From the IMG/VR virus record IMGVR_UViG_3300028591_000080, positions 159,745-223,744 of that record: 64,000 nt of DNA, one strand, 5' to 3'. The DNA is from a virus. Lineage: Duplodnaviria > Heunggongvirae > Uroviricota > Caudoviricetes. Positions 1-64,000 of the stretch are shown piece after piece (positions within the stretch are counted from its first letter, which is position 1; the number at the start of each line of letters is the position of its first letter). A program made the translations under genes and the position numbers. The notes under the pieces are model-generated. The model was not told the DNA's origin, made no database searches, and saw only the letters and a program-made list of their open reading frames with translations.

Positions 1-178
1 AAATTATCTTTATAGGCAACTAAAAATAATTAGTTAAATATATCCTAGCATTCGTCTATCATATCTAGAATTGCGTTTTAAGTTTTCCATAAGTGTTTTA
101 TCAAGTCAAAAATAAAACGTTCCTAAAACGTAAAAAATAGAGGCTATCGCTAACCTCTATAATTTATTAATAATTTAT

Positions 179-664
179 TTAATTTCCAAATACTGTTTTA
201 CAGAAGTTAAGACATCTCATTCCATTTGGAGTCCACTTCTTAATTACGAACTCATTAGTTCCGTCGTGATGATAACCATACACTCTTAAGTTTCCAAATC
301 TATCTTCTGTAATTTTAACATAATCGATATCATTGTTTAGTATTTTACCTAAAGCTATTTCTAGATTATCACACTTAACATTATCAATTTTGTGTCTTCC
401 ATTCCAAAGTCCTAAAGTTCCTGTAATTACGACTGGAGTATTTTTCAAATCACTGTAATACCAATTTCCTTCAGGTCCAAAGTCATCTTCATAACAACTA
501 ATATTCCAATCATTTATTCTGTCTCTGATTTGGTCTTCTGTTAAACCTTCCATATCTTCTTCACAACCATCGAAATAATCTTTTATTAATTGTTTCTCTT
601 CTTCGATTGAAAATAAACCTAAGTCCTTATAAATTGTTTTCTCCTTTAAATTTACATGCTTCAT
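179..664 (-). CDS. hypothetical early protein (161 aa)
   Basis: Intact ORF with AGGAGG RBS just upstream and its own promoter at 694-725; no recognisable motif. Confidence 0.55.
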   Translation of the reverse strand: MKHVNLKEKTIYKDLGLFSIEEEKQLIKDYFDGCEEDMEGLTEDQIRDRINDWNISCYEDDFGPEGNWYYSDLKNTPVVITGTLGLWNGRHKIDNVKCDNLEIALGKILNNDIDYVKITEDRFGNLRVYGYHHDGTNEFVIKKWTPNGMRCLNFCKTVFGN

Positions 665-693
665 AATAATATTCCTCCTTTATTATTTACAAG

Positions 694-725
694 TATATTA
701 TACTACACTTTCAGTGATTTGTAAA
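694..725 (-). promoter_or_regulatory. sigma-A-type promoter for 179..664 (minus strand -35 TTTACA at 720-725, 17-bp spacer, -10 TATAAT at 697-702)
   Basis: Hexamers and spacing read directly from the sequence. Confidence 0.5.
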
Positions 726-736
726 TACTTTTTTAA

Positions 737-979
737 TTATTTTTTTAATTTCTTTTTTAATTCTTCTAATGAACCTCTGAAGATTGTTTCTTCTCCATAA
801 CAAGCAGAACCTTTACTAATCTTTAATGTAATGATTGGCTTATCATTTTCATCTAAGTCCATATAACTTACTAATGAACCATTCCAGCTTTGAATACTAG
901 CTCTCATACCAGAGTCTTTTGAACCACATCTTGTAGCTTCACCTCTACAACCTTGTAATGAACCATATAATTTACTCAT
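737..979 (-). CDS. hypothetical small protein (80 aa)
   Basis: ORF with GGAGG RBS; TAA stop. Confidence 0.5.
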   Translation of the reverse strand: MSKLYGSLQGCRGEATRCGSKDSGMRASIQSWNGSLVSYMDLDENDKPIITLKISKGSACYGEETIFRGSLEELKKKLKK

Positions 980-994
980 AATTTATTCCTCCTT

Positions 995-1234
995 TTAAAT
1001 CTGTTCTCCAGTTAAACTAGAAAAGTAAATAGTTTCCTTATCTTCATTCATATCATCAACACAATTGATAATTACATATTCATCATATTGATAAGGTTCT
1101 TGCTCCTTTGTGTTAACATATTCTACTAACCAGCTTCCACTCCACTTAGGCATTTCTTCAACTCTACTATTTAGTTCATCTAGAGTCTTTGATTGTGTTA
1201 AGTATTCCCAACAGTCATTAATATTATTAAACAT
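995..1234 (-). CDS. hypothetical small acidic protein (79 aa)
   Basis: ORF with GGAGG RBS. Confidence 0.5.
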   Translation of the reverse strand: MFNNINDCWEYLTQSKTLDELNSRVEEMPKWSGSWLVEYVNTKEQEPYQYDEYVIINCVDDMNEDKETIYFSSLTGEQI

Positions 1235-1252
1235 ATCTTTCTTCCTCCTTAA

Positions 1253-1456
1253 TTAAATATATCTGTAATAAATAAAACCGCTTCTATCTTTGTATTTTCC
1301 TACTTGCTTGAATGAATATCTATCGATAGAAAAACCGTTCCTATACGCTTCATTTTGGTCCTTCTTATTATCATTATCTAGAACTCTAATTAATTGAAGC
1401 TCTACTAGATTTCCATTTCTATCTGTATAAGATACATCAACTCTAAAATTACTCAT
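1253..1456 (-). CDS. hypothetical small protein (67 aa)
   Basis: ORF with GGAGG RBS at about 1466-1472. Confidence 0.45.
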   Translation of the reverse strand: MSNFRVDVSYTDRNGNLVELQLIRVLDNDNKKDQNEAYRNGFSIDRYSFKQVGKYKDRSGFIYYRYI

Positions 1457-1490
1457 AATTATATTCCTCCACTTATCTTTATCTACTATT

Positions 1491-1529
1491 ATTATATCAA
1501 AAAAAGGTATTTTTGTAAATACCTTTTTG
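1491..1529 (-). promoter_or_regulatory. promoter-in-terminator cassette (hairpin 1502-1529; minus-strand -35 TTTACA 1514-1519 in hairpin loop; 17-bp spacer; -10 TATAAT 1491-1496)
   Basis: Perfect palindrome aaaggtattt/aaataccttt followed by a T-run on the minus strand; hexamers read directly. Confidence 0.55.
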
Positions 1530-1537
1530 TAATTTTT

Positions 1538-1885
1538 TTAATCTAAATTAAATTGTTTTGCATACTTAAATGCATTCTCTATATTTTTACAGAATGTGTC
1601 TAGGTTAAATGCTTTATGCATACTGTCAATATTCTCTTCGCTCCAACCAATATATTCTCCGTCAGCGACTAAATCACTCCAGTCATATTCATAATCACAT
1701 TGTAATGAAGACTTATTGGTAGCCAACTTCGCACACAGTCCAAGTTCATCGCCAAGATTAGACATTACTAAATATATCGACTTACCTTCTCGATTAGTTC
1801 CTAGTTTTTTATAATAACAACCATCAAAATTAAAATTATAATTTTCTTTTAATACATTTTTAACAAATCTTCTAAAACACTCCAT
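1538..1885 (-). CDS. hypothetical protein (115 aa)
   Basis: ORF with TAA stop; start abuts the stop of the 1886..2122 gene. Confidence 0.5.
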   Translation of the reverse strand: MECFRRFVKNVLKENYNFNFDGCYYKKLGTNREGKSIYLVMSNLGDELGLCAKLATNKSSLQCDYEYDWSDLVADGEYIGWSEENIDSMHKAFNLDTFCKNIENAFKYAKQFNLD

Positions 1886-2122
1886 CTACTTGTCCTCCTT
1901 AACAAAATGTTCTGCAATGAATTTAGTACACATCCATACTCCACCATCTTCTCTAAGTTTACCAATAGCATATTCAATATCACCATCAGTTTCTACTCGT
2001 GTAGCATTGACTTTATACTTCTGTCCTTTACGACATACAACTCCCATGTTTGGATGAGTATAACCTTTAACACATACTAATCTTTCTCCAATATTCATAC
2101 CATAAAAATCTTCTTCATACAT
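1886..2122 (-). CDS. hypothetical protein (78 aa)
   Basis: ORF with GGAGG RBS. Confidence 0.5.
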   Translation of the reverse strand: MYEEDFYGMNIGERLVCVKGYTHPNMGVVCRKGQKYKVNATRVETDGDIEYAIGKLREDGGVWMCTKFIAEHFVKEDK

Positions 2123-2135
2123 AATTTTATTCCTC

Positions 2136-2345
2136 CTACTTAGATATAATAACTTCAGCGCCAGAACTTAATCTAAATATATTCTTACCAATATCTCCGG
2201 CTTCTTGGCGGTTTTCTCTAATTACACGCTTTGCGGTAGTTTTAGTTTCACCAGAGTCAATTGCTTCTTCAACCATATAATCTTCATATTCCTTTGAAGA
2301 GATTGGCATTGTCTTTCCTAATACTTGAATAAAATATTTAAACAT
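2136..2345 (-). CDS. hypothetical protein (69 aa)
   Basis: ORF with GGAGG RBS. Confidence 0.45.
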   Translation of the reverse strand: MFKYFIQVLGKTMPISSKEYEDYMVEEAIDSGETKTTAKRVIRENRQEAGDIGKNIFRLSSGAEVIISK

Positions 2346-2378
2346 AATTTAAGTCCTCCTCTATCTATCTTCACTATT

Positions 2379-2418
2379 ATTATATCACAAAAGAGGTATC
2401 TTGTAAATACCTCTTTGA
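2379..2418 (-). promoter_or_regulatory. promoter-in-terminator cassette (-10 at 2379-2384, -35 at 2402-2407, 17-bp spacer; hairpin aaagaggtatc/gatacctcttt)
   Basis: Read directly; same architecture as the other cassettes. Confidence 0.5.
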
Positions 2419-2427
2419 TAATTTTTT

Positions 2428-2754
2428 TTAAATCTCTATTTCGATTGTTTGTTCAGTTATAGTTAAATAAATATCAAGTTTCTGGTCTACATCTTCATTA
2501 TAATATTCAAAACTCTTTTCTAGTCCGTTATCACTTTCATAAGTATAACCATCAACAAAATCATGTTCGTCTTCTAAAAGATTTTCATTCTCTTCAATGA
2601 ATGCATCAAATCTTTCATCCATATATTTCTTTGCATCTTGAACAGTAGTAAATACCTTTGAACTAATATCTAAACAACCTTCATCAAGTCTTTCTTCACC
2701 GTCATAACTAACTTCATTAACTACATAAACTTTAATTTCATTCTTCATAAACAT
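2428..2754 (-). CDS. hypothetical acidic protein (108 aa)
   Basis: ORF with own cassette. Confidence 0.5.
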   Translation of the reverse strand: MFMKNEIKVYVVNEVSYDGEERLDEGCLDISSKVFTTVQDAKKYMDERFDAFIEENENLLEDEHDFVDGYTYESDNGLEKSFEYYNEDVDQKLDIYLTITEQTIEIEI

Positions 2755-2840
2755 TCTTCCTCTCTTTATCTTTATCTACATTAATTATACCACAAAAAAG
2801 GTATTTTGTAAATACCTTTTTAATAAATTTTTTATTTTTT

Positions 2841-3380
2841 TTATAAAGTTTTATATTTAACGACTATGTTATCAAAATATTCAGGGTCGTCTTCAGTTGG
2901 TGCAAACATTAATTCAACTCTTTCATTCTTATGAGTAGGCTTAGTTCTATTAAACTTCTTTAATGCTTCATCAAATGTTTGGAAAACTATTTCATTATAG
3001 TATTCTGTAGTTTCAGTATCATATTTTAACACATACCAATCTTTATCTTGATAACGATCCTCTACTGCGTGGTGAGCGGTTTCCTCTTCATAATTATCGA
3101 GACAATTAATCTCTAGACTTCTTTTAACCATCTTCTCATACTTCTTAAGTATAGTATTTACTAATTTTAGATCTGTCTTAAATTCATCTTCTGAATTATA
3201 TCTTGACTTAACTCCACGAACTTCATCTGTAAATACTGTAGTTATTCTTCCATCAGTTTCATCTTCAATTTCTTTAGTAAGGTTATCCCAACCTTCTTGT
3301 CCTAAAACATAAAACAAATGTTCTAATCTTATAATCTTATTATTATCAAATCTCTTGATACAATTATTCCAAGTTGACAT
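2841..3380 (-). CDS. hypothetical protein (179 aa)
   Basis: ORF with own cassette. Confidence 0.5.
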   Translation of the reverse strand: MSTWNNCIKRFDNNKIIRLEHLFYVLGQEGWDNLTKEIEDETDGRITTVFTDEVRGVKSRYNSEDEFKTDLKLVNTILKKYEKMVKRSLEINCLDNYEEETAHHAVEDRYQDKDWYVLKYDTETTEYYNEIVFQTFDEALKKFNRTKPTHKNERVELMFAPTEDDPEYFDNIVVKYKTL

Positions 3381-3384
3381 ATTA

Positions 3385-3717
3385 CTAATCCTCCAAATTC
3401 TCTTCTGTAATTTCTAATGTATATGAGTTCCAACCTTCAAGATGGCTCCACATATTTAAGTAGGCTTTAGTTGGTGTTAGATCTGTTTCTAGATAACCAT
3501 TATTTTCCTTATCATCTTCATAAGCTTTTAAATCATCTTCATCATCTAAATCATAACCAAGCTCTTCCATAATTTTTTCTTTATATAGGTCCTTAAGGCA
3601 TTCCTCGGCTTTTTCTTTTGAACCATAACAATAAACTTCAGTTCTTATTTCAGTGTCATCGATATGAGCACCTTCACAATTTGTTTCAACTTCTTTTACA
3701 ACGAATATTTTTTTCAT
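3385..3717 (-). CDS. hypothetical acidic protein (110 aa)
   Basis: ORF with GGAGG RBS. Confidence 0.5.
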   Translation of the reverse strand: MKKIFVVKEVETNCEGAHIDDTEIRTEVYCYGSKEKAEECLKDLYKEKIMEELGYDLDDEDDLKAYEDDKENNGYLETDLTPTKAYLNMWSHLEGWNSYTLEITEENLED

Positions 3718-3797
3718 AGATATATTCCTCCTTTATCTATCTTCATTATTATTATATCATAAAAAGGCTACTTTGTAAATAGCCTTTCGATATTTTT

Positions 3798-4388
3798 TTA
3801 AATTTTTTTAGAAATGCTGAAATGCTTTTTTTCTTCTTCTACAAATTCTGCACTGATTGTAGGGTAGCCATCTCCATCTTCATCCCACTCATCAGCAACT
3901 TTAACTAATCTATCTAGATCTTCTTCTTTTAGTTCACCTAATTCATATTCTGCATCCTCAAGATAAGCGTTCTTATAACAAATATTACCATCAACATTAA
4001 CTGAGTTCCACCAACAGTCAAGTAATTTACGTAAAGGCATTGTTTCACCAAGAGTCCAGGTTTTAGTATCTAAATCATAATAACAACCTTGATAATAATC
4101 ATCTCTTAAACCTTTTGTTTTAACCTTAGGCACCTCTTCAACTTCAACATCACCGAATTCTAAATTCTCTAGATATTCTGTAATATGTTGGTTATCATAA
4201 TTACCTACTAAAGTTATTGAAGTATCATTCATAGATCTATCATCAGGGTCGGAACCGTTAGTAAAATAAGCATTTTCTACTTCTTCTAATCCACAACTGA
4301 AAATTCTGATTTTTGTATTTCCACCGTATTCACTCTTAGCAATTTCTAGTCTTTTAATTAATTCATCTATAGTCATATTAGTTTCCAC
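3798..4388 (-). CDS. hypothetical protein (196 aa)
   Basis: ORF with own cassette. Confidence 0.5.
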   Translation of the reverse strand: METNMTIDELIKRLEIAKSEYGGNTKIRIFSCGLEEVENAYFTNGSDPDDRSMNDTSITLVGNYDNQHITEYLENLEFGDVEVEEVPKVKTKGLRDDYYQGCYYDLDTKTWTLGETMPLRKLLDCWWNSVNVDGNICYKNAYLEDAEYELGELKEEDLDRLVKVADEWDEDGDGYPTISAEFVEEEKKHFSISKKI

Positions 4389-4605
4389 CTCTCATTTGTC
4401 TTAACTTATATAATCTTCCTGGAATTACATAACGATGATCGCATTCATCGCAGCATCTAGCATCGATATTGAAAGTTGGTTCACAAACATTTCCATTTTC
4501 ATCTTTCCACATCGCACCAGCAGGGTTATTACCAAAGTAATTTGGACATCCTTCCTTTTTAATCTCATTACCACAAATACAACAGAATAATTTTTCTTTC
4601 TTCAT
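4378..4605 (-). CDS. small Cys-rich (zinc-binding-like) protein (75 aa)
   Basis: CCICGNE...CPNYFG...CCDECDH cysteine clusters; promoter with upstream phased A-tracts. Confidence 0.45.
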   Translation of the reverse strand: MKKEKLFCCICGNEIKKEGCPNYFGNNPAGAMWKDENGNVCEPTFNIDARCCDECDHRYVIPGRLYKLRQMRGGN

Positions 4606-4744
4606 AAAACATATCCTCCTTTGTTTTATCTACTATAATTATACCACAGTTTAATTAATATGTAAATACCTATTTTATATTTTTTTAAACTTTTTTAAGT
4701 TTTTAACTTTTTTAAACTTTTTAAATATCCCAACCAGGTTTATA

Positions 4745-4762
4745 GGTGACTAAAAATTTTTA
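4745..4762. repeat. perfect 18-bp palindrome gactaaaaatttttagtc, member of a 4-copy palindrome family
   Basis: Related copies at about 19-38, 15785-15804 and 16279-16300 (agtactaaaaacttttagtact). Confidence 0.5.
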
Positions 4763-4835
4763 GTCTTATTACTGAACCTAGAATCTCGGAGTCTATGCTT
4801 TAAAAAGTTAAAGTCAAATAAAATAAAAAAGCGAG

Positions 4836-5255
4836 TTATTCACTCGCTAATTCTCTATATGTATATCTATAAACTCCTGAGATTTCAAAGTATTCCTCTA
4901 ATGCACTATCTATCTCATCGTCAATAAGATCTCCAGATTTTAAATTTAGTTCAAATTCAAGAACTTGGTTTTCTACTTTACGTTGTAATTCCTCTTTTTC
5001 TGCTTCTGTATCATATTCGAAGAATGAAGGTTCTACGCTAATATTTCCAACTTGAACTTTAACTTTTCTTTCTTTAATCTCAGTAGTTATATCTGTCATG
5101 TCCATCTGTTTAATTATTGCACCTTCAGAAATTAGTTCTTCTAAAGTCATCTTATGTAATTTTTCTTTTGCCTCTTCTACCGAATTCGCCTCGATTTGAA
5201 GATTGCGAACCCACATTTCTAAATTAAAATCAAATTCTACTATCATAATTTCCAA
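4836..5255 (-). CDS. hypothetical acidic protein (139 aa)
   Basis: ORF; minus-strand terminator hairpin gcgagt/actcgc plus T-run at 4812-4834 immediately after it. Confidence 0.5.
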   Translation of the reverse strand: MEIMIVEFDFNLEMWVRNLQIEANSVEEAKEKLHKMTLEELISEGAIIKQMDMTDITTEIKERKVKVQVGNISVEPSFFEYDTEAEKEELQRKVENQVLEFELNLKSGDLIDDEIDSALEEYFEISGVYRYTYRELASE

Positions 5256-5261
5256 ATCTCC

Positions 5262-5471
5262 TTATTTCTCTTCATCATAACTAAATACACCACCACAATA
5301 CTCATATTGTTCTGTGTTAGTGTTAAATTCCAGTTTTTCAACCCAAGTTTTATCTCCTATATTTTCTTTTGCATATTTAATTGCTCTTTGCTTAGATCCA
5401 CGTCCTGTAAACTCACAACCTACGTTATTTTCGTCTACATCACTATGGACTGCATAAATAATTTGTTTCAT
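5262..5471 (-). CDS. hypothetical protein (69 aa)
   Basis: ORF. Confidence 0.45.
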   Translation of the reverse strand: MKQIIYAVHSDVDENNVGCEFTGRGSKQRAIKYAKENIGDKTWVEKLEFNTNTEQYEYCGGVFSYDEEK

Positions 5472-5484
5472 AACTAATTCTCTC

Positions 5485-5820
5485 CTATCTTTCTAAGAAT
5501 ATTCCTAGTCTGTTTGCAGTATCTTTAGTAATACTTTCAACTTGGTGTTCAACAGTATTTCCACCATATAGAATTACATAAGGGTAAGGGTATTCTTCTC
5601 CTTTTTGCCAGAAGTCTTCATCTCTGTTATCAAAAACTTGGTCTAGCATTGGATCGTTTGAAACATACCAAGGTTTATCTAAGTCCCATTTTGTTCCTTC
5701 CCATTCTCCTAATAAATTATCTACTAAAGCTTGCTTCTGTTCTTTTGTTAGTTCCTTAATTTCATAAGGTCCATTCTTTAATAAATCATTCATAATAAAT
5801 ACCTCCATATCTATCTTCAA
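5485..5820 (-). CDS. hypothetical protein (111 aa)
   Basis: ORF with own cassette. Confidence 0.5.
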   Translation of the reverse strand: MKIDMEVFIMNDLLKNGPYEIKELTKEQKQALVDNLLGEWEGTKWDLDKPWYVSNDPMLDQVFDNRDEDFWQKGEEYPYPYVILYGGNTVEHQVESITKDTANRLGIFLER

Positions 5821-5872
5821 TTATATTTTATCACAAAAAGGAGCTTTTGTAAACTCCTTTTTGCTATTTTTA

Positions 5873-6181
5873 TTATTTATTTTTTAATACACCTAAGTTA
5901 TCTCCACTAAGACGAGCATTCCATACGAATGTGATTATATCATTCTTAGTTCTTAATTTGTTTAGAGTCATTAAGAAACGTTTTGTTCCTGCAGATTTCT
6001 TATCTAAAGGCTTGTCATCCATTGCCATAACTAAATCATGAATGTATGCCTTGAACTGAATTGCATTTACTGCACGATTGTTATACATTTGCTCTATATT
6101 TGCGTTGTTTGCAACTAGCACATTAACAATTGTTCCTTCCTTTTCACTTAAATTAACTCCAAAACTCTTATTATCTAACAT
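5873..6181 (-). CDS. hypothetical protein (102 aa)
   Basis: ORF with own cassette. Confidence 0.5.
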   Translation of the reverse strand: MLDNKSFGVNLSEKEGTIVNVLVANNANIEQMYNNRAVNAIQFKAYIHDLVMAMDDKPLDKKSAGTKRFLMTLNKLRTKNDIITFVWNARLSGDNLGVLKNK

Positions 6182-6263
6182 ATTTAGATACCTCCTATAT
6201 CTTTATCTACTATCATTATACCACAAAAAAGGCATTTTGTAAATACCTTTTTTATATTTTTTA

Positions 6264-6998
6264 TTAAATTTTATAACCTTTTTCTCCAATGATTGGAAGT
6301 TCATATTCTCTAACTAGACTTAATACAAATGAAGTATCATTAATTATATATTTATCATTTAGTCTAGAATGATAACCATTTGGAATATGTTCTCTACCTT
6401 TCTTACTTATATGTAATGAAGCACCAATACTCCATTGTTTTTGGAAACCACCACTAGATAATATTGAAGTATCAACTACGTAAGGATGTGAGTCTGGAAA
6501 TAAACTCTTGAAATAATTTTCTAAGTAATCTGGAATTGCAACTCTTACTGAACAATATTCTCTTAAGAATTTTTCTTCTTCATCCATGTGTTCATAATCG
6601 AATTTATTTAAAGTAGCTTTTAGTTTATTAAAGTTTTCGATATCACGTTCAATTTGTTTTTGACGTTTTGCTTCCATCTTTTCCTTTAATTTTAATTGTT
6701 CAAGTTCTTTAGCTTTCTCTTCTGCAATTCTCTGTTTTTCGATTTTCTCATCTTTTAAAATCTGAGTATAATCATCAGAATATTGCTTTATTAACGTTTT
6801 TGTTTCTGAGTCTGATAATTTATCAAGAATAAGACCTAACGCCATATCTCGAGTATTTCCATTATCTTGAACCAATGTTGCCATCACATAATCAGAACCT
6901 AATCTAGTATTTGTGATAGTTAAACCACCTAAATTTGAATGTTCAACCTTTCTATTTATTAAGTTTCCTAAATTTTTAACTAATTCATCTCTATTCAT
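6264..6998 (-). CDS. hypothetical protein with central coiled coil (244 aa)
   Basis: Lys/Glu-rich heptad-like stretch (EKQRIAEEKAKELEQLKLKEKMEAKRQKQIERD). Confidence 0.5.
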   Translation of the reverse strand: MNRDELVKNLGNLINRKVEHSNLGGLTITNTRLGSDYVMATLVQDNGNTRDMALGLILDKLSDSETKTLIKQYSDDYTQILKDEKIEKQRIAEEKAKELEQLKLKEKMEAKRQKQIERDIENFNKLKATLNKFDYEHMDEEEKFLREYCSVRVAIPDYLENYFKSLFPDSHPYVVDTSILSSGGFQKQWSIGASLHISKKGREHIPNGYHSRLNDKYIINDTSFVLSLVREYELPIIGEKGYKI

Positions 6999-7080
6999 AA
7001 TTTAAATCTCCTTTTCTTTATCTACTATTATTATATAACATTTTTATCTAAAAGTAAATAGTTTTTTAAAAGAATTTTAT

Positions 7081-7344
7081 TTAATTTATTTCAGTTAACT
7101 CTATTCTATTAAAATCAAATGCAACAAGTCGTTCACTAACTGTTCCACCATACTCATTAACGATAATTCCTTCTTCTTTATCTAACCATTCTCCAAAAGT
7201 ATCATCGTCTTCCATATAGTTTTCTACTAAAGCTTTAACTTCAACATCAAAGTATTCTTTAGCTTCATCATAATTGTCAAATACTTCAGTTGTCACATCT
7301 TCAGTTGTATTACAATTAATACATGTTTTTACTAAATACTTCAT
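7081..7344 (-). CDS. hypothetical acidic protein (87 aa)
   Basis: ORF. Confidence 0.45.
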   Translation of the reverse strand: MKYLVKTCINCNTTEDVTTEVFDNYDEAKEYFDVEVKALVENYMEDDDTFGEWLDKEEGIIVNEYGGTVSERLVAFDFNRIELTEIN

Positions 7345-7357
7345 ATTGCTTCCTCCT

Positions 7358-7645
7358 TTATGCTTTATGAATTTTATATTTTAAGTAAGCAGTTCCACCA
7401 TTAGTAAGTTGAACCATAGTTTCACCATGATAAATCTCTTTATCAAAATATCCATATTTAAGAGTTTTATCTACATCATCTTTTAAGATTGCTTTTGCTT
7501 CATCTAAAGAGTCTGTAACTCCAAGAATATCGTCTTGAACATATTCTAATTTACCATCATAATAATTTTTAATCTCAATCTTTAATACTATCCACATAAT
7601 AGGTTCCTCCATATCTTTATCTACTATTATTATACCACAACTCAA
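7358..7645 (-). CDS. hypothetical protein (95 aa)
   Basis: ORF. Confidence 0.45.
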   Translation of the reverse strand: MSCGIIIVDKDMEEPIMWIVLKIEIKNYYDGKLEYVQDDILGVTDSLDEAKAILKDDVDKTLKYGYFDKEIYHGETMVQLTNGGTAYLKYKIHKA

Positions 7646-7671
7646 TCTATTTGTAAATACTTTTTTATAAT

Positions 7672-7712
7672 AAATGCAAAAAAAAAGAAGTCCTAACCGA
7701 ACTGGACTTCTT
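7672..7712 (-). terminator. intrinsic terminator (stem aagaagtcc/ggacttctt, then a 9-nt T-run on the minus strand)
   Basis: Hairpin followed by a T-run, read directly; ends the 7862..8641 transcription unit. Confidence 0.55.
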
Positions 7713-7861
7713 CTTATAGTTTTTACTAATAGTTAGAATGAGATTAGTCTGAATCGCATTTAATAGAAAGGAGGAATTATTGACACTATTAGTCGGGTAT
7801 TATTAAGGAATATTTTAATGAAATAAGTTAAAGTTAACTTACATTATATTATACAATATCT

Positions 7862-8641
7862 TTATACGTTTTTGAAGTTATCTAAGCACATTGGCACTAA
7901 ATTTCCTGTACTATTGCTCTCGATAGTTCCAATGATTTTACCATTAGACATCTTTTGCCATAAGAAGCCAAACTTAGCTTTATTATCAGTCATTGCTGCG
8001 GCTAAGTAGCCAGCATTAACGCATTTAAAGTAAGTTAAGTTATCACACATCCATGTAGCAACTTGTAATTGATAACCTTTTTCAATCTCGATAGCTTTAT
8101 CTGCAGCTCGATATACAGCATGAGGACATAAGTCGTTATCTTCTGAATTATCTGACTCTTGACTAAGTTCTTCTTGTTTAGCTTGAGATTGTGCTTCTTT
8201 CTTTGTTTCTGTATATTCATAGATAGTTTCAATCTCTTCTTCAACTTCACCGCCACGACCGTTCACAAGCTCTAGATCAAACTCCAGTAATTTAAATTTA
8301 GTCTTCTTAGGTATCTTAGGTAGATGTTCTATGTTTCCATCCCAAAACGAAATCGCCTTAATATCAGGTCGATAACTACAATACTCTTTAATAATCTTTG
8401 TTATCTTACCTAATTGCACTGCACTTAAGTTACCCATACCAATTAAATGATACAAGTCAACCATGAGAATATTAGTCTGTTTAACTTTCTCTGCTTTACA
8501 GAATTCTTTTGCTTCTAATGCTTGTTTAAGTGTAATATTTTCGATAGGATGGTCTTCATCTATCATTCCGATGTACTTATAACATAAATTTACACGTTCC
8601 ATTAAAGTATCTTCGATCTTTTGATAGGTTTCTTTATCCAT
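7862..8641 (-). CDS. hypothetical protein (259 aa)
   Basis: ORF; the nested antisense ORF 8035..8256 is ignored. Confidence 0.5.
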   Translation of the reverse strand: MDKETYQKIEDTLMERVNLCYKYIGMIDEDHPIENITLKQALEAKEFCKAEKVKQTNILMVDLYHLIGMGNLSAVQLGKITKIIKEYCSYRPDIKAISFWDGNIEHLPKIPKKTKFKLLEFDLELVNGRGGEVEEEIETIYEYTETKKEAQSQAKQEELSQESDNSEDNDLCPHAVYRAADKAIEIEKGYQLQVATWMCDNLTYFKCVNAGYLAAAMTDNKAKFGFLWQKMSNGKIIGTIESNSTGNLVPMCLDNFKNV

Positions 8642-8721
8642 AATTACTAATTCCTCCTTTCACTCATATTTTTATTACATTATCATTATAACATAAAAAG
8701 GATATTATGTAAATACCCTTT

Positions 8722-9546
8722 TTAAAAACTTATTTTATTATTTGAGTTTACATCAGCTTTAGGTTGAGGTATGGAAACCTGGTTTTGAGGAGATAAACCT
8801 TTGTTAACTCTATTATTATTGTTTTCAAAGTAGTTTCTAACATAACTAAAATCTCTATATCCAGTTTTTACAGCAATTTCTAGAAGTTCTCTTTGAATTT
8901 CTTCTTCTGTTGTGTAATAATTCATTTCATCGATAAACATTTTAATTACTACTTTTGTAAGGAATAAGCCACGAGCATAAACACTTTCAATCCAACCATA
9001 ATATAATTCTAATAAAGTTTCAGGAACGTTCATTTGCTCTCTAACTATTCTTTGAAAATTACTAATTATTACTTGATTCTTTGTTTGTCTTTGTTGAGCC
9101 TTAACCTCTCTTTGTTCTTCTCTCTTAACTGCTTTAACTTCGCGTTCAAGCTTCAATGCAACTTCACGATTTATTTTCTTTACTTCAGCATCTAATTTAA
9201 CTAATTCAGGAACCTTCTCTTTAAACTTTCCTTCTTCATCAATGATTATCTGGTTCATCATTGCAGGACTGATACGAATCAAATTCCTGTTGTTTGGATC
9301 GTACTCTAATACATTAATATTTTTTAGTACCGAATCACAATTATACTGTTGAACAAAAGATAAACCTACTTCGTCCTGAATATATTCTCTGTTTACTGGA
9401 AAATATCCATTCTCGTTGTAGGTTCGTTTGTCGTAAACTCGTTGAAGAATGAACATTAGCTCTGTCCAATACACTGCGTTTTCGGAACCTAATAGTCTTA
9501 CTAAAGCTTTATTGACTATTATATTATCATAAATATCTAAGTTCAT
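8722..9546 (-). CDS. hypothetical protein, possibly DnaD-like replisome organiser (274 aa)
   Basis: Weak resemblance in the C-terminal region (GYRDFSYVRNYF); coiled-coil centre. Confidence 0.3.
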   Translation of the reverse strand: MNLDIYDNIIVNKALVRLLGSENAVYWTELMFILQRVYDKRTYNENGYFPVNREYIQDEVGLSFVQQYNCDSVLKNINVLEYDPNNRNLIRISPAMMNQIIIDEEGKFKEKVPELVKLDAEVKKINREVALKLEREVKAVKREEQREVKAQQRQTKNQVIISNFQRIVREQMNVPETLLELYYGWIESVYARGLFLTKVVIKMFIDEMNYYTTEEEIQRELLEIAVKTGYRDFSYVRNYFENNNNRVNKGLSPQNQVSIPQPKADVNSNNKISF

Positions 9547-9568
9547 TCGAATTCACCTCGTTTTAGGT

Positions 9569-10450
9569 TTACTTATTAATATACATTTCTCTTGCCTCAT
9601 TTAAAGTGTTTTGAATGCAAGTATTTAATTGAGTAGAGTTATATTTAGATAAATTAGTCACAGTTTTGTTTAAAAGTTCGATTTCTGAGTCATCTAACTT
9701 AAACTTTTTGATAAATTCATCAACTCTTTCCTTAATTAAATATTTTATCTCTTTTCTTACTGCAAATAATGAGAATTCTGTCTTATTAGTCTTCTTATCA
9801 TACTTATAGCAATCAGCAGAACCAATTGCAGCGATGATAATACCCATATCAAACTTGTTTATTCTGAAAAAATCAGCAACAATGTCTGAAACAGAGCATC
9901 CTAATGGATTCTGTCTTGGATCTTCATCATCTGATAATGTATCTAATAATGTCATTTCATTATCGCCCTTAGTATTCGCAATAGTTTTATCTAATCTTGC
10001 TGTGCATAGGTTAGCTTTCTTCTTGTCAAACTTAGCAATACCACCAGTTAATTCATAGAAATGAGTATTGATAACCATATTAATACATTGCTGTGCATTT
10101 AAATATGTTCCATCTTCCTTAGGTTTTTGCCAAGCTCTATACTTACAAGCCTTATTTAATCTAAATAAGAAAATAGATGGAAGAGATTCATAATCAATAA
10201 CTGTAAAGTCTGATGCTGAATAAGTCTTCTTTACATTATTTAGTAAGTTAATCATAGACTTTCTAAATCTAATTGCTAATGCTGCAAAATAAATATTCTT
10301 ATTATATTCATCATTCATATCTAATGCTTCACAATACTTATTTGCTAACATATTAATTTCCTCTGTTGTAGCCTTCTTAGTAAAATCAATACCAAGTGGC
10401 TTTGCTACTTTTAAACATTCATCATAAAAATTCATAAAATATTCCTCCAA
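9569..10450 (-). CDS. hypothetical protein (293 aa)
   Basis: ORF. Confidence 0.5.
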   Translation of the reverse strand: MEEYFMNFYDECLKVAKPLGIDFTKKATTEEINMLANKYCEALDMNDEYNKNIYFAALAIRFRKSMINLLNNVKKTYSASDFTVIDYESLPSIFLFRLNKACKYRAWQKPKEDGTYLNAQQCINMVINTHFYELTGGIAKFDKKKANLCTARLDKTIANTKGDNEMTLLDTLSDDEDPRQNPLGCSVSDIVADFFRINKFDMGIIIAAIGSADCYKYDKKTNKTEFSLFAVRKEIKYLIKERVDEFIKKFKLDDSEIELLNKTVTNLSKYNSTQLNTCIQNTLNEAREMYINK

Positions 10451-10487
10451 TAATAATTTAAATTTTTTGTGTAAAAACTAGCCTACA

Positions 10488-10889
10488 CTAGTTAAAAGTG
10501 TAGGTAGTCTTTTGTGTTGCTTTCTTGTTGTGAGCACGCTTATCTGCAATCTTCTCAATGTCTAAAGTACCATTAGCTAACTTAGCCATATAAGATGCAT
10601 TAAGTCTTATTTGCTTAACAAACTTACCATCTGATGTAGGTCTTTCTAATAAATAGTAATAACCTCTATGATATGCATACTTTGCTCCTGCTCCTTGAAC
10701 AGTTGCAACTCCAATATGTGTTACTGTCCATCCTTCATAAGTATTACCTACATACTTTGAAGTTCTAGGCTTTCTAGCCATTAAATCTCTTGAACCAAAT
10801 TTTCTTGCCATTTTAATCATTCTCCTTTTTCTTTTATATAATACAATTTTTACAAGACTATTTAATATCAAATGCTTTTTGTATAACAT
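10488..10889 (-). CDS. hypothetical basic protein (133 aa)
   Basis: ORF; Lys/Arg-rich, possibly nucleic-acid binding. Confidence 0.4.
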   Translation of the reverse strand: MLYKKHLILNSLVKIVLYKRKRRMIKMARKFGSRDLMARKPRTSKYVGNTYEGWTVTHIGVATVQGAGAKYAYHRGYYYLLERPTSDGKFVKQIRLNASYMAKLANGTLDIEKIADKRAHNKKATQKTTYTFN

Positions 10890-11178
10890 CTAATCCACGT
10901 TTAGTTGTTTTATAATAGTATCTCTGACGTTTATCATCAGTATTAATATATCTGTCTAACAATCCTGCTCTACACATATCTCTTACTTGATGCATCAAAG
11001 GACACTTTGTATTAGGGTAAAGTGTACGTGAAGTTTGAAAATCAAGACACTTTACTAATATCTTAACAAACATCCTCTTTTTATTTATTCTAGTAAATGT
11101 TGCTTCTGTTTCAAACTTAACTCCATTCACCATTCGATAACCATAATAGTGGTCTTGAACTTGATTTAATACAAACAT
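10858..11178 (-). CDS. putative PadR-like winged-helix protein (106 aa)
   Basis: Wing-like motif R-YYYKTTKRG after a helix-turn-helix-like stretch. Confidence 0.35.
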   Translation of the reverse strand: MFVLNQVQDHYYGYRMVNGVKFETEATFTRINKKRMFVKILVKCLDFQTSRTLYPNTKCPLMHQVRDMCRAGLLDRYINTDDKRQRYYYKTTKRGLDVIQKAFDIK

Positions 11179-11247
11179 ATATTATTCCTCCTTTATCTAT
11201 CTTCATATATATTCTATCACATTATTATTGATTTGTAAATACCTATT

Positions 11248-11571
11248 TTAAATATTTTTTATAGAATATATATTATATTTATTAGAAGCAATAGCTTTTA
11301 AGAACCACTCAGTATCATTAGGATTTACTTGAGAGCTGTAAACCATCTTAGCAATTTCTTCAAAGATTGCTGCATTAGAGTTCCAATTGCAACATCTAGC
11401 TTGCTTAGCTCCACCAGTATAATTTACTACTACAAATTCCTCTGTATATCCTTGATCTTTATCCTCTAAAACTAAATATTCAAGACTTGCAATATTACTA
11501 ACTCGACCAGCTACCACCTTAGATAGATCATCGATAAATTTTATCTTTTCTTTTAATGTATCATTCAACAT
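11248..11571 (-). CDS. hypothetical protein (107 aa)
   Basis: ORF. Confidence 0.45.
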   Translation of the reverse strand: MLNDTLKEKIKFIDDLSKVVAGRVSNIASLEYLVLEDKDQGYTEEFVVVNYTGGAKQARCCNWNSNAAIFEEIAKMVYSSQVNPNDTEWFLKAIASNKYNIYSIKNI

Positions 11572-11662
11572 AATATATTCCTCCTGTTTTATTTACAGTT
11601 ATATTATATACCATTTTTATTAATTTGTAAATACTTATTTTATATTTTTTATAAAAAAGTTT

Positions 11663-12064
11663 TTAGTCATCTAATTTAAAATGTTCTAGTATTTTATTTA
11701 CAATATATTCTGCGGCTTCATAGTATTGATTATAGTGGAAAGACTTTGCATTATCATATGCTTCCTCACCATACTTATTATCGCCTGGCCAATCTTCTTG
11801 CATACACACTAAAATCTCATCTGAACCTCTAGCTTCACATACCCAAACATGTAAGAAACCTTTAACTCTATCTTCATTGTCCCAGTCTTCATTACTAATT
11901 GTTAAAGCTAAACCTGACTCACGACAATTATAGAATGGTTCAAGATAGCCTGATAACTTTTTACCATTATCAATATGCCAATCTAGTTTCTCTGTAGCAA
12001 TGCTCCAAACTCTTTCACTAACTTGTAAACTATGTACTTTATAAATACTTCTACCCATAAACAT
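11663..12064 (-). CDS. hypothetical protein (133 aa)
   Basis: ORF. Confidence 0.45.
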   Translation of the reverse strand: MFMGRSIYKVHSLQVSERVWSIATEKLDWHIDNGKKLSGYLEPFYNCRESGLALTISNEDWDNEDRVKGFLHVWVCEARGSDEILVCMQEDWPGDNKYGEEAYDNAKSFHYNQYYEAAEYIVNKILEHFKLDD

Positions 12065-12126
12065 GTCCTCCTATATCTATCTTCATATACATTATAACAC
12101 AAAAAAGGTATTTTGTAAATACCTTT

Positions 12127-12936
12127 TTACCATCTATCTTCATTTTCTTTTGGAATATATTTTCCTAATATATTTGCTCTAACCCATCTCTCAAGAGTTC
12201 CTTTGTTTACTCTCTTTGTCTTACACCATCTGAATTGACCATTATAAATGTTTCCTAGAGATAGATATTGATAATTCTCAGTTTCCTTTTCAAACATTAT
12301 ATAAGAGTAATCATCTGAGTTATTGCGCTTCCAATAATATGTATTATAATCACCTTGAGGAGTGTAGATTAATGTTTTATCAAAAGTTTTTAAAAACTCT
12401 TCCTTCGCAATTCTTTCTTCTTCATCCTTTACTTCACGTGCTGCTTTATCTTCTAGATTGCTAGCTTTATTATAATCATCATTTAATGGTTTGTATTTAT
12501 CTAAATCTTCGTTTAATACTTCTTCAATCATTTCGAAGTTTTCACATAAGATTCCCATCATTAAATACTTATTTCTTTCGCCAATATTAGTTTTATCAAA
12601 TGCACCACATGTTCCTACATTATAAGTTAATGTTCTCTTATTCTCTTCTTCCTTTTTAACTCTAGAGCTCCAAGGACGAGAGATGTGTAATGAAATGTCT
12701 GTACCAAATATTCTTTGCTCTTTTTCATCTAAAAGACCTACCTCAATATAAACATCATCGCCATAATTAAAATTAATTCTAGCGTCAATTTTTAAAGAGC
12801 AAGTGCTCAATGTCTTAAATAAAGTTGTCCACTTTTCTTTTAATTGATCCTGCATAGCTTTCACAGGTTCCCATTTCTTTTGAGCTAATGCTGTAGCTGC
12901 CTCAAGTTGTAATTTTAATTCATCTAATTTTGTCAT
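12127..12936 (-). CDS. hypothetical protein (269 aa)
   Basis: ORF. Confidence 0.5.
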   Translation of the reverse strand: MTKLDELKLQLEAATALAQKKWEPVKAMQDQLKEKWTTLFKTLSTCSLKIDARINFNYGDDVYIEVGLLDEKEQRIFGTDISLHISRPWSSRVKKEEENKRTLTYNVGTCGAFDKTNIGERNKYLMMGILCENFEMIEEVLNEDLDKYKPLNDDYNKASNLEDKAAREVKDEEERIAKEEFLKTFDKTLIYTPQGDYNTYYWKRNNSDDYSYIMFEKETENYQYLSLGNIYNGQFRWCKTKRVNKGTLERWVRANILGKYIPKENEDRW

Positions 12937-13016
12937 AATAAATATTCCTCCTATCTTTATTACAATTACATTATATCACAAAAAAAGAGGTTTGTAAATA
13001 CCTCTTTTAATATTTT

Positions 13017-13205
13017 TTAATAAATTATATCTTCAATTACTTCCCAATCTGAATTCCTATGAGTTACCCAGAAATCATGTTTGTCTGCATCATTCTTATG
13101 TTCTTCATAAAACTTTAATGCTGACTTACGAGTGTAGAAATCTCGAGACTCATAATCTCCATCTTCTTTATACCACAGTACTTCAAATCTAGGTTCTCTT
13201 GGCAT
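13017..13205 (-). CDS. hypothetical protein (62 aa)
   Basis: ORF. Confidence 0.4.
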   Translation of the reverse strand: MPREPRFEVLWYKEDGDYESRDFYTRKSALKFYEEHKNDADKHDFWVTHRNSDWEVIEDIIY

Positions 13206-13220
13206 GTACTAAGTTCCTCC

Positions 13221-13583
13221 TTAAATTACATATGATGTTTCAAAAATCTTTCCTTCATCGAATTCACCGAATGATTGTGTCACAATAATAGTTCTTACTT
13301 CTATTACTAACTCTTTTGTTCCGACAGGAGGTTTTCCAAGCACGTCATAAATATCTTTAATAGATATTGATAATGCATAAGCCTTAGCATCTTCGACGTG
13401 ACTAAAAGTTTTTAGTTCTTTTTCATATTCCAATGGCTCTCTTGTCACATCGCAACCGTACACATAGACACTATACTTAGTGTCATATGCAACGTCGATG
13501 CCTTCTGGAATTACTCTTTCATCCTCTTCATCATCAAAACTAATATCTAGATCTTCATCTTCAGTTATAATTGGTTCTACCAT
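13221..13583 (-). CDS. hypothetical acidic protein (120 aa)
   Basis: ORF. Confidence 0.45.
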   Translation of the reverse strand: MVEPIITEDEDLDISFDDEEDERVIPEGIDVAYDTKYSVYVYGCDVTREPLEYEKELKTFSHVEDAKAYALSISIKDIYDVLGKPPVGTKELVIEVRTIIVTQSFGEFDEGKIFETSYVI

Positions 13584-13585
13584 TT

Positions 13586-14140
13586 TTATTCTCCTGAGGC
13601 TAAAGTATATTTATGTTGATAAAGATAATTAATCATATCTGACACATCATATTTATCTGTATCACATAAGGTCTTTATTGCTGCATAAATACTCTTTGCT
13701 GTTTTTTCATAAGCGATGTTGTCTAAGCATTGTGACTTAATATAATCTACTGCTTCTTCGACAGCTTGCTCTAGAGAGATGTCAGCCTTATAACAAGTCT
13801 TTGCTGAATAAATATCTACATCAACACCTTTAACTGACCAGTCATAATAACCACCGCCAAAGTAACCACTGTGATATTTACCTTTAGCTTTAGATATACC
13901 TACTCTAGCAATGTAAGTCTTAACATTCTTACCACCGCTTCTTGTATAAATATACAAAGATGTATGTTGGTTCTCTTCGTCTGCACCTACTGTAAGTCCT
14001 TTAGGAAGTAACTTCTCAACCATCTCTTTTATATCACGAGCTGCTTCCCAAGAGCTAACTTGCTCACCACATCCATATCTACTAAAAGGCTTTCCAATAT
14101 ACTTCTCATCTAATAATTTCTTAATTTCTGCTGTGTTCAT
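13586..14140 (-). CDS. hypothetical protein (184 aa)
   Basis: ORF. Confidence 0.5.
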   Translation of the reverse strand: MNTAEIKKLLDEKYIGKPFSRYGCGEQVSSWEAARDIKEMVEKLLPKGLTVGADEENQHTSLYIYTRSGGKNVKTYIARVGISKAKGKYHSGYFGGGYYDWSVKGVDVDIYSAKTCYKADISLEQAVEEAVDYIKSQCLDNIAYEKTAKSIYAAIKTLCDTDKYDVSDMINYLYQHKYTLASGE

Positions 14141-14203
14141 AAATCATTCCTCCATTTATTCTACTATTATTATAACATATTTAAATTAAAATGTAAATAC
14201 TTT

Positions 14204-14746
14204 TTAAAAGAATTTTACAATCTTTTTTCCATGACTAGTGCAATGGAACTCTAGATCTTCGGCAGTCTTAGAGCCTTTCTTACAGAACCAAATAGGTCTA
14301 TCTTCACCTTCTCTAGTATAAGCTTGTAATATATCTTTATTAGCTTCCCATTCCTCTTTACTAAAATATCTACGCTTAGAGTGTGAGATATCTACTGTAA
14401 CTCTCTTTTTATTATTTAGTCTCTGAATGTGCTGTCCATATGCACGCTCAATTTGTCTTCCATACTTTTGCCATGTATAACCGTGATTATTACAACCAGG
14501 ACAAGTGTGTAGTAACTCATGGAAGATTGTATTTTCTATCTCTGAGTCTTCACTTAATAATCTACTAATAGAGATTACATGATCATCCTTACCTATATGC
14601 TGACAATAGCCATTACGTCTTTCTGCTGAGTCTGTCTTAAAAACTATATTCTTAGCTATTGGAATATTAATTGCTTCGCACTTGGCAATGCAATCTAACA
14701 CCATCTTTTCTATTTTATTATTTACATCTGATTTAAAAGCATACAT
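14204..14746 (-). CDS. SprT-like zinc metalloprotease-domain protein (180 aa)
   Basis: HExxH motif FHELLH followed by CPGC zinc-ribbon-like cysteines. Confidence 0.5.
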   Translation of the reverse strand: MYAFKSDVNNKIEKMVLDCIAKCEAINIPIAKNIVFKTDSAERRNGYCQHIGKDDHVISISRLLSEDSEIENTIFHELLHTCPGCNNHGYTWQKYGRQIERAYGQHIQRLNNKKRVTVDISHSKRRYFSKEEWEANKDILQAYTREGEDRPIWFCKKGSKTAEDLEFHCTSHGKKIVKFF

Positions 14747-14808
14747 AATTATATTCCTCCTATATTTTATATTTCTATTATATCATATTTAAATTAATTT
14801 GTAAATAC

Positions 14809-15609
14809 CTAGTGTGCAAAAACTGCAGTAATTTTTCCTGTCTTTTTATAACATCTCATGCATTGGTCGCAAGTCACTTTACTTCTAACTCCTGTTTTTA
14901 ATACTGCTGGACAATGAACTAACTTACTTAATCTCTCTACATCTTCATCTAAGAAGTTGTGATTACGTCTATTAGTGCCATCATACTCAAATACATTGAA
15001 TTGTCCAGGGTACTTAGCTAAAAACTCGTCAGCTTCATGGTTCCATTGACTAATATTTATTACGAAGTTGTCTGCAAGTGTTTTACCACTATTTAATAAT
15101 TCTTCTATCACTTCATAGTTCTTAGTATAAATACTGAATATGATTTCAGGATGTTTGATTGCTAGATCGTTCCATCCATTTAATTGTTCTATGTTTTCTA
15201 GCTCACCTGAAGTATTAATTCTAAACTTAGCTATTTTATCTTTCTTAGTTTGTTGAAGAGTAATTGCCTTATCTAATTCTTCGAATAACTTACCACTTCT
15301 TAAAAGTAAAGTATTCTCACTCCAAGCTTTAGCACATCTGTTATGATGCTGTACTAGAGAGTGGAATGCATAGCAAGCAGCAGAGTTAGCACATTGGCTA
15401 CAGTGCTTTGAGCATGTACCTACTACATTAGTAATATAAACCTCTTCACCAGTTAACTTCTTATAATCCTCAGAGTCATGAACTTTCATTGTAGGTCTGT
15501 GCTCTTCATTACCAGGTACGAAGTTGATATTCCATATTGTTCTTCCTAGCTTATCATTGCCGTGACTTAAGTGTAGTCCAGCTTCATTAAAATCATATAT
15601 TGTTCTCAT
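14809..15609 (-). CDS. putative radical SAM / 4Fe-4S protein (266 aa)
   Basis: CSKHCSQC (C-x3-C-x2-C) in the N-terminal third plus additional Cys pairs. Confidence 0.35.
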   Translation of the reverse strand: MRTIYDFNEAGLHLSHGNDKLGRTIWNINFVPGNEEHRPTMKVHDSEDYKKLTGEEVYITNVVGTCSKHCSQCANSAACYAFHSLVQHHNRCAKAWSENTLLLRSGKLFEELDKAITLQQTKKDKIAKFRINTSGELENIEQLNGWNDLAIKHPEIIFSIYTKNYEVIEELLNSGKTLADNFVINISQWNHEADEFLAKYPGQFNVFEYDGTNRRNHNFLDEDVERLSKLVHCPAVLKTGVRSKVTCDQCMRCYKKTGKITAVFAH

Positions 15610-15884
15610 ACCAATACATCTCCTCTGTTTTATTACATTATCATTATACTACAAAAAATAAAAAATGTAAATACTTTTTTGATAAAAATATAAAAAAATA
15701 TTGTATATTATTATATTATACAATTTTATTATATATTATACGCGCGTGTAAAGGGTCGGTATATTATACTAAGTATCTCCCTCGGCAACTAAAAATAATT
15801 AGTCTCTTAAATCACCTAGATTGAAACATGCACTCCGAGATTCAAGGTCCGGAAGTTGCTCGAAAAAATCTGTAAATACTTTGT

Positions 15885-15900
15885 ATAATATAGTGTAAGT
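15885..15900 (+). promoter_or_regulatory. plus-strand extended -10-like element (tttgTATAATat)
   Basis: Read directly; about 200 nt upstream of the plus-strand terminator at 16095-16131. Confidence 0.3.
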
Positions 15901-16094
15901 TCTAATGACTTAGAAAAATACTGAAAAGTAAATTTACTAAGCAGCCATTCCTCCTGGCTGATAGAACTTATAAAACGACTAAGAGCGAGTGATCCTAAAG
16001 ATATAGAATTTTTCTTTATCTATAACTAATAGGTGACTCGGTACTAGTGGTACACTCTTAGGAAGTTTTTCATTCATCTTTCCTCCTTTCTATA

Positions 16095-16131
16095 GAACTA
16101 GACAATTCCTCCTGTCTAGTTCTTTTTTTTT
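16095..16131 (+). terminator. intrinsic terminator on the plus strand (gaactagaca/tgtctagttc stem, 9-nt T-run)
   Basis: Perfect 10-bp stem followed by tttttttttt, read directly. Confidence 0.55.
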
Positions 16132-16354
16132 CGCCTAGAAAATATTTAAAACCCTACCCGTAGCTAACTAAATTATTTTAGTACATTAGCTAGCTCGGTG
16201 GTCCGTGTCTCTCCAGGAAAAACACCAGCCGAATCCACTGTGATTTGGTCCGCTCATCCTCGCGCCAAAATAAAAAAGTACTAAAAACTTTTAGTACTCT
16301 TACTCTCGCGCACGCGCCTGTACACGCACCCAAAACACTGTAAATTGGAAAACG

Positions 16355-16500
16355 CTGTAATGTCCAAATCCCGGCAATTTGGCTGAAAACCAGGTGGATT
16401 CCAAAACCCGGCGATTTCGACCAGGCTAAAATGCAGTAAATTCCAAAACCCGGTAAATTCGGCCTATAAAAACAAAAATCCAAATCCCGGTAAATTCAGG
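16355..16500. repeat. four direct iteron-like repeats (tccaaaWcccggYRaWttYRg) at 35-41 bp spacing
   Basis: Copies at about 16364, 16399, 16440 and 16477; the local GC content is well above the rest of the window. Confidence 0.55.
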
Positions 16501-16514
16501 ACTCGGATTTTTTC

Positions 16515-17351
16515 TTACTCGTAAAAGTGTATGAAACCGTTAAATAAACCTATAAGATCTTTTATAGAATTTATTCTATTATTATAATTACTCCAGTCAA
16601 GCGTGTCGTCAGTATCTTTTAAATGAACAATACATCTAATACCTAGAGAATTAAATGATCTACTAATTCCACTTATACCATTGTCCGCCCATTCACTACC
16701 TTTAACTAATCCACTGTATGGAGCTTTATTATCTTCGTCAAATTCTCTTATAGCATCAGGTCTATAATAAGAATCTAAAATAAATTCTATTCTAATTAAA
16801 TCCTCTTTCAACCCACCAGCATTCTTTACATTAATATTTACTGTAGTACACTCTTCGTCAGTAGACACGCTAGTAATAAAAGCATTTATGTCATACTTGC
16901 TGGTAATTCTATTCTTATTAACTAATAACCACTTATTAAATAATCCTACAAAAGTATAAAAAACTTTTAGATAACATACGACCCATGCTGTGATGTTAAC
17001 CTCATGTCCGAAGGTTATATACTCGTCAGGAGTAATTCGCTGAGCCTTCATCATGTCCTCAGTAACTCTAGTCGGAAGAAGTATGTTAGCATCTACGTCA
17101 TGATCTACGCTCGAGTTAGCCACTGACTGTCCGTTGTTATACCAAGCGTCATAATCGCAAGTCATTCCCGGCAAGTAGTAATCGTTCTTATCTAAGTATT
17201 CATCGAGCGCTGCTAGGACCACGTCGTCCCAGTAGTCGAACATGACCTTCGGCAAGATGCAATCCTGCACGGAGTTGCTGAATCGAGCTCGCAATTCCTT
17301 GTACGGCATCACGTTTCCGGCGAATAGCTTGATGTAATTGTTATTGTTCAT
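16515..17351 (-). CDS. hypothetical protein (278 aa) with a GC-rich 5' third
   Basis: ORF; the composition shifts sharply (5' third GC-rich) against the 30 % background. Confidence 0.5.
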   Translation of the reverse strand: MNNNNYIKLFAGNVMPYKELRARFSNSVQDCILPKVMFDYWDDVVLAALDEYLDKNDYYLPGMTCDYDAWYNNGQSVANSSVDHDVDANILLPTRVTEDMMKAQRITPDEYITFGHEVNITAWVVCYLKVFYTFVGLFNKWLLVNKNRITSKYDINAFITSVSTDEECTTVNINVKNAGGLKEDLIRIEFILDSYYRPDAIREFDEDNKAPYSGLVKGSEWADNGISGISRSFNSLGIRCIVHLKDTDDTLDWSNYNNRINSIKDLIGLFNGFIHFYE

Positions 17352-17489
17352 TGTACACTATCTCCAATCTGTCTCTCGCCTTCGTTAAATTTAGCTAATT
17401 ATTTCTCGGAGGGCGGAAAATTTGCCTATTTCTATATTTCTATATATTCTGATCTATATCTCTGATCTTTTACTCTTCTGTACTCTCTA

Positions 17490-18629
17490 TTACTTTATAT
17501 TCTGTATTATATAGTCTAAGTAAGGAGTTAGTAGTTCTTTATATTTATCTAGAGAGAATTTTGTTTGTAGTCTAGATATATCTACTGCTGTTTTTATTAA
17601 TAATTCTTTTTTTACTTCTAGTAGCTGTGCTTTAGTACTAAAACTAAAATATTTTCCGTAAGTATAGGTAGTTAGCCATAGCCAGTCTCCAGCCCACATT
17701 GTTATTGGTGTTTTTGCTGTTCTTCCTTCTTTAATACCTATACCAGGTTTACTTACTCAAGTATCTGTTATTTTACCTGTAATATCTTTTATTTCTACTA
17801 CGAAAGGTTGTTCGACATGTTTGTGGTGTATTGCTTCTATAAAATATATATTTATATCTACTTTTAATTTATTTATTGCTCCACCATTAACCGTCTTTAT
17901 TAACTGTAATACTGGTTTATAGAATATTAAAGAATTTTTTATTAGATTCTTTATAGCGAGTTTTACTGCTGTAAGTACTTGATCTCTCGGACTAACTCGA
18001 GTTAATACTATATCATTAAAACAGTTTATAAAGCGTTCTATCGTTTCCATCTTGTCGTCATTATCTATTCCGAAATAATATATTCTATCTTTTAATGGCC
18101 ATTTTTCCTGATTATGACGATAAGTTGCATGTTCTACTTCATCATTTCCAAGTTGAATATCTATATTATTTATTTCTATATTTGAGTCGGTAAAGAACTT
18201 ATTTAGCTCTGCATCATTTTTTAATAACTTACTTACTTTATCTCTAGTTTCGTACATCTCCATATAAGAATCATATAAAAGACCACTTACAATCCCATCA
18301 TATTCTTGTACTGTACGTTTTGATGACATTTCTACTTGATCAAGTAGTAAGCCATGTTGTTTTACATATGTATAAGAGTCTTTTTGAATAATTCTTACAT
18401 AGTTTAATATTTTTTGATTAACTTCTATTCCTAAGGTTATTTTTAATTCTACAGGGTGTCCTAAGAAATAAGTACTATATAAAAAGTATTGTGATATTAT
18501 TTCTAATTCTGTTAGGTTTCCTTCAGGAGATAGATCCATTTTTCCAGTTGTAAAAGCTGATTTTAGTTTTGATTGACTGAATACTTCTATCTTCATTTGT
18601 TTCTCCATGTGTCCTTCAGCGAAAGACAA
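17490..18629 (-). CDS. paralog-array member P1, about 379 aa, with one in-frame TGA read as Trp at 17757-17759
   Basis: Track ORFs 17757..18629 and 17490..17699 share a frame and are separated only by the TGA; the fused C-terminus (DKYKELLTPYLDYIIQNIK) matches the C-terminus of paralog P2 (NDYYDLLKPYVGQIINDL). Confidence 0.6.
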
Positions 18630-18632
18630 TTA

Positions 18633-19763
18633 CTATAGATCATTTATGATCTGTCCTACATAAGGTTTTAAAAGATCATAATAATCATTGAAGTTTTTAG
18701 GTTGGAATTTTGCTAATGCCATGATTGTTTTTTCAAATAAAACTGATTTATTATTTTGTATTTTTGTTTTAGTATTTAAAATTATTCGATCAAAAATATA
18801 TTCTGGATACATTCCAGGATTATTCCAAAGCTTTCCAATTGTTATTCCTATAATATCATTTGTTACTGGAGCATTTGTTAGTTCTTTTACATCAAAGATA
18901 AATGTTGCATATAAATTTGGAATAAGATGTTCAACTCTTCCATCTGTTATCTCTACTCCTATTGGAAGAGTTTTCTCAGTGAAGTCAGGTTGAAAATAAA
19001 TATTTATACTTATACTAGGTATTTGTGTTTGTATAGCATGCCACTTATTTACTTTACTAATTAACTGCATAGCTTGTGGAGTAAATAAGAGTAATACATT
19101 TATAGATTTTATTATTATCTCTTCTAATCTTTCTTCTAGTCTTTCATTAGGTTGGCGGTATTGTACTTGTTGAGAAAAATATAGTGGAAGTCTTTCGTCT
19201 AGATCATTTAAACTATCTACATAAGTTAGTCCACTTGAATTATCGGCTAATGGTTTTAAAAAATATCTATCTATAGCTATATCAAGATGTTGAACCGTAT
19301 TAAGTTCTATTCTCTCTTGATCCATGTAAGATTCGTATTTTAAATTTATTTCATATAAAGATAATCTATGATCTGATACACATTTAAGTATGTTGGGATT
19401 CTTAGCTAATTTAAGTCCAACTTTAGCATTTAGTTTTTGAAGATCTTTTTTTCTTACATCTAGATTTTTAGCATAGTCATAAACTTTCTGTACAGTAACA
19501 CAACCATTAATCTCTTCATCCTCATATCCAGTTTGCATTAACCAAGTATATGTTTCATCTATTATTGTTTTTAAATTAGTTAAGATTGCATTAGTTATAG
19601 GTAAATGTAATCTTTCTTTTATTTCATTTGTATAAGTTAAGAAAAATGCTGCATACACAAGTTGATGTATTGCATCATCTGCATGAATAATAGGATTTTT
19701 CCATTTTCCAGTTTTATATATTTGTTCTAACTTTTCTGGCGATAAATTTTTTATCCATATCAT
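18633..19763 (-). CDS. paralog-array member P2 (376 aa)
   Basis: Shares N-terminal (HQLVYAAFFLTY), central and C-terminal blocks with P1 and P3. Confidence 0.6.
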   Translation of the reverse strand: MIWIKNLSPEKLEQIYKTGKWKNPIIHADDAIHQLVYAAFFLTYTNEIKERLHLPITNAILTNLKTIIDETYTWLMQTGYEDEEINGCVTVQKVYDYAKNLDVRKKDLQKLNAKVGLKLAKNPNILKCVSDHRLSLYEINLKYESYMDQERIELNTVQHLDIAIDRYFLKPLADNSSGLTYVDSLNDLDERLPLYFSQQVQYRQPNERLEERLEEIIIKSINVLLLFTPQAMQLISKVNKWHAIQTQIPSISINIYFQPDFTEKTLPIGVEITDGRVEHLIPNLYATFIFDVKELTNAPVTNDIIGITIGKLWNNPGMYPEYIFDRIILNTKTKIQNNKSVLFEKTIMALAKFQPKNFNDYYDLLKPYVGQIINDL

Positions 19764-19773
19764 ATTTTATCTC

Positions 19774-20826
19774 CTAAAATTTCATTCGATCAACAAGTGC
19801 ATCAACTGCATTTGCCCAATGAATATTATCTTCATGTTGCATTAAACCTAAAGCTAATGTGAGATTACGGAAGATAGATTTAGCATTCGACTTCATACTA
19901 GCTTTATTACTACAATCATACCCAAAGATTGTTGTAACTGGTTCACCTATTCTAGTAATAGGTTTAGTTTTATCTGTTTGTGTTTTATATGTACAATCTA
20001 CACTTGCTCTTGAAATATATGGAATAGCATCAATGTGTGCATCTTCGAATTCAATTACTATTCTTAATTCATCTAAAAATTTATCTAGATCTAAATTAAC
20101 AACAACTTTAAGTTCTAGACTATTTAAATAAACCTTATGATTATTATGGTTCTTTAAAATTAAATATACTAATTGTGTAGCTTGCTTATTTAATAAGAAT
20201 ATTCTTTTAAGTCCATCTAAAACTAAATGTTTTATTTCTGTATGTAAATAACTATTCTGAGTTAAAAGTGTATATATATTTCCAAATCTTAATGAACGAT
20301 TTTTATCATTAACAAGTGCTAAGAATTCTTTATCTATTGCTATTGTTAATGGTAGATTTAGTGCCAAGTCGAATCTATTTAATTTAATATCTAAGTCTTC
20401 TAATTCAATACGTGATTCTTTAAGAAATTTTACTAAATCTGGACTTGTTGAAATAGTATCATATAAATCTTGTTCGTTATTTATTATGGCTTTATTATGT
20501 TCTAGTCTATGCTTTACAAATTCGTAAACATCTCTAAGTGTACATTGATCATTGACAACATTATCTAATAAATTTAAATCTTTTAATTCATAATAAGCTT
20601 CCATAAAGACACTATCAACATTAACTAAAACACTATATACCCAGCTTATTCCAAGTCTATTATATAATTCATCTTTATAATGTAAAAAGTAGGCACTATA
20701 TATAAAATAGTGCACTAACTCATTAATTTTTTCAGCCTCAGTTAAATTAGGATCAAATTGTCCGATTCTACCATTCGTGAACGCTACACTTAATGCATGT
20801 TTGCTGAATGCTTGTAATTTAAACAT
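19774..20826 (-). CDS. paralog-array member P3 (350 aa)
   Basis: ELVHYFIYSAYFLHY aligns with the P1 and P2 N-terminal blocks; the C-terminal KTKPITRIGEP block also matches. Confidence 0.6.
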   Translation of the reverse strand: MFKLQAFSKHALSVAFTNGRIGQFDPNLTEAEKINELVHYFIYSAYFLHYKDELYNRLGISWVYSVLVNVDSVFMEAYYELKDLNLLDNVVNDQCTLRDVYEFVKHRLEHNKAIINNEQDLYDTISTSPDLVKFLKESRIELEDLDIKLNRFDLALNLPLTIAIDKEFLALVNDKNRSLRFGNIYTLLTQNSYLHTEIKHLVLDGLKRIFLLNKQATQLVYLILKNHNNHKVYLNSLELKVVVNLDLDKFLDELRIVIEFEDAHIDAIPYISRASVDCTYKTQTDKTKPITRIGEPVTTIFGYDCSNKASMKSNAKSIFRNLTLALGLMQHEDNIHWANAVDALVDRMKF

Positions 20827-20836
20827 AAATCTCCTC

Positions 20837-21913
20837 CTAATTTATTTGACTAAGTATTGGTTGTAATTCATTATACCAGCTTATGGCAGTTGTAGAATTA
20901 TTACCAATTAAACCACAAATGTTTGATAATATTTGTTTCTTATTCTTTCCGAGTTCTGTTACTGATGTAAATTGTACTCCAAATACCCAAGAAGATTTAA
21001 TCGTAGTAATTATTCTACCTGTAGCATCGATTTCAAAATCTACTAAAGATATGAGTTTAGATGAACGATATTTATCTGATAAGAAATTAAAATAAACATG
21101 GTATTTATTTAATTGACCAGAATCTTTAGTAATATCTATAAATAATGATAAATTAAAATTAGAATCAGAAGAAGTTAAATTTTTATTAGTAATGATTTTG
21201 TCTACAATCTTTTTTGAAGCTGGCCATAATGCAAATAATAAAGTTGTAGCATTTATATATGCACTTGATAAAGCAGATTTGAATTGTGGTTGATTTAATA
21301 ATTCATCTTCTGGTAAATCAAATTTATAACCATTAGCTTTCCAAGCATTTACATCTTTAAATAGATTATTTAGTCCAGAATAAAGGCCTTGAGATTGATT
21401 TAGATTAAGTTGAATATCTGTAATTCCGATTTTATTATCTACAAAAAATTGTTTACTTCTAGCTGTATCTATTGTTATTTTTCTAATATCTAATGCTTTA
21501 GTATTAATTTCTGAAGCTTTAAAGTCAAAATACTTTTTAGTATATTGATATAAGTCAGAAACTGTAACTCTTTGAGAATCAAAACTTAATATTTCATTTA
21601 TACCATTTTGGACTGGATGCTTATTTTTAGAACTTGGATTATCTATCGCATTAAATGCTGCCTCTACTACTCTTAAAGCTCCTTTAGTATAAGCCTTATC
21701 ATATTTATGAGCTCCACTATGTTTATCTCCAAACTCCATTAATGCATTTTTATTTACTGTAAATAAGCATGCCCAAGCAAATAGATCTAATAATTTTTGA
21801 GGGTTCATATTATAATTTCTTGCTGCTCCATCAAAAATTTGTTTAGATAATTTGAATTGAAAGTCAGGACTTCCTTCATAACTATAAGCAATATTTGTTA
21901 TATAAGTACTCAT
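20837..21913 (-). CDS. hypothetical protein, possible distant member of the same array (358 aa)
   Basis: Same size, tightly packed in the same operon; similarity weak. Confidence 0.45.
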   Translation of the reverse strand: MSTYITNIAYSYEGSPDFQFKLSKQIFDGAARNYNMNPQKLLDLFAWACLFTVNKNALMEFGDKHSGAHKYDKAYTKGALRVVEAAFNAIDNPSSKNKHPVQNGINEILSFDSQRVTVSDLYQYTKKYFDFKASEINTKALDIRKITIDTARSKQFFVDNKIGITDIQLNLNQSQGLYSGLNNLFKDVNAWKANGYKFDLPEDELLNQPQFKSALSSAYINATTLLFALWPASKKIVDKIITNKNLTSSDSNFNLSLFIDITKDSGQLNKYHVYFNFLSDKYRSSKLISLVDFEIDATGRIITTIKSSWVFGVQFTSVTELGKNKKQILSNICGLIGNNSTTAISWYNELQPILSQIN

Positions 21914-22181
21914 TCTATATTTCTCCTTAAATTATTTTTATCTCAAATAATGGATTTATTATTTTTTCTATACTACTATTTCCTAAATATCTTATTGGAT
22001 AATCAATAGCTCTTTTAAGCATATAGTGAGAGATAGAAATCCTTGATAAATTATTATTAGCATCTATATTATTATACACATTTTTTGCTCTTGGATCTTC
22101 TTTTACAACGAAAATTATATCACAATCTGCAGTCTCTAATTTAGATGTATCTTGATCTAAGCTATTGATACGAAAACTAGA

Positions 22182-22922
22182 TTTAACTCTTAAATAATTT
22201 TCACCATTTTTAGAAGGTTCTATTGAATAATATCATTGAGTTGTAAAATATTCATAATCTAGTTTCTTTTTCTTTCCGTTCTTAGTTGTTATTATTTCTA
22301 GTCCATGTATAAAATTATTTATTAATACATTTGATTTATATGCTGCGATCATAAAAATATCGTTTGTCATATCTGCATTTATAGAACAAGAGGCTTCCGA
22401 AATAGAACTTAATTTTCCATCTAAAACATCAAAAAATAATTGACGAACATCTTTACTATCTGACCTATCATTCCAAAGTCTAACAGGATTTTTAAACTTT
22501 ATTATTTTTAATTTATCTAAATTTTTTATTGCAGTAATATATTTATTAGAGTTCTTATTCATAGTATAATTTTTCTCTATATTACTTGTAACACTTTTAT
22601 AAACATCATTTCCTAATTTTTCAAGATCTCAAATTCTTCATCTTGAGTTAGGGCTTTGAACATGGCAAATATAACTTGAAACAATTTCATTCATATCTCT
22701 AGCAGCTTGCATACATGGAAGATATACTTTTTCATAGTAGTCCATATTACAAGTATTATAAAAAGTAACTAAAGAATAAAAGATAATTCTTAAAACCATT
22801 TCACTACCTTTATTAGGAATTCTAGATAGTTTTTTATATCCATTTGCTCAGTTACTAAGGTCTGTTACTAATGATACACTACGGTTTCCATCATTTGGAA
22901 GTCTAATTTGTATAACAGCCAT
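22182..22922 (-). CDS. hypothetical protein, about 246 aa, with 4 in-frame TGA codons
   Basis: Extends track ORF 22233..22562 upstream to an ATG with AGGAG RBS and downstream through its TGA to a TAA; Trp-plausible contexts (LSNWANGY, NSRWRIWDLEK). Confidence 0.5.
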
Positions 22923-22999
22923 TTTTAACTCCTTTAAGATTTTTAAACTTTTTATATATTTTAAATACTTTACAAAGTTTAAATATTTTAAATACTTTT

Positions 23000-23480
23000 A
23001 TTTTTTTACTAATTTTCAACCTAAGTCTGTGTAGAACTTAATTTTATCTATAAAAACTTCTCTAGTTTTACCGTCACGTTCTAATAAGACTCAGTTGCTA
23101 GGATCATTTAATCTTTTCATTCTAGCTTTTTCTGGATCTTTATCATTTAAGTATTCTCTTAATTCTTTAGCTTCAAAGTCTCTTCTATAAGTTAATTTAG
23201 AATCGTTTTCTCTACCACCATAAGATTGATTATAACCAACTAAAGGATTACGTGAATCGAATTTTTTAATTCAATATTGTTCTCTTTCATCTAATTGTTC
23301 TTGAGATGAGCATCTTTCTATTAATTCTACTATGAAGTTTTCTCTTCCATACTTTAACATAGCAGCTTGAATTAATGTTCCAGAACCTTTATATTTTTTA
23401 GTAAACTTTGCTCTAGCATGTTGACCAATATAAATTTTCTTATTTATTAGGTTTGTAGTTTTATAAATATAACCTCACAT
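23000..23480 (-). CDS. GIY-YIG homing endonuclease, about 160 aa, with 4 in-frame TGA codons
   Basis: GYIYKTTNLINKKIYIGQ matches the GIY-YIG motif; the conserved Trp of the ExxxWI block (EQYWIKKF, compare I-TevI ENFWIKEL) is encoded by TGA; GGAGAG RBS. Confidence 0.6.
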
Positions 23481-23489
23481 AAAACTCTC

Positions 23490-23774
23490 CTAAGATTTTA
23501 TTCATGTTCTTTCATCATCAGCTTCTTCATAATCATAATCAGGATCGCGCCTAGGAGCGTTTTGTTCTTTAGGTGTATAAATTAATTCATTCTTTGTTTC
23601 GGACAAATAGGCGCCGTCTATATAAATAAGTTGATGAAATCTATTACGACTTAATCTTCATCTAATATTATTAAAAGCTTTTTGAGGAGAGTCTGCAGTC
23701 GTGCCAACGTTTACTCAAGCTATTTCTCTATCATCTTTATCAAAAACAGGTCCATTGTATGTATAAGCACTCAT
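23490..23774 (-). CDS. hypothetical protein, about 94 aa, with 3 in-frame TGA codons
   Basis: ATG with RBS; reading through TGA gives EIAWVNVG, NIRWRLS, ERTWIKS; ends at TAG. Confidence 0.45.
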
Positions 23775-23852
23775 ACTAAATCTCCATAATAATTAAATAA
23801 TCAATACAGATAATTTAGCAATTATAAAAAGAAAAGTAAGGATCAAATGTCC

Positions 23853-24893
23853 TTACTTTTTATCTCTTAATGTTTCAGCTAATTCCAATACAAGCTTTTC
23901 TGTCTTTTCCCAACCAAGACATGGATCTGTGATTGATTTACCATATACTCCACCGTCTGGCTTTTGACAACCATCTTCAATATAAGATTCAATCATTAGT
24001 CCTTTAACTAATTTCTTAATATCTGGATTGTGGTTCATACTATATAAAACTTGTTTAGCAATTCTGATTTGTTCTTCAAATTTCTTATTTGAATTAGCAT
24101 GATTACAATCTACGATACAAGCTGGATTTTTTAGTTCAGTTTGCTTATATAATTCATCTAATAATTCTAGATCTTCATAGTTGTAATTAGGTCTATTCTC
24201 ACCATGCTTGGTATTATAACCTCTTAAAATACTATGTGCATATTCATTACCTTTAGATTCGACTTCCCAATTTCTATAAATAAATGTATGAGGATGTTGA
24301 GCAGCTTTAATTCCATTAATCATTACTGATAGATTTCCGGATGTAGGATTTTTCATACCAACAGGAATATTTAAACCAGAAGCTACTAATCTATGTTCTT
24401 GGTTTTCAACTGATCTTGCACCGACAGCTACATAACTTAACAAATCATTTATATATCTATGGTTTGCTGGATATAATAATTCATCTGCAGTTGAGAAACC
24501 TGTTTCTTCTAAAACCTTCATATGTAATCGTCTTACAGCAATAATACCTTCAAGCATATCAGGTTTATCTGTAGGATTTGGTTGGTGTAATAGTCCTTTA
24601 TAACCATCACCTGTAGTTCTTGGTTTATTCGTATAAACTCTTGGAACTATAAATATTACATCTTTAACTTTTTCATAAAGCTTTCTTAATCTCTTACAAT
24701 AATCTAATACTGCGTCTTCTCTATCGGCAGAACAAGGACCTATAATTAATAATAATTTATTACTCTTACCACTAATAATATTTTTTACTTCGTTATCATT
24801 AGCTTCCTTTACTTTAACTAAATCTTCTCTTAATGGAAACATCTCTTTAATTTCCATTGGTATTGGAAGCTTACGTTTAAATTCCATATTCAT
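23853..24893 (-). CDS. 3-deoxy-7-phosphoheptulonate (DAHP) synthase, class I alpha (AroG-like)
   Basis: Collinear with E. coli AroG: LLLIIGPCS, KPRTT, GARSVENQEHR, CIVDCNHANS, GKSITDPCLGWE. Confidence 0.8.
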   Translation of the reverse strand: MNMEFKRKLPIPMEIKEMFPLREDLVKVKEANDNEVKNIISGKSNKLLLIIGPCSADREDAVLDYCKRLRKLYEKVKDVIFIVPRVYTNKPRTTGDGYKGLLHQPNPTDKPDMLEGIIAVRRLHMKVLEETGFSTADELLYPANHRYINDLLSYVAVGARSVENQEHRLVASGLNIPVGMKNPTSGNLSVMINGIKAAQHPHTFIYRNWEVESKGNEYAHSILRGYNTKHGENRPNYNYEDLELLDELYKQTELKNPACIVDCNHANSNKKFEEQIRIAKQVLYSMNHNPDIKKLVKGLMIESYIEDGCQKPDGGVYGKSITDPCLGWEKTEKLVLELAETLRDKK

Positions 24894-24896
24894 AAT

Positions 24897-25391
24897 CTAT
24901 TCAACCTCCAATATGTTATAAGTTCTAGCTTTATATTCTTCTAATTCTATTCCAGCATTAGTTAATAAAATTCTTGATGCTCTGAATGAATCTTGGTTCC
25001 AGTATTTATCCGATAAATAAACTACCTTCTTGATCTTAGCTTGAATTAATAGCTTAGCACATTCAGCACATGGAAATAATGTAACATAAATAGTTGCGTC
25101 TTTTAACTTAGAAAGATTTTCTGCATTTAATAATGCATTAGCTTCTGCATGTACTATATAGAAATATTTATTATTAATACCTTCACCCTTTTCCCAAGTA
25201 AAATCTAATCCACTTGGAAAACCATTATAACCCATAGAGACTAATTTATTATTATTGACAATAGCACATCCAACTTTAGTACTTGGATCCTGACTTCTTA
25301 ATGAAGCTAGCTTTGCTGTTGTCATAAAGTATTCATCCCAAGTAGGACGTTTATAATTTGATTGGTCCATCACTATACCTCCAATCTCCAT
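24897..25391 (-). CDS. dCMP deaminase (zinc-dependent CDA fold)
   Basis: HAEANAL ... PCAECAK zinc-binding motifs. Confidence 0.75.
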   Translation of the reverse strand: MEIGGIVMDQSNYKRPTWDEYFMTTAKLASLRSQDPSTKVGCAIVNNNKLVSMGYNGFPSGLDFTWEKGEGINNKYFYIVHAEANALLNAENLSKLKDATIYVTLFPCAECAKLLIQAKIKKVVYLSDKYWNQDSFRASRILLTNAGIELEEYKARTYNILEVE

Positions 25392-25797
25392 TCTTAATAA
25401 ATACTAATTCATAAGATTGAGTAAGTGGATTACACTTATTCCAAAGAATAACTACTGCATGGTCTTTGTTTGTTTTAGTTTCTAAAACTCCAATTAAATA
25501 TTCACAAGTTCCAGAACTTAATGTCTCATCAATTTTAAAACTATCTGAAACTTTATCTACTAATGGATAAACTTTAAAATCATCTGTTTCATAAATAGTT
25601 TTTGAGTCGTCATAAACTACTCGATCATTTACAAGGTTTCTAAACATCTTTAATCCATAATCTGTACCAAAATAAGTAGGCACCAAATCGTTAAATGAGA
25701 AGTATTGGTTTTCTCTAGTCTTATCACATAGCTTTATAATAAAACCAATTAGCTTTATATTTTTAAATTCATTCTTTGTAATATAATAAATACCCAT
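25351..25797 (-). CDS. hypothetical protein; likely start MGIYYITK (GIY-like N-terminus)
   Basis: ORF overlaps the preceding gene; AGAGGTGA RBS before the internal ATG; degenerate GIY...LIG pattern. Confidence 0.4.
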   Translation of the reverse strand: MGIYYITKNEFKNIKLIGFIIKLCDKTRENQYFSFNDLVPTYFGTDYGLKMFRNLVNDRVVYDDSKTIYETDDFKVYPLVDKVSDSFKIDETLSSGTCEYLIGVLETKTNKDHAVVILWNKCNPLTQSYELVFIKNGDWRYSDGPIKL

Positions 25798-25827
25798 GCT
25801 ATTCACCTCTTATATATTATAATACAA

Positions 25828-27159
25828 TTATTTGTCATCTCTCCAGTCAAGATATACTGGAAATCTTAAAGATTGTTTACCTTGCTTATTAGTAGTTATT
25901 TCAAAGTATTGAACTATGATAGTTCTTCCTAACCATTCTTCTTGATGATTCCATATTTCATCTTTTAATTCATCTGAAATACCAGAACCAACTTCAACTT
26001 CATTACCATTAAAATCTACAATTAATGCACCTAAAGTATTTTCATTCTTAGTATGTTCTGTTCCACGCTTAAATCCAATAACCTCTAAATCAATATCATT
26101 CATACGCTTTACTTTTAATAAACTATCAGTTCTATCAAATTGATATGTTGAATTAGCTAGGTTAATCATAACTCCTTCTTCACCATGAGAAGTTTCTGAA
26201 TTTAATAATTCAATAATTTTATTTGTATCAGTTCCATGATATAAAACTGGAACTTTAATAAAATATTTTAAATCTGGAGTACAATCGAATAATGTATCTA
26301 GTTCATATCTACGATGAGAATAATTATTAACACTTCTTTGATTATAGAATTCTTGTGCAGTCATTATATCAAATACTCTCATACATAAACCGTGCTTTGC
26401 TATATCTTTAGTTCTAGCTAGCTTTTGTGTTTCAGTAAATTGGTCCTTAGAATGTTTATTTTCACTATCTAGTATAATTAACTCTCCATCTAAACAAACG
26501 CCATCAGGGAGCTTCCTAGACATCTCATCCTCTAAATCTACAAGACCTACATATTCTTTACCACTTCTACTATAGAACTTTACATTACCATTATCTTTAA
26601 TTGCAATAATTCTATTACCATCTAATTTGGTTGTAATATAAAATTCTTGTCCATTAACTTTAGATGGATCATCAAAATATTTATTTGCTAATTGAACATG
26701 GAATGTAGGAACTAAATTAGGTATAATCTTATTTATTGTTTTAACATCCACACCAATAGTTAAAGATTTAATAATAATTTTTTCAAATAATAATTCTAAT
26801 TCTGAATTAGCTTTAATATTATAATCAGACATAAATGAAGCAATCTTTTCTAATGTTCCATCTGTTCCAGTATTATTCTTTAATAGATAATCTAGTAATT
26901 GACTTACAGATGTAAATTGATTTTGAGATAAAGAGTCTCCGAATAAACTTATTTTTTGTGTTTTAGAAATTAAGTCTTTTACTTTCTTAAACTTTAATAT
27001 AGATATTCCTGTTATCTTATATGGATTGAAAATAAATTCTAAATAGAACTTAATATTTTCATTATCTTTATATTTTTCAAGTATTGAAATCTTATAATTT
27101 CTACCATTCTCTAAATTAATTTCATCCACAAAGTTTTTAAATTCTAATAATGTTTGCAT
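25828..27159 (-). CDS. ATP-dependent DNA ligase
   Basis: Adenylation motif I TTKLDGNRI (KxDGxR) at the expected position; 443 aa. Confidence 0.7.
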   Translation of the reverse strand: MQTLLEFKNFVDEINLENGRNYKISILEKYKDNENIKFYLEFIFNPYKITGISILKFKKVKDLISKTQKISLFGDSLSQNQFTSVSQLLDYLLKNNTGTDGTLEKIASFMSDYNIKANSELELLFEKIIIKSLTIGVDVKTINKIIPNLVPTFHVQLANKYFDDPSKVNGQEFYITTKLDGNRIIAIKDNGNVKFYSRSGKEYVGLVDLEDEMSRKLPDGVCLDGELIILDSENKHSKDQFTETQKLARTKDIAKHGLCMRVFDIMTAQEFYNQRSVNNYSHRRYELDTLFDCTPDLKYFIKVPVLYHGTDTNKIIELLNSETSHGEEGVMINLANSTYQFDRTDSLLKVKRMNDIDLEVIGFKRGTEHTKNENTLGALIVDFNGNEVEVGSGISDELKDEIWNHQEEWLGRTIIVQYFEITTNKQGKQSLRFPVYLDWRDDK

Positions 27160-27233
27160 AATTATTCCTCCAATTATTTTATATATTTATTATACAACAA
27201 AAAAAGGTATATGTAAATACCTTTTTATAATTT

Positions 27234-27809
27234 TTATTGAACTATCATATCTTTATCTTGGTCTTCATCAAAGACAACGTTTTCATAAATATCTGCAATA
27301 ATCTTATCTAGCTCACGAGTTGCAGAAAATAATTTGTCATCGCTTATATCACTAGATTCAGAAATAAAACATGTTTTATTTTCATTATTTGTTAATACTA
27401 AAATTTTTGCTGAATTACATTCACACATCTTCATTAGCTTCTTAGCTTCATCTGACTCTAATGTTAATAAACTTTCACCAATACTATCTAATAACATCAT
27501 CTGATCTGTCAATGCTGCAGAAGAAACTTCATCTAAACCAGAAGAAGAGGCTTCTGTAATTTTTTTCTTTAATTCAAATTTTAGTACAGCTAAATAATAT
27601 TTTATTAAACCACTAAATATTATTTTTGTTGCTTCAGAACCAGTATATGCTGATTCATGGTAATTTATCTCATCATTATTATCTAACATTTGATTTAAGT
27701 CTGAAATTAAATCATAACCATTCAAATCAAAATCAAACTTAAATTCTTTAAAAGTTCTATGTGGATATAATTCTTTTACTTCATTAATTGTTAATTGAGT
27801 ATCTTTCAT
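27234..27809 (-). CDS. hypothetical acidic protein (191 aa)
   Basis: ORF. Confidence 0.45.
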   Translation of the reverse strand: MKDTQLTINEVKELYPHRTFKEFKFDFDLNGYDLISDLNQMLDNNDEINYHESAYTGSEATKIIFSGLIKYYLAVLKFELKKKITEASSSGLDEVSSAALTDQMMLLDSIGESLLTLESDEAKKLMKMCECNSAKILVLTNNENKTCFISESSDISDDKLFSATRELDKIIADIYENVVFDEDQDKDMIVQ

Positions 27810-28081
27810 TATTTATCACTCATTTCCTTTAAATAATTTATATAATAATTGAGATACCACACAGCTTTTTCTAAATCTTGGATCTTTTTACTTTCTAATG
27901 ACTGACTTGAAGAAAGCTTTTTACCGGATCTAGAAACATACTTAATAACATTACCTAAACAAAATCCTTCAATAAATCCTTTATCTTGAATATAAGTTAT
28001 AACCTCTATATTACCATCTGTATAATGACTTGGATGGCTTACTGGGTCATTTAATTTATCTTTTAATGTTTTCTCTTCCAT
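27809..28081 (-). CDS. DUF3310-like small phage protein (90 aa)
   Basis: PSHYTDGNIEVI motif typical of DUF3310. Confidence 0.4.
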   Translation of the reverse strand: MEEKTLKDKLNDPVSHPSHYTDGNIEVITYIQDKGFIEGFCLGNVIKYVSRSGKKLSSSQSLESKKIQDLEKAVWYLNYYINYLKEMSDK

Positions 28082-28117
28082 GAGTATATCTCCAATTACA
28101 TTATAATATACAACTTA

Positions 28118-28555
28118 TTATTTTCTATTTCTTTTATTTATATATAACTTTTTATCTGCATCTAAAAGAGCTTCATCAAAAGAATTATATATAGTTTTAA
28201 TTGAAGTTCCAAAACTGAAAGTAAAATTAGTTAATGTTTTAAATTCTCTTTGATATAGTTCAAAATTAATTTTTTCTTTATGTATAATAATGAATTCATC
28301 TCCACCATACCTACATAAATAATTAATCGCTGGGTCTTGTTTTAAAACATCAATAAATTGTTTTAAAGCTCGGTCTCCAGCGACATGTCCTAAATCATCA
28401 TTTATCTTTTTAAAATTATCAATATCAATAACTGAAATATATACTTGTTTATTTTCTAATTTATTTTTTAGTTTATTTTCAATAAAATTTCTGTTATAAC
28501 AATCACACAGTAAATCGTAATAGGCTAATTTTTTATATTTAAAATAATGGATCAT
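28118..28555 (-). CDS. minimal GGDEF-domain protein (putative diguanylate cyclase-like, 145 aa)
   Basis: DIDNFKKINDDLGHVAGDRAL and RYGGDEFII match the GGDEF signature blocks. Confidence 0.6.
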   Translation of the reverse strand: MIHYFKYKKLAYYDLLCDCYNRNFIENKLKNKLENKQVYISVIDIDNFKKINDDLGHVAGDRALKQFIDVLKQDPAINYLCRYGGDEFIIIHKEKINFELYQREFKTLTNFTFSFGTSIKTIYNSFDEALLDADKKLYINKRNRK

Positions 28556-28609
28556 GTTAAGTATTCTCCAATCTATTTAGGATACTTAATTTAGCTTATC
28601 GACTAAAAA

Positions 28610-28855
28610 CTACTCTTCAACGGTATATGATTCATAACCTAAGTCACCTAAAAAACTACCAATAGTGTCTTCTAAAATCTTAGTTAATGCGGATAACTTA
28701 TGGTCATATCTATATGTGACAAGTGGTACTTTCTTTAAAGTAATCCAAACTTGTAGTGTGTGATTTCCTTTTTCAATATGTTTTACAAAATAATAAGTTT
28801 TATCTGTTTTTGAAGGTTCTACGCAGAAAAATCCTAATTTTTCAAAACGTTCCAT
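28610..28855 (-). CDS. hypothetical protein (81 aa)
   Basis: ORF. Confidence 0.4.
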   Translation of the reverse strand: MERFEKLGFFCVEPSKTDKTYYFVKHIEKGNHTLQVWITLKKVPLVTYRYDHKLSALTKILEDTIGSFLGDLGYESYTVEE

Positions 28856-29035
28856 TAATTTTTCTCCTCTACATTTTTTTCTAAGTATTCAAATATCTCT
28901 TCAATCTTTTCTGTTGGAGATACTTTATATAAATCTTCTCTATTATATTTTTCAATAATTTTATTTAATCTATTATAATTATTATTGCTCAAACCAGCTC
29001 TAGACATAAAATAAACAATCTCTAAAATATCCATA

Positions 29036-29254
29036 TTACTTTCCTAACTCATTTAATTTATAATCTAAGAATGCTTCAATATCACAATGATCAGATGCGT
29101 TTAATACACCTTTATCATATAAATTTAAAGCTATAGTTTTTAATAATTCAATTAACTCAATCGAGCTTTCAGATCCTTCTAAAGCTTGATATAAAAACTT
29201 AGTTAATTTTTCATTAAACATTTTAGTCTCCCCAATTAGATTGATACTCAGCAA
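29036..29254 (-). CDS. hypothetical protein (72 aa)
   Basis: ORF. Confidence 0.4.
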   Translation of the reverse strand: MLSINLIGETKMFNEKLTKFLYQALEGSESSIELIELLKTIALNLYDKGVLNASDHCDIEAFLDYKLNELGK

Positions 29255-29966
29255 TTAAAGCGAAATATCTATTAATATCATCTTGTCTAGCTTTCCAAGC
29301 TTCTTCAAAACGTCTAGTGTACTCAGCGTGATTTTCTTCTTCAGATTTTCCATTGATCCATTCACCAGAATAAGCTACATGAACATCTTTTTCTGTTAAA
29401 TTATTAGCTTCTAACCATTCAGCTACGCTTCTAGTATCTTTATCTTTAATAAATTCTTTACGCATTTCAAAAGCTTCTTTTGACATAGGATCATCTAAGT
29501 ATAATTCAGCTGGAGATATAATATCTTCAAACATACCTCTATTATATAACTTTACTAATAACTCTGCATCTTTAATTGCTTTACCTTTATATATAAGAGT
29601 TATAGAACATTCATTTTCTCTTAACCACTTATGAGCTTCATCTTCATATTTATCTTCTAAGATTTTATATCCAAGATTAATAACTTCGCTCATTTCTCTA
29701 ACTTGCTTAGCAATTTCTTCTTCAGCAAGCCAGCCATAATGAATCATATAATCTCTCATCTCAATAATCTTAAATTGATTTAGTTCGATTATACCATACC
29801 AAGGATATTGTCGTTTAATAAAATATTTCCAACGACTCTTCCAGCTTTTATTAACTGTTTTATCATAACCAATTAATTTATCTGCTGCTTCCTTTAATGT
29901 TTGTTTGGTTTGAGGACTAGGCTTCCACCAATGATATTTATCTTTCTTTTTGTTTTTTCTAAACAT
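29223..29966 (-). CDS. hypothetical protein (247 aa)
   Basis: ORF. Confidence 0.5.
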   Translation of the reverse strand: MFRKNKKKDKYHWWKPSPQTKQTLKEAADKLIGYDKTVNKSWKSRWKYFIKRQYPWYGIIELNQFKIIEMRDYMIHYGWLAEEEIAKQVREMSEVINLGYKILEDKYEDEAHKWLRENECSITLIYKGKAIKDAELLVKLYNRGMFEDIISPAELYLDDPMSKEAFEMRKEFIKDKDTRSVAEWLEANNLTEKDVHVAYSGEWINGKSEEENHAEYTRRFEEAWKARQDDINRYFALIAEYQSNWGD

Positions 29967-30131
29967 ATTATCACCTCTTAGATAATAGCGATTAATGTAA
30001 TTACTAATAAGATAGTCATTCCGACTAGTGCAATTTTAGGCATAACTCTATTATGTCTATTATAAGCTAAGTCTTCATTATCTGTATTATAATTATCTCT
30101 CCATTCATCAAAGCATGCATCTTGTGCTTTT

Positions 30132-31148
30132 TTAATTTTCATTAGTTGGTTCATATGAATCTCCTTCTTTTTTAATAGTTACAGTTTGAACATCCATCCA
30201 CTTAGGACGCTTTGGTTCTTTTTCTACTAGTTTCTTTCCATTAGAATAACAAATACCATCTTCAATAACTAATACATTTACTTGCTTACTCCAAGCCGTT
30301 GTAGCATCTATGGCAATTAAATTTTTACCAAAGTAAATATCTGAGTTATCTGTAAAGTCATATAAATAATGTTCATTAAACTCAGAGCAACGATAGTGAC
30401 CACAAACTAATATTTTATCATTCTTAAGTTCTTGATTAAATAATCCTGCATCAAAGAACTTATATGGACAACCCCATGCTGCAACACTCCACTCTTTTGT
30501 AGTTGCATTACGCCAATCCGGTCTTTCTTTAAACATTTGGGTCCAAGCATAATATACACAATAATCCTCAGTTAAGCCACGTTCACTTTCCCAAGTTAAT
30601 GGAATGAACGAATGTACAAAGATATACTTACCTAATTCATAATAATTAATCCAACGATCTGATTTTAACCACTTAGTAACTTCAGAATTCTTTACAGCCT
30701 TTTTAATTTTATTCCATAAATCTTCTAGTGTCCAAACATCATCACTATAATGATGTCTAACAAAATGAAAATGCTTAGGATCATATTTTAAATCATAAGG
30801 AGCTTTATCTATTATATCCATATCATTTAATTCAGAACCTGCAATATGACAGAATGTTCTAACTGTTCCATTACTAAAATCATGGCTTTGTGGAAAATCT
30901 TTATTTAGTAAATCAAAATATAATTGTTCATGATTACCACGAATTAAAATACATCTATCTTCTGGTATTGACTTTAAAAAATTATAAACTTCAGCAGTTT
31001 CATCGCCTCTATCAAAAACGTCTCCACATACAATTAAGATATGTTCAGGATTTTCTTTATCATATCCATTATCTTTTAAAGCATTTTTCATAATAGAAGC
31101 AAAGCTATGAATATCGGAAATAACAAAATATTTCTTCATTGTAATCAC
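30132..31148 (-). CDS. PPP-family metallophosphoesterase (calcineurin-like; ApaH/PrpE or Pnkp-phosphatase-like)
   Basis: ISDIHS, CGDVFDRG and RGNHE signature motifs. Confidence 0.65.
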   Translation of the reverse strand: MITMKKYFVISDIHSFASIMKNALKDNGYDKENPEHILIVCGDVFDRGDETAEVYNFLKSIPEDRCILIRGNHEQLYFDLLNKDFPQSHDFSNGTVRTFCHIAGSELNDMDIIDKAPYDLKYDPKHFHFVRHHYSDDVWTLEDLWNKIKKAVKNSEVTKWLKSDRWINYYELGKYIFVHSFIPLTWESERGLTEDYCVYYAWTQMFKERPDWRNATTKEWSVAAWGCPYKFFDAGLFNQELKNDKILVCGHYRCSEFNEHYLYDFTDNSDIYFGKNLIAIDATTAWSKQVNVLVIEDGICYSNGKKLVEKEPKRPKWMDVQTVTIKKEGDSYEPTNEN

Positions 31149-31213
31149 ACTCCTATATATTATAATACAATATTATAAAACAAAAAAGAGGCACTAGGCC
31201 TCAATTTTATTTA

Positions 31214-32785
31214 TTAGTCCTTCTTAGTTGTAGAAGGCTTCTTTGTTGTAGGTGATTCCTTAACTTCGAAAGCATCATTCTTTACTGAGTTAGAAATTAG
31301 CTTTCCACCTAAAGTACCTACCAATAATGACTTAATATCTAAGCCAGTTGCTTGTTCAAGACCAGCGAAGATTTGAGTACCGTTCTTAGTAATTTCTTCA
31401 TTAAGCTTTGCAGTATTGCCTTCACCATACATTGTAATATTACCAATATGAGACATAGCTTCAGCCATAGGCTTAGAGTATGCTTCAACAACCTTAGGTA
31501 ATACATCAGATTCTAGAATCATCTTTAATGTAGCAGCTTCACCATATTGCTTCATCGCATCAGCTTTCTTTAAGATAGCTTCAGCTTCAGCCTTACCTTT
31601 AGCTTCAATACCTTCAGCTTCAGCAAGTGCAGCTTGCTTCTTAGCTTCAGCTTCTGCAACCATTGCTTCCTTCTTAGCATTAGCTTCGATAATTTGAGCT
31701 TCAGCAGCTTGTTGACGAGCAGCTTTTTCTGCAGCAGCCTTAACCTTAGCCATTTCAGCTTGACGTTGTGCTTCTGCTAATTCAGCTTCAGCAGCCTTAG
31801 TTCTCTTGTAAAGATCCGCATCAGCAGCCATTTGTGCAGCATACTTTTCAGCATCAGCTTTCTTATTAACTTCAGCTTGTAATCTCTTTTCAGTTAATTC
31901 AACTTCTTGAATTCCTAATTGAACTTCTCTTTGACGCTTAGAAATCTCAGCATTAATTGTTGCAGTATTAATAATTTCTTGTTGCTTTTGTTGTTGAATC
32001 TTATAAGCAGCATCTGCATCAGCTCTTGCTGTATCAGACTTTTGCTTTAATGAAGCAGCTCTTAATTCATATTCAGTATTTTGCTGAATGATTGTTGTAT
32101 CAGACTTAACCTTAGCTTCATTTGCATCTTGTCTAGCTTGTGCTTGAGCAATGTTTACATCTCTATCAGCATTTGCTTTAGCAATAGCAGCATCCTTAGA
32201 GATTTGAGCGATGTTATCGATACCTAAGTTTTCAATAACACTATTGTCATCAGTAAAGTTTTGAATATTAAAGTTTACTACTTCGATACCAATTGCAGCC
32301 ATATCTGGAGTAACATTTTCCTTAACCTTATCAGCAATACCTTTACGATCTTGAACCATATCTCTAATCTTAGATGCACCAACGATTTCACGAATATTAC
32401 CTTCAAGTACTTGGATAACTTGATCTTCAATATCTTTCTTAGACTTATTTAATAATGATTCTGCAGCTCGTTGTAACATTTCTGGAGTAGAACCAATTTT
32501 AATATTTGCAACGGCATCTACATTAACATTAATGAATTCATTTGTAGGAACTGAATTTCTAGTCTTAATATCAATAGACATTAAAGATAATGATAACTTA
32601 TCAACTCTCTCAAAGAAAGGAATTCTAAAACCTGCCTTACCAACAAGTACACGTTGTCTACGAGGACCTGTGATAATAACAGCCGTATCTGTTGGAGCCT
32701 TAGTATATCCTGCTGCTAAGAATATAATTAATAAGAATAAAAGCGCTCCGGCGATACTTAAACCAATTATTAAACCTAAATTCAT
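31214..32785 (-). CDS. flotillin-like SPFH/band-7 membrane protein with long Ala/Glu/Lys coiled coil
   Basis: N-terminal TM helix, SPFH core (VIITGPRRQRVLVGKAGFRIPFFERV), then a roughly 200-aa AEAK-rich coiled coil. Confidence 0.65.
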   Translation of the reverse strand: MNLGLIIGLSIAGALLFLLIIFLAAGYTKAPTDTAVIITGPRRQRVLVGKAGFRIPFFERVDKLSLSLMSIDIKTRNSVPTNEFINVNVDAVANIKIGSTPEMLQRAAESLLNKSKKDIEDQVIQVLEGNIREIVGASKIRDMVQDRKGIADKVKENVTPDMAAIGIEVVNFNIQNFTDDNSVIENLGIDNIAQISKDAAIAKANADRDVNIAQAQARQDANEAKVKSDTTIIQQNTEYELRAASLKQKSDTARADADAAYKIQQQKQQEIINTATINAEISKRQREVQLGIQEVELTEKRLQAEVNKKADAEKYAAQMAADADLYKRTKAAEAELAEAQRQAEMAKVKAAAEKAARQQAAEAQIIEANAKKEAMVAEAEAKKQAALAEAEGIEAKGKAEAEAILKKADAMKQYGEAATLKMILESDVLPKVVEAYSKPMAEAMSHIGNITMYGEGNTAKLNEEITKNGTQIFAGLEQATGLDIKSLLVGTLGGKLISNSVKNDAFEVKESPTTKKPSTTKKD

Positions 32786-32880
32786 TTAATCACCTCTTAT
32801 TTATTTTTATTAAGTTTACATATATATTATACAACAAAAAAGGTAGAGACTTAATAAATTCTCTACCTAAATATTAATTT

Positions 32881-34002
32881 TTAATTGAACTCTAGTTTAA
32901 TTGCATATAAGATTGTATTTGTTGTAGACTTTCGGATAATATGTTCACCAGCTTGGAAGTTTAGTATGGTTACAATTCCATTTTCATCAACTGTTTTCTT
33001 TACGTTATCAACAACAATTGCTTTTGCTGGAGTAACATGTAATGTCAATGTAGATTCAGCACCAGTTTCAAAAGTTACCATTGAGAATCTTGTATCAGAA
33101 CCTTCCATCTTTAAACCTGTTGTATAATTAGTTCCATCGATAGTTATTGGATTATTTTCATAAGAACCATGAGCGATAAATTTATTATCTGATGGAGCTT
33201 GATTGAATGTACAAATTGTATCAGTATCAATCTTTACGCTACGTTCAATTTCTATTTCATTCATCCTTTCAATACAATTTATTAGTTTATCATGATTTGA
33301 AATTCGTGCATGAACATATTCCCAAGCAGCAGTTGTAACTGCATCTAATTGATCAACATATTCATAAGTTAAATTATCTGGATCTGGTAATGCATTAATT
33401 AAATTATATACAGCTTGAGCTTCAGTGTCTTCACTTTGTTCTGGAGCATAGGTTCCAGTTACACCTAAAATACTTACACCTTCTTTAATATTTTCAGCTT
33501 TAATTGCTGAGTCAATAGCACTTGTTACAGCTTTAACCGTTACAGTTCCTAATCCATCATAATTCTTATCAAATGTTATTTCTTGGTTATTTAATGTAGG
33601 ATTAACAGTTTTATCTTGAAGAACAACTTCAGCAGGTACTGGCTGAACTCCTGAATCCTTTACAACCTCCCAACCATCTTCATCATAAATATAGGCTTTA
33701 CTTTTATCTATTTCAACAAATATAGAACCTAATCCAATATTATATTGATTACCTATCTTAGTTGGTTTTTCATCTGTACTTAATCCAAAGAAACAAAAAA
33801 CATCACGAGCGATAGGAGTATAGAAATCAAGAATTGGACCTGTGTACTTAATCCACTCACTTGTTTCTTCATTAAAAAAATATCTATCTTGAGTATCTGT
33901 TTCAAACACCATAGAACCAGTTTTAATATTTTTAGTTGGTTTAATGTCTTGTGATGTTAAATTATAACCATTAACACCTTCTTGAGGAACATATCTAATC
34001 AT
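32881..34002 (-). CDS. hypothetical protein (373 aa)
   Basis: ORF. Confidence 0.5.
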   Translation of the reverse strand: MIRYVPQEGVNGYNLTSQDIKPTKNIKTGSMVFETDTQDRYFFNEETSEWIKYTGPILDFYTPIARDVFCFFGLSTDEKPTKIGNQYNIGLGSIFVEIDKSKAYIYDEDGWEVVKDSGVQPVPAEVVLQDKTVNPTLNNQEITFDKNYDGLGTVTVKAVTSAIDSAIKAENIKEGVSILGVTGTYAPEQSEDTEAQAVYNLINALPDPDNLTYEYVDQLDAVTTAAWEYVHARISNHDKLINCIERMNEIEIERSVKIDTDTICTFNQAPSDNKFIAHGSYENNPITIDGTNYTTGLKMEGSDTRFSMVTFETGAESTLTLHVTPAKAIVVDNVKKTVDENGIVTILNFQAGEHIIRKSTTNTILYAIKLEFN

Positions 34003-34127
34003 GTATAGTTCTCCTTATAAAGTCTTCTACTAGTAAATTTAGCATTAAATTTTAATAAAAAAGCAGAGAAATTAATTTTCTCTGCTTAAGCCTCAGAATT
34101 TTATTTATTTTTTATTTATTTATTTTA

Positions 34128-34538
34128 TTAGTCCCAAATACTATTCCAGAAACGGTTAAATCTCTTATTTACCTCTTCCATTTCCTTGAAATAATCTTCT
34201 AATGTTTTTTGCTTTACTTCCTCTATTTGGAACTCAACATTATCACCGTCACGCTTATAAGTTAGATGATATCCTTGATGCTTTTCAGCAAAATCATCTA
34301 ATTCTTTTCTATATGTTTTATAAGCTTCTTGTTCAGCTTTTCTTAATTCTGCACGCTTTTGATTATTTTCTTTTACAAGTTTTAAATAATCATTTGCAGT
34401 AGTATTAATCTTAGCTAAATCAGCTTTCTTCTCAGCTAATGCAGTTTCCTTCTTAGCTTTTTCAACCTCTAATTTCTTTTCAGCTTCTTGAGCCTCTTCC
34501 ATTGTTGCGTACTTAACGCCATTTACTAAAAATTCCAT
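34128..34538 (-). CDS. coiled-coil protein (136 aa)
   Basis: Lys/Glu heptad-rich; hairpin plus T-run terminator downstream at about 34047-34075. Confidence 0.5.
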   Translation of the reverse strand: MEFLVNGVKYATMEEAQEAEKKLEVEKAKKETALAEKKADLAKINTTANDYLKLVKENNQKRAELRKAEQEAYKTYRKELDDFAEKHQGYHLTYKRDGDNVEFQIEEVKQKTLEDYFKEMEEVNKRFNRFWNSIWD

Positions 34539-34705
34539 TGTTAATCTCCTATTATTATTTTATATCAAATTTGCAAGTCCTATCTTGCATGCTTGATACC
34601 AATGAATTGTAACTGAGGTGCTTATTCCTCATTGATATTAAGTTCTGTAGTTATCTTAGCTACATATTAATTTAGCATATCTAACTACATATTATTATAC
34701 AATAT

Positions 34706-35077
34706 TTATTTAATTTTTTCTAAAGCATTTTTTAGTTCTGTTTTAGCACTAACAGCTTTAGGTGTTAAAATTCTAAATTTTTCTAATTCATCAAAAACTT
34801 CTAGACAATTAAACAAAGCTTTATTAATATTCTTAACTAATTCTTGATCTAAAGTCTTATCTGACTTCTTTGGTTCTTCAATTGGAGATTCATGAATTAA
34901 TGAAGATTGAGCACGATCTATAACTTTTAAGTTTTCACTTAAACCTATAATCTCATCATCATTAAATACATATCTACCATTAAATTGTTTAGTAGCTTTT
35001 ATTAAACCTTGATCAATATATTTATTTAAAGTAGGTCTCGAAATCTTTAATCGTACCAGTACTTCTTTAGTATTCAT
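34706..35077 (-). CDS. MerR/AlpA-type helix-turn-helix DNA-binding protein
   Basis: N-terminal VRLKISRPTLNKYIDQGLIKA helix-turn-helix. Confidence 0.5.
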   Translation of the reverse strand: MNTKEVLVRLKISRPTLNKYIDQGLIKATKQFNGRYVFNDDEIIGLSENLKVIDRAQSSLIHESPIEEPKKSDKTLDQELVKNINKALFNCLEVFDELEKFRILTPKAVSAKTELKNALEKIK

Positions 35078-35213
35078 AAATACCTCCTAATCAAAATTAA
35101 CTAATCCATATTTACTAGTATATAACAAATAAGAATTATATAATGACCAATTGCCAGTCCAAAGACCAACAATTAAATGTCCATACAATAATACAACATT
35201 CTTAAAATAATTT

Positions 35214-35660
35214 TTAATTTTCTTCATTTGCTTTTACCTCCACAAATATCTTAGAAATAACTTCCTTATGTAATTTGATATTTATATCATGCTTGCCGAA
35301 TGTTTTAATATTATCCATCATGATTTGCTTAGACTCAAGTCCTGGAACTATTTTAATTAATTCTGGCATTAAGTCTTTCTTAGTCACAGCTTTATTAGCT
35401 GAACCATCTGGCATTGGCTTTCTATAGAATGTAAAAACCTTACCTTTTAATTGATCATCTTGCTCCCAACACATTTGTAAGAAATCATTAGCTTCATCTT
35501 GTGCTCTATCAATATCTCTTTGTCTCTTAGCAAGATTTAATTCTGTAGCAGGTTCTGCTTTACCTTGAGTGATTAAGAAATTAGCATAGCCATTTGCAAA
35601 TTCCTTTATATCTAATGCTTTACCTTTACCTTTGACATCTTGTGTTAAAATTACTTTCAT
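35214..35660 (-). CDS. hypothetical protein (148 aa)
   Basis: ORF. Confidence 0.45.
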
Positions 35661-35691
35661 AAAATCACCTCATATATAATATTATACAATT

Positions 35692-36072
35692 TTATTCTAA
35701 TGCAGATCTAATATCTGAATAAACTTCTTGTAAATGTAATACAGTATTTTTTATTCTATTAGCCATAAACATTTCAAACTTTTCGATAATTTCATCATTA
35801 GTTAATGGCTTAAGAGAGTAAATGCTATATTCATCTGTGGTAAATTCACAACACTTTCCAAGGTCCTCACTATTAAAAGCATAGTCATAAAAATTATCAT
35901 CTTCTTTATAATATCTTATATAATAGTTTATTTCATCAGCAATTGGATGCTTGTCATCGCCATAGAAATAATGCTTAGATGAATATAATGTATAGTCTCT
36001 TTTGTGTTTCTTAAGATTATATTCATAAGATAATGTATAAGAATAAACTAATTTTTTAATCATAGGTATCAC
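35692..36072 (-). CDS. hypothetical protein (126 aa)
   Basis: ORF. Confidence 0.45.
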   Translation of the reverse strand: MIPMIKKLVYSYTLSYEYNLKKHKRDYTLYSSKHYFYGDDKHPIADEINYYIRYYKEDDNFYDYAFNSEDLGKCCEFTTDEYSIYSLKPLTNDEIIEKFEMFMANRIKNTVLHLQEVYSDIRSALE

Positions 36073-36078
36073 CTCAAA

Positions 36079-36678
36079 TTAATGTGGGTTATAACCGTAG
36101 TCTATAACAGTACAAACTGGCACATAAATTACAGTATAAATCTCAGTAGAGTTTGCATCTTTTCTTTCCTCTACTCTTGGACTTGTATCACTTTCTTTTA
36201 GATATACATTTGAATTAATTTTAACTTTTGTTAAAGAAAATAAATCTTTTGAATTCTTTATATAAAAGTAATAATAATTATCAGTGCTAACACTTCCATT
36301 ACCTAATAAGAAATGACCATTGACTTCTGAATTTAAATCTAATGAATAAATATGGTCATATTGCACTTCTACTATCTCAGATTTATACCATTCTGGATAA
36401 TGTTTGTTATTATCTATTGTAGCAATTAGTGCCCAAATTGGAAGTAATATAAGTCCACTAAGAGCAAGAGTACCAAATAAACAAGGTTTTAAATCATCGT
36501 CATCGTCAATTAAACCAAATATTCCAGCAGCTAATGTACCTAAGATACCTAAACCGATAAATACTATACATATAATCCATAGTGCTACAAAAGCAGTACT
36601 AGGTTCTTGGTAAGTTGGTATTGATAAAATTGTATTTAACATATTAATAATCTTCCTTTCTTTTATCTGCAGTTTCAA
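36079..36678 (-). CDS. integral membrane protein (at least 3 TM helices)
   Basis: Hydrophobic stretches VALWIICIVFIGLGILGTLAAGIFGLI and LALSGLILLPIWALIATI. Confidence 0.5.
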   Translation of the reverse strand: MKLQIKERKIINMLNTILSIPTYQEPSTAFVALWIICIVFIGLGILGTLAAGIFGLIDDDDDLKPCLFGTLALSGLILLPIWALIATIDNNKHYPEWYKSEIVEVQYDHIYSLDLNSEVNGHFLLGNGSVSTDNYYYFYIKNSKDLFSLTKVKINSNVYLKESDTSPRVEERKDANSTEIYTVIYVPVCTVIDYGYNPH

Positions 36679-36850
36679 TTACATCAACATAATACTTTTG
36701 ACCATCTGCAATTTGATCTTTCGATAGTTCTTTATTTAACTTATTTGCGGCTCTTTCAGCTCTTATTGGGTCTAAGTATATAGCCTCAATATAACCACTA
36801 ACAAAATCAAAATCCCAAACTAAATCACTTTTAACAGCATATAATTTCAT
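36644..36850 (-). CDS. hypothetical protein (68 aa)
   Basis: ORF. Confidence 0.4.
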   Translation of the reverse strand: MKLYAVKSDLVWDFDFVSGYIEAIYLDPIRAERAANKLNKELSKDQIADGQKYYVDVIETADKRKEDY

Positions 36851-36862
36851 ATGTTATTCCTC

Positions 36863-37234
36863 CTACTTTAAATAATTTCTTTTCTTAAACCATTTTCTTA
36901 ATGTATAGAAGTCTCCTTCAATTTCACCATTACTTCTATCGTATTTATTTCCGCTACGATATGTATAAGTTAATTTGTAAATATGGTCACCAGTTATTTC
37001 TAATTTGAATTTTCTATTCTTACTTTCAAATGTAACATAACTTAATTCTTCCATAACTACCTTCTTAAATTTTGTATCATCGCCAAGATAATTCCACCAG
37101 CCAACTACTTGATTTTCTCTATTAGATAAACCATTGCCAGTTAATCTTTCCATTTCTTCTTTATCATTAATTATCTCTTTCATATGATCAATGATATTTT
37201 CTAAACTTAAATCTAAATTAAATAAACCAAACAT
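36863..37234 (-). CDS. hypothetical protein (123 aa)
   Basis: ORF. Confidence 0.45.
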   Translation of the reverse strand: MFGLFNLDLSLENIIDHMKEIINDKEEMERLTGNGLSNRENQVVGWWNYLGDDTKFKKVVMEELSYVTFESKNRKFKLEITGDHIYKLTYTYRSGNKYDRSNGEIEGDFYTLRKWFKKRNYLK

Positions 37235-37237
37235 ATT

Positions 37238-37564
37238 TTAGTCCTCCTCTAAAGCATATAACTTATAACCATCATCAGTTTGCGCTATCTTGAATCTTCT
37301 ATTATACTCTGGTACATTATCAAATTCTAAATCACAATTAGTAGCAAAATCACAAGTTCGATTATATACATTTTCACAACAAATTAGTCTTGCGTCTTCT
37401 ATTGGACCGAGATTAGCTGAGGCTTTTCTAATAGGATTTTTATATTGTTTGCCTTTTTTACTTACAATATAATCTGTACTTCCTGTTTCAAACCAACACA
37501 CAAGTAATCTTCCACCACAAACTGGACATATAAAATCTAATTGTTTCATAATTAGTTCCTCCAA
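37238..37564 (-). CDS. zinc-ribbon protein (108 aa)
   Basis: CPVCGG ... CCENVYNRTCDFATNC cysteine pairs. Confidence 0.45.
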   Translation of the reverse strand: MEELIMKQLDFICPVCGGRLLVCWFETGSTDYIVSKKGKQYKNPIRKASANLGPIEDARLICCENVYNRTCDFATNCDLEFDNVPEYNRRFKIAQTDDGYKLYALEED

Positions 37565-37654
37565 TTATTAATAATCATATTGACTATCATCTTTACATTA
37601 TATTATACAACAAAAAAGAACGCTTTTGGCGTCCTTTAAGAGAAAATATGAAAA

Positions 37655-38218
37655 TTATTCAAAATATTTCTTAACAATAATTTGGCAGTCTCTCATAACT
37701 GTTAATGCGGCTTCATGAGCTTCAGGAGATAAACCTGCACATAAGTCATCATAAACATATACATCGATTTCTGGAAGTAAAGACTTAAGAATTAATGCAT
37801 TACTAATTACACAAATATCTGTACAAGTTCCTACAAGATTAATTCTCTTTACATCTGCAAGACCGTAATAGAAGTGTTCGTAGATAACTTCTTTCCAACG
37901 ATCCATGCTCATACCAAACGAAGGCTTAGTAACTAAGAAGCCATAACGAGAAGCTTCTAATAATTCCTTAACTACCTTATGTCCATCAGTTCCTTGAATA
38001 CAATGAGGAATAGGTAAGAACTTTCCTTCTCTTGAAGCCATATATCCTTGTTGGTGAGTATCTTGTGTAAATACTACAACTTCACCTCTTGCTTCAGATT
38101 CTTTAATAAATTGTACCATTGGTTTAACGATTGCTTGTGCAGCTGGATTAGCTAAGCTACCAGTTACAAAATCATTTTGCATATCAATGATAATTGTTAA
38201 TGTCTTATTATTTTCCAT
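37655..38218 (-). CDS. pncA: nicotinamidase (isochorismatase family, PncA)
   Basis: TLTIIIDMQNDF, catalytic Cys in VGTCTDICV; likely start MENNKT directly after the pncB stop (the track ORF has a spurious N-terminal extension). Confidence 0.7.
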   Translation of the reverse strand: MENNKTLTIIIDMQNDFVTGSLANPAAQAIVKPMVQFIKESEARGEVVVFTQDTHQQGYMASREGKFLPIPHCIQGTDGHKVVKELLEASRYGFLVTKPSFGMSMDRWKEVIYEHFYYGLADVKRINLVGTCTDICVISNALILKSLLPEIDVYVYDDLCAGLSPEAHEAALTVMRDCQIIVKKYFE

Positions 38219-38220
38219 AA

Positions 38221-39474
38221 TTAAGCCTCCTCGTTTTCTAATCTCCAGTTGATTGCATCCTTTAGATGAACTGTATATGCTGGATCTGGACATAATGTTT
38301 TACCCTTATCATCAGATACCTTTGCAACTGGCTTACCATTTACATATTGTAATTTCATAACAATATTTAATGGTCTGACAGTAGAGTCATTTGTAATGAA
38401 GGTACCAATACCCGCAGCAAATTTCATACGACCATCTACATAGTTATAGATTTCTAAACACTTATCAAAGTCATAAGAGTTAGATACTAAGAATGTTTTA
38501 GTCTTTGGATCAACACCTTCAGCTTCATAAGCCTTAACAAAGTTATCAATATGTTCGTGGTCATCGCCAGAGTCTGTTCTAACACCCATAAATTGTCTCA
38601 TGAATAATCTCTTGAATCCTCTTAAGAATAACTTAGTTGTTAATGTATCTGTTAATGCAATACCTAAGTCACCTTCAAATGTTTCTAGCCATTCTTGTAA
38701 TGCAGCTTCTACTGAATATGCTACTTGAATTCCTTTAACACCTTGGAATAGCATTGTATATTCATGAGCGAATGTTCCGATAGGAGTAACACCATATTTC
38801 ATAGCTAAATAGATATTTGAAGTACCACTAAAGATTCCAGATTCACAACCATTAGCTACGATAAAATCTTGAAGCTCTGGTAAGTTTCTACGTCTTGTAC
38901 CAAATTCTGCGATCTTACCTTTAAGTGGCTCATACTTTCCACCTTTTTCAAAACCAGCAGCCTTTGCAGCCCAACGCTTAATTCCTTCATTATAAATATT
39001 ATCATAAGTATCATTAAATAAATTCCATACATAAGATACAATTGATAAAGTATAGATTTCAAATTGAGATACAATATATACTGGACCTTCAGCTTCGATA
39101 TGTAAATCTCCATTTTCATCTAATTCAAATCTAGTTAAATATCTTAAATCTAATGTAAGGTGTCTTAATAATTCTAATGCACCTTTATGTTTTCTTAAGT
39201 GACGAATATTCTTTAAGTAATCAAGCTCAGCATCTGTCCAGTGTAATGTTGCTAAGTGTTCAAACTGTCTCTTTATTTCTCTGAACATTTCTGGAGTGAA
39301 CTTTGCATCCTTTGTTCTATTAACAAAGATATACTTTGTGATATCATTTGCATGATGTTCTAATTGAGGAATAAACATATATACTTTATAAGCATCCTCT
39401 TCAGATAAATAATGGATAGCATAACCATCTTTGTAATTAATAGGGCACTTTAACCCAGCTTCTGTAATTTTCAT
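38221..39474 (-). CDS. pncB: nicotinate phosphoribosyltransferase (PncB)
   Basis: Collinear with E. coli PncB: EFGTRRR, GTSN, TPIGTFAHEY, LGIALTD, RTDSGD, KPLNIVMKL, NGKPVAKVSDDKGKTLC. Confidence 0.85.
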   Translation of the reverse strand: MKITEAGLKCPINYKDGYAIHYLSEEDAYKVYMFIPQLEHHANDITKYIFVNRTKDAKFTPEMFREIKRQFEHLATLHWTDAELDYLKNIRHLRKHKGALELLRHLTLDLRYLTRFELDENGDLHIEAEGPVYIVSQFEIYTLSIVSYVWNLFNDTYDNIYNEGIKRWAAKAAGFEKGGKYEPLKGKIAEFGTRRRNLPELQDFIVANGCESGIFSGTSNIYLAMKYGVTPIGTFAHEYTMLFQGVKGIQVAYSVEAALQEWLETFEGDLGIALTDTLTTKLFLRGFKRLFMRQFMGVRTDSGDDHEHIDNFVKAYEAEGVDPKTKTFLVSNSYDFDKCLEIYNYVDGRMKFAAGIGTFITNDSTVRPLNIVMKLQYVNGKPVAKVSDDKGKTLCPDPAYTVHLKDAINWRLENEEA

Positions 39475-39564
39475 ATTTTAATTCTCCTTAATTATTTATT
39501 TAATATAGTCATCTTGACTATTATATTATACAATAAAATTTAGGAAATTTTATTCTTAATTTCC

Positions 39565-40080
39565 TTAAATCTTAATTAATTCTTGAACATTGCCTTTTAA
39601 ATTAAATATTATATAATTCTCATTGTCCCAGCAATTAGTAATATGGACAATCGAATCCCAGTCTGCTTCGCTTGGATTAGGAAATTCCATTCTATGCCAA
39701 TCTTTAATTAATTTATCTTCAGGCATTGTTCTATATCTATTTTTATTACCTTCTAAACATTTTTCGAGTGGAGCTGTGACCCAAAGTAAATGATGCTTGA
39801 AAGTTGGAAACCATTCAATTAATTGCCTACGTTGAGCAACAGTTAATGCATTAGTAGTTAATAATACATCATGGTCTTCCAATTCTACTTCATGTAGAAC
39901 TTTAAATAATAAATGCCAAACCTCAAAACTATTTTTATGGATTCGCTCATCACCATTTATTAATTTATAAAAATCATCAACGTCATAAAAAACTATATTA
40001 GGATTTTTACCGATTATTCTTTTACTTAATACAGTTTTTCCACCACCTGATATTCCACATACTAAATAGAAATTAGCCAT
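39565..40080 (-). CDS. P-loop nucleotide/nucleoside kinase-like protein
   Basis: Walker A GISGGGKT at the N-terminus; 171 aa; substrate unknown (nicotinamide-riboside or polynucleotide kinase are options). Confidence 0.45.
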   Translation of the reverse strand: MANFYLVCGISGGGKTVLSKRIIGKNPNIVFYDVDDFYKLINGDERIHKNSFEVWHLLFKVLHEVELEDHDVLLTTNALTVAQRRQLIEWFPTFKHHLLWVTAPLEKCLEGNKNRYRTMPEDKLIKDWHRMEFPNPSEADWDSIVHITNCWDNENYIIFNLKGNVQELIKI

Positions 40081-40505
40081 TATAACACCTCAAAATAGTT
40101 TAAAAACTTAGTTATATCTAAATAATATTCATGACCTTCTTTTATATCCTCATCAGAATATTTTAAAACTTTAATTGCATTATCAGAAAGTCTTGCATCA
40201 AAATTTTTATGAATCCAATCATATACATAGGTATTTGCATTATTCCAAATATAAACTAATTGCTTTGGAAGGCCATACTTTTTAAATAGTTCAGTCACTA
40301 AATATTTCATAGTCAATCTTCCATAACCTTGATGCTGATAATTCTTATTAGCATACCATTGAGAGATTGTCCACTTATTATTTGTGTCAACGCTTATTGT
40401 GCACTTACAAATATATTCATTTAAAAATTCTTCTGTAAGTAAACTTTCATAAACAAAAGTTAACTTAGAATTATTTATTAATTTGTAAGTTAACACAATA
40501 ACCAC
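40080..40505 (-). CDS. GNAT-family N-acetyltransferase
   Basis: QHQGYGRL acetyl-CoA-binding motif. Confidence 0.5.
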   Translation of the reverse strand: MVIVLTYKLINNSKLTFVYESLLTEEFLNEYICKCTISVDTNNKWTISQWYANKNYQHQGYGRLTMKYLVTELFKKYGLPKQLVYIWNNANTYVYDWIHKNFDARLSDNAIKVLKYSDEDIKEGHEYYLDITKFLNYFEVL

Positions 40506-41225
40506 CTACTTTAATCTATACACTTTACTAGGTCTCTTAGAAAATTCTGTACTTTCTAATCCATCAATAACTTCTAATCGATCACCATATCTTTTCAAGA
40601 TGTCTCTTCTAAAATTAGCTAAGCCGATTTTCTTATTTAAAATAGCTTCATATACTAATTTTAATTCATATAATGTAAATGATTTTTTTGATTTTAAAAA
40701 TTCAAAAGCAATATCTGTATAATCTAATTTTCCTTGTAATCTTTTTACTGTATCTTCAATGATTTGTTTATGATCAAAAGCCATAGAACAATTAAATGTA
40801 AATGGACATACCCATCCACTATTAGTTTCAGCTTTAGATTCTTCTGGTAAATAACACATAGCATTTACTGGTAGGATAGAATAATAAACTACTGATATAA
40901 CTCTTGTTCTTGGATCTCTATCTACTGCACCATAAGTATATAATTGTTCAATATGAATTTTATCTGGATCTAAATTTGGATAAGTTATTTTATCTTTTAA
41001 TTTAAATCTAACATTATCCTCTAAAGAAAGATTAGGCTGAACAAATCCTCCAGGAATTTGTAGCATGTCTTTAAATGGATAATCTTTTCTTTTAGTTACT
41101 AAAACTTCTAATTTATAAGAATTACCTAATTGATGCATACTTAAGATTACAACGTCTGTTGCAATAGATGGTCTATCCTTAAATTCATTAACATTATAAT
41201 CTTTTAAAAAGTCTTGTTCAGTCAT
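40506..41225 (-). CDS. Nudix-fold protein with C-terminal winged helix, NrtR-like (ADP-ribose-responsive regulator family)
   Basis: Nudix-like N-domain (GGFV), C-terminal blocks MAFDHKQII, FTLYELKLVYEAIL, NFRRDI that I recall as NrtR signatures. Confidence 0.45.
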   Translation of the reverse strand: MTEQDFLKDYNVNEFKDRPSIATDVVILSMHQLGNSYKLEVLVTKRKDYPFKDMLQIPGGFVQPNLSLEDNVRFKLKDKITYPNLDPDKIHIEQLYTYGAVDRDPRTRVISVVYYSILPVNAMCYLPEESKAETNSGWVCPFTFNCSMAFDHKQIIEDTVKRLQGKLDYTDIAFEFLKSKKSFTLYELKLVYEAILNKKIGLANFRRDILKRYGDRLEVIDGLESTEFSKRPSKVYRLK

Positions 41226-41235
41226 AACCTAACTC

Positions 41236-42375
41236 CTAACCTACTATACTTAAAATACTTAAATAACCTAACAATCCTGAAGCTGTTAAATAGATTTGAT
41301 TATTTTTAATTAAAGAATTTAGTTCGTCTAAAGAATAAACTTTAATCTTAATATCTTCTGTTGCTTCTAAATGTTGTTTACCGATTGAAGATAGTTTTAC
41401 AACAGCCATATAGTTTGCTTCATCACACATACCAGCACACATTGATAAAGGATAGTTTTGAAGTAATGTAATCTTTTCAACCTTACCACCAACTTCTTCA
41501 TAAACTTCTCTTTCAATAGCTTTATTAACATCTTCATTATTTTCAATTAATCCAGCAACGAATGAATTTACATATCTTCCTAAAGCACTACGGAATTCTT
41601 CAATCATAACAACTTTAATTTCCATAGTCTCTGGATCTACATAATAAGTAAATGCTTCAATAGCTGTTGGCTTAACCATATCATGATTGATTGCTAAATC
41701 CTTCATATTATTTCTTGATACAAAGAAATAATCTCTAGGCTGATTATTAGTCATATAGTGAGCCGTATAGAACTTTAAAAATTTCTTATCTAAATTTAAA
41801 TCTACAGATAATAATGTTTGATTTTCTGATTTAACAATAGGTTTAATTTTTAAAGTTTTTATCCAATTAAATGCTCTAATAATTGTATCAGCATGCTTTT
41901 CTGGATTTGAATTAGTTTCAACAAAGTCTTGACCTTTCATAGCTAACTTAGATTGAATAACTACATCTTGTTCTCTACTATAACCTTGTTCTACACTAAC
42001 AGTAATTCTATTCATATAATCATTTGGAAATCTTACTTCCATCTTTGCTAAATTTCTTCCTAATTCATACATACAGATAGGTTGAACGGATTTAGGACTA
42101 TTTGCAAAATACATTGAGAAAATATCCATTTGTTCTAACATATTAAATTCCCAAGTTATTTGTTCATTAGAAGCATTAGGATCATGAATAGGGAAGTTTT
42201 TACGTCTTGGATTGAATAATACTAATCCAGTTAAATCAACGTCAACGTTCTCTAAATAATTAATTACTTCATCTTGCCATTCACCACAATCTGTGATACC
42301 TCCAGCTAAGAAACAAGTAATTTCTCCTGGCTTCTTTTCATATTTTTCTACAGCTGTAATTACTTTTATATTCAT
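41236..42375 (-). CDS. Nudix hydrolase (ADP-ribose pyrophosphatase-like) fused to an N-terminal Rossmann-like (nucleoside deoxyribosyltransferase/LOG-like) domain
   Basis: Complete Nudix box AGLIENNEDVNKAIEREVYEEVGG; N-terminal FLAGGITDCGEW resembles YLAGP-type Rossmann folds. Confidence 0.55.
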   Translation of the reverse strand: MNIKVITAVEKYEKKPGEITCFLAGGITDCGEWQDEVINYLENVDVDLTGLVLFNPRRKNFPIHDPNASNEQITWEFNMLEQMDIFSMYFANSPKSVQPICMYELGRNLAKMEVRFPNDYMNRITVSVEQGYSREQDVVIQSKLAMKGQDFVETNSNPEKHADTIIRAFNWIKTLKIKPIVKSENQTLLSVDLNLDKKFLKFYTAHYMTNNQPRDYFFVSRNNMKDLAINHDMVKPTAIEAFTYYVDPETMEIKVVMIEEFRSALGRYVNSFVAGLIENNEDVNKAIEREVYEEVGGKVEKITLLQNYPLSMCAGMCDEANYMAVVKLSSIGKQHLEATEDIKIKVYSLDELNSLIKNNQIYLTASGLLGYLSILSIVG

Positions 42376-42376
42376 A

Positions 42377-43360
42377 TTAATTTTTACTCCTCTTTAATTC
42401 TGATATTTCTAAAGCTTGTTCAACAACTAAAGCTTTAAGTCTTTCAACTTCATGTTCTAATGCATGGTACTTTTCTGCTGGAACGTCTGCCTCTTTTACT
42501 GCACTTATCTTCATACAAAGACTACTATCATCAACTTTATCTGCAATGCGCTTAGAATCTCCAATTGATGTTAATGAATCACTACCAGCAATTTGAACAA
42601 GACTGCCATAAGGAAGACCTTCATCTAAAAGATAATTTAAACCTTTTTTAATTTCACAATCTGATTTATTAAATAGTTCTGGAACTATTCCATGCTTACT
42701 CATCCACTCTCTAGCAGCTTTAGGACCAGCTAAAATCTTTCGATCTAATTTAAATCTAGGTTCATAATCTGATGGTGGTAATGCTTCTCTCCAGCAAGTA
42801 TTTAAAATTCTAGCTATCTCAACACCACTTGAATTTGATTTAGATTCTACTAAAATAAAATCACGTTTATTTTTAAGTCTATCTTCTTCAAGATTTAATA
42901 ATTCAGCTTCTCTAGCTGGAACCATAATAAATCTCTTAGACCAATCATCATATTTCTTTTTATTTAAATATTCAAAGTATACACATAAATAATTCTTTTC
43001 AATAGGATCAATTACCTCAATACCAGTACGAGCTATATACTGATAGTTTTGTTTTTCAATATACCATAAACCACCTTGAGCTCTTGGATTTAACCACTTA
43101 CTTCCATCATCATTATAACAACAGAACTTACGAGTAATGTGGATTCTAATACTATTTGATACTTTATCATTAAATGTATATTTATAGCTTCCATTTAGTT
43201 CAGAAATACCATAAGTATCATCTTCGAATATCTCAGCTTCAAAAATAGTTGATGGATCTAAATTAGGAAAGTATGTTAAAAAACCTCTAATTCTTTTTGC
43301 TTTAATTAAAATTGGAAATCTAAATTTCATATTGTTCACCTCATATATAATAATATACAA
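42377..43360 (-). CDS. hypothetical protein (327 aa)
   Basis: ORF inside the NAD island; no motif recognised. Confidence 0.5.
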   Translation of the reverse strand: MYIIIYEVNNMKFRFPILIKAKRIRGFLTYFPNLDPSTIFEAEIFEDDTYGISELNGSYKYTFNDKVSNSIRIHITRKFCCYNDDGSKWLNPRAQGGLWYIEKQNYQYIARTGIEVIDPIEKNYLCVYFEYLNKKKYDDWSKRFIMVPAREAELLNLEEDRLKNKRDFILVESKSNSSGVEIARILNTCWREALPPSDYEPRFKLDRKILAGPKAAREWMSKHGIVPELFNKSDCEIKKGLNYLLDEGLPYGSLVQIAGSDSLTSIGDSKRIADKVDDSSLCMKISAVKEADVPAEKYHALEHEVERLKALVVEQALEISELKRSKN

Positions 43361-43368
43361 TATGACTA

Positions 43369-43851
43369 TTAATAAATCTCATTTGTTAATAAATAACTTA
43401 TTAAATAATCATAAGCCATTTGTGCTGCATACTCTCTAACTTTTTCTCTATCATCATTAAATATTTGATATTCAAATCCACCAGCTTGAGTCATATTATT
43501 ATATTTTTTAATTAATAAACTAACATAGAATTTTCCAGCTGGAGTTCCACGATTAGAACCAGGTCCAGCTACACCAGAAATTGCCACTGCGATATTAGCA
43601 CCAGTTAATTCTAAAAGACCATCACACATTTGACGTGTTGTTTGACTATTATAAGGTCCATATCTAACTAAGAAATCTGAATCAACATTTAATACTTTAG
43701 ATTTAATTTCATCTGTATAAGATGTGACAGAACCTAGATAAACAGAACTTATTCCAGGTTCTTCACAAATCTTTGCAGATAACTTTCCACCAGTTAAAGA
43801 TTCAGCTACAGCTAACTTAAGGTTATATTTTTCCAACAATTCTTTTAGCAT
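43369..43851 (-). CDS. CinA C-terminal domain protein (PncC-type NMN deamidase family)
   Basis: LAVAESLTGGKLSAKI matches the CinA_C signature. Confidence 0.6.
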   Translation of the reverse strand: MLKELLEKYNLKLAVAESLTGGKLSAKICEEPGISSVYLGSVTSYTDEIKSKVLNVDSDFLVRYGPYNSQTTRQMCDGLLELTGANIAVAISGVAGPGSNRGTPAGKFYVSLLIKKYNNMTQAGGFEYQIFNDDREKVREYAAQMAYDYLISYLLTNEIY

Positions 43852-44648
43852 TAAATCTTCACCTCTAAATCATCAGGTTCATACTTAGGCATTAGTACTA
43901 ACTTATGTAAATTAGCTCTGTGCATTCTATCAATCTTTTCTTTATGTTCTAGATTTTCAATAACACCAGTTCGAATATAAGTATCTAATTCATCATAAGT
44001 AAATCCTAACTTCTCTTCATCAGACTTACCACTCATTCCATCGCTAGGAACTTTTTCAATTAAATCCTTTGGTAAACCTAATTCATAACCTAATTCTTTA
44101 ACTTCATGAACAGTTAAATTTGCAAGTGGTGAAAAGTCTCCTGCACTATCTCCATACTTAGTTGAATAACCAACCCAGTCCTCAGATAAATTACAAGTAT
44201 TGGCTACTCTTGCATTACCAAGAATTGCTGCAACTCCGTATAAAGTTGTCATACGAATTCTTGCTGGAGTATTAGTTTCATATACATCATTAAACTTTGT
44301 TGCATAATTAGTTATATAACTTGAGCAAGTTCTATTTATTCTATGTCTAGACTTAAATCCTTCAAATATTGATTGTCTTAACATTAAAGTAGCATAACCA
44401 ATATTTATACAAGTATAATCAATACCTAAATGCTTAACTAATTCTAATGATTTATCAATATCCTTTTGTTCACCATCTGGCATTAATACGCCAAATACTT
44501 TATCCTTACCAAGTGCTTCCACACATAAAGCAGCACAAACTGAACTATCTTTGCCACCACTAATTCCAATAACAACTGTACAATCACCTACAGTCTTTCT
44601 AACCCATTCAACTAAATCTTCTTTACATTTCTTTGCATTAAATTCCAT
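43851..44648 (-). CDS. nadE: NH3-dependent NAD+ synthetase
   Basis: PP-loop GISGGKDSSV; 265 aa, NadE-sized. Confidence 0.8.
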   Translation of the reverse strand: MEFNAKKCKEDLVEWVRKTVGDCTVVIGISGGKDSSVCAALCVEALGKDKVFGVLMPDGEQKDIDKSLELVKHLGIDYTCINIGYATLMLRQSIFEGFKSRHRINRTCSSYITNYATKFNDVYETNTPARIRMTTLYGVAAILGNARVANTCNLSEDWVGYSTKYGDSAGDFSPLANLTVHEVKELGYELGLPKDLIEKVPSDGMSGKSDEEKLGFTYDELDTYIRTGVIENLEHKEKIDRMHRANLHKLVLMPKYEPDDLEVKI

Positions 44649-44678
44649 ATTGTTCTCCTTTAAACTCTTTTAATTTAT

Positions 44679-45227
44679 TTATACCTTTCTAAATATACTA
44701 TCGTCTGCTGGTTCAAAATCTGGTTGCCAACTTCTTTTAGTAACTGTCCATGAATAATTAGTTATAGTTGGAATAGTTTTTTCTTCAATTAAATTATCAA
44801 AAACATATAACCTATTATCTCTAGAACTAAATCTTGAGTAATCTTTCATTTTATAAAAAGCTTCTACATCTGCTTTAGTTTTAATCGATATATTATAACC
44901 ATCAATATCATTACTATAAGTTATATAATTTCTACGGCAAAAATCATATAATTCTAAAGCATTTGTATATACATAAACCTTTTTAATGTTAGGATATCTC
45001 TTTTTATAATAAGATGTAATTTTTTCAGGATTAGTAAACTCAAAAGGTTCACCACCAGTTAGGCAAAGCACTTCGCATTGTTTTAACTCTTCATCTGTAA
45101 CATAAGGAATATCATCTAAACTATATTGCTTATTACAACAATGAGGACAATTTCTTAAACACAAACTTGTTACCATTAAGTGGATAACTCTTTTAGTTTT
45201 ATTAGTATATTCATTTAACTTACTCAT
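44679..45227 (-). CDS. small radical SAM protein (QueE/NrdG-like activase)
   Basis: CLRNCPHC (C-x3-C-x2-C) near the N-terminus and GGEP motif. Confidence 0.5.
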   Translation of the reverse strand: MSKLNEYTNKTKRVIHLMVTSLCLRNCPHCCNKQYSLDDIPYVTDEELKQCEVLCLTGGEPFEFTNPEKITSYYKKRYPNIKKVYVYTNALELYDFCRRNYITYSNDIDGYNISIKTKADVEAFYKMKDYSRFSSRDNRLYVFDNLIEEKTIPTITNYSWTVTKRSWQPDFEPADDSIFRKV

Positions 45228-45318
45228 GATTTATTCTCCTTAGTCATTTATTTTAGCAAATTATAAATAGTCATTTTGACTATTATATTATACAATAAAA
45301 AATAGAATTTTTCGAATT

Positions 45319-45714
45319 CTATTTTTCTCCATATAATAATCGATGTTTTGCATCAGATAATATAATTTCTTTCTGAGGTCCAACAAACTTATCTCTACCA
45401 TCCAATAAGTATATCTTAATAACTCTTGAACGATGAGTTAATTGTAAGTCATCATAACCATTATTATCAAACCATCTAAGTTCTGCTCCATAAACACCTT
45501 GATCTTTTAATTCTGGAAATCTTGTTACAACATCTAATTTATTATCTATAATATGTTTCATATCATCAATATAATTAGAATTATAAGCTCCAAAACCAAT
45601 CTCTTCACCATCAAAGACTGTATAGATTTGCTGACCTGGATCATCAAAATAAAAGTCTACGTGATATCCTCTGTAATCTAATTCTTCATCTATTTTATCT
45701 TTCTTATTCATCAT
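45319..45714 (-). CDS. hypothetical protein (131 aa)
   Basis: ORF. Confidence 0.45.
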   Translation of the reverse strand: MMNKKDKIDEELDYRGYHVDFYFDDPGQQIYTVFDGEEIGFGAYNSNYIDDMKHIIDNKLDVVTRFPELKDQGVYGAELRWFDNNGYDDLQLTHRSRVIKIYLLDGRDKFVGPQKEIILSDAKHRLLYGEK

Positions 45715-45940
45715 CTTTACCTCCTAAAACTCGATGAGTACCTTGTAAGGCAGAACCAATCTTTTCACATCTAATAGAAACTACATCTTTATCATGACCT
45801 TCAATACCATCATCTAAAGAATATTCATTAAAGCGATCTGTAAAACAAATTTTGGTTTGATATCCAAAAGCTTTTCCTAACTTTAATGTTAAATTAAGTA
45901 AATCTTGTACTGTCACTATTTTCATATAAAATACCTCCAT
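45704..45940 (-). CDS. hypothetical protein (78 aa)
   Basis: ORF. Confidence 0.4.
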   Translation of the reverse strand: MEVFYMKIVTVQDLLNLTLKLGKAFGYQTKICFTDRFNEYSLDDGIEGHDKDVVSIRCEKIGSALQGTHRVLGGKDDE

Positions 45941-46065
45941 ATTTTGAGTTTTATTATTAAAATAATAAAATATCCATTGAATGATTAAAAACGTTCCTAA
46001 ACGTTAATTTCTAGTTAATTTCTAGTATATAATACAATAAAAAAGAACTATATTTCTATAGTTCC

Positions 46066-46614
46066 TTAAATTTTTTCAAATACATCCAATACATCATCGG
46101 TGCTAATAGCAATTAAAGCATATGGATTACCTTTAATATAATATAAGTCATAAACTTTACCGTCATAATCTTTAGTAGCTTTCCAAGTAAATTGAGTTCC
46201 TTTTGGGATTGTAATTACATCTGCATTATCAATTAAACCTAATTTGCTATAAGCACTTAAAATCTTTTCATCACTAATTCTAGTAATTTTATTTACAATT
46301 TCTTGTTTTGCTAAGAATTCATCTATTGAAGAATAAATTAAATCTTTCTTTAAAGTTTGTCTTTGGATTTCCTCGTTAATTACATTTAATGCTTCGAAAG
46401 TACTTGCAAAACTACCATTAGTAATATGATCTTTGGTTGGAATATCCACACCAAAATATTCAGCATATCTCTCTAAAACCTTTGGATCATTAAAATCTGG
46501 TAGTTTTATTTGAGCGGCTAACTCATGTAATTTTTCTGCATCTGATTTAGGTTTTAAATCATCGAAAGTCATTCCATCTGGTAATCTATCGATATCACGT
46601 ATAAATTCTTTCAT
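46066..46614 (-). CDS. hypothetical protein (182 aa)
   Basis: ORF with AAGAGG RBS. Confidence 0.5.
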   Translation of the reverse strand: MKEFIRDIDRLPDGMTFDDLKPKSDAEKLHELAAQIKLPDFNDPKVLERYAEYFGVDIPTKDHITNGSFASTFEALNVINEEIQRQTLKKDLIYSSIDEFLAKQEIVNKITRISDEKILSAYSKLGLIDNADVITIPKGTQFTWKATKDYDGKVYDLYYIKGNPYALIAISTDDVLDVFEKI

Positions 46615-46624
46615 AATATATCCT

Positions 46625-47435
46625 CTTAATTTCCAAGTTTACTTAGTAATGAATCTAAAACTATTTCTTTAATTAATGGCATTAGTTCCATCATATAGTC
46701 ATCTTCTATTTTATCATTAGCTCATTTAATTTCTAAGTGTCCACCACATTCTTTTGGACATGGTGCATCATGCATTATAATAGCTACAATTACTTTAACC
46801 ATTGTCATATCTTTAAATTTAAGAAATGAGCGTGGTGTTTTTTCATATAATTCTATTTCATCAATGTCGCCATTTGAACATCCGATAGTAAGAGCTACTT
46901 CATCTTTATTTCTTGCTGCATAGATAGCATTTTCTACAGCACCTGGATGAGCTTGAATTGGATAAGTTAATCCTAAAATTCGAGTAATTTCTGCTGCGTA
47001 TTTTAGTCAACATTCTCCATGACCATCATCAGCTCTATAATAATCTTCTATCTCTTTTGTTGGAAATACTTTTTCACCGTGTTCTTCATCTGCTCAAATG
47101 TTTAGACGTTTATCATTTAACATTTCAACATCTACTAAATAATGACAATATTCATGTGCAAAAGTATTTTCAAATAATTCTTCCAATCCGTTCTTTAATA
47201 CATATTGACTAACTTCTATTTGAATCATAGCCTCATGATGTAATACGTCTCTACCAAATAAAGTACTACCTAAAGTATTGGTTGAATCATATCCTTTAAG
47301 TGATACTCCTAATAAACTAGGATTTGGTTTTCAATCTGGATGAGCTTTAGATATTTTAAATAAAACTTGATTAGCAATAAACATTGCTAAATCTTCTTCC
47401 ATATAATCATTTTTATCTTCAAATAAATTAACCAT
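46625..47435 (-). CDS. HExxH zinc-metallopeptidase-like protein, about 269 aa, with 4 in-frame TGA codons
   Basis: ATG with AAGGAG RBS 9 nt upstream; FAHEYCHYLVD HExxH motif; all four Trp positions (HPDWKPN, LNIWADE, GECWLKY, EIKWAND) are TGA; ends at TAA; invisible to the standard-code ORF track. Confidence 0.55.
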
Positions 47436-47475
47436 AAGTAGAAACTCCTTACAGTATAATTTAGCAATCTAAATA

Positions 47476-48765
47476 TTAACTTGTATGTTCGACATTATAT
47501 CTTGTAGTTTGATCACTTGCAAATTTAATTAAATCTTCCTTATTATTTTTTAAGATTCCACTATAAACTTCAATTAATGTCATCTCTAATGCAGTTCTAA
47601 TTTGTTTTCCTTTATAACCTAAAGCAATCATATCATTACCATCAACTGCTAATTGATTTAAAGAATAACAACCGCTTTCAAATACTAAATTAATAACTTC
47701 TGTTGAATTAAAATAATATCTGTTAATAGCGTCAATAAATACAAAAGCATCTTGAATTTCAAGTAATTTTCTTACTAGCCATTCAGCATCTTTATTAGAA
47801 TAACCATATGTATCAACTAATCTATGACCTAAAGCTCCAACACTGTCTGAGTCATCAAGATTAACCTTTCTAACTTCTCTACTTAATACTTTAATTAATT
47901 TTGTATCTTTTGTTGAAAATTTTAAACGAGTTAAAATAGCTTCAGTTTGTTCAGGAGTTAAGTATGAACAAATTCCAATAAAGTTATCAACATAATGATC
48001 AGTCACAAGCTTAAATAATTGCTTATTTAAGTACTTAAATTCAGGAATAATATGATAAATAATAGCACCAGGCATAAATCCTTGCATTAAATCACCAACA
48101 GTCTCATAATCAAAGATTCTAATAATCTCATCATGGATTCTTTCTGCAGAAATACTATCTAATAAATCTTCTTGGAAAAACATTGCGTACATAGTTCCAT
48201 TCTCAATATGGAAATTATACTTGCATGCAAATCTAAGACCACGCAAGATTCTTAGAGCATCCTCTTTAAATCTTTCTTTAGGGTCTCCAACTGCACGAAC
48301 AATACCTTCTTTTAGGTCCTTTAATCCACCAAATGGGTCAATTACAGTATCACCGCTGTTATATGCCATCGCGTTGATAGTAAAGTCACGTCTAGCTAAA
48401 TCTTTTACAATATCTTTAGTAAATTCAACAGATTCAGGGTGTCTATTATCTTTATATTCGCCATCAATACGATATGTAGTGATTTCAATATTCTCTTCAT
48501 TGTATCTAACTGTTACAGTTCCGTGCTTTTCTCCATTGTTATTAATGATAGGATAATCTTTAAATACTTCTTTAATTTCATCAGGAGTCGCATTAGTAGT
48601 TAAGTCAATATCTTTAATTGAATGACCTAATAAAAGGTCCCTTACCGCTCCGCCGACAATATAAGCTTCATATCCAGCAGTTTCAAGTTTATTAAAAACA
48701 AATTGTACAATATCTTTTTGCTTAGCTGTAAGTAAATCAAATAAATTATTTGACACTTTAATCAC
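47476..48765 (-). CDS. cca: tRNA nucleotidyltransferase (CCA-adding enzyme)
   Basis: Pol-beta-type head YIVGGAVRDLLLG ... DIDL ... RDFTINAMAY; 429 aa. Confidence 0.75.
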   Translation of the reverse strand: MIKVSNNLFDLLTAKQKDIVQFVFNKLETAGYEAYIVGGAVRDLLLGHSIKDIDLTTNATPDEIKEVFKDYPIINNNGEKHGTVTVRYNEENIEITTYRIDGEYKDNRHPESVEFTKDIVKDLARRDFTINAMAYNSGDTVIDPFGGLKDLKEGIVRAVGDPKERFKEDALRILRGLRFACKYNFHIENGTMYAMFFQEDLLDSISAERIHDEIIRIFDYETVGDLMQGFMPGAIIYHIIPEFKYLNKQLFKLVTDHYVDNFIGICSYLTPEQTEAILTRLKFSTKDTKLIKVLSREVRKVNLDDSDSVGALGHRLVDTYGYSNKDAEWLVRKLLEIQDAFVFIDAINRYYFNSTEVINLVFESGCYSLNQLAVDGNDMIALGYKGKQIRTALEMTLIEVYSGILKNNKEDLIKFASDQTTRYNVEHTS

Positions 48766-49546
48766 CTTCTTTTAAATAATATTTTTTAAAGCGTAATAAA
48801 CTTTCATTTGTAAAAGTTATTTGTCCTGCTTTATATAACTCAACTATAAAAGGACGAGTTAACTGTTTAAAATCTTTGTTTGAAAATAAAACATATTCTA
48901 GATTATTATTTGAACAGTAGGTTTCAGCCGCTTGCTTTTTTAATAAAACAACCTCTGAACTTAACTCTCTAAAATCTTTAATCTCATATAAATATTTATT
49001 ATCGACCAAAAAGTCTGGTCTATATTGATGGATAGTTCCACTGGTATCACTATAATAAATGGTCATAGTTTCTGCTGATTTAATTGTATGATTTTCATTT
49101 AACATTTTATAGATAAATGATAATTCAACAAGAGACCTAAATAGATATCCAGAATACCAACCAGCATAACCACGACCATTAACTGGGTTATCTTCAGTAA
49201 ATTTATGTGGATTATTTATTCCTTTTGCAAAATAATGATGATTAGCTTTTCAATCATCACTCTTAAAACGTTCTGTCAAAGACTTACCTAATTGTTTCTT
49301 ATTATATTCTGCCCAAGTATAAGTACGTATACCTTTTTGATAATCTTCATGTTGACGACAGCCTCTACATAGGTCTCTATCATCTCTTTTTTTAAAATTT
49401 AATTGTTGTGAATGATAATTTATCTTATAAATTTTACCGCATACATCACATCTAACTTCGATAATATCACCAGTACTAAATCCTACCCTTCCTTTTTTAA
49501 ATCCATGTGCACCTGCTTGTAATATTCTTGGTTTACTAAGTATCAT
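48758..49546 (-). CDS. zinc-finger plus PD-(D/E)xK nuclease-domain protein (homing-endonuclease-like), about 262 aa, with one in-frame TGA
   Basis: Track ORFs 49250..49546 and 48758..49105 share a frame, separated only by TGA; N-terminal CDVCGK...CRGCRQ, C-terminal YRPDFLVDNKYLYEIKDF (PD...EIK). Confidence 0.55.
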
Positions 49547-49706
49547 AAATAATCTCCTTATTTTTTATTCATTTAATTTAGCAAACAAAACGCAGCCACC
49601 AACAAAATAGGTTACTCTATATAAATAATACAATAATTCCTAATATAAGTGTAACACTTGTTATAACTAATTTAACAATATCATTAATTAATTTTAATTT
49701 CATAAG

Positions 49707-49907
49707 CTAATCCTCCAGACCTTCTTTTGCACCTAAGCAGCATAGACCAATAAATAAGATAGAAAGCACATGTATACTATATAAAAATAACCAATACCAA
49801 CTTCCTAATACAATACTTAAAACAATAGGAAGACCAGCAAAACTAATACTAATTGCAAATACTAAAAACATTATTAATAGCGCACATATTTTTTTAAGTG
49901 TTTTCAT
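49707..49907 (-). CDS. small two-TM membrane protein (66 aa)
   Basis: Two hydrophobic helices. Confidence 0.45.
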   Translation of the reverse strand: MKTLKKICALLIMFLVFAISISFAGLPIVLSIVLGSWYWLFLYSIHVLSILFIGLCCLGAKEGLED

Positions 49908-49919
49908 TACTTAATCTCC

Positions 49920-50213
49920 TTATAATTTAAAAATTTGTTCTTCGTCTATGCTCATACTTTTTTCTGTCTTAGTATAAACATCATATAAATCCGAACCAGC
50001 GTCTTCATCGTAATATTCAACTCTAATAGAATGATATTCTTTGCTTAATTTATATTTTGAAGTTCCTATTGATTTAACTTTTGAACTCTTTTTTGCATCT
50101 TCAAGTATCTTGTTAAATTCTGCATCACGTTTTTCAACTGAAGTAAAATAATAAGTATGTGTATAATCTGGATAACTATAATAGACTTCAATAATTGGAA
50201 CGATTTTAGTCAT
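49920..50213 (-). CDS. hypothetical protein (97 aa)
   Basis: ORF. Confidence 0.45.
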   Translation of the reverse strand: MTKIVPIIEVYYSYPDYTHTYYFTSVEKRDAEFNKILEDAKKSSKVKSIGTSKYKLSKEYHSIRVEYYDEDAGSDLYDVYTKTEKSMSIDEEQIFKL

Positions 50214-50589
50214 CGTTATTCTCCCATTTTTTCCAATAGATCTTCTCTAGTTCACCGAGTCTTGAATAAACTTGATAAAGATTATCCATATCATCATATA
50301 ATTCTGGATCATCATTATCTTTTAATATATCTAAATTGAAGTCTTCAGTTAATCTTTTTTTACTTAAAATCTTTTCATATTGACTTAAGGTAATTAAAGC
50401 TTCCTTAAGTTTACTTAGATTCCAATTACGTCCAACAGTTGTTAAATGTGTAAAAGCACCTTTACCGTTATCATTTGGATTCATATAAACGGTACTTCTA
50501 TCTCTAACGACTATTTCTTGTTCAGATAAATAGTCAATAAATTCAATTAATGTCATTTCTCTTTCTGGCATATTAATTATTCTCCTCAA
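50206..50589 (-). CDS. hypothetical protein (127 aa)
   Basis: ORF. Confidence 0.45.
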   Translation of the reverse strand: MRRIINMPEREMTLIEFIDYLSEQEIVVRDRSTVYMNPNDNGKGAFTHLTTVGRNWNLSKLKEALITLSQYEKILSKKRLTEDFNLDILKDNDDPELYDDMDNLYQVYSRLGELEKIYWKKWENNDD

Positions 50590-50755
50590 TCTTTGTGTTT
50601 AAAGTATTAGATACTTCTTGTTTAATATTTAAATAACCATTCTCATCAATATCTTTTTCTGTAAGAATTTTATAATCTCCACAGCCTGTTGGAATCATAT
50701 CTCCAGGATGTAAGTCTGACCAAAATACTTGGCCATATCTATACTCTAATTTCAC
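50573..50755 (-). CDS. hypothetical protein (60 aa)
   Basis: ORF. Confidence 0.35.
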   Translation of the reverse strand: MKLEYRYGQVFWSDLHPGDMIPTGCGDYKILTEKDIDENGYLNIKQEVSNTLNTKIEENN

Positions 50756-51152
50756 CTGATTTAACTCTCCTAATTATTTCATTCATTAATTCAGTAGATG
50801 AGAAAGCAGATAAAATGTTTGTATCGTACTTTCTGCAAACATAAACATTAGCTTTACTTACCATAGCATCTGAAGTATGAACCCAGCAAGAAAATGATAT
50901 AAAGTAACTTTCAATTACTCTTTGCTTAGTTTGTTTATCTGTGTAACTAATTATCATTTTATCTTCATCTAATATAAAATCTCTTTCAGCTAGATCTGGA
51001 CCATATTCACCTTCATACAAGCATTCATAGTTTCTAGAAATACATGGACCTGTAATAAAGAAGTTAAAATCTTTTAATGGATATTTATCTTTAAATGTTG
51101 TACCAGTATCATCTATTTGTTTTTCAAAAATCTCATCTAAAAAATACCCCAT
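50739..51152 (-). CDS. hypothetical protein (137 aa)
   Basis: ORF. Confidence 0.45.
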   Translation of the reverse strand: MGYFLDEIFEKQIDDTGTTFKDKYPLKDFNFFITGPCISRNYECLYEGEYGPDLAERDFILDEDKMIISYTDKQTKQRVIESYFISFSCWVHTSDAMVSKANVYVCRKYDTNILSAFSSTELMNEIIRRVKSGEIRV

Positions 51153-51154
51153 AG

Positions 51155-51544
51155 TTATTCACCACTTTCTTTATATCTAATAGAATTAAATAATATTTTT
51201 AAAGCATCTTCTGTTGTTTTAAGTGTTTTTGGACACCAGTAAGCAATTTCATCTAATTCTGTAATACCTCCAATGTTTCCACCATTATCTCTATATTCTC
51301 TGTATGTTTCTTGTAAAGGATAATATTCTCTTGTCTTTAATGTTTTATCTACTAAATATGCTACATGTGAAGCTTTATCAACACAACAACTACGTCCTTC
51401 TACTTTTTGAAAATACTCTTCAAGAATATGTTTAAATATAGAACGTCTATCTTCAAAAATATCTTGGTACATATCCAGATCTTCATATTTAGTATTATCG
51501 ATAATTGCTTTTATTACTTCAGCTAGTCCATCTTTTATATCCAT
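51155..51544 (-). CDS. hypothetical protein (129 aa)
   Basis: ORF. Confidence 0.45.
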   Translation of the reverse strand: MDIKDGLAEVIKAIIDNTKYEDLDMYQDIFEDRRSIFKHILEEYFQKVEGRSCCVDKASHVAYLVDKTLKTREYYPLQETYREYRDNGGNIGGITELDEIAYWCPKTLKTTEDALKILFNSIRYKESGE

Positions 51545-51546
51545 AA

Positions 51547-51753
51547 TTAGTTACCTCTATATTCTTTTTTATCTGGATTATCTATAATAATACCACAATT
51601 AGGACATTTAATATATGGAGCATCACCATCATACATAGGATATGGAGATGTTTTTATATCTTCATTTTGATAAGTAAAAACACAATTACAGTGTGCACAC
51701 TCAGTTATATATGTTTTTGTATTTTTTGATTTAACTTCTAAAATTTTATACAC
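51547..51753 (-). CDS. zinc-ribbon small protein (68 aa)
   Basis: CAHCNC ... CPNCG. Confidence 0.4.
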   Translation of the reverse strand: MYKILEVKSKNTKTYITECAHCNCVFTYQNEDIKTSPYPMYDGDAPYIKCPNCGIIIDNPDKKEYRGN

Positions 51754-51755
51754 AA

Positions 51756-52034
51756 TTATTTACCTCCATCAAGTGATATTTCTCCTGTATCAATATCTAT
51801 TGCTAAGTTTGGATAATCTTCTAAATTCCAAAGTAATGATAAATTTTCTTTAAAAATATTTTCACGCTTTGTATTATACTTTTTCTTGCTTTCAAATAAT
51901 TTTTTCTTTGGTAAATTTCTAAAGAATACAAGACAAGTCAAAGCCATTCCAGAATCCCAATTACCATCACATGCTCTTAGATTACCATATTGATCATAGT
52001 CATTTATTGTCCAATCTTTTACTAATTTAAACAT
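51756..52034 (-). CDS. hypothetical protein (92 aa)
   Basis: ORF. Confidence 0.4.
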   Translation of the reverse strand: MFKLVKDWTINDYDQYGNLRACDGNWDSGMALTCLVFFRNLPKKKLFESKKKYNTKRENIFKENLSLLWNLEDYPNLAIDIDTGEISLDGGK

Positions 52035-52036
52035 AA

Positions 52037-52435
52037 CTACTCACTCTTATCCTCTTTTAGCCACCAAGTTTTCTTATAGTCCTTTAAATATAAAACATAG
52101 GTTGCTACATCATAAACACCATAGTGTTGTTTAATTTCAAAATTACCATCTATAAATACTGGTTTTGCAAAATATAATTGATGCCAATCATCCATAATAT
52201 ATATTCCATCAAATGCTTTGAAAAACACATTTAATGGACAACCTAGTTTATCTTGTAAATCGACAACCTCTTTAATAGTTTCTAATGCATCAACCATCTC
52301 ATATGCATCTTTGCAAAAGTCTTCATCATGAGTATCTTTATAAGCATCAAAAAAATTAGAATTACCACTACTATTTAAGCAGCATAAGTTATCTATTTTA
52401 TTATAAGCTAATTTTAAATCCATTCTATTCACCAT
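52037..52435 (-). CDS. hypothetical protein (132 aa)
   Basis: ORF. Confidence 0.45.
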   Translation of the reverse strand: MVNRMDLKLAYNKIDNLCCLNSSGNSNFFDAYKDTHDEDFCKDAYEMVDALETIKEVVDLQDKLGCPLNVFFKAFDGIYIMDDWHQLYFAKPVFIDGNFEIKQHYGVYDVATYVLYLKDYKKTWWLKEDKSE

Positions 52436-53024
52436 CTTCTTTTTTCATATAAGGCTCAATATTTCTAACTAATGATTCAATCCATAAATCAAACATTCTT
52501 AATTGACTTGCATACTCATAGTAAGTATGTTGTGCGTATTTAATTAATGGATAAACAAAATCTTCAGTTTCTTTTAAATATTTTGCTTTCTTTACTTCTG
52601 AGAAATTAAATAATGTTGAAAGATTATGTGTTCTATCTGCAAGTTTAACTAATGTTGCTATTTCATTATTTTGAATTCCTTCATAATATAATACATTATT
52701 ATATCCTTTAGGTTTAGATAAAGCTAGAACGGCACTTACAATCTTTGAGCTAAAAGTAGCAATAAGCTTTGCTTTAAGTTGTTCATCCTCACTATCCTCT
52801 AATACATCATGTAATAAGGCCACAGCTAATATATCATCATCTCTAATTCCTAACTCAAATAATAATGATGCAACCTTAACTGGATGCTCTATATATGGAG
52901 TTACATTATCTTTTCTAAAAACACCTTCATGAGCTTTCTCAGCTAATGCAAATGCTTTAAGAGCTGTATATTTTTCAGCTCCCATTAATTTTCCTCTAAA
53001 TAATTCAAATGATGTTTTGCTCAT
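52425..53024 (-). CDS. HD-domain phosphohydrolase, RelA/SpoT-type small alarmone hydrolase-like
   Basis: TPYIEHPVKVA ... AVALLHDVLEDS matches the (p)ppGpp hydrolase HD motif arrangement. Confidence 0.55.
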   Translation of the reverse strand: MSKTSFELFRGKLMGAEKYTALKAFALAEKAHEGVFRKDNVTPYIEHPVKVASLLFELGIRDDDILAVALLHDVLEDSEDEQLKAKLIATFSSKIVSAVLALSKPKGYNNVLYYEGIQNNEIATLVKLADRTHNLSTLFNFSEVKKAKYLKETEDFVYPLIKYAQHTYYEYASQLRMFDLWIESLVRNIEPYMKKEDGE

Positions 53025-53100
53025 AATATCACCTCTTATATCTTATATATATTATTATACAACAAAAAAGAAGGTATGTAAACACCTTCTTTAATCTTTT

Positions 53101-53652
53101 TTATTCACCAGCTTCTAACCAAAGTTCAAAACTATCAAAATAATCATAGATAGCTTTATTCTCAGTTTTAAGTGATTCCACTTTATATAATACATCTTGT
53201 ATATCTTCTAAGATGGATTTTGCTCTTGAATAATCTTCATTATCTAACCAATTCTTTACATTGTCGATAGCTTCATTAAACTTTTGATAATCGTCAAATG
53301 ATTTACAGTTCTTTTTAGCTTCTTTTAGGCTTTCTAACTCTTCATAAGCTTTGTCTATTTCTTCCATATCTTTATCTGAATATTCACAAAGTCTTTCCAT
53401 GATCTCTTTTACTAAATTCATATCATGTTCTTGTTTTAATTCAAAAGGAATAGAAAAATATTCAGCTCTTTCAAAATCATTAAATTTATCAATTTGCTCT
53501 TCAGTATATCCACCATGAGCTTTCCACGTATGATTATATAAGCTTAAGATGTACTCAGTTGCATAATCACGACCACAAGTATATCCATCAAAAAATTCTA
53601 TCTTATCTTTGCCTTTAATCGCAACACCTTTAATTGTAATTTCTCTTCCCAT
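53101..53652 (-). CDS. hypothetical protein (183 aa)
   Basis: ORF. Confidence 0.45.
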   Translation of the reverse strand: MGREITIKGVAIKGKDKIEFFDGYTCGRDYATEYILSLYNHTWKAHGGYTEEQIDKFNDFERAEYFSIPFELKQEHDMNLVKEIMERLCEYSDKDMEEIDKAYEELESLKEAKKNCKSFDDYQKFNEAIDNVKNWLDNEDYSRAKSILEDIQDVLYKVESLKTENKAIYDYFDSFELWLEAGE

Positions 53653-53658
53653 AATTAA

Positions 53659-53856
53659 TTACTCCATTAAATCATCAAGTCTATACAAACTTTCAATAAG
53701 TGTCTCTATCTTATCTTTATCTTCTTTACGAATCATAAAAATAATACCACTAAAAAGGAAGTTACAACATTGAGACTCTTCATTAAGATTAGCTAGATAA
53801 TAATAGTTGTACTTATATAATACATCTGTAATTAATTCTTTAGTTTCTTTAGTCAT
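53659..53856 (-). CDS. hypothetical protein (65 aa)
   Basis: ORF. Confidence 0.35.
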   Translation of the reverse strand: MTKETKELITDVLYKYNYYYLANLNEESQCCNFLFSGIIFMIRKEDKDKIETLIESLYRLDDLME

Positions 53857-53879
53857 TGAAATCTTCCTTTTCAGCTATT

Positions 53880-54908
53880 TTACTTATTTTTCTCATTTTT
53901 CTTTTTTCTTTCTAAGCATTCATCAATAAAGTCTTCTTTATTTAATACTCTTACACACTTGCCATATTGATAAGTTCCAGGTAATGGTAATCCCGGGATT
54001 TGAGAATCATTTAAGATACATTCAAACTTAACAACACCTTTTTCATCAACATAAGGCTCTTCACCTTCTGCTACCTTAGCATTATAGAATGCTTGGAATT
54101 CTTTACATACATCATGAGGATTCATCTTATTCTTACAAGATTTTACTAAGATATGATATCCACCAGATGTCTCAACTACAACATAATTTCCTTTACCATA
54201 AAACTTATTAAAAGTCTCAGTTAAGAATGAGAAATATTTTTCTTTAAACCATGCTGGAACATCTAAGTCAAAGTCCATCCAATAGTTTGATCCTTTGCAA
54301 TTAGCCTTTAAATGTTTTACTGCACTTTCGATATTACCATAAGTTTGATATGATTGTAAGTTATCTTCTAATGATTTACCATTTAACATAGCCTTGATGA
54401 TTGCATCACCAGTATCATCTAATTTATGAATTAATTGTCTTGCAACCTTGATATCGTCACAAGGGTTTACATAGAAAATTGTTACTAATGCCTTATCTGG
54501 TAATGGTTGGCCTTCAGTAGTTAAATAAGCTTCCTTATTAACTTCAAATCTTCTAACATGTTGTAAGAACTTGAAGAAAGTCCAGTTAGTTGCATTATCA
54601 ATTACACTTGCACTATGAAACTTAGCTAATCTTAATGTTTGTGTTGCTAAGAACTCAGTTTCATTGCTTGCCATACCTAATGTTGCTTGTTCTTCTTTTG
54701 TTAATTTTTTATGTCTACAAACGAAAACCATTGAATAAGATTCATTAACCTTTGGCTTTTGAATTACATGGTCGAAAAACCATTTTAATTCCTTCTCATC
54801 TGCTACTACATTATAAACTTCTTTTGTCATAATATCACCTGCTTTATCTTTCTCCACCACTGTATGTAAAGTCATACAGAACTTATTTACATTTATATTA
54901 TAACACAA
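53880..54908 (-). CDS. archaeo-eukaryotic primase (AEP)/PrimPol-like protein
   Basis: DxD motif (WMDFDLDV) followed by the sGxGxH motif (VVVETSGGYHILV); the true start is probably the internal Met MTKEVYNVV. Confidence 0.45.
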   Translation of the reverse strand: MCYNINVNKFCMTLHTVVEKDKAGDIMTKEVYNVVADEKELKWFFDHVIQKPKVNESYSMVFVCRHKKLTKEEQATLGMASNETEFLATQTLRLAKFHSASVIDNATNWTFFKFLQHVRRFEVNKEAYLTTEGQPLPDKALVTIFYVNPCDDIKVARQLIHKLDDTGDAIIKAMLNGKSLEDNLQSYQTYGNIESAVKHLKANCKGSNYWMDFDLDVPAWFKEKYFSFLTETFNKFYGKGNYVVVETSGGYHILVKSCKNKMNPHDVCKEFQAFYNAKVAEGEEPYVDEKGVVKFECILNDSQIPGLPLPGTYQYGKCVRVLNKEDFIDECLERKKKNEKNK

Positions 54909-54932
54909 TAATTTAATTATGTAAATATCTTT

Positions 54933-55205
54933 TTAATTAAATTTAATTTTTATTCCGTTACTTGTTAATATTGTTAAAATTTTTGGCAAAATATCATTTA
55001 ATAAATCATTCTCATCTTCAAACTGATCTAAATATTCATCAGTTAAAAATGGTTCAAATAAGGCTCTAATATCATTATCACTCATATCGCCTGGAACGAT
55101 ACAAGTATTTCTTACTCCTAAGATCATTTGATCAATAGCAGCCTTTTTTGCCTCAGCTTCGTCAGCATCTAATCCTTCTAATAACTTGTCTAGATTCATA
55201 GCCAT
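54933..55205 (-). CDS. hypothetical acidic protein (90 aa)
   Basis: ORF. Confidence 0.4.
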   Translation of the reverse strand: MAMNLDKLLEGLDADEAEAKKAAIDQMILGVRNTCIVPGDMSDNDIRALFEPFLTDEYLDQFEDENDLLNDILPKILTILTSNGIKIKFN

Positions 55206-55261
55206 TCACCTCTCATTAGTTATATTATAATATACAATAAAATAGTTTGTTTGTAAATATT

Positions 55262-55882
55262 TTAATGATATTTCTTATAAGTTAATGAAAATTCTTCTCG
55301 TCCAATTCGATAATATCCATTATCAGAAACAACTATTGCATCACCATATTCAAGTTTACAATCTTCTGCTTCACACCATTCATTGCAAATCGTCCAACCT
55401 AAAGCTTTACCTATAGTTGTATCTACAATAATAACTTTTCTTACTTCAGCTGGTGTTGGACAAACTAAGAAATCTCTAGTTGAATTTGCCATCATATCTG
55501 CAAATTCTTCTCTTTCTTTTATGTCTCTTATTGTAGATAAAAATTTACTAAGATTTAATAAACTTTTACCATCATGAACTCCAATAGGATATGCATTTCC
55601 TATATTATCATGAACTCTTTTACTACTCCAAGTATAAGCATCTAATAAATTATTAATTAATAATTTTCCATCTAAAATTCTTAAAACTGTTCTATACTCA
55701 AGTTCATCATAAATTTGTCCATTTGGATTTTCTTTAGTTTTAATCGCTTGAGTATAAATCTTTCCTATCAAACCTAATTGATTCCAGCTTGGTAATAATA
55801 TATTATCAATAGGTAATTTTATATAAGGCTTAGCCATATATCTAAATTCGCTTAAAATTTTATTTGTTTCTTCTTTTTTCAT
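55262..55882 (-). CDS. hypothetical protein (206 aa)
   Basis: ORF. Confidence 0.45.
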   Translation of the reverse strand: MKKEETNKILSEFRYMAKPYIKLPIDNILLPSWNQLGLIGKIYTQAIKTKENPNGQIYDELEYRTVLRILDGKLLINNLLDAYTWSSKRVHDNIGNAYPIGVHDGKSLLNLSKFLSTIRDIKEREEFADMMANSTRDFLVCPTPAEVRKVIIVDTTIGKALGWTICNEWCEAEDCKLEYGDAIVVSDNGYYRIGREEFSLTYKKYH

Positions 55883-55888
55883 AAATGT

Positions 55889-56353
55889 TTACCTTTTCTT
55901 AAATAATTCTTCAATATCTTTTTTAATTAATTCATCATTCTTTTTTCTAAGCTCTTCATCAATTCCGTCTGATGTTGCTTCATATAATATTTCATCAAGC
56001 TCTTCCTCTGAATAACCAGGATATTTAATTTTACAATCTTTTATACAGTCTTGTATACCTAGATAATCTTTTAAATAGCTACAATATTGAAGCAATTTAT
56101 TTCCAGCTGGTATATCATAGTATACTACTGTTTCTCCTGTCTTTGGATTGTTAAATACTTTCTTAAACTTGTCTAATCTAGGTCCAGTCTGCTTCCTCCA
56201 TTGTAAAAATGGGCATTCTGTACCTCCAACAGAACTACATTCAGCTCCATCACCGGTACAGAAATAACCTTCTGGAATAACTTCTTCTGCTTTATCTATA
56301 ATAGATTTAATTGGTGGTTTTCTATATTGATGTATTACTTTATATTTACTCAT
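55889..56353 (-). CDS. hypothetical Cys-rich protein (154 aa)
   Basis: ORF. Confidence 0.45.
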   Translation of the reverse strand: MSKYKVIHQYRKPPIKSIIDKAEEVIPEGYFCTGDGAECSSVGGTECPFLQWRKQTGPRLDKFKKVFNNPKTGETVVYYDIPAGNKLLQYCSYLKDYLGIQDCIKDCKIKYPGYSEEELDEILYEATSDGIDEELRKKNDELIKKDIEELFKKR

Positions 56354-56936
56354 GATGCTTTACCTCAAATGCGGCTTTCTTTGTCTTATTAAATACTCCA
56401 GAGTGTCCATATTGAGAAAGGTATACATACTTATCTTTCATCTCATCTAATTTTTTCTTAGTATTAAAACGATTCATCCATCCACCATTAATGAATTCTA
56501 GAGTACAACGTCTAATATATAAATGCCAAGTAAAAACTTTCTCTACAGCATCTTTGAATTCTTTGTCATATTGAGTTTCTAATTGATCTACATCGTCATA
56601 GCCATAAAGCATATAATGATGTTTATCTGGTGCTATTACTTCTAATCGATTTCCAGTTAAACTTCCATCATAAAGATTGACTAAAAATGAAGATCGTAAT
56701 ATAAAACCAGATAATACTTCAAAACAAGGACAGTCTTTTGGACTTAAATCTTTTTGAAAAATCTCAAATTGTTGTGTCACACTTTCGCCTTGATAACAGT
56801 TAGAGTAATATCTTAATTGTTCTTTAAAATAATGTCTGATCACTTGTCCGCTTGGAGCTAAGTTTACTTTTGGACTGTAAAGATCTATTTTTATTCCTCG
56901 TGTTCTAGTTAATTTATCCATAATAAAAACCTCCAA
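56346..56936 (-). CDS. hypothetical protein (196 aa)
   Basis: ORF. Confidence 0.45.
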   Translation of the reverse strand: MEVFIMDKLTRTRGIKIDLYSPKVNLAPSGQVIRHYFKEQLRYYSNCYQGESVTQQFEIFQKDLSPKDCPCFEVLSGFILRSSFLVNLYDGSLTGNRLEVIAPDKHHYMLYGYDDVDQLETQYDKEFKDAVEKVFTWHLYIRRCTLEFINGGWMNRFNTKKKLDEMKDKYVYLSQYGHSGVFNKTKKAAFEVKHHE

Positions 56937-56984
56937 TAGTTAATATATAATACAATAATTGGTGGACTTAAATCCACCAATTAT

Positions 56985-57263
56985 CTAAATATTTAACTTT
57001 TCAATTAAATCATCTATAGCATCTTCCACTTCATCGACACCATCAAGCTCACCATCATCAGGATCTGCAGAGATATCGTCAACTAGTGAATAAATATTAT
57101 TTAAATCACTAACTATATCTGCATGACTTACAGTCTCATAATCATCAATAGCAATTTCAGAATGACTCTTATTAATCACTATATTAAAATTATAAGGACA
57201 ATTTTCTTCAATAAACTTTTTAAGTTTATCTTCAAAATCAAATGTTAATTGTAAAGCTGACAT
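56985..57263 (-). CDS. hypothetical highly acidic protein (92 aa)
   Basis: ORF; Asp/Glu-rich C-terminus. Confidence 0.4.
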   Translation of the reverse strand: MSALQLTFDFEDKLKKFIEENCPYNFNIVINKSHSEIAIDDYETVSHADIVSDLNNIYSLVDDISADPDDGELDGVDEVEDAIDDLIEKLNI

Positions 57264-57272
57264 TAATTACAC

Positions 57273-58538
57273 CTACTTCCAAGTTGCTTGAACTTTTGCA
57301 ATTTCTTTTAAGCCTTTTTCAGCATAAGCTAAGTTCTTAACTTTGAATGAGAAACCAGTTCCTCTTTCTTTGTTATAGTTATCTGACTTGACCACAATAC
57401 CCTCATGTTGAGCGTATTGCTTCCATAACTTTTCATTTGCTGTTGGAATATGAATAATAGCCTCTTTGTTCCAATATACATTTTCAGCATATTTTACTAA
57501 AGAATCAACAGTATCAAATTTGCTACCCATATCTTCAACGGTCTCAACTAATGGTACACAATTTAATCCTAACTTATCTGCAACTTCATGCATTTTAGGA
57601 TATGGATATTCTACCCATTGTCCATTTTCAAAACCTTTCATTCTGAATACAAACCATTGAACTTGCTTATATCCATAAATATTTTCTTGAATACCAGGGC
57701 CAACTTGCTCACCTTGAATCATTAATCTAATTCCAGTTTTCTTTAAATAAGCCTTTAACTTATTTGCAATATCATATCTTTCAGCTGTTGCCCAGAATAC
57801 TTTTGAAGTATCATCAACTCTATCAAATCTGTTGTTTCTTGAACATACATAGAAAGCATCTTTCTTCTTTGCATCTAATGAGCATGTGAATGATTGACCT
57901 TCCATCTTAGCTGTAATATAAGCTTTAGTTCCTGGGAACATAGAAATAACACTCTTATAATTTTGAATAGTTGTTTCATCAGACTTAGAAATAATTTCAG
58001 TTGGGAAGTTACCTTTAGAGAACTTTCTCTTTCGGTTCTCCATGTAGATATTTCCGATCCATCTAGTTAACTTATGCTTTAAGAAGAACTTGATAATTCT
58101 AGGAATCTTTGGCATCTTCTTAGGTGATGCGTCTTCGGCTGGCTCATACTTTCTAATATTTAACTTATCAGTTACATCTGTTCCAGCTTTTAAGTTTTCA
58201 GGTAATCCTGCTTCAGCTAATGTTACACATAAACCCCAAGACTTAACTCTTTCACCAGAATCTGTTCCATCTTCATTTGCTTTCTTACCCATAGTCATGC
58301 ACTTAATTAAGAAACCTTGTAAGTCTTCTCTATAGCATCTCTTTCTTAAGAATTCCCATTTTTCTTCTATAGGTAAAATACTGTCAGCTTCAATGAATAC
58401 CATTTTATCACCAACATTTACAGTATTAGGAACAATACATTCATAAGCATTTTCTTCAAAGGATACATAACAAATTCTATCCTTTTCAAACATCTTTCCT
58501 TTACTAGCTACGGTAACAATTTTAGCCATATCTCGCAT
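57273..58538 (-). CDS. ATP-dependent polynucleotide ligase of the RNA-ligase (Rnl) family
   Basis: Motif I ITAKMEGQS (KxxG), motif IV QHEGIVVKS, motif V FSFKVKN; a separate DNA ligase exists at 25828..27159. Confidence 0.5.
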   Translation of the reverse strand: MRDMAKIVTVASKGKMFEKDRICYVSFEENAYECIVPNTVNVGDKMVFIEADSILPIEEKWEFLRKRCYREDLQGFLIKCMTMGKKANEDGTDSGERVKSWGLCVTLAEAGLPENLKAGTDVTDKLNIRKYEPAEDASPKKMPKIPRIIKFFLKHKLTRWIGNIYMENRKRKFSKGNFPTEIISKSDETTIQNYKSVISMFPGTKAYITAKMEGQSFTCSLDAKKKDAFYVCSRNNRFDRVDDTSKVFWATAERYDIANKLKAYLKKTGIRLMIQGEQVGPGIQENIYGYKQVQWFVFRMKGFENGQWVEYPYPKMHEVADKLGLNCVPLVETVEDMGSKFDTVDSLVKYAENVYWNKEAIIHIPTANEKLWKQYAQHEGIVVKSDNYNKERGTGFSFKVKNLAYAEKGLKEIAKVQATWK

Positions 58539-58567
58539 AATATCACGTCCTTTTTAATTACAATTTA

Positions 58568-59509
58568 TTATACAATAAAATCTTCTTTTTTATAGCCATT
58601 TTTATAAAACCAATCTAAATATTTCTGATAGTCTGACTCAGTTAAAATTTTAACATTATTATTTATTGCACACCAGTATTTCGCTTCTACTAGACCAGAA
58701 TTTTCTGCATCGAATGGATTATACCAAACTCCATGCTCATTAATAAAACATTTGCCTTTTATCTCAACCAACTGGCCTTTAATACTAAAGTCTGGGTAAT
58801 ATTCATGAGTGACTCCATCATAATAATAAATCAATTTTATAGGTTCACGTATAATTTCTATATTATTTTTTATACAATATAAATATAAACATAACTCAGG
58901 AAAAGAATCAAATGATATATTTTTATAATTAAATTTATTTGATAGTCCGTGTCGTACACCATAGCGTAATTCCATAGTATCAAAAGCTTTAGTTTTAAAA
59001 ATATCTAATTCAAATGGATGAGATACGCCATATTTAGTTTGCATGCCACCCTCCCTAAATTCAGCCAACTTAAGTGGATTATCAACACCATATTTTTTAA
59101 TACAAGTATTTTTATATGATTCTTTATAAGTATCCGTTTTAGAATAATGTGTTACACCAAAATGTTCTAAATAAGTTTTTTCTTTTGTAAGTTTGACTAT
59201 CTCTGCTTTTGATGGGTTATCTACACCATACTTTTTAATATTTGATTCTTTTATTTTTTGTTTTATAGTATCAGCTGCAAAAGCGTTAGTTACTCCATAT
59301 TTTTTTAAACAAGTCTGTATATAAGCTTGCTTATACAATATTTTATTTTCTTCATTAGTATGTCTTGAAATATTATACTTTTGTAAAACTCTTAAGATTC
59401 TTGGGATGAAATGACAATTAAAATGAGTACCAGTATTGCTATCAGTATGAGTTTTATAATATTCGATTATTTCTAATTCTTCTTGCTCAGTAAATTCTTT
59501 TCTAGCCAT
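58568..59509 (-). CDS. tandem-repeat (KKYGVxNP x6) protein with C-terminal PD-(D/E)xK nuclease-like domain (homing-endonuclease-like)
   Basis: Six roughly 30-aa modules (CLKKYGVTNAF, NIKKYGVDNPS, LEHFGVTHYS, CIKKYGVDNPL, QTKYGVSHPF, ELRYGVRHGL); C-terminal HEYYPDF...LVEIKG resembles the nuclease domain of 48758..49546. Confidence 0.5.
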   Translation of the reverse strand: MARKEFTEQEELEIIEYYKTHTDSNTGTHFNCHFIPRILRVLQKYNISRHTNEENKILYKQAYIQTCLKKYGVTNAFAADTIKQKIKESNIKKYGVDNPSKAEIVKLTKEKTYLEHFGVTHYSKTDTYKESYKNTCIKKYGVDNPLKLAEFREGGMQTKYGVSHPFELDIFKTKAFDTMELRYGVRHGLSNKFNYKNISFDSFPELCLYLYCIKNNIEIIREPIKLIYYYDGVTHEYYPDFSIKGQLVEIKGKCFINEHGVWYNPFDAENSGLVEAKYWCAINNNVKILTESDYQKYLDWFYKNGYKKEDFIV

Positions 59510-59566
59510 GTCGTGTTCTCCTTAAAAATAAAAGGTTAGATGAGAACACGACTAATCATCTAACCT
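59510..59566 (-). promoter_or_regulatory. 5' leader hairpin/terminator with loop complementarity to the downstream SD region (pseudoknot or attenuator) for 58568..59509
   Basis: Stem aggttagatga/tcatctaacct plus U-run; loop gtcgtgttc(tc) is the exact reverse complement of gagaacacgac, which overlaps the AAGGAG RBS. Confidence 0.5.
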
Positions 59567-59689
59567 TGTATATAAAAATATCCGAAGATATAATTACTTA
59601 ATATTATACAATTTATTTTTGCCGTGTTCTATATAGTCTTTCAACTACATATAATTTAGCAGATCATTTTTTAATATTTTTTTAATTTT

Positions 59690-60268
59690 TTAATGTTTTT
59701 TCTTACCATCAAGTAGAGCATACACAGAAGAATTATTATATTTATATTGTCCATTTAACTCTTGATCTACTTTAATTAGCCCTTTTTTAACATAAGCACA
59801 TAAGGTAGGTCTAGTAATATGTAATATTTCCATTACTTCCTCTGCTTTTAAACTTCTATTATAGTAATATTTTATTGCATTATTCATATTTATCCTATCA
59901 CAAGAATTTACTGTGTTACTTGATGCTAGATCAACTTCATGCATGAATTGATTTAGTTGATTTTCAAATTCAATTTTATTTTCTATTGTCTCTGGTTGAT
60001 ATAATGCATACCAAAAATTTACTGTAAAATAACCAGCATATACATTATTACATCTACCACATCCGCTAGGAACATTTATATAATCTTCATCCGCAATTAT
60101 TTCACCTTTGTCTTGTCTTTCTTTTATTTTTAAACAGTATTCATAAATACCATTATAGCCAGACTCTGATGCAGGTCTACGTCCGAATCTAGCATAATAG
60201 TCATTCATGACTTTTTCTAATGCAACCGTTTTGGGGTAATTTAAATTTAATTTTTCTGATAAATTCAT
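59690..60268 (-). CDS. DNA-binding protein with C-terminal MerR/AlpA-type helix-turn-helix
   Basis: VMEILHITRPTLCAYVKKGLIKV helix-turn-helix, similar to 34706..35077. Confidence 0.45.
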   Translation of the reverse strand: MNLSEKLNLNYPKTVALEKVMNDYYARFGRRPASESGYNGIYEYCLKIKERQDKGEIIADEDYINVPSGCGRCNNVYAGYFTVNFWYALYQPETIENKIEFENQLNQFMHEVDLASSNTVNSCDRINMNNAIKYYYNRSLKAEEVMEILHITRPTLCAYVKKGLIKVDQELNGQYKYNNSSVYALLDGKKKH

Positions 60269-60287
60269 ATCTTAAAAATCCTTTCTT

Positions 60288-62966
60288 TTATAAATTTATT
60301 TGAACTGACTTATTACTTACACAGTCATATACTATGACTCTTTTTATATTTAAGTCACTTCTTTTTGTAGATAAATAATGGTAAGCTAGGACTTGCTTTA
60401 ACATTTTTAAGTTAATTTCATTTGTAGTTTTAACATCTAAAATAGTATCTTCTGTGATATAATCTGCTAATCCGGAAATATGCTTTATTGACAAATTTGG
60501 ATCAATATTATCTATAGCTTCACTATTTTTATATAAATTTTCTTTGATGAAATCGGCAGTTTTTGTGCCTAATTCAACTACAGTGTTTACAAAAGTATCA
60601 TACTCAGTTTGAATTAACTGAGAAACGCTTATAGTTTTAATAATTTTACTTAATGTCTGCCCATATGAATTACACATCATTTGTCTATATTTAAGCATGC
60701 AAGCTCTAATAATTAATCTATCATTTGTAAAAGAAGCATCTTTTATTTTAGCTTCTTTTCTAGCTAAGTCTAAGAAATGTTCTAAATAGGAATTACCATA
60801 AACTAAATATTTAGAATAATACTCTACACAGTATCCCAAGCAGCTATTACATTTTGTATCAAAATTAAATTTATTTTTTCCTGTAAACAAATACTGTTTT
60901 GCATTCTCAATCTCATTATTATATTTTTTAGATAAGAATGTTCCGAATTTAGAATATTGACTAATTTTGCTACTGACAGCCTTATCTTCGATCCAAATAA
61001 CTTTATTATTATCATCTTTCACTGCCTTCATTCTATCAACACCAACAATAGCACTTTCTCTATCATTAATTACTTTTTTATAATTTTTATAAGAGGTCTG
61101 AGTTAAATCATTCACATCCACATAATGAGCAAACTTTCCTTGCAATACGAGTTTATTATTTTTATTTCTATCAATAGAAAATAGTTTTATTTTTCTGTCA
61201 ACCTTAGCTTTAAAATTGTCTATATAAATATTTTCTATCAACTTATGTTCAATTTTCTGCTCAAATATATTATTTCGTATGAAATCGTGACTATTTAAAT
61301 CCAAGTAAAGAAATTTAATATATTCATCTAATTGTTCTTTAGCTGACTCCTCAGTTTTATAGTATCTGGTAGTGATACTAAAATAATGTTTAAAGAAATC
61401 CTCTGAAGAAAATTTAGTAGCCTGAAAATCTTGTTCGAAAGTAAGACCAGCACAAGTTAATGTTTTTATTCCATATCTTCCTTTTTTAGTTTTTTGTACA
61501 GCTGAATTTCTTATGTCTTCTATTGTGTTATCGATTAATTTATAAACATCATTAACATATTTTTTCGTTCTTTTTACTATGATAGAAGTTGTTTCATAAA
61601 GGTCTAATAGTGTAACTTCTTCTACATGATTACCTCTTACCCAATCAAATTTTTCAACCTGGTATTTTTTTGGTGTTAATTTTTGTAAGTCAGTTAGTCG
61701 ATAAATACGAGGAAAACTTTTATCAAGATTTCCATCCAATAATTGAATTAGTAATTCATTGCCTGCAGTACATTTACTATAGAAGTTTCCCTCTGGCTTG
61801 ATAACGTTGAAACCAGTTTTTTCATCAACTAAAACTTCATAATAACCTGTTTCGTTCTCAAGTTCTATTATCTTTAGTCCATTATCCATTATTCCCTTAT
61901 TAACATAAATTTTACTGTTAGGTTTTAATTTTTCTACTGAAATAATATCACAAAATTCTGTCTGTAATTCTCCATTTTCGTCAGTATCTACTTTCATATT
62001 CTCGACATTATAATAAACATAACATTGTCTAGTACTTGCTAATAGTTTTTTATTTGAGCTATCAAAAATATTAATGTCATTTCTATATAGCAAAGCATTT
62101 CTTCTTGATCGACCTATAACTTGAATTGTTGTAGCACTATTTGATGGCTGATTGTCCATATATATCACATGGCATCTTCTTAAATCAATACCTTCAGTAA
62201 TTTTAAATTTATTAATTATAACATCATATTCGTTATCATCTTTACATAACTCGGACATATCATAATTTTCATCAATAATATTTTTATATCTTAAATTATA
62301 TTTATCACATAAAGCAATTAAGTCATTTACAAAAGTTTTTTTATCAATTAGTCTGAATAATGCACAAGGATTATAGTTCGCTACATTCTTATGCGCTTTT
62401 TTTACTTCTAATAGCTTCAAAATTGCATCTTCAATCGTTCCAGTTTCTTGGTGCACAGTTCTTAACATCATGGTATTTGTAAAATTACAGCTAATATTTG
62501 CTTGTCGCAAAGTCGCACTTATATTTATTGTTTTATAGCATTTGCTAATTAATAATTCTTCAAATTTATTAGTATTAATATGACCATCATCTCTTAGCCA
62601 GATACATTTGCTATTCTTAGGGATTCGACCTAGGATATCTGCAGCCTTTAACTTTGAATTTATTTTATAATCGCAAGAACCGTAAACATAAAAATTATCT
62701 TTAATAATATCTTTATTAAGACCTTGTATAATTTGATTATTTAATTGTCCTTTAGATAGTGTAGTTATAATAAAATAATAATTTTCATTTGATGAAGAAT
62801 TTAGTTTATTGATAAATTTACTGATCATTTTTGTTTTACCAGTGCCGGTAGGTGATTGAAAGTTAATATACTTATTAACGGTATCATTGTTCATATATTT
62901 AATTAACTCATCTACATAAAAATCTTGTGTGTCATTTATTTCTTTAAAAGCTTCCTCTTTAGTCAT
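60288..62966 (-). CDS. SF2 helicase (N-terminal half) with large C-terminal extension ending in a PD-(D/E)xK-like motif
   Basis: Walker A FQSPTGTGKT, DEAH-like WLRDDGH, motif VI QVIGRSRRN; C-terminal ILDVKTT. Confidence 0.6.
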   Translation of the reverse strand: MTKEEAFKEINDTQDFYVDELIKYMNNDTVNKYINFQSPTGTGKTKMISKFINKLNSSSNENYYFIITTLSKGQLNNQIIQGLNKDIIKDNFYVYGSCDYKINSKLKAADILGRIPKNSKCIWLRDDGHINTNKFEELLISKCYKTINISATLRQANISCNFTNTMMLRTVHQETGTIEDAILKLLEVKKAHKNVANYNPCALFRLIDKKTFVNDLIALCDKYNLRYKNIIDENYDMSELCKDDNEYDVIINKFKITEGIDLRRCHVIYMDNQPSNSATTIQVIGRSRRNALLYRNDINIFDSSNKKLLASTRQCYVYYNVENMKVDTDENGELQTEFCDIISVEKLKPNSKIYVNKGIMDNGLKIIELENETGYYEVLVDEKTGFNVIKPEGNFYSKCTAGNELLIQLLDGNLDKSFPRIYRLTDLQKLTPKKYQVEKFDWVRGNHVEEVTLLDLYETTSIIVKRTKKYVNDVYKLIDNTIEDIRNSAVQKTKKGRYGIKTLTCAGLTFEQDFQATKFSSEDFFKHYFSITTRYYKTEESAKEQLDEYIKFLYLDLNSHDFIRNNIFEQKIEHKLIENIYIDNFKAKVDRKIKLFSIDRNKNNKLVLQGKFAHYVDVNDLTQTSYKNYKKVINDRESAIVGVDRMKAVKDDNNKVIWIEDKAVSSKISQYSKFGTFLSKKYNNEIENAKQYLFTGKNKFNFDTKCNSCLGYCVEYYSKYLVYGNSYLEHFLDLARKEAKIKDASFTNDRLIIRACMLKYRQMMCNSYGQTLSKIIKTISVSQLIQTEYDTFVNTVVELGTKTADFIKENLYKNSEAIDNIDPNLSIKHISGLADYITEDTILDVKTTNEINLKMLKQVLAYHYLSTKRSDLNIKRVIVYDCVSNKSVQINL

Positions 62967-63126
62967 ATAAAAAAATCACTCCTTAATTGTACCATGTTTA
63001 TTTTACATTATATTATACAATTAAAAGTGATTATTTTTTAATATTTTTTTAATTTTTTAATATTTTATTTTCGGCCACCATCTAGTTTATAGTTCTAGAA
63101 AACTTTACTTTATATTATACAATATA

Positions 63127-64000
63127 TTATTCAATAAACTTTGTGTTTTCACCAACTTGATCATTAGACTCTATCTTAATAGTTTCTTTACCAGTTAACT
63201 TAAGTTTTAAATAACCTTTTCTAACATCAAATGGCATAAATACACCAGAGTACTCTTCACATTCAAGAGTCTCTTGATCAATCAGTGTGAACTTATTACC
63301 ATGGTTGTCTTTAATAACAGTTCCAACAGGAAGAGTATTAATATAAGCTTTTCTTCCTACATAGTTAATCTTATAATCAAAATTAGGATATAATTTAAAA
63401 AACTTATTTGCTAATTCTGGCAAGTGCTTTCTAAGACACTCAGCTAAATATGGAAGGGTTTCAGTTTGATAACTTCTTATTGGCTTACGATCAAAGATTG
63501 TTAATGGTGTTTCAACAAATAATCTATATAATAAACCATCTTTACTTAAATCTTCTAAGTCAGTCTTTAAAATAAAACTTGGATCACAGCCACCAAAAGG
63601 AACATGAAGTGCAACTTCTAAACCAGAAGGTAATTTGAAGAAATTGAAATCCCAATTTCTATCGTCAGGTCTGCGTTCTCTTATCTCTATAGTATGAAGA
63701 TTTATATAAACATAATCACCCATAACACCAAGTAAATTATGAGATGCAGGTCTCTCTAATTTATCATAAGCTGGATCTTCTTTATATTTCCACTTAAAGT
63801 CAGAATATTTACTAGCATACTTAGTAAAACCTTTTACTTTGCTCAAATGTCCATAAATACATTTTGTACTTGCAAAACCACTTGTTACTTTAAGACAGGT
63901 ATTATTCTTATAAAAAGAACATGAATCACAGTGGTCACAAGAGATTATTTCAGCTCTTAATGGACAACCACGATCTCCGCTTCCATAAAGTGAAACATTA
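63127..64000 (-). CDS. hypothetical Cys-rich protein, N-terminus beyond the window edge (partial)
   Basis: The frame stays open upstream of the track's Met to position 64000 (…CPLRAEIISCDHCDSC…IYGHLSKVKGFTKYAS…). Confidence 0.45.
   Translation of the reverse strand, partial: NVSLYGSGDRGCPLRAEIISCDHCDSCSFYKNNTCLKVTSGFASTKCIYGHLSKVKGFTKYASKYSDFKWKYKEDPAYDKLERPASHNLLGVMGDYVYINLHTIEIRERRPDDRNWDFNFFKLPSGLEVALHVPFGGCDPSFILKTDLEDLSKDGLLYRLFVETPLTIFDRKPIRSYQTETLPYLAECLRKHLPELANKFFKLYPNFDYKINYVGRKAYINTLPVGTVIKDNHGNKFTLIDQETLECEEYSGVFMPFDVRKGYLKLKLTGKETIKIESNDQVGENTKFIE

Follow-up and report, generated by a model that had tools for sequence, protein, structure and literature searches.

Does TGA still end genes in a phage that carries this codon inside its open reading frames, or has it become a codon for tryptophan? 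The question is raised by a stretch of 64,000 nt (the window) from a giant AT-rich virus, of which the largest contig of the same population reaches about 245 kb. Metagenomes are the sole source of this phage lineage, and the samples, judging from the record names alone, probably come from the rumen or the ruminant gut. The window has a G+C content of 28.8% and a strong strand skew, and its genes are essentially all encoded by the minus strand.

1..64000, minus strand: whole window, about 100 genes, with 0 TGA terminators, 213 in-frame TGG and 17 in-frame TGA codons

Stop codons were counted over ORFs that begin with ATG, do not overlap and reach 50 aa or more, with TAA and TAG as the sole stops. 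The 100 ORFs of the window end in TAA (77) or TAG (23) and never in TGA, and the open frames that end at TGA under code 11 (at 17757, 22233, 22638, 23091, 23271, 23502, 46722, 47094 and 49250) all run on in frame into the next piece. Among 41 further flanking genes from the same phage or close strains, TGA ends just two code-11 calls (a 29-aa ORF and a 67-aa gene with a TAG three codons on), and none has an unambiguous TGA terminator. TGA stops are nearly absent from the relative L003 (45% identical) as well. The lack of TGA terminators originally predicted from about 95 genes is therefore borne out, with a TAA share of 77% in place of the 85% or so that had been estimated. The accompanying baseline, according to which 15-25% of the stops should be TGA, was too high: the share is 7.3% (6 of 82) in a standard-code Clostridioides phage of 25.7% G+C and 2.7% (4 of 146) in a standard-code relative of recoded phages described in the literature, and a realistic expectation for phages as AT-rich as this one is 3-7%. 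At these corrected baselines the probability of finding no TGA among 100 stops is 5e-4 to 0.065, and not about 1e-7. The imbalance of 23 TAG against 0 TGA stops is nevertheless far beyond chance, and the census shows that this phage lineage no longer uses TGA to terminate its genes. A comparison of genetic codes gives a coding gain under code 4 of only 4% in the window, whereas one published pipeline sets its threshold at 10%; this counts against recoding.

The predicted number of in-frame TGA codons was reproduced on recounting: exactly 17, within six ORFs. TGA thus makes up 7% of the Trp codons (17 against 213 TGG) and occurs in 6% of the window genes, while the A-ending codon is used in 65-96% of cases in the purine pairs of Lys, Glu, Gln, Leu and Arg. 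In 200,000 permutations of the 17 TGAs over the 230 Trp-type codons, none reached six genes or fewer; the confinement of TGA to these genes is far beyond chance. The genes concerned and the promoter-like motifs ahead of them are given below, where the T of each TGA is the higher coordinate of the triplet.

49575..49583, minus strand: TGCTAAATT, a promoter-like motif lying 29 nt ahead of the TnsA-like gene
48758..49546, minus strand: TnsA-like / PD-(D/E)XK endonuclease, 262 aa (Pfam Tn7_TnsA-like_N 3e-7; PHROG endonuclease 6e-12); single TGA at 49250-49252 (aa 99)
47458..47466, minus strand: TGCTAAATT, a promoter-like motif lying 23 nt ahead of the SprT-like gene and kept in L003 and L005
46626..47435, minus strand: SprT-like HExxH metalloprotease, 269 aa (Pfam SprT-like 5e-7); TGAs at 47331-47333, 47094-47096, 47007-47009 and 46722-46724 (aa 35, 114, 143, 239), no TGG
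23812..23820, minus strand: TGCTAAATT, a promoter-like motif lying 38 nt ahead of the TGA-rich cassette (21927-23774)
23490..23774, minus strand: first cassette gene, 94-aa ORF from the ORF call, function not assigned; TGAs at 23715-23717, 23658-23660 and 23502-23504, no TGG
22998..23480, minus strand: GIY-YIG homing endonuclease, 160 aa (Pfam GIY-YIG; PHROG homing endonuclease 1e-31); TGAs at 23475-23477, 23271-23273, 23091-23093 and 23016-23018 (aa 2, 70, 130, 155), no TGG
21927..22922, minus strand: last cassette gene, 331-aa ORF from the ORF call, function not assigned; TGAs at 22848-22850, 22638-22640, 22629-22631 and 22233-22235, one TGG
17490..18608, minus strand: paralog P1, 372 aa, in a four-gene paralog array (17490-21913), similar to paralog P2; single TGA at 17757-17759 (aa 296)

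The same promoter-like motif thus stands directly ahead of three of the four TGA-bearing transcription units. The TnsA-like endonuclease is likely a free-standing homing endonuclease.

Homologues in other contigs carry a TGG-encoded Trp opposite nine of the 17 TGAs (four each in the SprT-like and GIY-YIG genes and one in the TnsA-like gene). In the SprT-like gene, found in synteny and at full length in relatives that are 45% identical, homologues have Trp at all four positions: TGG is found at aa 35, 143 and 239 in L004, at aa 143 in L003 and at aa 114 and 143 in L005 (84% identical), which has TGA at the other two. All four TGAs of the GIY-YIG gene are TGG in its L033 homologue (71% identical), and the W in ERENFWIKELN of I-TevI falls opposite aa 70. 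The TnsA-like homologue P0117 (L034, 56-59% identical) has TGG at aa 99. In paralog P1 the similarity to P2 spans the TGA and reaches aa 371, and at aa 311 another Trp is encoded by TGG in the window and by TGA in strains L015 and L016. Across 18 related contigs, 102 TGAs are conserved, four are swapped between TGA and TGG, and none has changed to another codon; the four swapped positions differ between strains that are 84-98% identical. The TGA-bearing genes are full-length in at least eight independent assemblies, with a pN/pS downstream of the first TGA of 0.09-0.33, compared to 0.20 in other genes; for the 94-aa and 331-aa ORFs, both full-length in eight strain contigs, the values are 0.12 and 0.09. 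As judged from these alignments, it is strongly supported that TGA is a sense codon for tryptophan in this lineage, and the selection acting past the TGAs shows the genes that carry it to be functional. The recoding first noticed in an otherwise TGG-using phage is therefore confirmed as real, while phage stop-codon recoding of this kind is already described in the literature.

Part of these TGAs were gained in place. This is seen for the SprT-like gene because the syntenic genes of L003 and L004 have TGG and that of L005 has two TGA and two TGG codons, and for P1 because of the extra TGA in L015 and L016. For the GIY-YIG endonuclease, an import from recoded elements is plausible, since its homologues in two other TGA-recoded contigs use TGA exclusively for Trp. 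The proposal that the TGA-rich genes were acquired from code-4 mobile elements may thus hold for this gene, and it does not extend to the SprT-like gene and P1.

The presence of a CCA-adding enzyme had been taken as a hint that tRNA genes exist elsewhere in the genome, and just upstream of the window there are indeed a tmRNA, Thg1, Tpt1 and, at a distance of about 6-16 kb, an array of 20 tRNAs. Two further genes of this kind are found in the window.

47476..48765, minus strand: CCA-adding enzyme (tRNA nucleotidyltransferase), 429 aa (Pfam PolyA_pol 1e-42)
57273..58538, minus strand: RNA ligase, 421 aa (Pfam RNA_ligase 1e-18), without TGA, predicted to act in tRNA or RNA repair

The CCA-adding enzyme, a component of the phage tRNA toolkit, is encoded directly downstream of the TnsA-like gene, the end of which is overlapped by its GTG start; P0117 adjoins a CCA enzyme gene too. 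With at least 20 tRNAs, the tmRNA, Thg1, Tpt1, these two enzymes and a homologue of ribosomal protein bL9, the investment of this phage in translation is heavy. Thg1, Tpt1, two adjacent CTP_transf_like genes, the CCA-adding enzyme and the RNA ligase are all free of in-frame TGA, matching the published pattern in which the machinery of the code change is written in the standard code. The search for the predicted suppressor tRNA was successful as to the array and negative as to the anticodon: the 10 kb of array examined, with 20 tRNAs, contained neither a UCA anticodon nor a tRNA-Trp of any kind. The search for a release factor or TrpRS found no GGQ or KMSKS motif in any window ORF. In published code-4 phage genomes, suppressor tRNAs were found in only 35%.

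The original prediction offered two mechanisms, namely recoding enforced by the phage and a code-4 host with TGA-rich genes imported from code-4 elements. The former fits better, and the latter is disfavoured as the whole story. We consider it fairly probable that the phage itself drives the change from TGA to Trp, and infer a standard-code host, a UCA suppressor tRNA and a temporal gating of the recoded genes. In such a host most phage genes would be readable in either code, with TGG for Trp and TAA or TAG as stops; among those found here, this covers every gene for replication, nucleotides, NAD and tRNA processing. A decoder supplied by the phage, most probably a UCA-anticodon tRNA in the rest of the large tRNA array, would later render UGA readable as Trp, and the TGA-carrying genes would for this reason be completed only when it is present. 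Gating of this kind would apply to both homing-type endonucleases, to a pair of small genes next to one of these, to the SprT-like protease and to one array paralog. The pattern fits the model of phage-driven, stage-restricted recoding published by Borges et al., or else an early stage of it, and the published route leads from low G+C through stop-codon loss to recoding. What counts against phage-driven recoding, besides the small coding gain, the lack of a UCA tRNA in the 10 kb of array examined and that of a release factor or TrpRS in the window, is that the recoded genes of the window, which excludes the structural region, are neither structural nor lysis genes, the classes stressed in published work.

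Less probable, although to be taken seriously, is that the host itself uses code 4, being a Mollicutes-like or unrecognised rumen bacterium with tRNA-Trp(UCA) and no RF2, which the phage simply follows, its TGG bias being historical, for example through a recent host switch. The absence of TGA terminators from about 140 genes of window and flanks, and their near-absence from the divergent L003, agree with such a host, as do the 20 array tRNAs, none of which is a suppressor, a drift from TGG to TGA that is visibly in progress, and nearest annotated phage homologues that infect Firmicutes, the wider group to which the Mollicutes belong. Even genes that look early have no TGA stop, which a host never ending genes at TGA would explain equally well. 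However, a long-adapted phage at 29% G+C should write most of its Trp codons as TGA; only 7% are TGA, in only 6% of the genes, which argues against a full adaptation of the phage to a code-4 host. Genes with in-frame TGA make up about 90% in phages of recoded hosts and 26-71% in recoded phages of standard-code hosts (Borges et al., 10.1101/2021.08.26.457843), compared to 6 of 100 genes here. The avoidance of TGA stops is moreover old, being shared by relatives at about 45% aa identity, which left ample time for a drift that did not occur.

An incipient codon capture that needs no dedicated decoder appears more doubtful still. AT pressure would have purged the TGA stops, and the ordinary tRNA-Trp(CCA) would read the rare TGAs at low efficiency, so that they attenuate a protease and nucleases of a toxic or selfish nature to very low levels. 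Most recoded genes encode homing-type nucleases or a protease, for which very low expression is plausible, and no suppressor tRNA was found among the 20 of the array. An A after UGA favours read-through, and this context is present at seven of the 17 TGAs. Four genes, however, have three or four TGAs each, so that a read-through of a few per cent per site would bring the full-length yield down to about 1e-6 or less, and the regions downstream are under purifying selection as strong as elsewhere in the genome. The 15 TGA codons against one TGG in these TGA-rich genes point to a free or favoured synonymous use rather than to a single attenuator site.

That the six ORFs are decaying pseudogenes or assembly artefacts, with TGA as an ordinary rare stop, is highly improbable and effectively refuted. 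Homing endonuclease genes do often decay, and at the 2.7% of TGA stops to which low-G+C standard-code phages descend, 0 in 100 has the above probability of 0.065; against this, the TGAs recur in at least eight independent assemblies exactly on the Trp positions of homologues, the ORFs contain no frameshifts or other stops, selection past the TGAs is purifying, and distant relatives have the SprT-like gene in synteny and at full length. Glycine (code 25, as in the AT-rich Gracilibacteria, Absconditabacteria and their phages) or selenocysteine, both known alternative meanings of TGA, can be rejected with near certainty, as the nine informative positions are all Trp (Phe or Tyr in distant homologues) and never Gly or Cys, TGA swaps with TGG specifically, and no tRNA-Sec was found in the window or flanks.

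Among known systems, phage-driven recoding of this kind most resembles that of the Agate and Jade phages, TGA-recoded (code 4) phages of gut and rumen that are likewise large and low in G+C and come from animal guts, as this phage probably does (Borges et al., bioRxiv 10.1101/2021.08.26.457843; published 2022). In both, genes still end in TAA or TAG and no longer in TGA, a subset of genes has in-frame TGA at Trp positions, replication and "machinery" genes remain readable in the standard code, and the same sites are TGG or TGA in close relatives; the suppressor tRNA is sometimes undetectable there, as it is among the 20 array tRNAs here. Unlike there, where structural and lysis genes are recoded and the 26-71% of genes is a genome-wide figure, the recoded genes here encode homing endonucleases, a SprT-like protease and a paralog, and their 6% refers to the window alone. 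A UCA tRNA, RF1 and TrpRS were not seen in the window and the 10-kb array. The TAG-recoded (code 15) crAss-like and Lak phages follow the same logic, reassigning a stop inside a standard-code host, and are described as having suppressor tRNAs and many tRNA genes, with the recoding focused on certain classes of genes; they read TAG as Gln, whereas TAG is a normal stop in 23% of the genes here.

Phages of code-4 hosts (Mycoplasma, Spiroplasma), such as SpV4, share with this phage an AT-rich genome in which TGA means Trp and never stop. TGA is in them a common Trp codon throughout, as in their hosts, whereas 93% of the Trp codons are TGG here and TGA is found in six genes only. In T4, late promoters and an RNA hairpin that covers the ribosome-binding site keep homing endonucleases such as I-TevI from being made early and restrict them to the late stage. 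The free-standing or intron-encoded GIY-YIG endonucleases would be held back early in both cases, with the timing inferred here; in place of promoters and hairpin, the gate proposed for this phage would be the genetic code plus the shared promoter-like motif.

The window has a G+C content of 28.8% and a strong strand skew, with essentially all coding sequence on the minus strand. Among 100 non-overlapping, ATG-started ORFs called in the window with TAA and TAG as the only stops, TAA terminates 77, TAG 23 and TGA none, and under code 11 each open frame that ends in TGA runs on in-frame into the next piece, in agreement with the original prediction that no gene here terminates in TGA. Genuine TGA stops elsewhere in the genome, which that prediction had named as contrary evidence, were looked for, and no unambiguous case was found among 41 flanking genes. 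Its baseline of 15–25% TGA stops proved too high for AT-rich phages: TGA accounts for 6 of 82 stops in a standard-code Clostridioides phage (G+C 25.7%) and for 4 of 146 in a standard-code relative of recoded phages (Borges et al., bioRxiv 10.1101/2021.08.26.457843, published 2022). The probability of finding no TGA among 100 stops lies between 5e-4 and 0.065, and the absence of TGA stops, taken alone, is suggestive, not decisive. The decisive features are two. TAG ends 23 genes and TGA none, whereas in the standard-code relatives of recoded phages studied by Borges et al. TAG is rarer than TGA; and 17 in-frame TGAs, all of them where the original prediction had placed them, are packed into six genes, although the window holds 230 Trp-type codons (confinement to six or fewer genes occurred in 0 of 200,000 permutations).

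These six genes encode a TnsA-like nuclease (48758-49546), a SprT-like protein (46626-47435), a cassette of three proteins (94 aa, GIY-YIG and 331 aa) and P1 (17490-18608), one of four paralogs designated P1-P4. The six ORFs are full-length and 96–100% conserved in at least eight independent assemblies. Past the first TGA, pN/pS is 0.33 for the SprT-like gene, 0.12 for the 94-aa ORF, 0.29 for the GIY-YIG ORF, 0.09 for the 331-aa ORF and 0.29 for P1, compared to 0.20 for the remaining genes, all being sums over related strains whose counts are not independent. Similarity between P1 and P2 crosses the TGA and reaches the C-terminus. Pseudogenes or artefacts are ruled out by these observations, and the recoded genes, which are few and clustered, are functional. 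The ORF at 22998-23480 is a predicted GIY-YIG homing endonuclease, as it carries the catalytic domain in a small free-standing ORF, matches Pfam PF01541 (4e-5, above cutoff) and PHROG 314, homing endonuclease (1e-31), and has G3, Y4, Y6, Y17, G19 and E67 invariant across 16 GIY-YIG homologues.

In the homology searches the TGA positions were entered as X, which avoided any bias towards Trp, and the search against representative proteins was run with a TGA-free segment. Homologues carry TGG-coded Trp at nine of the 17 TGA positions, while the other eight lie in ORFs with no homologues beyond the strain cluster. For the SprT-like gene, six homologues show W at all four TGA positions, or F in the most distant of the six; at the DNA level, the relative at locus L004 (47% identity) has TGG at aa 35, 143 and 239, the syntenic relative at locus L003 (45%) has TGG at the invariant aa 143, and the closer one at locus L005 (84%) keeps two of the TGAs and has TGG at the other two. 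Similarly, 15 homologues of the GIY-YIG protein show W (or Y/F) at all four TGA positions, the W in the I-TevI segment ERENFWIKELN lies opposite aa 70, and the homologue at locus L033 (71% identity) has TGG at aa 2, 70, 130 and 155. The TGA at aa 99 of the TnsA-like nuclease corresponds to TGG in homologue P0117 (56–59% identity), which lies directly upstream of a gene for a CCA-adding enzyme, as the TnsA-like gene does in the window. Alignment of the P1-P4 paralogs was uninformative at the P1 TGA position. In a comparison of 18 contigs from close strains and relatives, 102 TGA codons proved conserved, TGA interchanges with TGG at four positions (one being P1 codon 311, TGG in the window and TGA in strains L015 and L016), and TGA is never replaced by another codon. 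TGA aligns with W (or F/Y) and at no site with G. Comparison with homologues thus shows that TGA encodes Trp in this phage, as had originally been proposed. Two features of code-4 phages in the sense of Borges et al. are present, namely in-frame TGA at Trp positions of homologues in conserved genes and disuse of TGA as a terminator. The same alignments exclude a reading as Gly (code 25, as in a phage of Gracilibacteria or Absconditabacteria) and as selenocysteine or Cys; neither ARAGORN nor Rfam found a tRNA-Sec in the window and its flanks.

Use of the reassigned codon is restricted. The window contains 213 in-frame TGG and 17 TGA codons, so that TGA makes up 7% of Trp codons, while A-ending codons constitute 65–96% of the Lys, Glu, Gln, Leu and Arg purine pairs. 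The TGA:TGG ratio is bimodal: 4:0 in the SprT-like gene, 3:0 in the 94-aa ORF, 4:0 in the GIY-YIG ORF and 4:1 in the 331-aa ORF, compared to 0 TGA and 206 TGG in the other 94 genes pooled. TGA-bearing genes in the 64 kb encode nucleases, a protease, ORFs of unknown function and one paralog, whereas the helicase, ligase, NAD, nucleotide and tRNA-processing genes of the window and flanks, as well as the upstream translation-related genes, are free of TGA. That 94% of genes keep TGG under AT pressure suggests that TGA may not be safely readable when most genes are expressed. This retention fits a standard-code host combined with a decoder that would be supplied by the phage and act at a particular stage, as has been proposed for the Agate and Jade phages.

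Two other explanations are less consistent with the codon statistics and with the genes that carry several TGAs. One is a code-4 host acquired by a recent host switch; in a phage of such a host TGA would be the major Trp codon in most genes, and here it occurs in 6 of 100. The other takes the TGAs as attenuators that rely on weak natural read-through of UGA. As for the origin of the TGA-rich genes, the original prediction had, in one of its two readings, derived them from code-4 mobile elements, and such an import is plausible for the GIY-YIG gene. Homologues of the GIY-YIG protein at loci L021 (54% identity) and L022 (52% identity, 32% G+C), both on other contigs, encode Trp by TGA only, and the genes neighbouring the L022 homologue mix TGG and TGA, so this GIY-YIG family is in circulation among TGA-recoded elements. 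In the SprT-like gene and in P1, on the other hand, the TGAs arose in place.

The window itself contains no tRNA or other known RNA according to ARAGORN and Rfam, and no GGQ or KMSKS motif occurs in any of its ORFs, which argues against a release factor or TrpRS within the window. Beyond it, about 16 kb of upstream and 10 kb of downstream sequence was read. Upstream, in the same phage or in 99%-identical strains, are a tmRNA, Thg1, Tpt1/KptA, two cytidylyltransferase-like genes and 20 tRNAs. The main features are the following.

Translation-related features of the window and upstream sequence
L023 (contig of a 99%-identical strain), 1-10000: array of 20 tRNA genes interleaved with Thg1 (tRNA-His guanylyltransferase), Tpt1/KptA RNA 2'-phosphotransferase, two cytidylyltransferase-like genes and a RAP-domain-like gene
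L001 (upstream locus), 983-1357, about 5 kb past the high-coordinate end of the window; also L023, 10495-10868: tmRNA (Rfam RF00023, 86 bits, gathering threshold 47)
Window, 35214-35660, minus strand: homologue of ribosomal protein bL9 (Pfam Ribosomal_L9_N 2e-16, Ribosomal_L9_C 8e-11)

The phage has abandoned TGA as a stop and carries a large tRNA and tRNA-processing toolkit. The array comprises tRNAs for Met, Glu (three), Thr (two), Gln (two), Ile, Leu (four), His, Lys (three), Arg (two) and Cys; none of the 20 has a UCA anticodon, is a tRNA-Trp or reads UGA, and the array extends past the L023 stretch. With introns allowed and thresholds lowered, ARAGORN returned mostly implausible calls, among them a "tRNA-Stop(tta)" with a 169-nt intron, which was rejected. 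The tmRNA, whose tag peptide is AKSIFNKIANFFRGFGAQRVAALA, might, as a speculation, help to clear ribosomes that run through host TGA stops. Several unusual RNAs lie in the array. A 90-nt tRNA (L023 253-342) has a long variable arm yet a UUC (Glu) anticodon. A tRNA-like element (L023 3089-3195), detected under relaxed or intron settings only, has a bulged acceptor stem, a long variable arm and a 16-nt anticodon loop. A sub-threshold match to YrlA, a Y RNA-like family (L023 1339-1463; 40 bits, E = 4e-6, gathering threshold 69), has the order of a permuted tRNA: T-arm and 3' acceptor strand, followed by 5' acceptor strand and D-arm. It is conceivable, though we would bet against it, that UGA is decoded without a canonical UCA tRNA, through a non-canonical tRNA-like RNA encoded in the array (a candidate is L023 3089-3195) or by remodelling of termination through the bL9 homologue, with tmRNA clearing read-through ribosomes and the homing endonucleases being "code-locked", i.e. 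spreading and expressed only among TGA-recoded phages. The search was extended to other collections: an exact 35-mer and helicase peptides had no match in IMG/VR, and a protein adjacent to the array had none in IMG/VR or GTDB genomes and only relatives at 41–56% identity, without a suppressor tRNA, in JGI metagenomes. No close relative and no host link emerged when IMG/VR, JGI metagenomes and GTDB genomes were scanned.

Transcription was considered through a short motif, TGCTAAATT, present in six coding-strand copies in the window, all within the approximately 5% of intergenic sequence and 23–144 nt upstream of start codons.

Copies of TGCTAAATT in the window
59653-59661, minus strand
49575-49583, minus strand
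47458-47466, minus strand
34669-34677, minus strand
34036-34044, minus strand
23812-23820, minus strand

Three copies precede TGA-bearing units (the TnsA-like gene, the SprT-like gene and the three-gene cassette), and three precede a DUF7487 nuclease-like gene, a 136-aa ORF and a CBM77-containing protein. All three exact copies of a longer motif, TTGCTAAATTA, lie ahead of TGA units. Specificity of the longer motif for TGA genes was rejected, as its core is likewise found ahead of genes without recoding, both in the window and in relatives. The core is kept upstream of many genes in the distant relatives L003, L033, L034 and L022, among them the SprT-like gene of L003, which has TGG in place of TGA, and for this reason denotes a transcription class, not recoding as such. 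It looks like an extended -10 element and is a candidate phage promoter.

Over shared genes the window is 100% identical to contigs k141_4645334 (75.5 kb) and k141_4022077 of ENA assembly ERZ27256846; strains at 97–98% identity occur in several other samples, and the largest contig of the population measures 244,932 bp. Record names (SHIW14, WOLF17, XIEF21) suggest that the samples may come from rumen. Among GenBank phages, neither megablast with 20 kb nor a tblastn search with the helicase found a match, and all matches of the DNA ligase, CCA-adding enzyme and NAPRTase were below 40% identity; on these grounds the phage has no known close relative. Stop-codon recoding of the same kind was reportedly described by Ivanova et al. 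The phenomenon was also described by Borges et al. and in later jumbo-phage surveys, and the present case extends it without overturning current understanding. Its distinctive aspects are modest. Within the 64 kb, the only recoded genes are those for homing-type nucleases and the genes next to them, a protease gene and a single paralog. In one GIY-YIG family, Trp is written exclusively as TGA in the three recoded contigs examined, whereas the 71%-identical homologue in L033 has TGG. Since the recoded genes are mainly homing-type nucleases, selfish genes may be gated by, or specialised to, an alternative code. The lineage also offers snapshots of codon reassignment. Distant relatives have TGG at the corresponding sites, L003 has almost no TGA as stop or sense codon, TGA-ended gene calls are only rare in L033 and L034, in one relative a single gene contains both codons, and conversion of TGG to TGA continues in present-day strains.

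For annotation, code 11 splits or truncates six genes. Passing from code 11 to code 4 raises the ORF bases of this window alone from 57,192 to 59,658 (+4%) and makes the six genes contiguous; one published pipeline takes a 10% gain in coding density as its recoding threshold, and pipelines of this kind would miss such a region. In public calls the cassette appears as 53- and 109–118-aa pieces on the long contigs of the lineage (L013-L016, code 11) and as 94-, 160- and 331-aa proteins on the short ones (L018-L020, code 4), so the database proteins of this lineage are inconsistent because of the code chosen by the caller.

Further genes in the window encode a helicase, an RNA ligase, a CCA-adding enzyme, a DNA ligase, a dCMP deaminase and a DAHP-synthase-family enzyme. 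Genes for NAD+ salvage and synthesis are densely clustered on the minus strand (37655-44669), with synteny in L003; they encode NAPRTase, an isochorismatase/nicotinamidase-like protein, an AAA_33 kinase, an NrtR-like Nudix regulator, a fusion of Nudix and deoxyribosyltransferase-like domains, CinA/PncC and NadE. Three minus-strand genes of signalling or stress type are unusual for a phage.

28118-28555, minus strand: stand-alone GGDEF diguanylate cyclase domain protein
52425-53024, minus strand: HD_4 (RelA/SpoT-type hydrolase) domain protein
31214-32785, minus strand: 523-aa SPFH/flotillin-like protein

The TnsA-like gene abuts the gene for the CCA-adding enzyme in two divergent phages (window 47476-48765 and 48758-49546, minus strand; L034 902-3162), and the GTG start of the latter overlaps the last codons of the former in the window. 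In L003 (8770-9973) the nuclease is absent and the CCA gene consists of two overlapping ORFs. This arrangement is consistent with a putative homing site at the gene for the CCA-adding enzyme.

The P1-P4 array (17490-21913, minus strand) consists of four tandem paralogs of 350–376 aa, 16–26% identical and without Pfam or PHROG match, and closes a long gene run just before a locally G+C-rich non-coding stretch of 905 nt (15610-16514), in which Rfam at a permissive threshold found nothing. Candidate functions of this stretch are an origin, a packaging site and the start of the early region. It contains five 23-nt iteron-like direct repeats (16342-16497) spaced at 37–42 nt. Several promoter-like sites of the TTTACA/TATAAT type come after the repeats on the coding strand and precede a run of small genes.

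Follow-up and report, generated by a model that had tools for sequence, protein, structure and literature searches.

A conserved non-coding spacer in a rumen phage and its candidate antisense RNA against early ribosome-binding sites

The c4 antisense RNA of phages P1 and P7 is a molecule of ~77 nt that is processed from the transcript of its own target and controls a single operon (icd-ant). To our knowledge, the phage antisense RNAs known so far all control one gene or operon, and for virulent and giant phages regulatory RNAs have hardly been charted. In Firmicutes, host-encoded RNAs with C/U-rich loops, such as RNAIII and RsaE/RoxS of S. aureus and the streptococcal csRNAs, use UCCC- or CCUCC-type seeds to pair with many Shine-Dalgarno (SD) sequences. 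Early mRNAs of phage T4 are shut off by the repressor protein RegA and the GGAG-cutting nuclease RegB. Lambda carries a small, oppositely oriented RNA, oop, beside its origin, and transcripts activate or prime origins at T4 oriF/oriG, in ColE1 and in lactococcal phage c2. The pre-early genes of phage T5 are headed by iss, a conserved untranslated region rich in repeats and palindromes, which contains paired DnaA boxes and lies inside the terminal repeat (bioRxiv 10.1101/866236).

The locus described here is a 905-bp spacer of an uncultured rumen phage with a genome of ~240 kb, analysed within a stretch of 64 kb (the window) to which all positions refer. Its best-supported element is a predicted ~235-nt non-coding RNA on the plus strand. 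We tentatively posit that this RNA acts in trans on early mRNAs by pairing with their ribosome-binding sites (RBS), forming the core of a lineage-specific control region that heads a promoter-dense early-gene cluster, an explanation that as a whole falls somewhat short of probable.

The spacer and its neighbourhood

The spacer (15610-16514) lies between two minus-strand genes, a GP88-family ORF (14809-15609) and a 278-aa ORF (16515-17351). The earlier note had described it as an ORF-free 0.9-kb hub, and no credible ORF was found in it: the only long one, of 97 aa with a TTG start (16190-16483, minus strand), runs across the repeats discussed below and was rejected because a 1-nt indel breaks its frame in three strains. 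Every ORF of at least 100 aa but two is on the minus strand, both exceptions overlapping longer minus-strand ORFs, and the same strand carries all 20 class-1 promoters. Sixteen of these sigma-A-type promoters form a dense run with small genes, the early cluster (1-15671), which begins exactly at the spacer with a promoter of the form TTTACA-N17-TATAAT (15643-15671, minus strand). Three tandem class-2 promoter cores, of the GTACTAATATA type with the core GTATAATATA, are also found upstream of the GP88 gene on the minus strand (15712-15769); the AR9 early-promoter consensus was considered for this motif and rejected, as there was no match in the right orientation. Two further minus-strand elements are terminators. 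T1 (16463-16512) belongs to the upstream 278-aa gene, uses one of the repeats as its 3' arm and folds at -20.4 kcal/mol on the minus strand versus -9.8 on the plus strand, and T2 (16267-16297), consisting of GTACTAAAA/TTTTAGTAC followed by TTTTTTATTTT, is invariant.

The 278-aa neighbour, an ORFan, contains a hydrophobic helix, has two matches among 1.84 billion representatives and is a pseudogene in some strains (L097 among them) in which the spacer stays intact. As a candidate replication initiator it found no support, having neither a DNA-binding nor a Rep/Par signature and a poor AlphaFold model (pLDDT 41). Blastn of the spacer against GenBank phages and PLSDB plasmids returned A+T-rich promoter noise only, scans of IMG/VR with the repeat and the two flanking proteins gave single chance matches and no relatives, and a two-repeat pattern run over 185,579 genomes and IMG/VR yielded, among the matches listed, only chance ones and coding Gly-Phe repeats. 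Profiles of the RNA and of the whole spacer found no remote homologues among all fetched loci (nhmmer), and 60 more distant GP88-carrying phages (at most ~55% identity) showed neither a long gap upstream of GP88 nor similarity to the spacer. A scan for tRNA and tmRNA found none, and the Rfam comparison that the earlier note had proposed drew a blank, with no match at the gathering threshold in the whole window and chance hits only (E > 3) for 15400-16700 at E up to 10. Judged from these comparisons, the element occurs in a single phage clade only.

A predicted plus-strand RNA and its exposed CCUCC motifs

The RNA is predicted to span ~15896-16131 on the plus strand. Its promoter, TTGTATAATATAgTGTAA (15881-15898; TATAAT at 15884-15889), matches the 18-nt class-2 consensus at all positions but one and has a weak -35-like TCGAAA upstream (15860-15865); across strains the -10 is invariant and the -35 reads TCGAAA or TTGAAA at a distance of 17-18 nt. 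The class-2 promoter class is defined by motif recurrence alone: the motif is found 15 times in the window where 1.3 would be expected, 13 times on the minus strand and with a single good copy on the plus strand. For the exact GTATAATATA core the numbers are 11 copies on the minus strand and only this one on the plus strand. The RNA would end at an intrinsic terminator (16094-16131, hairpin 16094-16123) with a perfect 11-bp stem, the loop AUUCCUCC and a T-run, which is invariant in 10 sequences and is the sole one-directional plus-strand terminator within 64 kb. A bracket of plus-strand promoter and terminator had been proposed in the earlier note and is borne out: the two elements, the one strong class-2 promoter and the one unidirectional terminator of the plus strand in the window, are 200 nt apart and in the correct order. 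Whichever genetic code is applied, the plus strand has no ORF between them, TAA, TAG and TGA being present in all three frames.

The predicted fold (-64.5 kcal/mol, z = -5.3, centroid identical to the minimum free energy structure) begins with a multibranch domain at the 5' end and continues with domain 2, a long stem whose tip is hypervariable; a single-stranded linker then leads to the terminator hairpin. For the opposite strand of this segment z is -3.5. In an alignment of nine distinct sequences 97% of cells are paired. Of the variable pairs, five keep their pairing only when read on the plus strand, by way of G.U, and one only when read on the minus strand. One pair passes from C-G through U.G to U-A. 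With this one double-sided change the covariation is not statistically significant, the observed value being reached by 216 of 500 shuffles, and the strains are too close for a stronger test. Outside the 40-nt tip only 1-2 of 196 nt differ between strains (0.5-1%), while third-codon positions of GP88, taken as a yardstick, differ at 13.5-16.5% in comparison with four diverged strains (14-17% for synonymous sites). The tip itself (15997-16036) occurs in three allelic forms around an invariant apical UUUUCUUUAUCUAU. Conservation of the spacer exceeds that of coding DNA, and the strongest constraint within it falls on the RNA body and not on the repeats.

All three anti-SD-like motifs (UUCCUCC/UCCUCC) reported earlier are present, and their CCUCC cores are predicted to be unpaired. 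The first (15950-15954, unpaired probability 1.00) forms the loop of a hairpin CAGCC-AUUCCUCCU-GGCUG, whose stem shows the C-G to U.G to U-A changes, the second (16082-16086, 0.97) lies in the single-stranded linker UUUCCUCCUUUCUAU, and the third (16108-16112, 1.00) lies in the terminator loop. Together with their flanks the motifs show complementarity to the ribosome-binding cassette AGATAGATAAAGGAGGAAT, a hallmark of the promoter-dense early cluster, and the apical UUUUCUUUAUCUAU is complementary to an early 5'UTR motif, AUAGAUAAAG. The early cluster (15.6 kb) contains GGAGGAAT 12 times and the remaining 47.5 kb only twice, the other GGAGG-bearing genes having mostly GGAGGT. An initial target scan with a single probe made no gene stand out clearly. 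Predicted duplexes between the exposed regions of the RNA and start regions averaged -17.1 kcal/mol for early genes versus -12.3 for the rest (p = 3e-11). SD cores of early genes are stronger in general, and a control with the 16S tail separated early genes from the rest by only 1.6 kcal/mol. When the flanks were shuffled with CCUCC fixed, 0, 3 and 13 of 200 shuffles equalled the real probes, and for the motif-free apical probe one of 200 did so. The fit of the exposed CCUCC regions to the early RBS cassette, beyond general SD cores, holds up well in sequence comparison. The same is true of the small regulatory RNA with anti-SD motifs suggested by the earlier note, considering its family-type promoter, unique terminator, strong fold, strand-specific wobble pairs and extreme conservation, besides the missing ORF and the exposed CCUCC.

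A caveat concerns orientation, which the earlier note had overlooked. Because all genes lie on the minus strand, the CCUCC motifs can be read there as AGGAGG copies of a Shine-Dalgarno sequence, one of which precedes a 32-codon ORF (15979-16077, minus strand); three copies of the early RBS cassette stand on the spacer's minus strand, and one of them has an ATG and this ORF. Since any antisense of minus-strand RBS cassettes would match the cassette, the complementarity could be a by-product. It is conceivable on this basis, though in our view rather unlikely, that the plus-strand unit is a cis-only insulator that collides or pairs with read-through transcripts and backs up T1 and T2, with CCUCC as a passive mirror of old RBS cassettes and no targets in trans. 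The two tandem terminators just upstream and the perfect antisense relationship of the RNA to three sense-strand RBS-like motifs would fit such a role, as would the failure to find a sense-strand promoter between T2 and the 32-codon ORF. However, a promoter and a terminator would suffice as a roadblock, yet the whole RNA body diverges as little as stated above; moreover, the fold leaves all three motifs unpaired, and shuffled flanks fit early start regions less well than the real ones. The 32-codon ORF could alternatively be a real gene of a type I toxin-antitoxin or small-protein locus with the plus-strand RNA as antisense antitoxin, given its perfect SD (AAAGGAGG) 4 nt (or 8 nt) before the ATG and a convergent antisense RNA that spans it entirely. 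We consider this reading highly improbable. The peptide MNEKLPKSVPLVPSHLLVIDKEKFYIFRITRS (translated by hand) has no membrane-spanning stretch and no family match, no promoter was found for the ORF, and invariant RNA sequence reaches 80 nt beyond it. Furthermore, only its first 14 codons are nucleotide-invariant; codons 15-18 change from HLLV to FQIA, and a frameshift lengthens the ORF to 77 codons in L029 and 68 in L097. The ORF is probably not a conserved protein.

Repeats, GC-rich patch and palindromes

The four direct repeats of the earlier note are present, with starts at 16363, 16400, 16442 and 16479, and their spacing is 37, 42 and 37 bp rather than 35-41. Copy 1 (16479-16499; sense CUGAAU-UUACCGGG-AUUUGG) is the one that forms the 3' arm of T1, copies 2 and 3 lie at 16442-16462 and 16400-16420, and copy 4 (16363-16383) has perfect 6-bp arms, CCAAAT/ATTTGG. 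A fifth, inverted copy with a different spacer (CCGAAT-CCACTGTG-ATTTGG, 16229-16248), which had been missed, is located inside the near-invariant part of the GC-rich patch. The repeat pattern has five matches in the window against 0.01 expected, four of them the direct repeats, and the dyad motif CCRAAW-N6-9-WTTYGG is absent elsewhere in the window, with six matches (both strands counted) against 0.2 expected. Most simply, the five dyad-symmetric copies of 20 bp may be regarded as candidate binding sites for a protein. Partial matches only, judged by eye, were obtained when the repeats were read as Spo0A, CodY or DnaA boxes. A CRISPR array or solitary repeat units were rejected as well, as the core measures ~21-23 nt and the spacers 14-19 nt, compared with the required repeats of 23-47 nt and spacers of similar length, and scans of collections gave chance matches or coding repeats.

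The GC-rich patch, too, is as unlike its surroundings as had been claimed, reaching at least 50% GC in 80-nt windows at 16176-16427 against a background of 28%, and is the sole GC-rich non-coding patch of the window. Five of the 16 CCGG, five of the eight CGCG and four of the seven CCSGG sites in the window are in the hub. A near-invariant GC-rich block (16198-16266) shows 2-5 differences in 70 nt, and an alternating purine-pyrimidine CG tract (16310-16329) is an imperfect inverted repeat of a partner tract located between the promoter copies (15741-15758). Covariation of CCACC/CUGG with GGGU/CCGG around a hairpin at 16163-16197 was rejected, all four combinations being found. With regard to the palindromes, the proposed family is reduced to a conserved palindrome, GGCAACTAAAAATAATTAGT (15784-15803), with an exact 20-nt repeat at 15-34 and a relative at 4747-4764, the generic pattern being unenriched window-wide (8 versus 5.15 expected). 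The palindrome at 16279-16300 exists and is better read as the stem of the minus-strand terminator T2 (16278-16297). The sequence ACGCGCGTATAAT resembles the N15 telomere core, a reading that was rejected as the local sequence is not palindromic.

The earlier note had favoured a replication origin or partition site. In an origin or a plasmid-type partition site, the dyad repeats would be iterons for an initiator or centromere protein and the plus-strand transcript would activate or prime the origin. The repeats behind this proposal are real, unique to the site and dyad-symmetric like lambda iterons, four being direct and one inverted; they are moderately conserved, diverging two to three times more slowly than synonymous sites, and are adjoined by a non-coding promoter-terminator unit, and the spacer includes a ~130-bp block of nearly pure A+T (15640-15740). 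Nevertheless, this block is ~600 bp from the repeats and taken up by four promoters, so that no unwinding element adjoins them, and the 37/42/37-bp spacing is not helically phased. No Rep or Par family (Pfam, PHROG) was found in ten neighbouring proteins, and the spacer lacks similarity to plasmids. With regard to the GC-skew inflection to which the earlier note had looked as a sign of an origin, cumulative GC skew has no extremum in the 64-kb window, although the skew weakens from -0.3 on one side of the spacer to -0.07 on the other. As the RNA body is also much more conserved than a primer transcript requires, we regard an origin or partition site as unlikely. Less likely still is that the four direct repeats work not as DNA sites but at the RNA level, as hairpins within the upstream operon's long, structured 3' tail that contribute to stability or processing. 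Each copy can form a 5-6-bp stem (YYRAAW/WUUUGG) whose mismatches become G.U on the minus strand only, with energies of -2.9 to -6.3 kcal/mol on the minus strand versus -1.5 to -3.3 on the plus strand; 16130-16520 folds at z = -6.4 versus -3.1, the consensus fold reaches -114 versus -70, and a double change in copy 3 of L029 restores CCAAA/UUUGG in a shifted register. Yet these hairpins are weak, they lie downstream of the strong terminator T1, the inverted fifth copy folds better on the other strand, the arms are conserved in sequence and do not covary, and a minus strand that is G+U-rich genome-wide favours such folds in any case. The exact placement of the spacer at the start of the 16-promoter run, together with its position ~24 kb from the contig end in one 243.9-kb scaffold, could instead point to a cis-acting DNA site at a physical genome landmark, such as a long-terminal-repeat boundary or an injection-stop or packaging region like T5 iss. 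This seems very unlikely to us given that at least eight independent assemblies pass uninterrupted through the spacer, that another contig extends 37 kb beyond it, that there is no DnaA-box cluster (best matches 6/9) and that constraint is strongest on the RNA body rather than on the repeats. The preferred anti-RBS RNA model leaves the repeats and the GC-rich block unexplained, and the repeat array is best seen as a separate conserved DNA or RNA element besides the RNA.

Proposed mechanism and comparison with known systems

According to the anti-RBS explanation, the RNA gene would be an independent unit on the strand opposite all protein genes, with a class-2 promoter to start transcription and a terminator of its own to end it. 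Its product would display three unpaired AUUCCUCC/UUUCCUCCUUUCU motifs and the apical UUUUCUUUAUCUAU, which are jointly complementary to the translation-initiation cassette of early mRNAs, AGAUAGAUAAAGGAGGAAU. Once made, it could base-pair with early ribosome-binding sites, and possibly also with read-through sense RNA, and such pairing might block ribosome entry or trigger cleavage, turning the early genes down. The tandem terminators T1 and T2 would close the upstream operon, and three class-2 promoters and one class-1 promoter would open the early cluster. A more far-reaching version, doubtful when all its parts are taken jointly, is that in this large lytic phage one multi-headed RNA serves as a global translational off-switch of the whole early block. 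The flanks of its three ribosome-like anti-SD motifs, along with the apical motif, would be tuned to the RBS cassette of ~12-23 early genes. It would be an RNA counterpart of T4 RegA/RegB whose evolutionary source was the antisense strand of RBS cassettes that had been duplicated, and the five-site dyad array would be the switch or origin setting its timing.

The evidence, all of it from sequence, points to an RNA of the phage that is more constrained than the neighbouring proteins. If the proposed function were confirmed, a single RNA would be seen to shut off a whole class of genes in a temporally controlled way, and it would provide a compact, portable anti-RBS tool. It would also offer a simple way to recognise comparable RNAs in metagenomic phages, namely as an antisense of a shared RBS cassette between a lone opposite-strand promoter and a terminator.

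The spacer resembles T5 iss, an untranslated region of 1-1.7 kb heading the pre-early genes (bioRxiv 10.1101/866236), in its position before an early gene block. It differs from iss in having no DnaA boxes and in placing its strongest constraint on an RNA gene. With lambda-type and plasmid iteron origins it shares four direct repeats of ~20 bp with internal dyads, a non-coding or regulatory location and a small opposite RNA nearby, while the unphased spacing of 37-42 bp and the lack of an initiator gene, an adjacent unwinding element and a skew signal set it apart. The likeness to RegA and RegB would be one of function only, in that early messages are proposed to be silenced through their SD or start regions, here by an RNA as the agent. 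As in the C/U-rich-loop RNAs of Firmicutes, several loops and linkers present CCUCC-type seeds and an intrinsic terminator forms the end; in contrast to them, there is no covariance-model match up to E 10, and what the flanks of the seeds fit is a single RBS cassette specific to the phage. With c4 of P1 and P7 the RNA would have in common that it is phage-encoded and small, that its exposed loops pair over a ribosome-binding site and that the mRNA under its control is produced elsewhere from that region. The two lack sequence similarity, and there is no Rfam match. Unlike c4, the RNA predicted here is ~235 nt long and has an opposite-strand promoter and a terminator of its own, and it carries three anti-SD motifs and a UTR-matching tip, with 12-23 early genes as candidate targets.

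Setting and distribution of the spacer

All ORFs of at least 100 aa in the whole window lie on the minus strand, bar two that overlap longer minus-strand ORFs. The window has a G+C content of 26–30% and encodes DNA ligase, RNA ligase, CCA-adding enzyme, NAPRTase, NUDIX, DAHP synthase and helicase functions. Among cultured relatives, the closest to the ligase come from large phages infecting Geobacillus, Clostridioides and Bacillus (identity <40%). Identical copies of the proteins flanking the spacer were found on metagenome contigs (75.5, 230 and 243.9 kb) assembled from rumen-type samples. We conclude that the source is an uncultured phage of ~240 kb. Its host is probably a member of the Firmicutes, which fits with the strong AGGAGG ribosome-binding sites (RBS) and sigma-A-type promoters of the phage.

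The spacer (15610–16514, 905 bp) is flanked by a GP88-family ORF and a 278-aa ORF. The GP88-family protein (PF17338; 14809–15609, minus strand) has an invariant CxxxCxxC followed by C-Y in the alignment (C66, C70, C73, C79) and a second, C-terminal cysteine cluster (C233, C247, C250, C253), sequence motifs that suggest metal or Fe-S binding. The 278-aa neighbour (16515–17351, minus strand) is an ORFan with two matches in 1.84 billion representatives. Its gene is GC-rich in the 5' part (≥50% G+C at 17093–17338), highly variable in the 3' third (58–75% identity) and truncated or interrupted by an internal stop in strains L030, L096 and L097, and may be a decaying foreign gene. Two more stretches of 0.9–1.05 kb lack a minus-strand ORF of at least 45 aa (22800–23852 and 46615–47475); no Rfam match or notable repeats were found in either, and a bidirectional terminator lies in the region of the former (23836–23856).

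The spacer was found in all close strains at 88–99% identity per 100 bp. Sixty GP88-carrying phages that are more distant lack it and have only a short gap where it would lie. It has no match in Rfam, a search proposed in the earlier note, nor in GenBank phages, plasmids or IMG/VR, and none in representative genomes among the matches listed. By these searches the spacer appears to be a clade-specific invention or acquisition.

A predicted plus-strand RNA gene

Two promoter classes were recognised. Class 1 is a near-consensus sigma-A-type motif, TTTACA-N17-TATAAT (TTTACA-N17-TGnTATAAT) with TGTG upstream, and all 20 copies in the window are on the minus strand. Sixteen are located at 697–15671, roughly one for every small gene, with four in the other 48 kb; the first promoter of this cluster (15671–15643) lies inside the spacer. 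The region 1–15671 thus resembles a block of early or host-takeover genes. Class 2 is a promoter-like motif, TTGTATAATATAATGTAA, without a -35 element and often directly 3' of a terminator hairpin. Allowing up to three mismatches, it has 15 matches in the window against 1.3 expected, 13 of them on the minus strand ahead of genes (for example 7839–7856, 37593–37610 and 63003–63020). The sole good plus-strand copy, TGTATAAT at 15881–15898 (one mismatch), is the promoter-like element singled out in the earlier note. A strict scan of the 64 kb for terminators returned two on the plus strand, of which one is bidirectional and the other a hairpin at 16094–16123 followed by a T-run. Of all plus-strand start and stop signals in the window, only this good class-2 copy and this one-directional terminator are thus convincing; they lie 200 nt apart and in the right order. 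Both are where the earlier note had placed them, as are the three CCUCC motifs.

The predicted transcript (~235 nt, about 15896–16131) appears to be non-coding, as all three kinds of stop codon are present in each plus-strand frame of 15897–16132. Its predicted fold (-64.5 kcal/mol, z = -5.3; centroid identical to the minimum free energy structure) runs from a three-way domain at the 5' end through a long second domain and a single-stranded linker of 24 nt to the terminator hairpin, and leaves all three CCUCC motifs unpaired (probability 0.97–1.00); the complementary strand folds with z = -3.5. When ten sequences, nine of them distinct, were aligned from independent samples, 97% of pair cells were kept, with one pair passing from C-G through U.G to U-A. 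Five variable pairs hold only when the plus strand is read as RNA, versus one for the minus strand. Formal covariation was not significant because the strains are too close.

Divergence was measured against four diverged strains (L029, L030, L096 and L097), in which the GP88 gene differs at 13.5–16.5% of third-codon positions and ~2% of first and second positions. Outside a 40-nt tip, the RNA differs at 1–2 of 196 positions, compared with 4–8% in the repeats described below, 3–7% in the GC block and near-neutral divergence in the hairpin at 16133–16197 and in 15770–15896. Combined with the intact spacer in strains with a broken 278-aa gene, this marks the RNA body as the sequence under the strongest constraint in this region. 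The tip (15997–16036, 25–30% divergence) occurs as three sharply distinct alleles on otherwise near-identical RNAs, its variation flanking an invariant 14-nt stretch, and could represent a specificity or recombination hot spot.

Each of the three CCUCC motifs gives AGGAGG when read on the minus strand, and one of these sits before an ATG and a 32-codon ORF. This ORF was rejected as a conserved protein: codons 1–14 are invariant including synonymous sites, codons 15–18 are replaced, a 1-nt deletion causes a frameshift in two strains, and the invariant block reaches 80 nt past the ORF. No promoter for it was found downstream of two terminators. The plus-strand unit, a putative small regulatory RNA with anti-SD motifs, is well supported as a gene, and this half of the earlier interpretation stands.

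Candidate pairing with early-gene start regions

Genes of the early cluster have a common start cassette, aAGATAGATAAAGGAGGAATatattATG, and share the 5'UTR/RBS cassette AAGATAGATAAAGGAGGAAT (for example at 3731, 11191 and 12951, minus strand). The 15.6-kb cluster contains 12 copies of the form GGAGGAAT, against two in the other 47.5 kb, and TAGATAAAG is likewise six-fold denser within the cluster. Elsewhere in the window, genes that carry GGAGG most often have it as GGAGGT. One genome thus has two RBS 'dialects', the early cassette and GGAGGT. The two hairpin loops of the RNA, AUUCCUCC(U), match (A)GGAGGAAU with exact complementarity, and the invariant portion of the tip, UUUUCUUUAUCUAU, is complementary to AUAGAUAAAG.

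Predicted duplexes between four exposed RNA regions and gene start regions averaged -17.1 kcal/mol for 33 early genes versus -12.3 for 77 others (p = 3e-11), while a control 16S-tail probe gave a gap of only 1.6 kcal/mol. When CCUCC was held fixed and the flanks shuffled (200 shuffles per probe, GGAGG-bearing genes only), none of the shuffles bound as well as the real terminator-loop probe, 3 as well as the linker probe and 13 as well as the loop-1 probe; for the motif-free tip probe the count was 1/200. Based on these duplex energies and shuffles, we posit that the RNA would act as an anti-RBS RNA on early mRNAs. The complementarity could alternatively be a legacy of sense-strand copies of the RBS cassette. 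Under the anti-RBS proposal, the early-cluster genes can now be named as a specific candidate target class.

Repeats, GC-rich block and comparison with known systems

The four direct repeats of the earlier note are real (starts 16363, 16400, 16442 and 16479; spacing 37/42/37), their pattern having five matches in the window versus 0.01 expected by chance. Each is an imperfect dyad, CCRAAW-N7/8-WTTYGG, and a fifth, inverted copy lies at 16229–16248. The dyad is absent from the rest of the 64 kb (six matches over both strands versus 0.2 expected). Half-sites CC[A/G]AA[T/A] are conserved in the five sites, whereas the within-site spacer is conserved across the four direct copies and differs in the inverted one. 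The copy at 16479 forms the 3' arm of the 278-aa gene's terminator (16463–16512; -20.4 kcal/mol on the minus strand).

As RNA, the repeats could form small hairpins, favoured by their mismatch pattern on the minus strand for the direct copies (mismatches of copies 1–3 become G.U) and on the plus strand for the inverted copy; the right half of the spacer also folds far better as minus-strand RNA (z = -6.4 versus -3.1). Three points lead us to favour protein-binding DNA sites slightly over RNA hairpins as the reading of the repeats: conservation acts on the sequence of the arms and not on their pairing, one of the copies is inverted, and a strong terminator precedes the array. The replication origin or partition site formerly read into the repeats remains a candidate reading that no test run here supports: cumulative GC skew in the 64-kb window has no extremum at the spacer, repeat spacing is unphased, no unwinding block adjoins the repeats and the spacer lacks plasmid similarity. 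Furthermore, no Rep or Par family occurs among ten neighbouring proteins, and the adjacent ORFan protein contains a hydrophobic helix and yielded a poor structure model.

The reported GC-rich patch was confirmed at 16176–16427 as the window's only non-coding stretch reaching 50% G+C, and the spacer holds 5 of 16 CCGG and 5 of 8 CGCG sites in the window. Alternating purine-pyrimidine CG tracts of Z-DNA-type composition (15741–15758 and 16310–16329) form an imperfect inverted repeat ~560 bp apart, bracketing the spacer core; in L097 a perfect CGCGTACGCG is present. Of a proposed palindrome family, a 20-nt exact repeat (15–34 and 15784–15803) and a relative (4747–4764) hold up, but the loose pattern is not enriched and the supposed member at 16278–16297 is instead a terminator, with TTTTTTATTTT next on the minus strand. 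The three retained sites share a short, conserved, intergenic module, (TATAGG/CTCGG)-YR-ACTAAAAAWWWTTAGTY then CCTAG after 13–16 nt, which sits between a terminator and the following promoter and could be an operator or processing site.

A formal analogue is found in T5, in which a conserved, repeat-rich, untranslated region heads the pre-early block (bioRxiv 10.1101/866236); by this analogy the spacer might be a terminal-repeat boundary or injection stop. The predicted RNA would represent a known kind of molecule, a phage base-pairing RNA, in a new form, beside a conserved repeat array.

What the first reader, a model, noticed from the sequence alone, without database searches (positions are those of the whole stretch)
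17490..18629. A single TGA splits a paralog-family gene; read-through restores the family C-terminus
ORFs 17757..18629 and 17490..17699 share a frame and are separated by one TGA plus 19 sense codons. The fused 379-aa product matches the length of its tandem paralogs (376, 350, 358 aa). Its C-terminus LDKYKELLTPYLDYIIQNIK aligns with NDYYDLLKPYVGQIINDL of P2. This is independent support for TGA read-through in a non-mobile gene that is probably expressed late.
Basis: seen in the sequence. Interest (0 to 1): 0.75.

Follow-up and report, generated by a model that had tools for sequence, protein, structure and literature searches.

The report
TGA read as tryptophan in phage
The "split" gene is one intact 368-codon gene of an uncultivated rumen jumbo phage that reads the stop codon TGA as tryptophan, a kind of genetic-code change already described in gut phages, so this is a clean new example and not a new phenomenon.

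Summary
On the minus strand, one TGA (17757-17759) separates a 279-codon part from an 88-codon part of one frame (gene 18596..17490). The fused 368-aa product aligns end to end with three tandem paralogs.

Five further ortholog lineages (79-97% identical, from more than ten independent assemblies) all keep this TGA and the downstream frame. dN/dS downstream is mostly 0.2-0.7, against 0.25-0.5 upstream. The downstream ATG is not conserved.

Between lineages, TGA and TGG replace each other at six Trp sites in four genes, and never another codon. A TGA in the GIY-YIG gene aligns with the conserved Trp of I-TevI. In about 100 genes of the window there are 17 in-frame TGAs in six genes. No gene is unambiguously terminated by TGA.

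So TGA means Trp here (code-4-like recoding), rather than site-specific leaky read-through.

The decoding agent was not found. There is no tRNA(UCA), RF1 or TrpRS in the window or its flanks; 21 tRNAs and a tmRNA were seen. The claim of late expression is untested. The paralog family is a lineage-restricted ORFan.

Verdict: a new member of a known kind (TGA-recoded gut phages, Borges et al.). Its TGA use is sparse, at 7% of Trp codons.

The parts
17490..18596 (-). One gene, 368 sense codons (counting the TGA as Trp) plus a TAA stop. It is the fourth member (P1) of a tandem paralog family.
   Evidence: The orthologs P0001 and P0002 were called as 368 aa with W at the TGA.
17757..17759 (-). In-frame TGA, codon 280 of the gene, read as Trp.
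   Evidence: It is conserved as TGA in all six lineages. There is no RNA structure around it (z=-0.05).
17493..17756 (-). The 88 codons downstream of the TGA, which form the family C-terminus (two predicted helices).
   Evidence: The frame stays open in all lineages. L014 carries an in-frame 3-codon insertion. dN/dS is 0.2-0.7 in most pairs. Similarity to the P2 C-terminus is shown.
17697..17699 (-). It is not a conserved start.
   Evidence: It is ACN (Thr) in L001, L004 and L007. There is no Shine-Dalgarno sequence upstream, and protein conservation begins right after the TGA.
18633..19763 (-). Paralog P2 (376 aa)
19774..20826 (-). Paralog P3 (350 aa)
20837..21913 (-). Paralog P4 (358 aa)
21927..22922 (-). 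331-aa gene of unknown function with 4 in-frame TGAs (22848, 22638, 22629, 22233). It is not a detectable paralog.
   Evidence: The TGAs at 22638 and 22233 are TGG in other lineages.
22998..23480 (-). GIY-YIG homing endonuclease, 160 aa. All four of its Trp codons are TGA (23475, 23271, 23091, 23016).
   Evidence: Pfam GIY-YIG gives 4e-5 and PHROG 314 gives 1e-31. The TGA at 23271 is TGG in L007 and L013 and aligns with the Trp of I-TevI in ERENFWIKE.
23490..23774 (-). 94-aa gene with 3 in-frame TGAs (23715, 23658, 23502). The last lies 3 codons before a TAG and is ambiguous.
46626..47435 (-). SprT-like protein with an HExxH motif, 269 aa. It has 4 TGA and 0 TGG.
   Evidence: All 4 TGAs are kept in 8 loci.
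48758..49546 (-). TnsA-like / PD-(D/E)XK homing-type endonuclease, 262 aa, with 1 TGA at 49250. It is present in some near-identical contigs and absent from others.
16474..16512 (-). Terminator-like hairpin after the 278-aa gene that follows the paralog array.
   Evidence: This is a consensus match only.

Best explanation
Gene 18596..17490 is a single gene. Ribosomes insert tryptophan at its one TGA and continue to the TAA at 17490, giving a 368-aa protein. This protein is the fourth tandem copy of a phage-lineage-specific family of unknown function.

The reason is that this phage treats TGA as a Trp codon throughout and does not use it as a terminator (code-4-like recoding). The phage is uncultivated and comes from ruminant gut metagenomes. 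It is a jumbo phage with 29% GC; related contigs reach 175-245 kb.

What is shown:
- The TGA and the downstream frame are conserved.
- The downstream part is under purifying selection.
- TGA and TGG interchange between lineages.
- TGA terminators are absent.

What is inferred:
- The decoding agent is a phage-encoded suppressor tRNA-Trp(UCA), possibly helped by RF1 or TrpRS as in published TGA-recoded phages, acting in a standard-code Bacillota host.
- TGA is strongly avoided in most genes, which suggests that its decoding is costly or limited in time.
For: 1. The TGA sits at the same codon in six lineages. They are 79-97% identical in protein, with pairwise dS up to 0.4, and come from more than ten independent assemblies. 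The downstream frame stays open to the same double stop.
2. Downstream dN/dS is 0.22-0.69 for pairs without L014, against 0.25-0.51 upstream. L014 has an in-frame 3-codon insertion.
3. Within this gene, TGG in the window is TGA in L013 (column 306) and in L001-L003 (column 312). Under the standard code those orthologs would be cut twice.
4. Across four real genes, six sites swap TGA and TGG between lineages, and none swaps TGA with any other codon.
5. The GIY-YIG TGA aligns with the Trp of I-TevI.
6. Among about 100 minus-strand genes, the stops are 77 TAA and 23 TAG. Every TGA-terminated segment of at least 45 codons that lies in a gene's own frame is inside a longer open frame (one further such segment is out of frame inside gene 16515-17351). 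One TGA, 3 codons before a TAG, is ambiguous.
7. There are 17 in-frame TGAs against 213 TGG. Other NNA/NNG codon pairs are 65-98% A-ending.
8. There is no start signal for a separate downstream ORF.
9. Published precedent exists: TGA-to-Trp phages of animal guts, including roughly 200-kb Jade phages of Firmicutes and cattle Agate phages (bioRxiv 10.1101/2021.08.26.457843).
Against: - No tRNA with anticodon UCA, and no RF1 or TrpRS, was found. The search covered the 64-kb window, about 40 kb of flanks from near-identical contigs, and the 21 tRNAs of the reachable part of the tRNA cluster.
- There is no protein-level evidence.
- The host and its genetic code are unknown.
- TGA is rare here. It lies in homing endonucleases, a SprT-like gene and ORFans, not in recognisable late genes, which does not match the published late-gene pattern.
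- Trp at this position is not conserved in the paralogs, so this site alone does not identify the amino acid.
Confidence: 0.85

Rival explanations
1. The host itself uses genetic code 4 (for example a Mycoplasmatota-type bacterium that lacks RF2). The phage then needs no machinery of its own, and TGA is simply one of its two Trp codons.
For: TGA is never a clear terminator. No suppressor tRNA was found in the sequence within reach. The DNA ligase is closest to those of Bacillota phages, and Mycoplasmatota derive from that phylum (own knowledge).
Against: With an A-ending preference of 65-98% in other codon pairs, a native code-4 genome should prefer TGA. Here TGA makes up 7-8% of Trp codons and is absent from 94 of about 100 genes. 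A phage of 175-245 kb or more, with its own tRNA set and tmRNA, is an unlikely parasite of small-genome Mollicutes (inference).
Confidence: 0.12
2. The TGA is a site-specific programmed or leaky read-through signal. Most ribosomes stop and make a 279-aa protein, and a fraction reads through, for example with host tRNA-Trp(CCA). This would give two isoforms or a temporal gate.
For: The TGA is strictly conserved at this codon in all six lineages. UGA is naturally leaky as Trp in Bacillus subtilis (own knowledge: Lovett et al. 1991, not checked here). The truncated product would lose only two C-terminal helices (low-confidence model).
Against: There is no stimulatory RNA structure. Orthologs tolerate a second TGA in the tail. 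Other genes carry 3-4 TGAs each, which low-efficiency leak cannot serve. Eight or nine of twelve TGA sites compared are equally conserved, so conservation at this site is unremarkable.
Confidence: 0.1
3. The locus is a pseudogene or an assembly error, or it holds two separate genes (279 aa and 69 aa).
For: Standard-code gene callers report 277-281-aa products (P0003-P0005) and, in L014, a 69-aa ORF.
Against: The same TGA appears in more than ten independent assemblies. The tail is under purifying selection, and protein conservation starts at the first codon after the TGA. The downstream ATG is missing in three lineages, and the tail itself contains TGA in two lineages.
Confidence: 0.02
4. TGA encodes selenocysteine, or glycine as in code 25.
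For: Both are known alternative meanings of UGA in bacteria (own knowledge).
Against: TGA swaps only with TGG, never with TGC/TGT or GGN, inside genes. No hairpin follows the TGA. Genes carry up to four TGAs each.
Confidence: 0.01

Closest known systems
TGA-recoded (code 4, TGA to Trp) phages of human and animal guts: the Jade, Agate and some crAss-like clades of Borges et al. (bioRxiv 10.1101/2021.08.26.457843; published in Nat Microbiol 2022 per own knowledge)
   Same: It is an uncultivated, large, low-GC phage of an animal gut. In-frame TGAs restore full-length proteins when read as Trp. The standard code fragments its genes. Those authors also failed to find a suppressor tRNA in 65% of code-4 genomes.
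   Different: Recoding is sparse in this window: 17 TGAs in 6 of about 100 genes, and coding density rises by only about 6%. The TGAs lie in homing endonucleases, a SprT-like gene and ORFans, not in recognised structural or lysis genes. No code-change operon was seen. Clade membership was not tested.
Jumbo phages with alternative codes in rumen and gut surveys (Anim Microbiome 2026, PMC13037316)
   Same: These are rumen jumbo phages with many tRNAs and stop-codon recoding.
   Different: That survey calls recoding only when coding density rises by at least 10%. This window would fall below that cut-off, so such phages may be counted as standard-code.
Programmed UGA read-through extensions (for example the Qbeta A1 protein; own knowledge)
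   Same: A UGA is followed by an in-frame functional extension.
   Different: Here several genes carry several TGAs each, TGA and TGG are interchangeable, TGA is not used as a terminator, and there is no local signal.
Native code-4 genomes (Mycoplasma, Spiroplasma and their phages; own knowledge)
   Same: TGA means Trp and there are no TGA terminators.
   Different: Those genomes prefer TGA over TGG. This phage uses TGG for 93% of Trp codons despite a strong preference for A at third codon positions.

Membership tests
Code-4 (TGA to Trp) stop-codon-recoded phage | In-frame TGAs in conserved genes, whose translation restores full-length proteins | tested here: met
   The target gene aligns with its paralogs. 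The GIY-YIG, SprT-like and TnsA-like genes regain Pfam and PHROG matches when translated with code 4.
Code-4 (TGA to Trp) stop-codon-recoded phage | TGA positions correspond to Trp in homologs | tested here: met
   Six TGA/TGG swap sites in four genes, and no other partner codon. The TGA at 23271 aligns with the Trp of I-TevI.
Code-4 (TGA to Trp) stop-codon-recoded phage | TGA not used as a terminator | tested here: met
   There are 0 unambiguous cases in about 100 genes of the window. Two ambiguous TGAs lie 3 codons before a TAA or TAG, at 23502 and at L015 13441.
Code-4 (TGA to Trp) stop-codon-recoded phage | Phage-encoded suppressor tRNA with anticodon UCA | tested here: inconclusive
   None was found in the window or among the 21 tRNAs of the reachable part of the cluster. 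Most of the genome was out of reach.
Code-4 (TGA to Trp) stop-codon-recoded phage | Accessory code-change genes (RF1, TrpRS); these are optional, being seen in only two Jade genomes | tested here: inconclusive
   No Pfam match in the 36 window proteins that were scanned: 30 of the 48 ORFs of at least 150 aa, plus the TGA-containing genes. The rest of the genome was not seen.
Code-4 (TGA to Trp) stop-codon-recoded phage | Recoded codon concentrated in late structural and lysis genes | tested here: not met
   The TGA-bearing genes in this window are two endonucleases, a SprT-like protein and three ORFans. No structural gene was recognised in the window. This feature is typical of the kind but not obligatory.
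Code-4 (TGA to Trp) stop-codon-recoded phage | Host uses the standard code | not testable with these tools
   The host is unknown. The phage is absent from the GTDB genome scan and from IMG/VR.
Programmed site-specific stop-codon read-through | A local stimulatory context or structure, and a single dedicated site | tested here: not met
   The fold z-score is -0.05. The 17 TGAs share no common context, and there are many sites in several genes.
Selenoprotein gene | A SECIS hairpin after the UGA, and Cys in homologs | tested here: not met
Code 25 (TGA to Gly) | TGA aligned with Gly codons in homologs | tested here: not met
   Inside genes, TGA pairs only with TGG.

The most novel reading that the evidence does not exclude
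This lineage may represent a sparse or early state of code change. TGA has already been removed from terminator use, yet it serves as Trp in only a few non-structural genes. Among them are homing endonucleases whose Trp codons are all TGA, so these mobile genes can be expressed only in cells where TGA is decoded. Surveys that rely on coding density would miss such phages. The conserved TGA in the paralog could act as a timing gate for the full-length protein.
Probability: 0.3. Interest if true: 0.55.

Novelty: new member of a known kind. Interest (0 to 1): 0.35.

Why it matters
- Annotation: under the standard code, at least six genes of this 64-kb window are truncated or fragmented. Public protein sets hold both versions of this gene, 277-281 aa and 368 aa.
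- Detection: a phage can be recoded while gaining only about 6% coding density. Density thresholds of 10% therefore under-count recoding.
- Biology: the result adds nothing fundamentally new beyond published TGA-to-Trp phages. The exception would be if sparse use, with complete loss of TGA terminators, proves to be an intermediate stage of code change.

Tried and rejected
Searches for relatives that found nothing:
- Cultured or annotated phage relatives: no DNA match, no match for the 892-aa helicase-like protein. Only 37-40% identical ligases of Bacillota phages turned up.
- IMG/VR: three scans found nothing.
- GTDB genomes: two scans found nothing.

Function of the paralog family:
- Pfam and PHROGs gave no hits.
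- A profile search of 1.84 billion representatives found only the four paralog clusters and fragments.
- The AlphaFold model was too poor for a fold search (pLDDT 52).
- The flanking 331-aa and 278-aa genes are not paralogs.

Hunt for the suppressor tRNA:
- ARAGORN found none in the window or the flanks.
- A tRNA cluster lies about 14-20 kb beyond the high end of the window (L021, L022, L023). It contains no Trp or UCA tRNA.
- Relaxed ARAGORN settings gave only noise inside coding regions.
- A homolog of the endonuclease led to a different 224-kb phage (L024). It has tRNA-Trp(CCA) and ordinary TGA stops, but 40.6% GC, so it is not a fair control.

Other:
- Rfam found nothing in the window or in the gene-free 15.6-16.5 kb region.
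- The promoter scan was no better than shuffled sequence.

Full report
**1. The observation**

All long ORFs of the window lie on the minus strand. GC is 29%.

The ORF 17757..18629 ends in TGA. Nineteen sense codons later, in the same frame, comes the ATG of ORF 17490..17699, which ends TAA TAG.

The likely start is the ATG at 18596. It has GGAG six bases upstream, and every ortholog was called from it. The gene is therefore 279 codons, then TGA, then 88 codons, or 368 aa in all.

Three paralogs of 376, 350 and 358 aa lie head to tail upstream, separated by 10-36 bp. They align with the fusion over its whole length.
- BLASTP against P2 gives E=1e-7, and the alignment runs across the TGA.
- The 88-aa tail alone matches the last 66 residues of P2: BLASTP E=1e-4, Smith-Waterman z=7.5, 0 of 2000 shuffles reaching the score.
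- The tail matches the last 53 columns of a P2-P4 profile at E=7e-4.
- Against P3 or P4 singly the tail is not significant.

**2. Orthologs**

A search of 5.8 billion proteins found five clusters, 79-97% identical to the fusion. Two are 368 aa with W where the window has TGA. Three are 277-281 aa and end exactly at ...TDT.

Their DNA comes from 14 loci in more than ten assemblies. All five lineages have TGA at this codon. The 368-aa versions were simply called with code 4.

Downstream of the TGA:
- The frame stays open to the same double stop in every lineage.
- L014 carries an in-frame three-codon insertion.
- dN/dS is 0.22-0.69 for pairs without L014, against 0.25-0.51 upstream. The L014 pairs are inflated by its divergent insertion region.
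- The ATG at 17699 is ACN in three lineages. Protein conservation starts at the first codon after the TGA.

These results exclude a pseudogene, an assembly error and two separate genes.

**3. Which amino acid**

Within this gene, L013 has TGA where the others have TGG (TMWAG). L001-L003 have TGA at another TGG (WLWL).

Across the 20 kb shared with the other lineages, six sites in four real genes swap TGA and TGG. Inside genes, TGA never aligns with another codon. The other pairings in that output lie in out-of-frame pseudo-ORFs or upstream of start codons.

The TGA at 23271 in the GIY-YIG gene aligns with the Trp of I-TevI (EREQY-TGA-IKKF against ERENFWIKEL, chain 1LN0). That pairwise match is weak (E=0.13). 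Family membership is nevertheless solid, from Pfam at 4e-5 and PHROG 314 at 1e-31.

No hairpin follows the TGA. So TGA is Trp, not Sec or Gly.

**4. Extent in the window**

There are about 100 minus-strand genes.
- Their stops are 77 TAA and 23 TAG.
- Every TGA-terminated segment of at least 45 codons that lies in a gene's own frame is inside a longer open frame. One further segment (17200-17340) is out of frame inside gene 16515-17351.
- One TGA lies 3 codons before a TAG and is ambiguous.
- There are 17 in-frame TGAs against 213 TGG.

All 17 TGAs fall in six genes:

| Gene | Identity | TGA |
|---|---|---|
| 17490-18596 | target (P1) | 1 |
| 21927-22922 | 331 aa, unknown | 4 |
| 22998-23480 | GIY-YIG | 4 |
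| 23490-23774 | 94 aa, unknown | 3 |
| 46626-47435 | SprT-like | 4 |
| 48758-49546 | TnsA-like endonuclease | 1 |

- The TnsA-like gene is present in some near-identical contigs and absent from others, so it is mobile.
- The SprT-like gene keeps all four TGAs in eight loci.
- Other NNA/NNG codon pairs are 65-98% A-ending, while TGA is 8% of TGA plus TGG. TGA is therefore usable but avoided.
- Reading TGA as sense raises long-ORF coverage only from 53.3 to 56.7 kb.

**5. Mechanism**

Published TGA-to-Trp phages carry a suppressor tRNA in 35% of genomes, and RF1 plus TrpRS in two Jade genomes.

Here the window has no tRNA, no Rfam match, and no RF1 or TrpRS among the proteins scanned.

Near-identical contigs show a tmRNA about 6 kb beyond the high end of the window. 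Further out lies a tRNA cluster interrupted by endonuclease genes.
- 21 tRNAs were seen, and none is Trp or carries a UCA anticodon.
- Many amino acids are missing from the part seen, so the cluster clearly continues beyond reach.

The decoding agent therefore remains inferred. My estimates are about 0.55 for a phage suppressor tRNA in a standard-code Bacillota host, about 0.12-0.15 for a host that natively uses code 4, and the remainder for other routes.

Contig names point to sheep rumen and ruminant gut samples (SHIW14, XIEF21).

**6. The protein**

There are no Pfam or PHROG matches. A profile search of 1.84 billion representatives found only the four paralog clusters and fragments. The AlphaFold model is mostly helical but unreliable (pLDDT 52).

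The function is unknown and 'late expression' is untested. The neighbouring genes are DAHP synthase, dCMP deaminase, DNA ligase, a GP88-family protein, a SprT-like protein and an NAD salvage set.

**7. Verdict**

The accurate description is codon reassignment (TGA = Trp) in a recoded rumen jumbo phage. That is a known kind, and this is a new member of it, notable only for how sparsely it uses TGA.

Noticed in passing
L019 983-1356 and L021 9108-9481 (near-identical contigs, about 6 kb beyond window position 64000): The phage carries a tmRNA gene with tag peptide AKSIFNKIANFFRGFGAQRVAALA*. It lies between the tRNA cluster and the helicase-like gene.
   Followed up: partly
L021 599-3867; L023 155-414: A tRNA cluster of at least 21 genes is interrupted by TnsA-like homing endonuclease genes. 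It includes a 90-nt class-II-like tRNA with anticodon UUC (L023 244-333) and an 80-nt tRNA-Cys-like gene with C at position 33 (L021 2213-2292). There are also undetected tRNA-like pieces with perfect T-arms at L021 2709-2818 and 3700-3790.
   Followed up: partly
L021 1508-1632: A sub-threshold match to the Y RNA-like YrlA family (43.5 bits against a gathering score of 69) lies inside the tRNA cluster. A related 224-kb phage (L024 17694-19361) encodes a TROVE/Ro60-like protein.
   Followed up: no
window 16361-16501: Four copies of a 25-nt repeat (consensus about ATTCCAAAWCCCGGYRAATTYG) are spaced 37-42 bp apart. They sit in a roughly 900-bp gene-free, GC-richer stretch (15610-16514) that is also gene-free in the orthologous loci. 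The arrangement looks like iterons. Rfam finds nothing there.
   Followed up: partly
window 37655-44648: An NAD salvage and synthesis module: isochorismatase/nicotinamidase-like, NAPRTase, NrtR-like NUDIX, a deoxyribosyltransferase-like-NUDIX fusion, a CinA-like protein (named from locus annotation) and NAD synthase.
   Followed up: no
window 48758-49546 compared with L026, L028, L031 and L032: The TnsA-like endonuclease gene upstream of the CCA-adding enzyme is present in the window and in L027, but absent from otherwise 98-100% identical contigs. This is a presence/absence polymorphism typical of homing.
   Followed up: partly
L004 and L014 (orthologs of window 16515-17351): The 278-aa gene next to the target has TGA in these two lineages where the window has TGG (codon 254). 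Which genes carry TGA therefore differs between lineages.
   Followed up: yes
L023 1-148: The tail of another ORF at the upstream edge of the tRNA cluster also carries an in-frame TGA (…VEK-TGA-KAFPDN…).
   Followed up: no
window 23853-24893 and 31214-32785: The phage encodes a DAHP synthase (class I) and an SPFH/flotillin-like protein of 523 aa. Both are unusual auxiliary genes.
   Followed up: no
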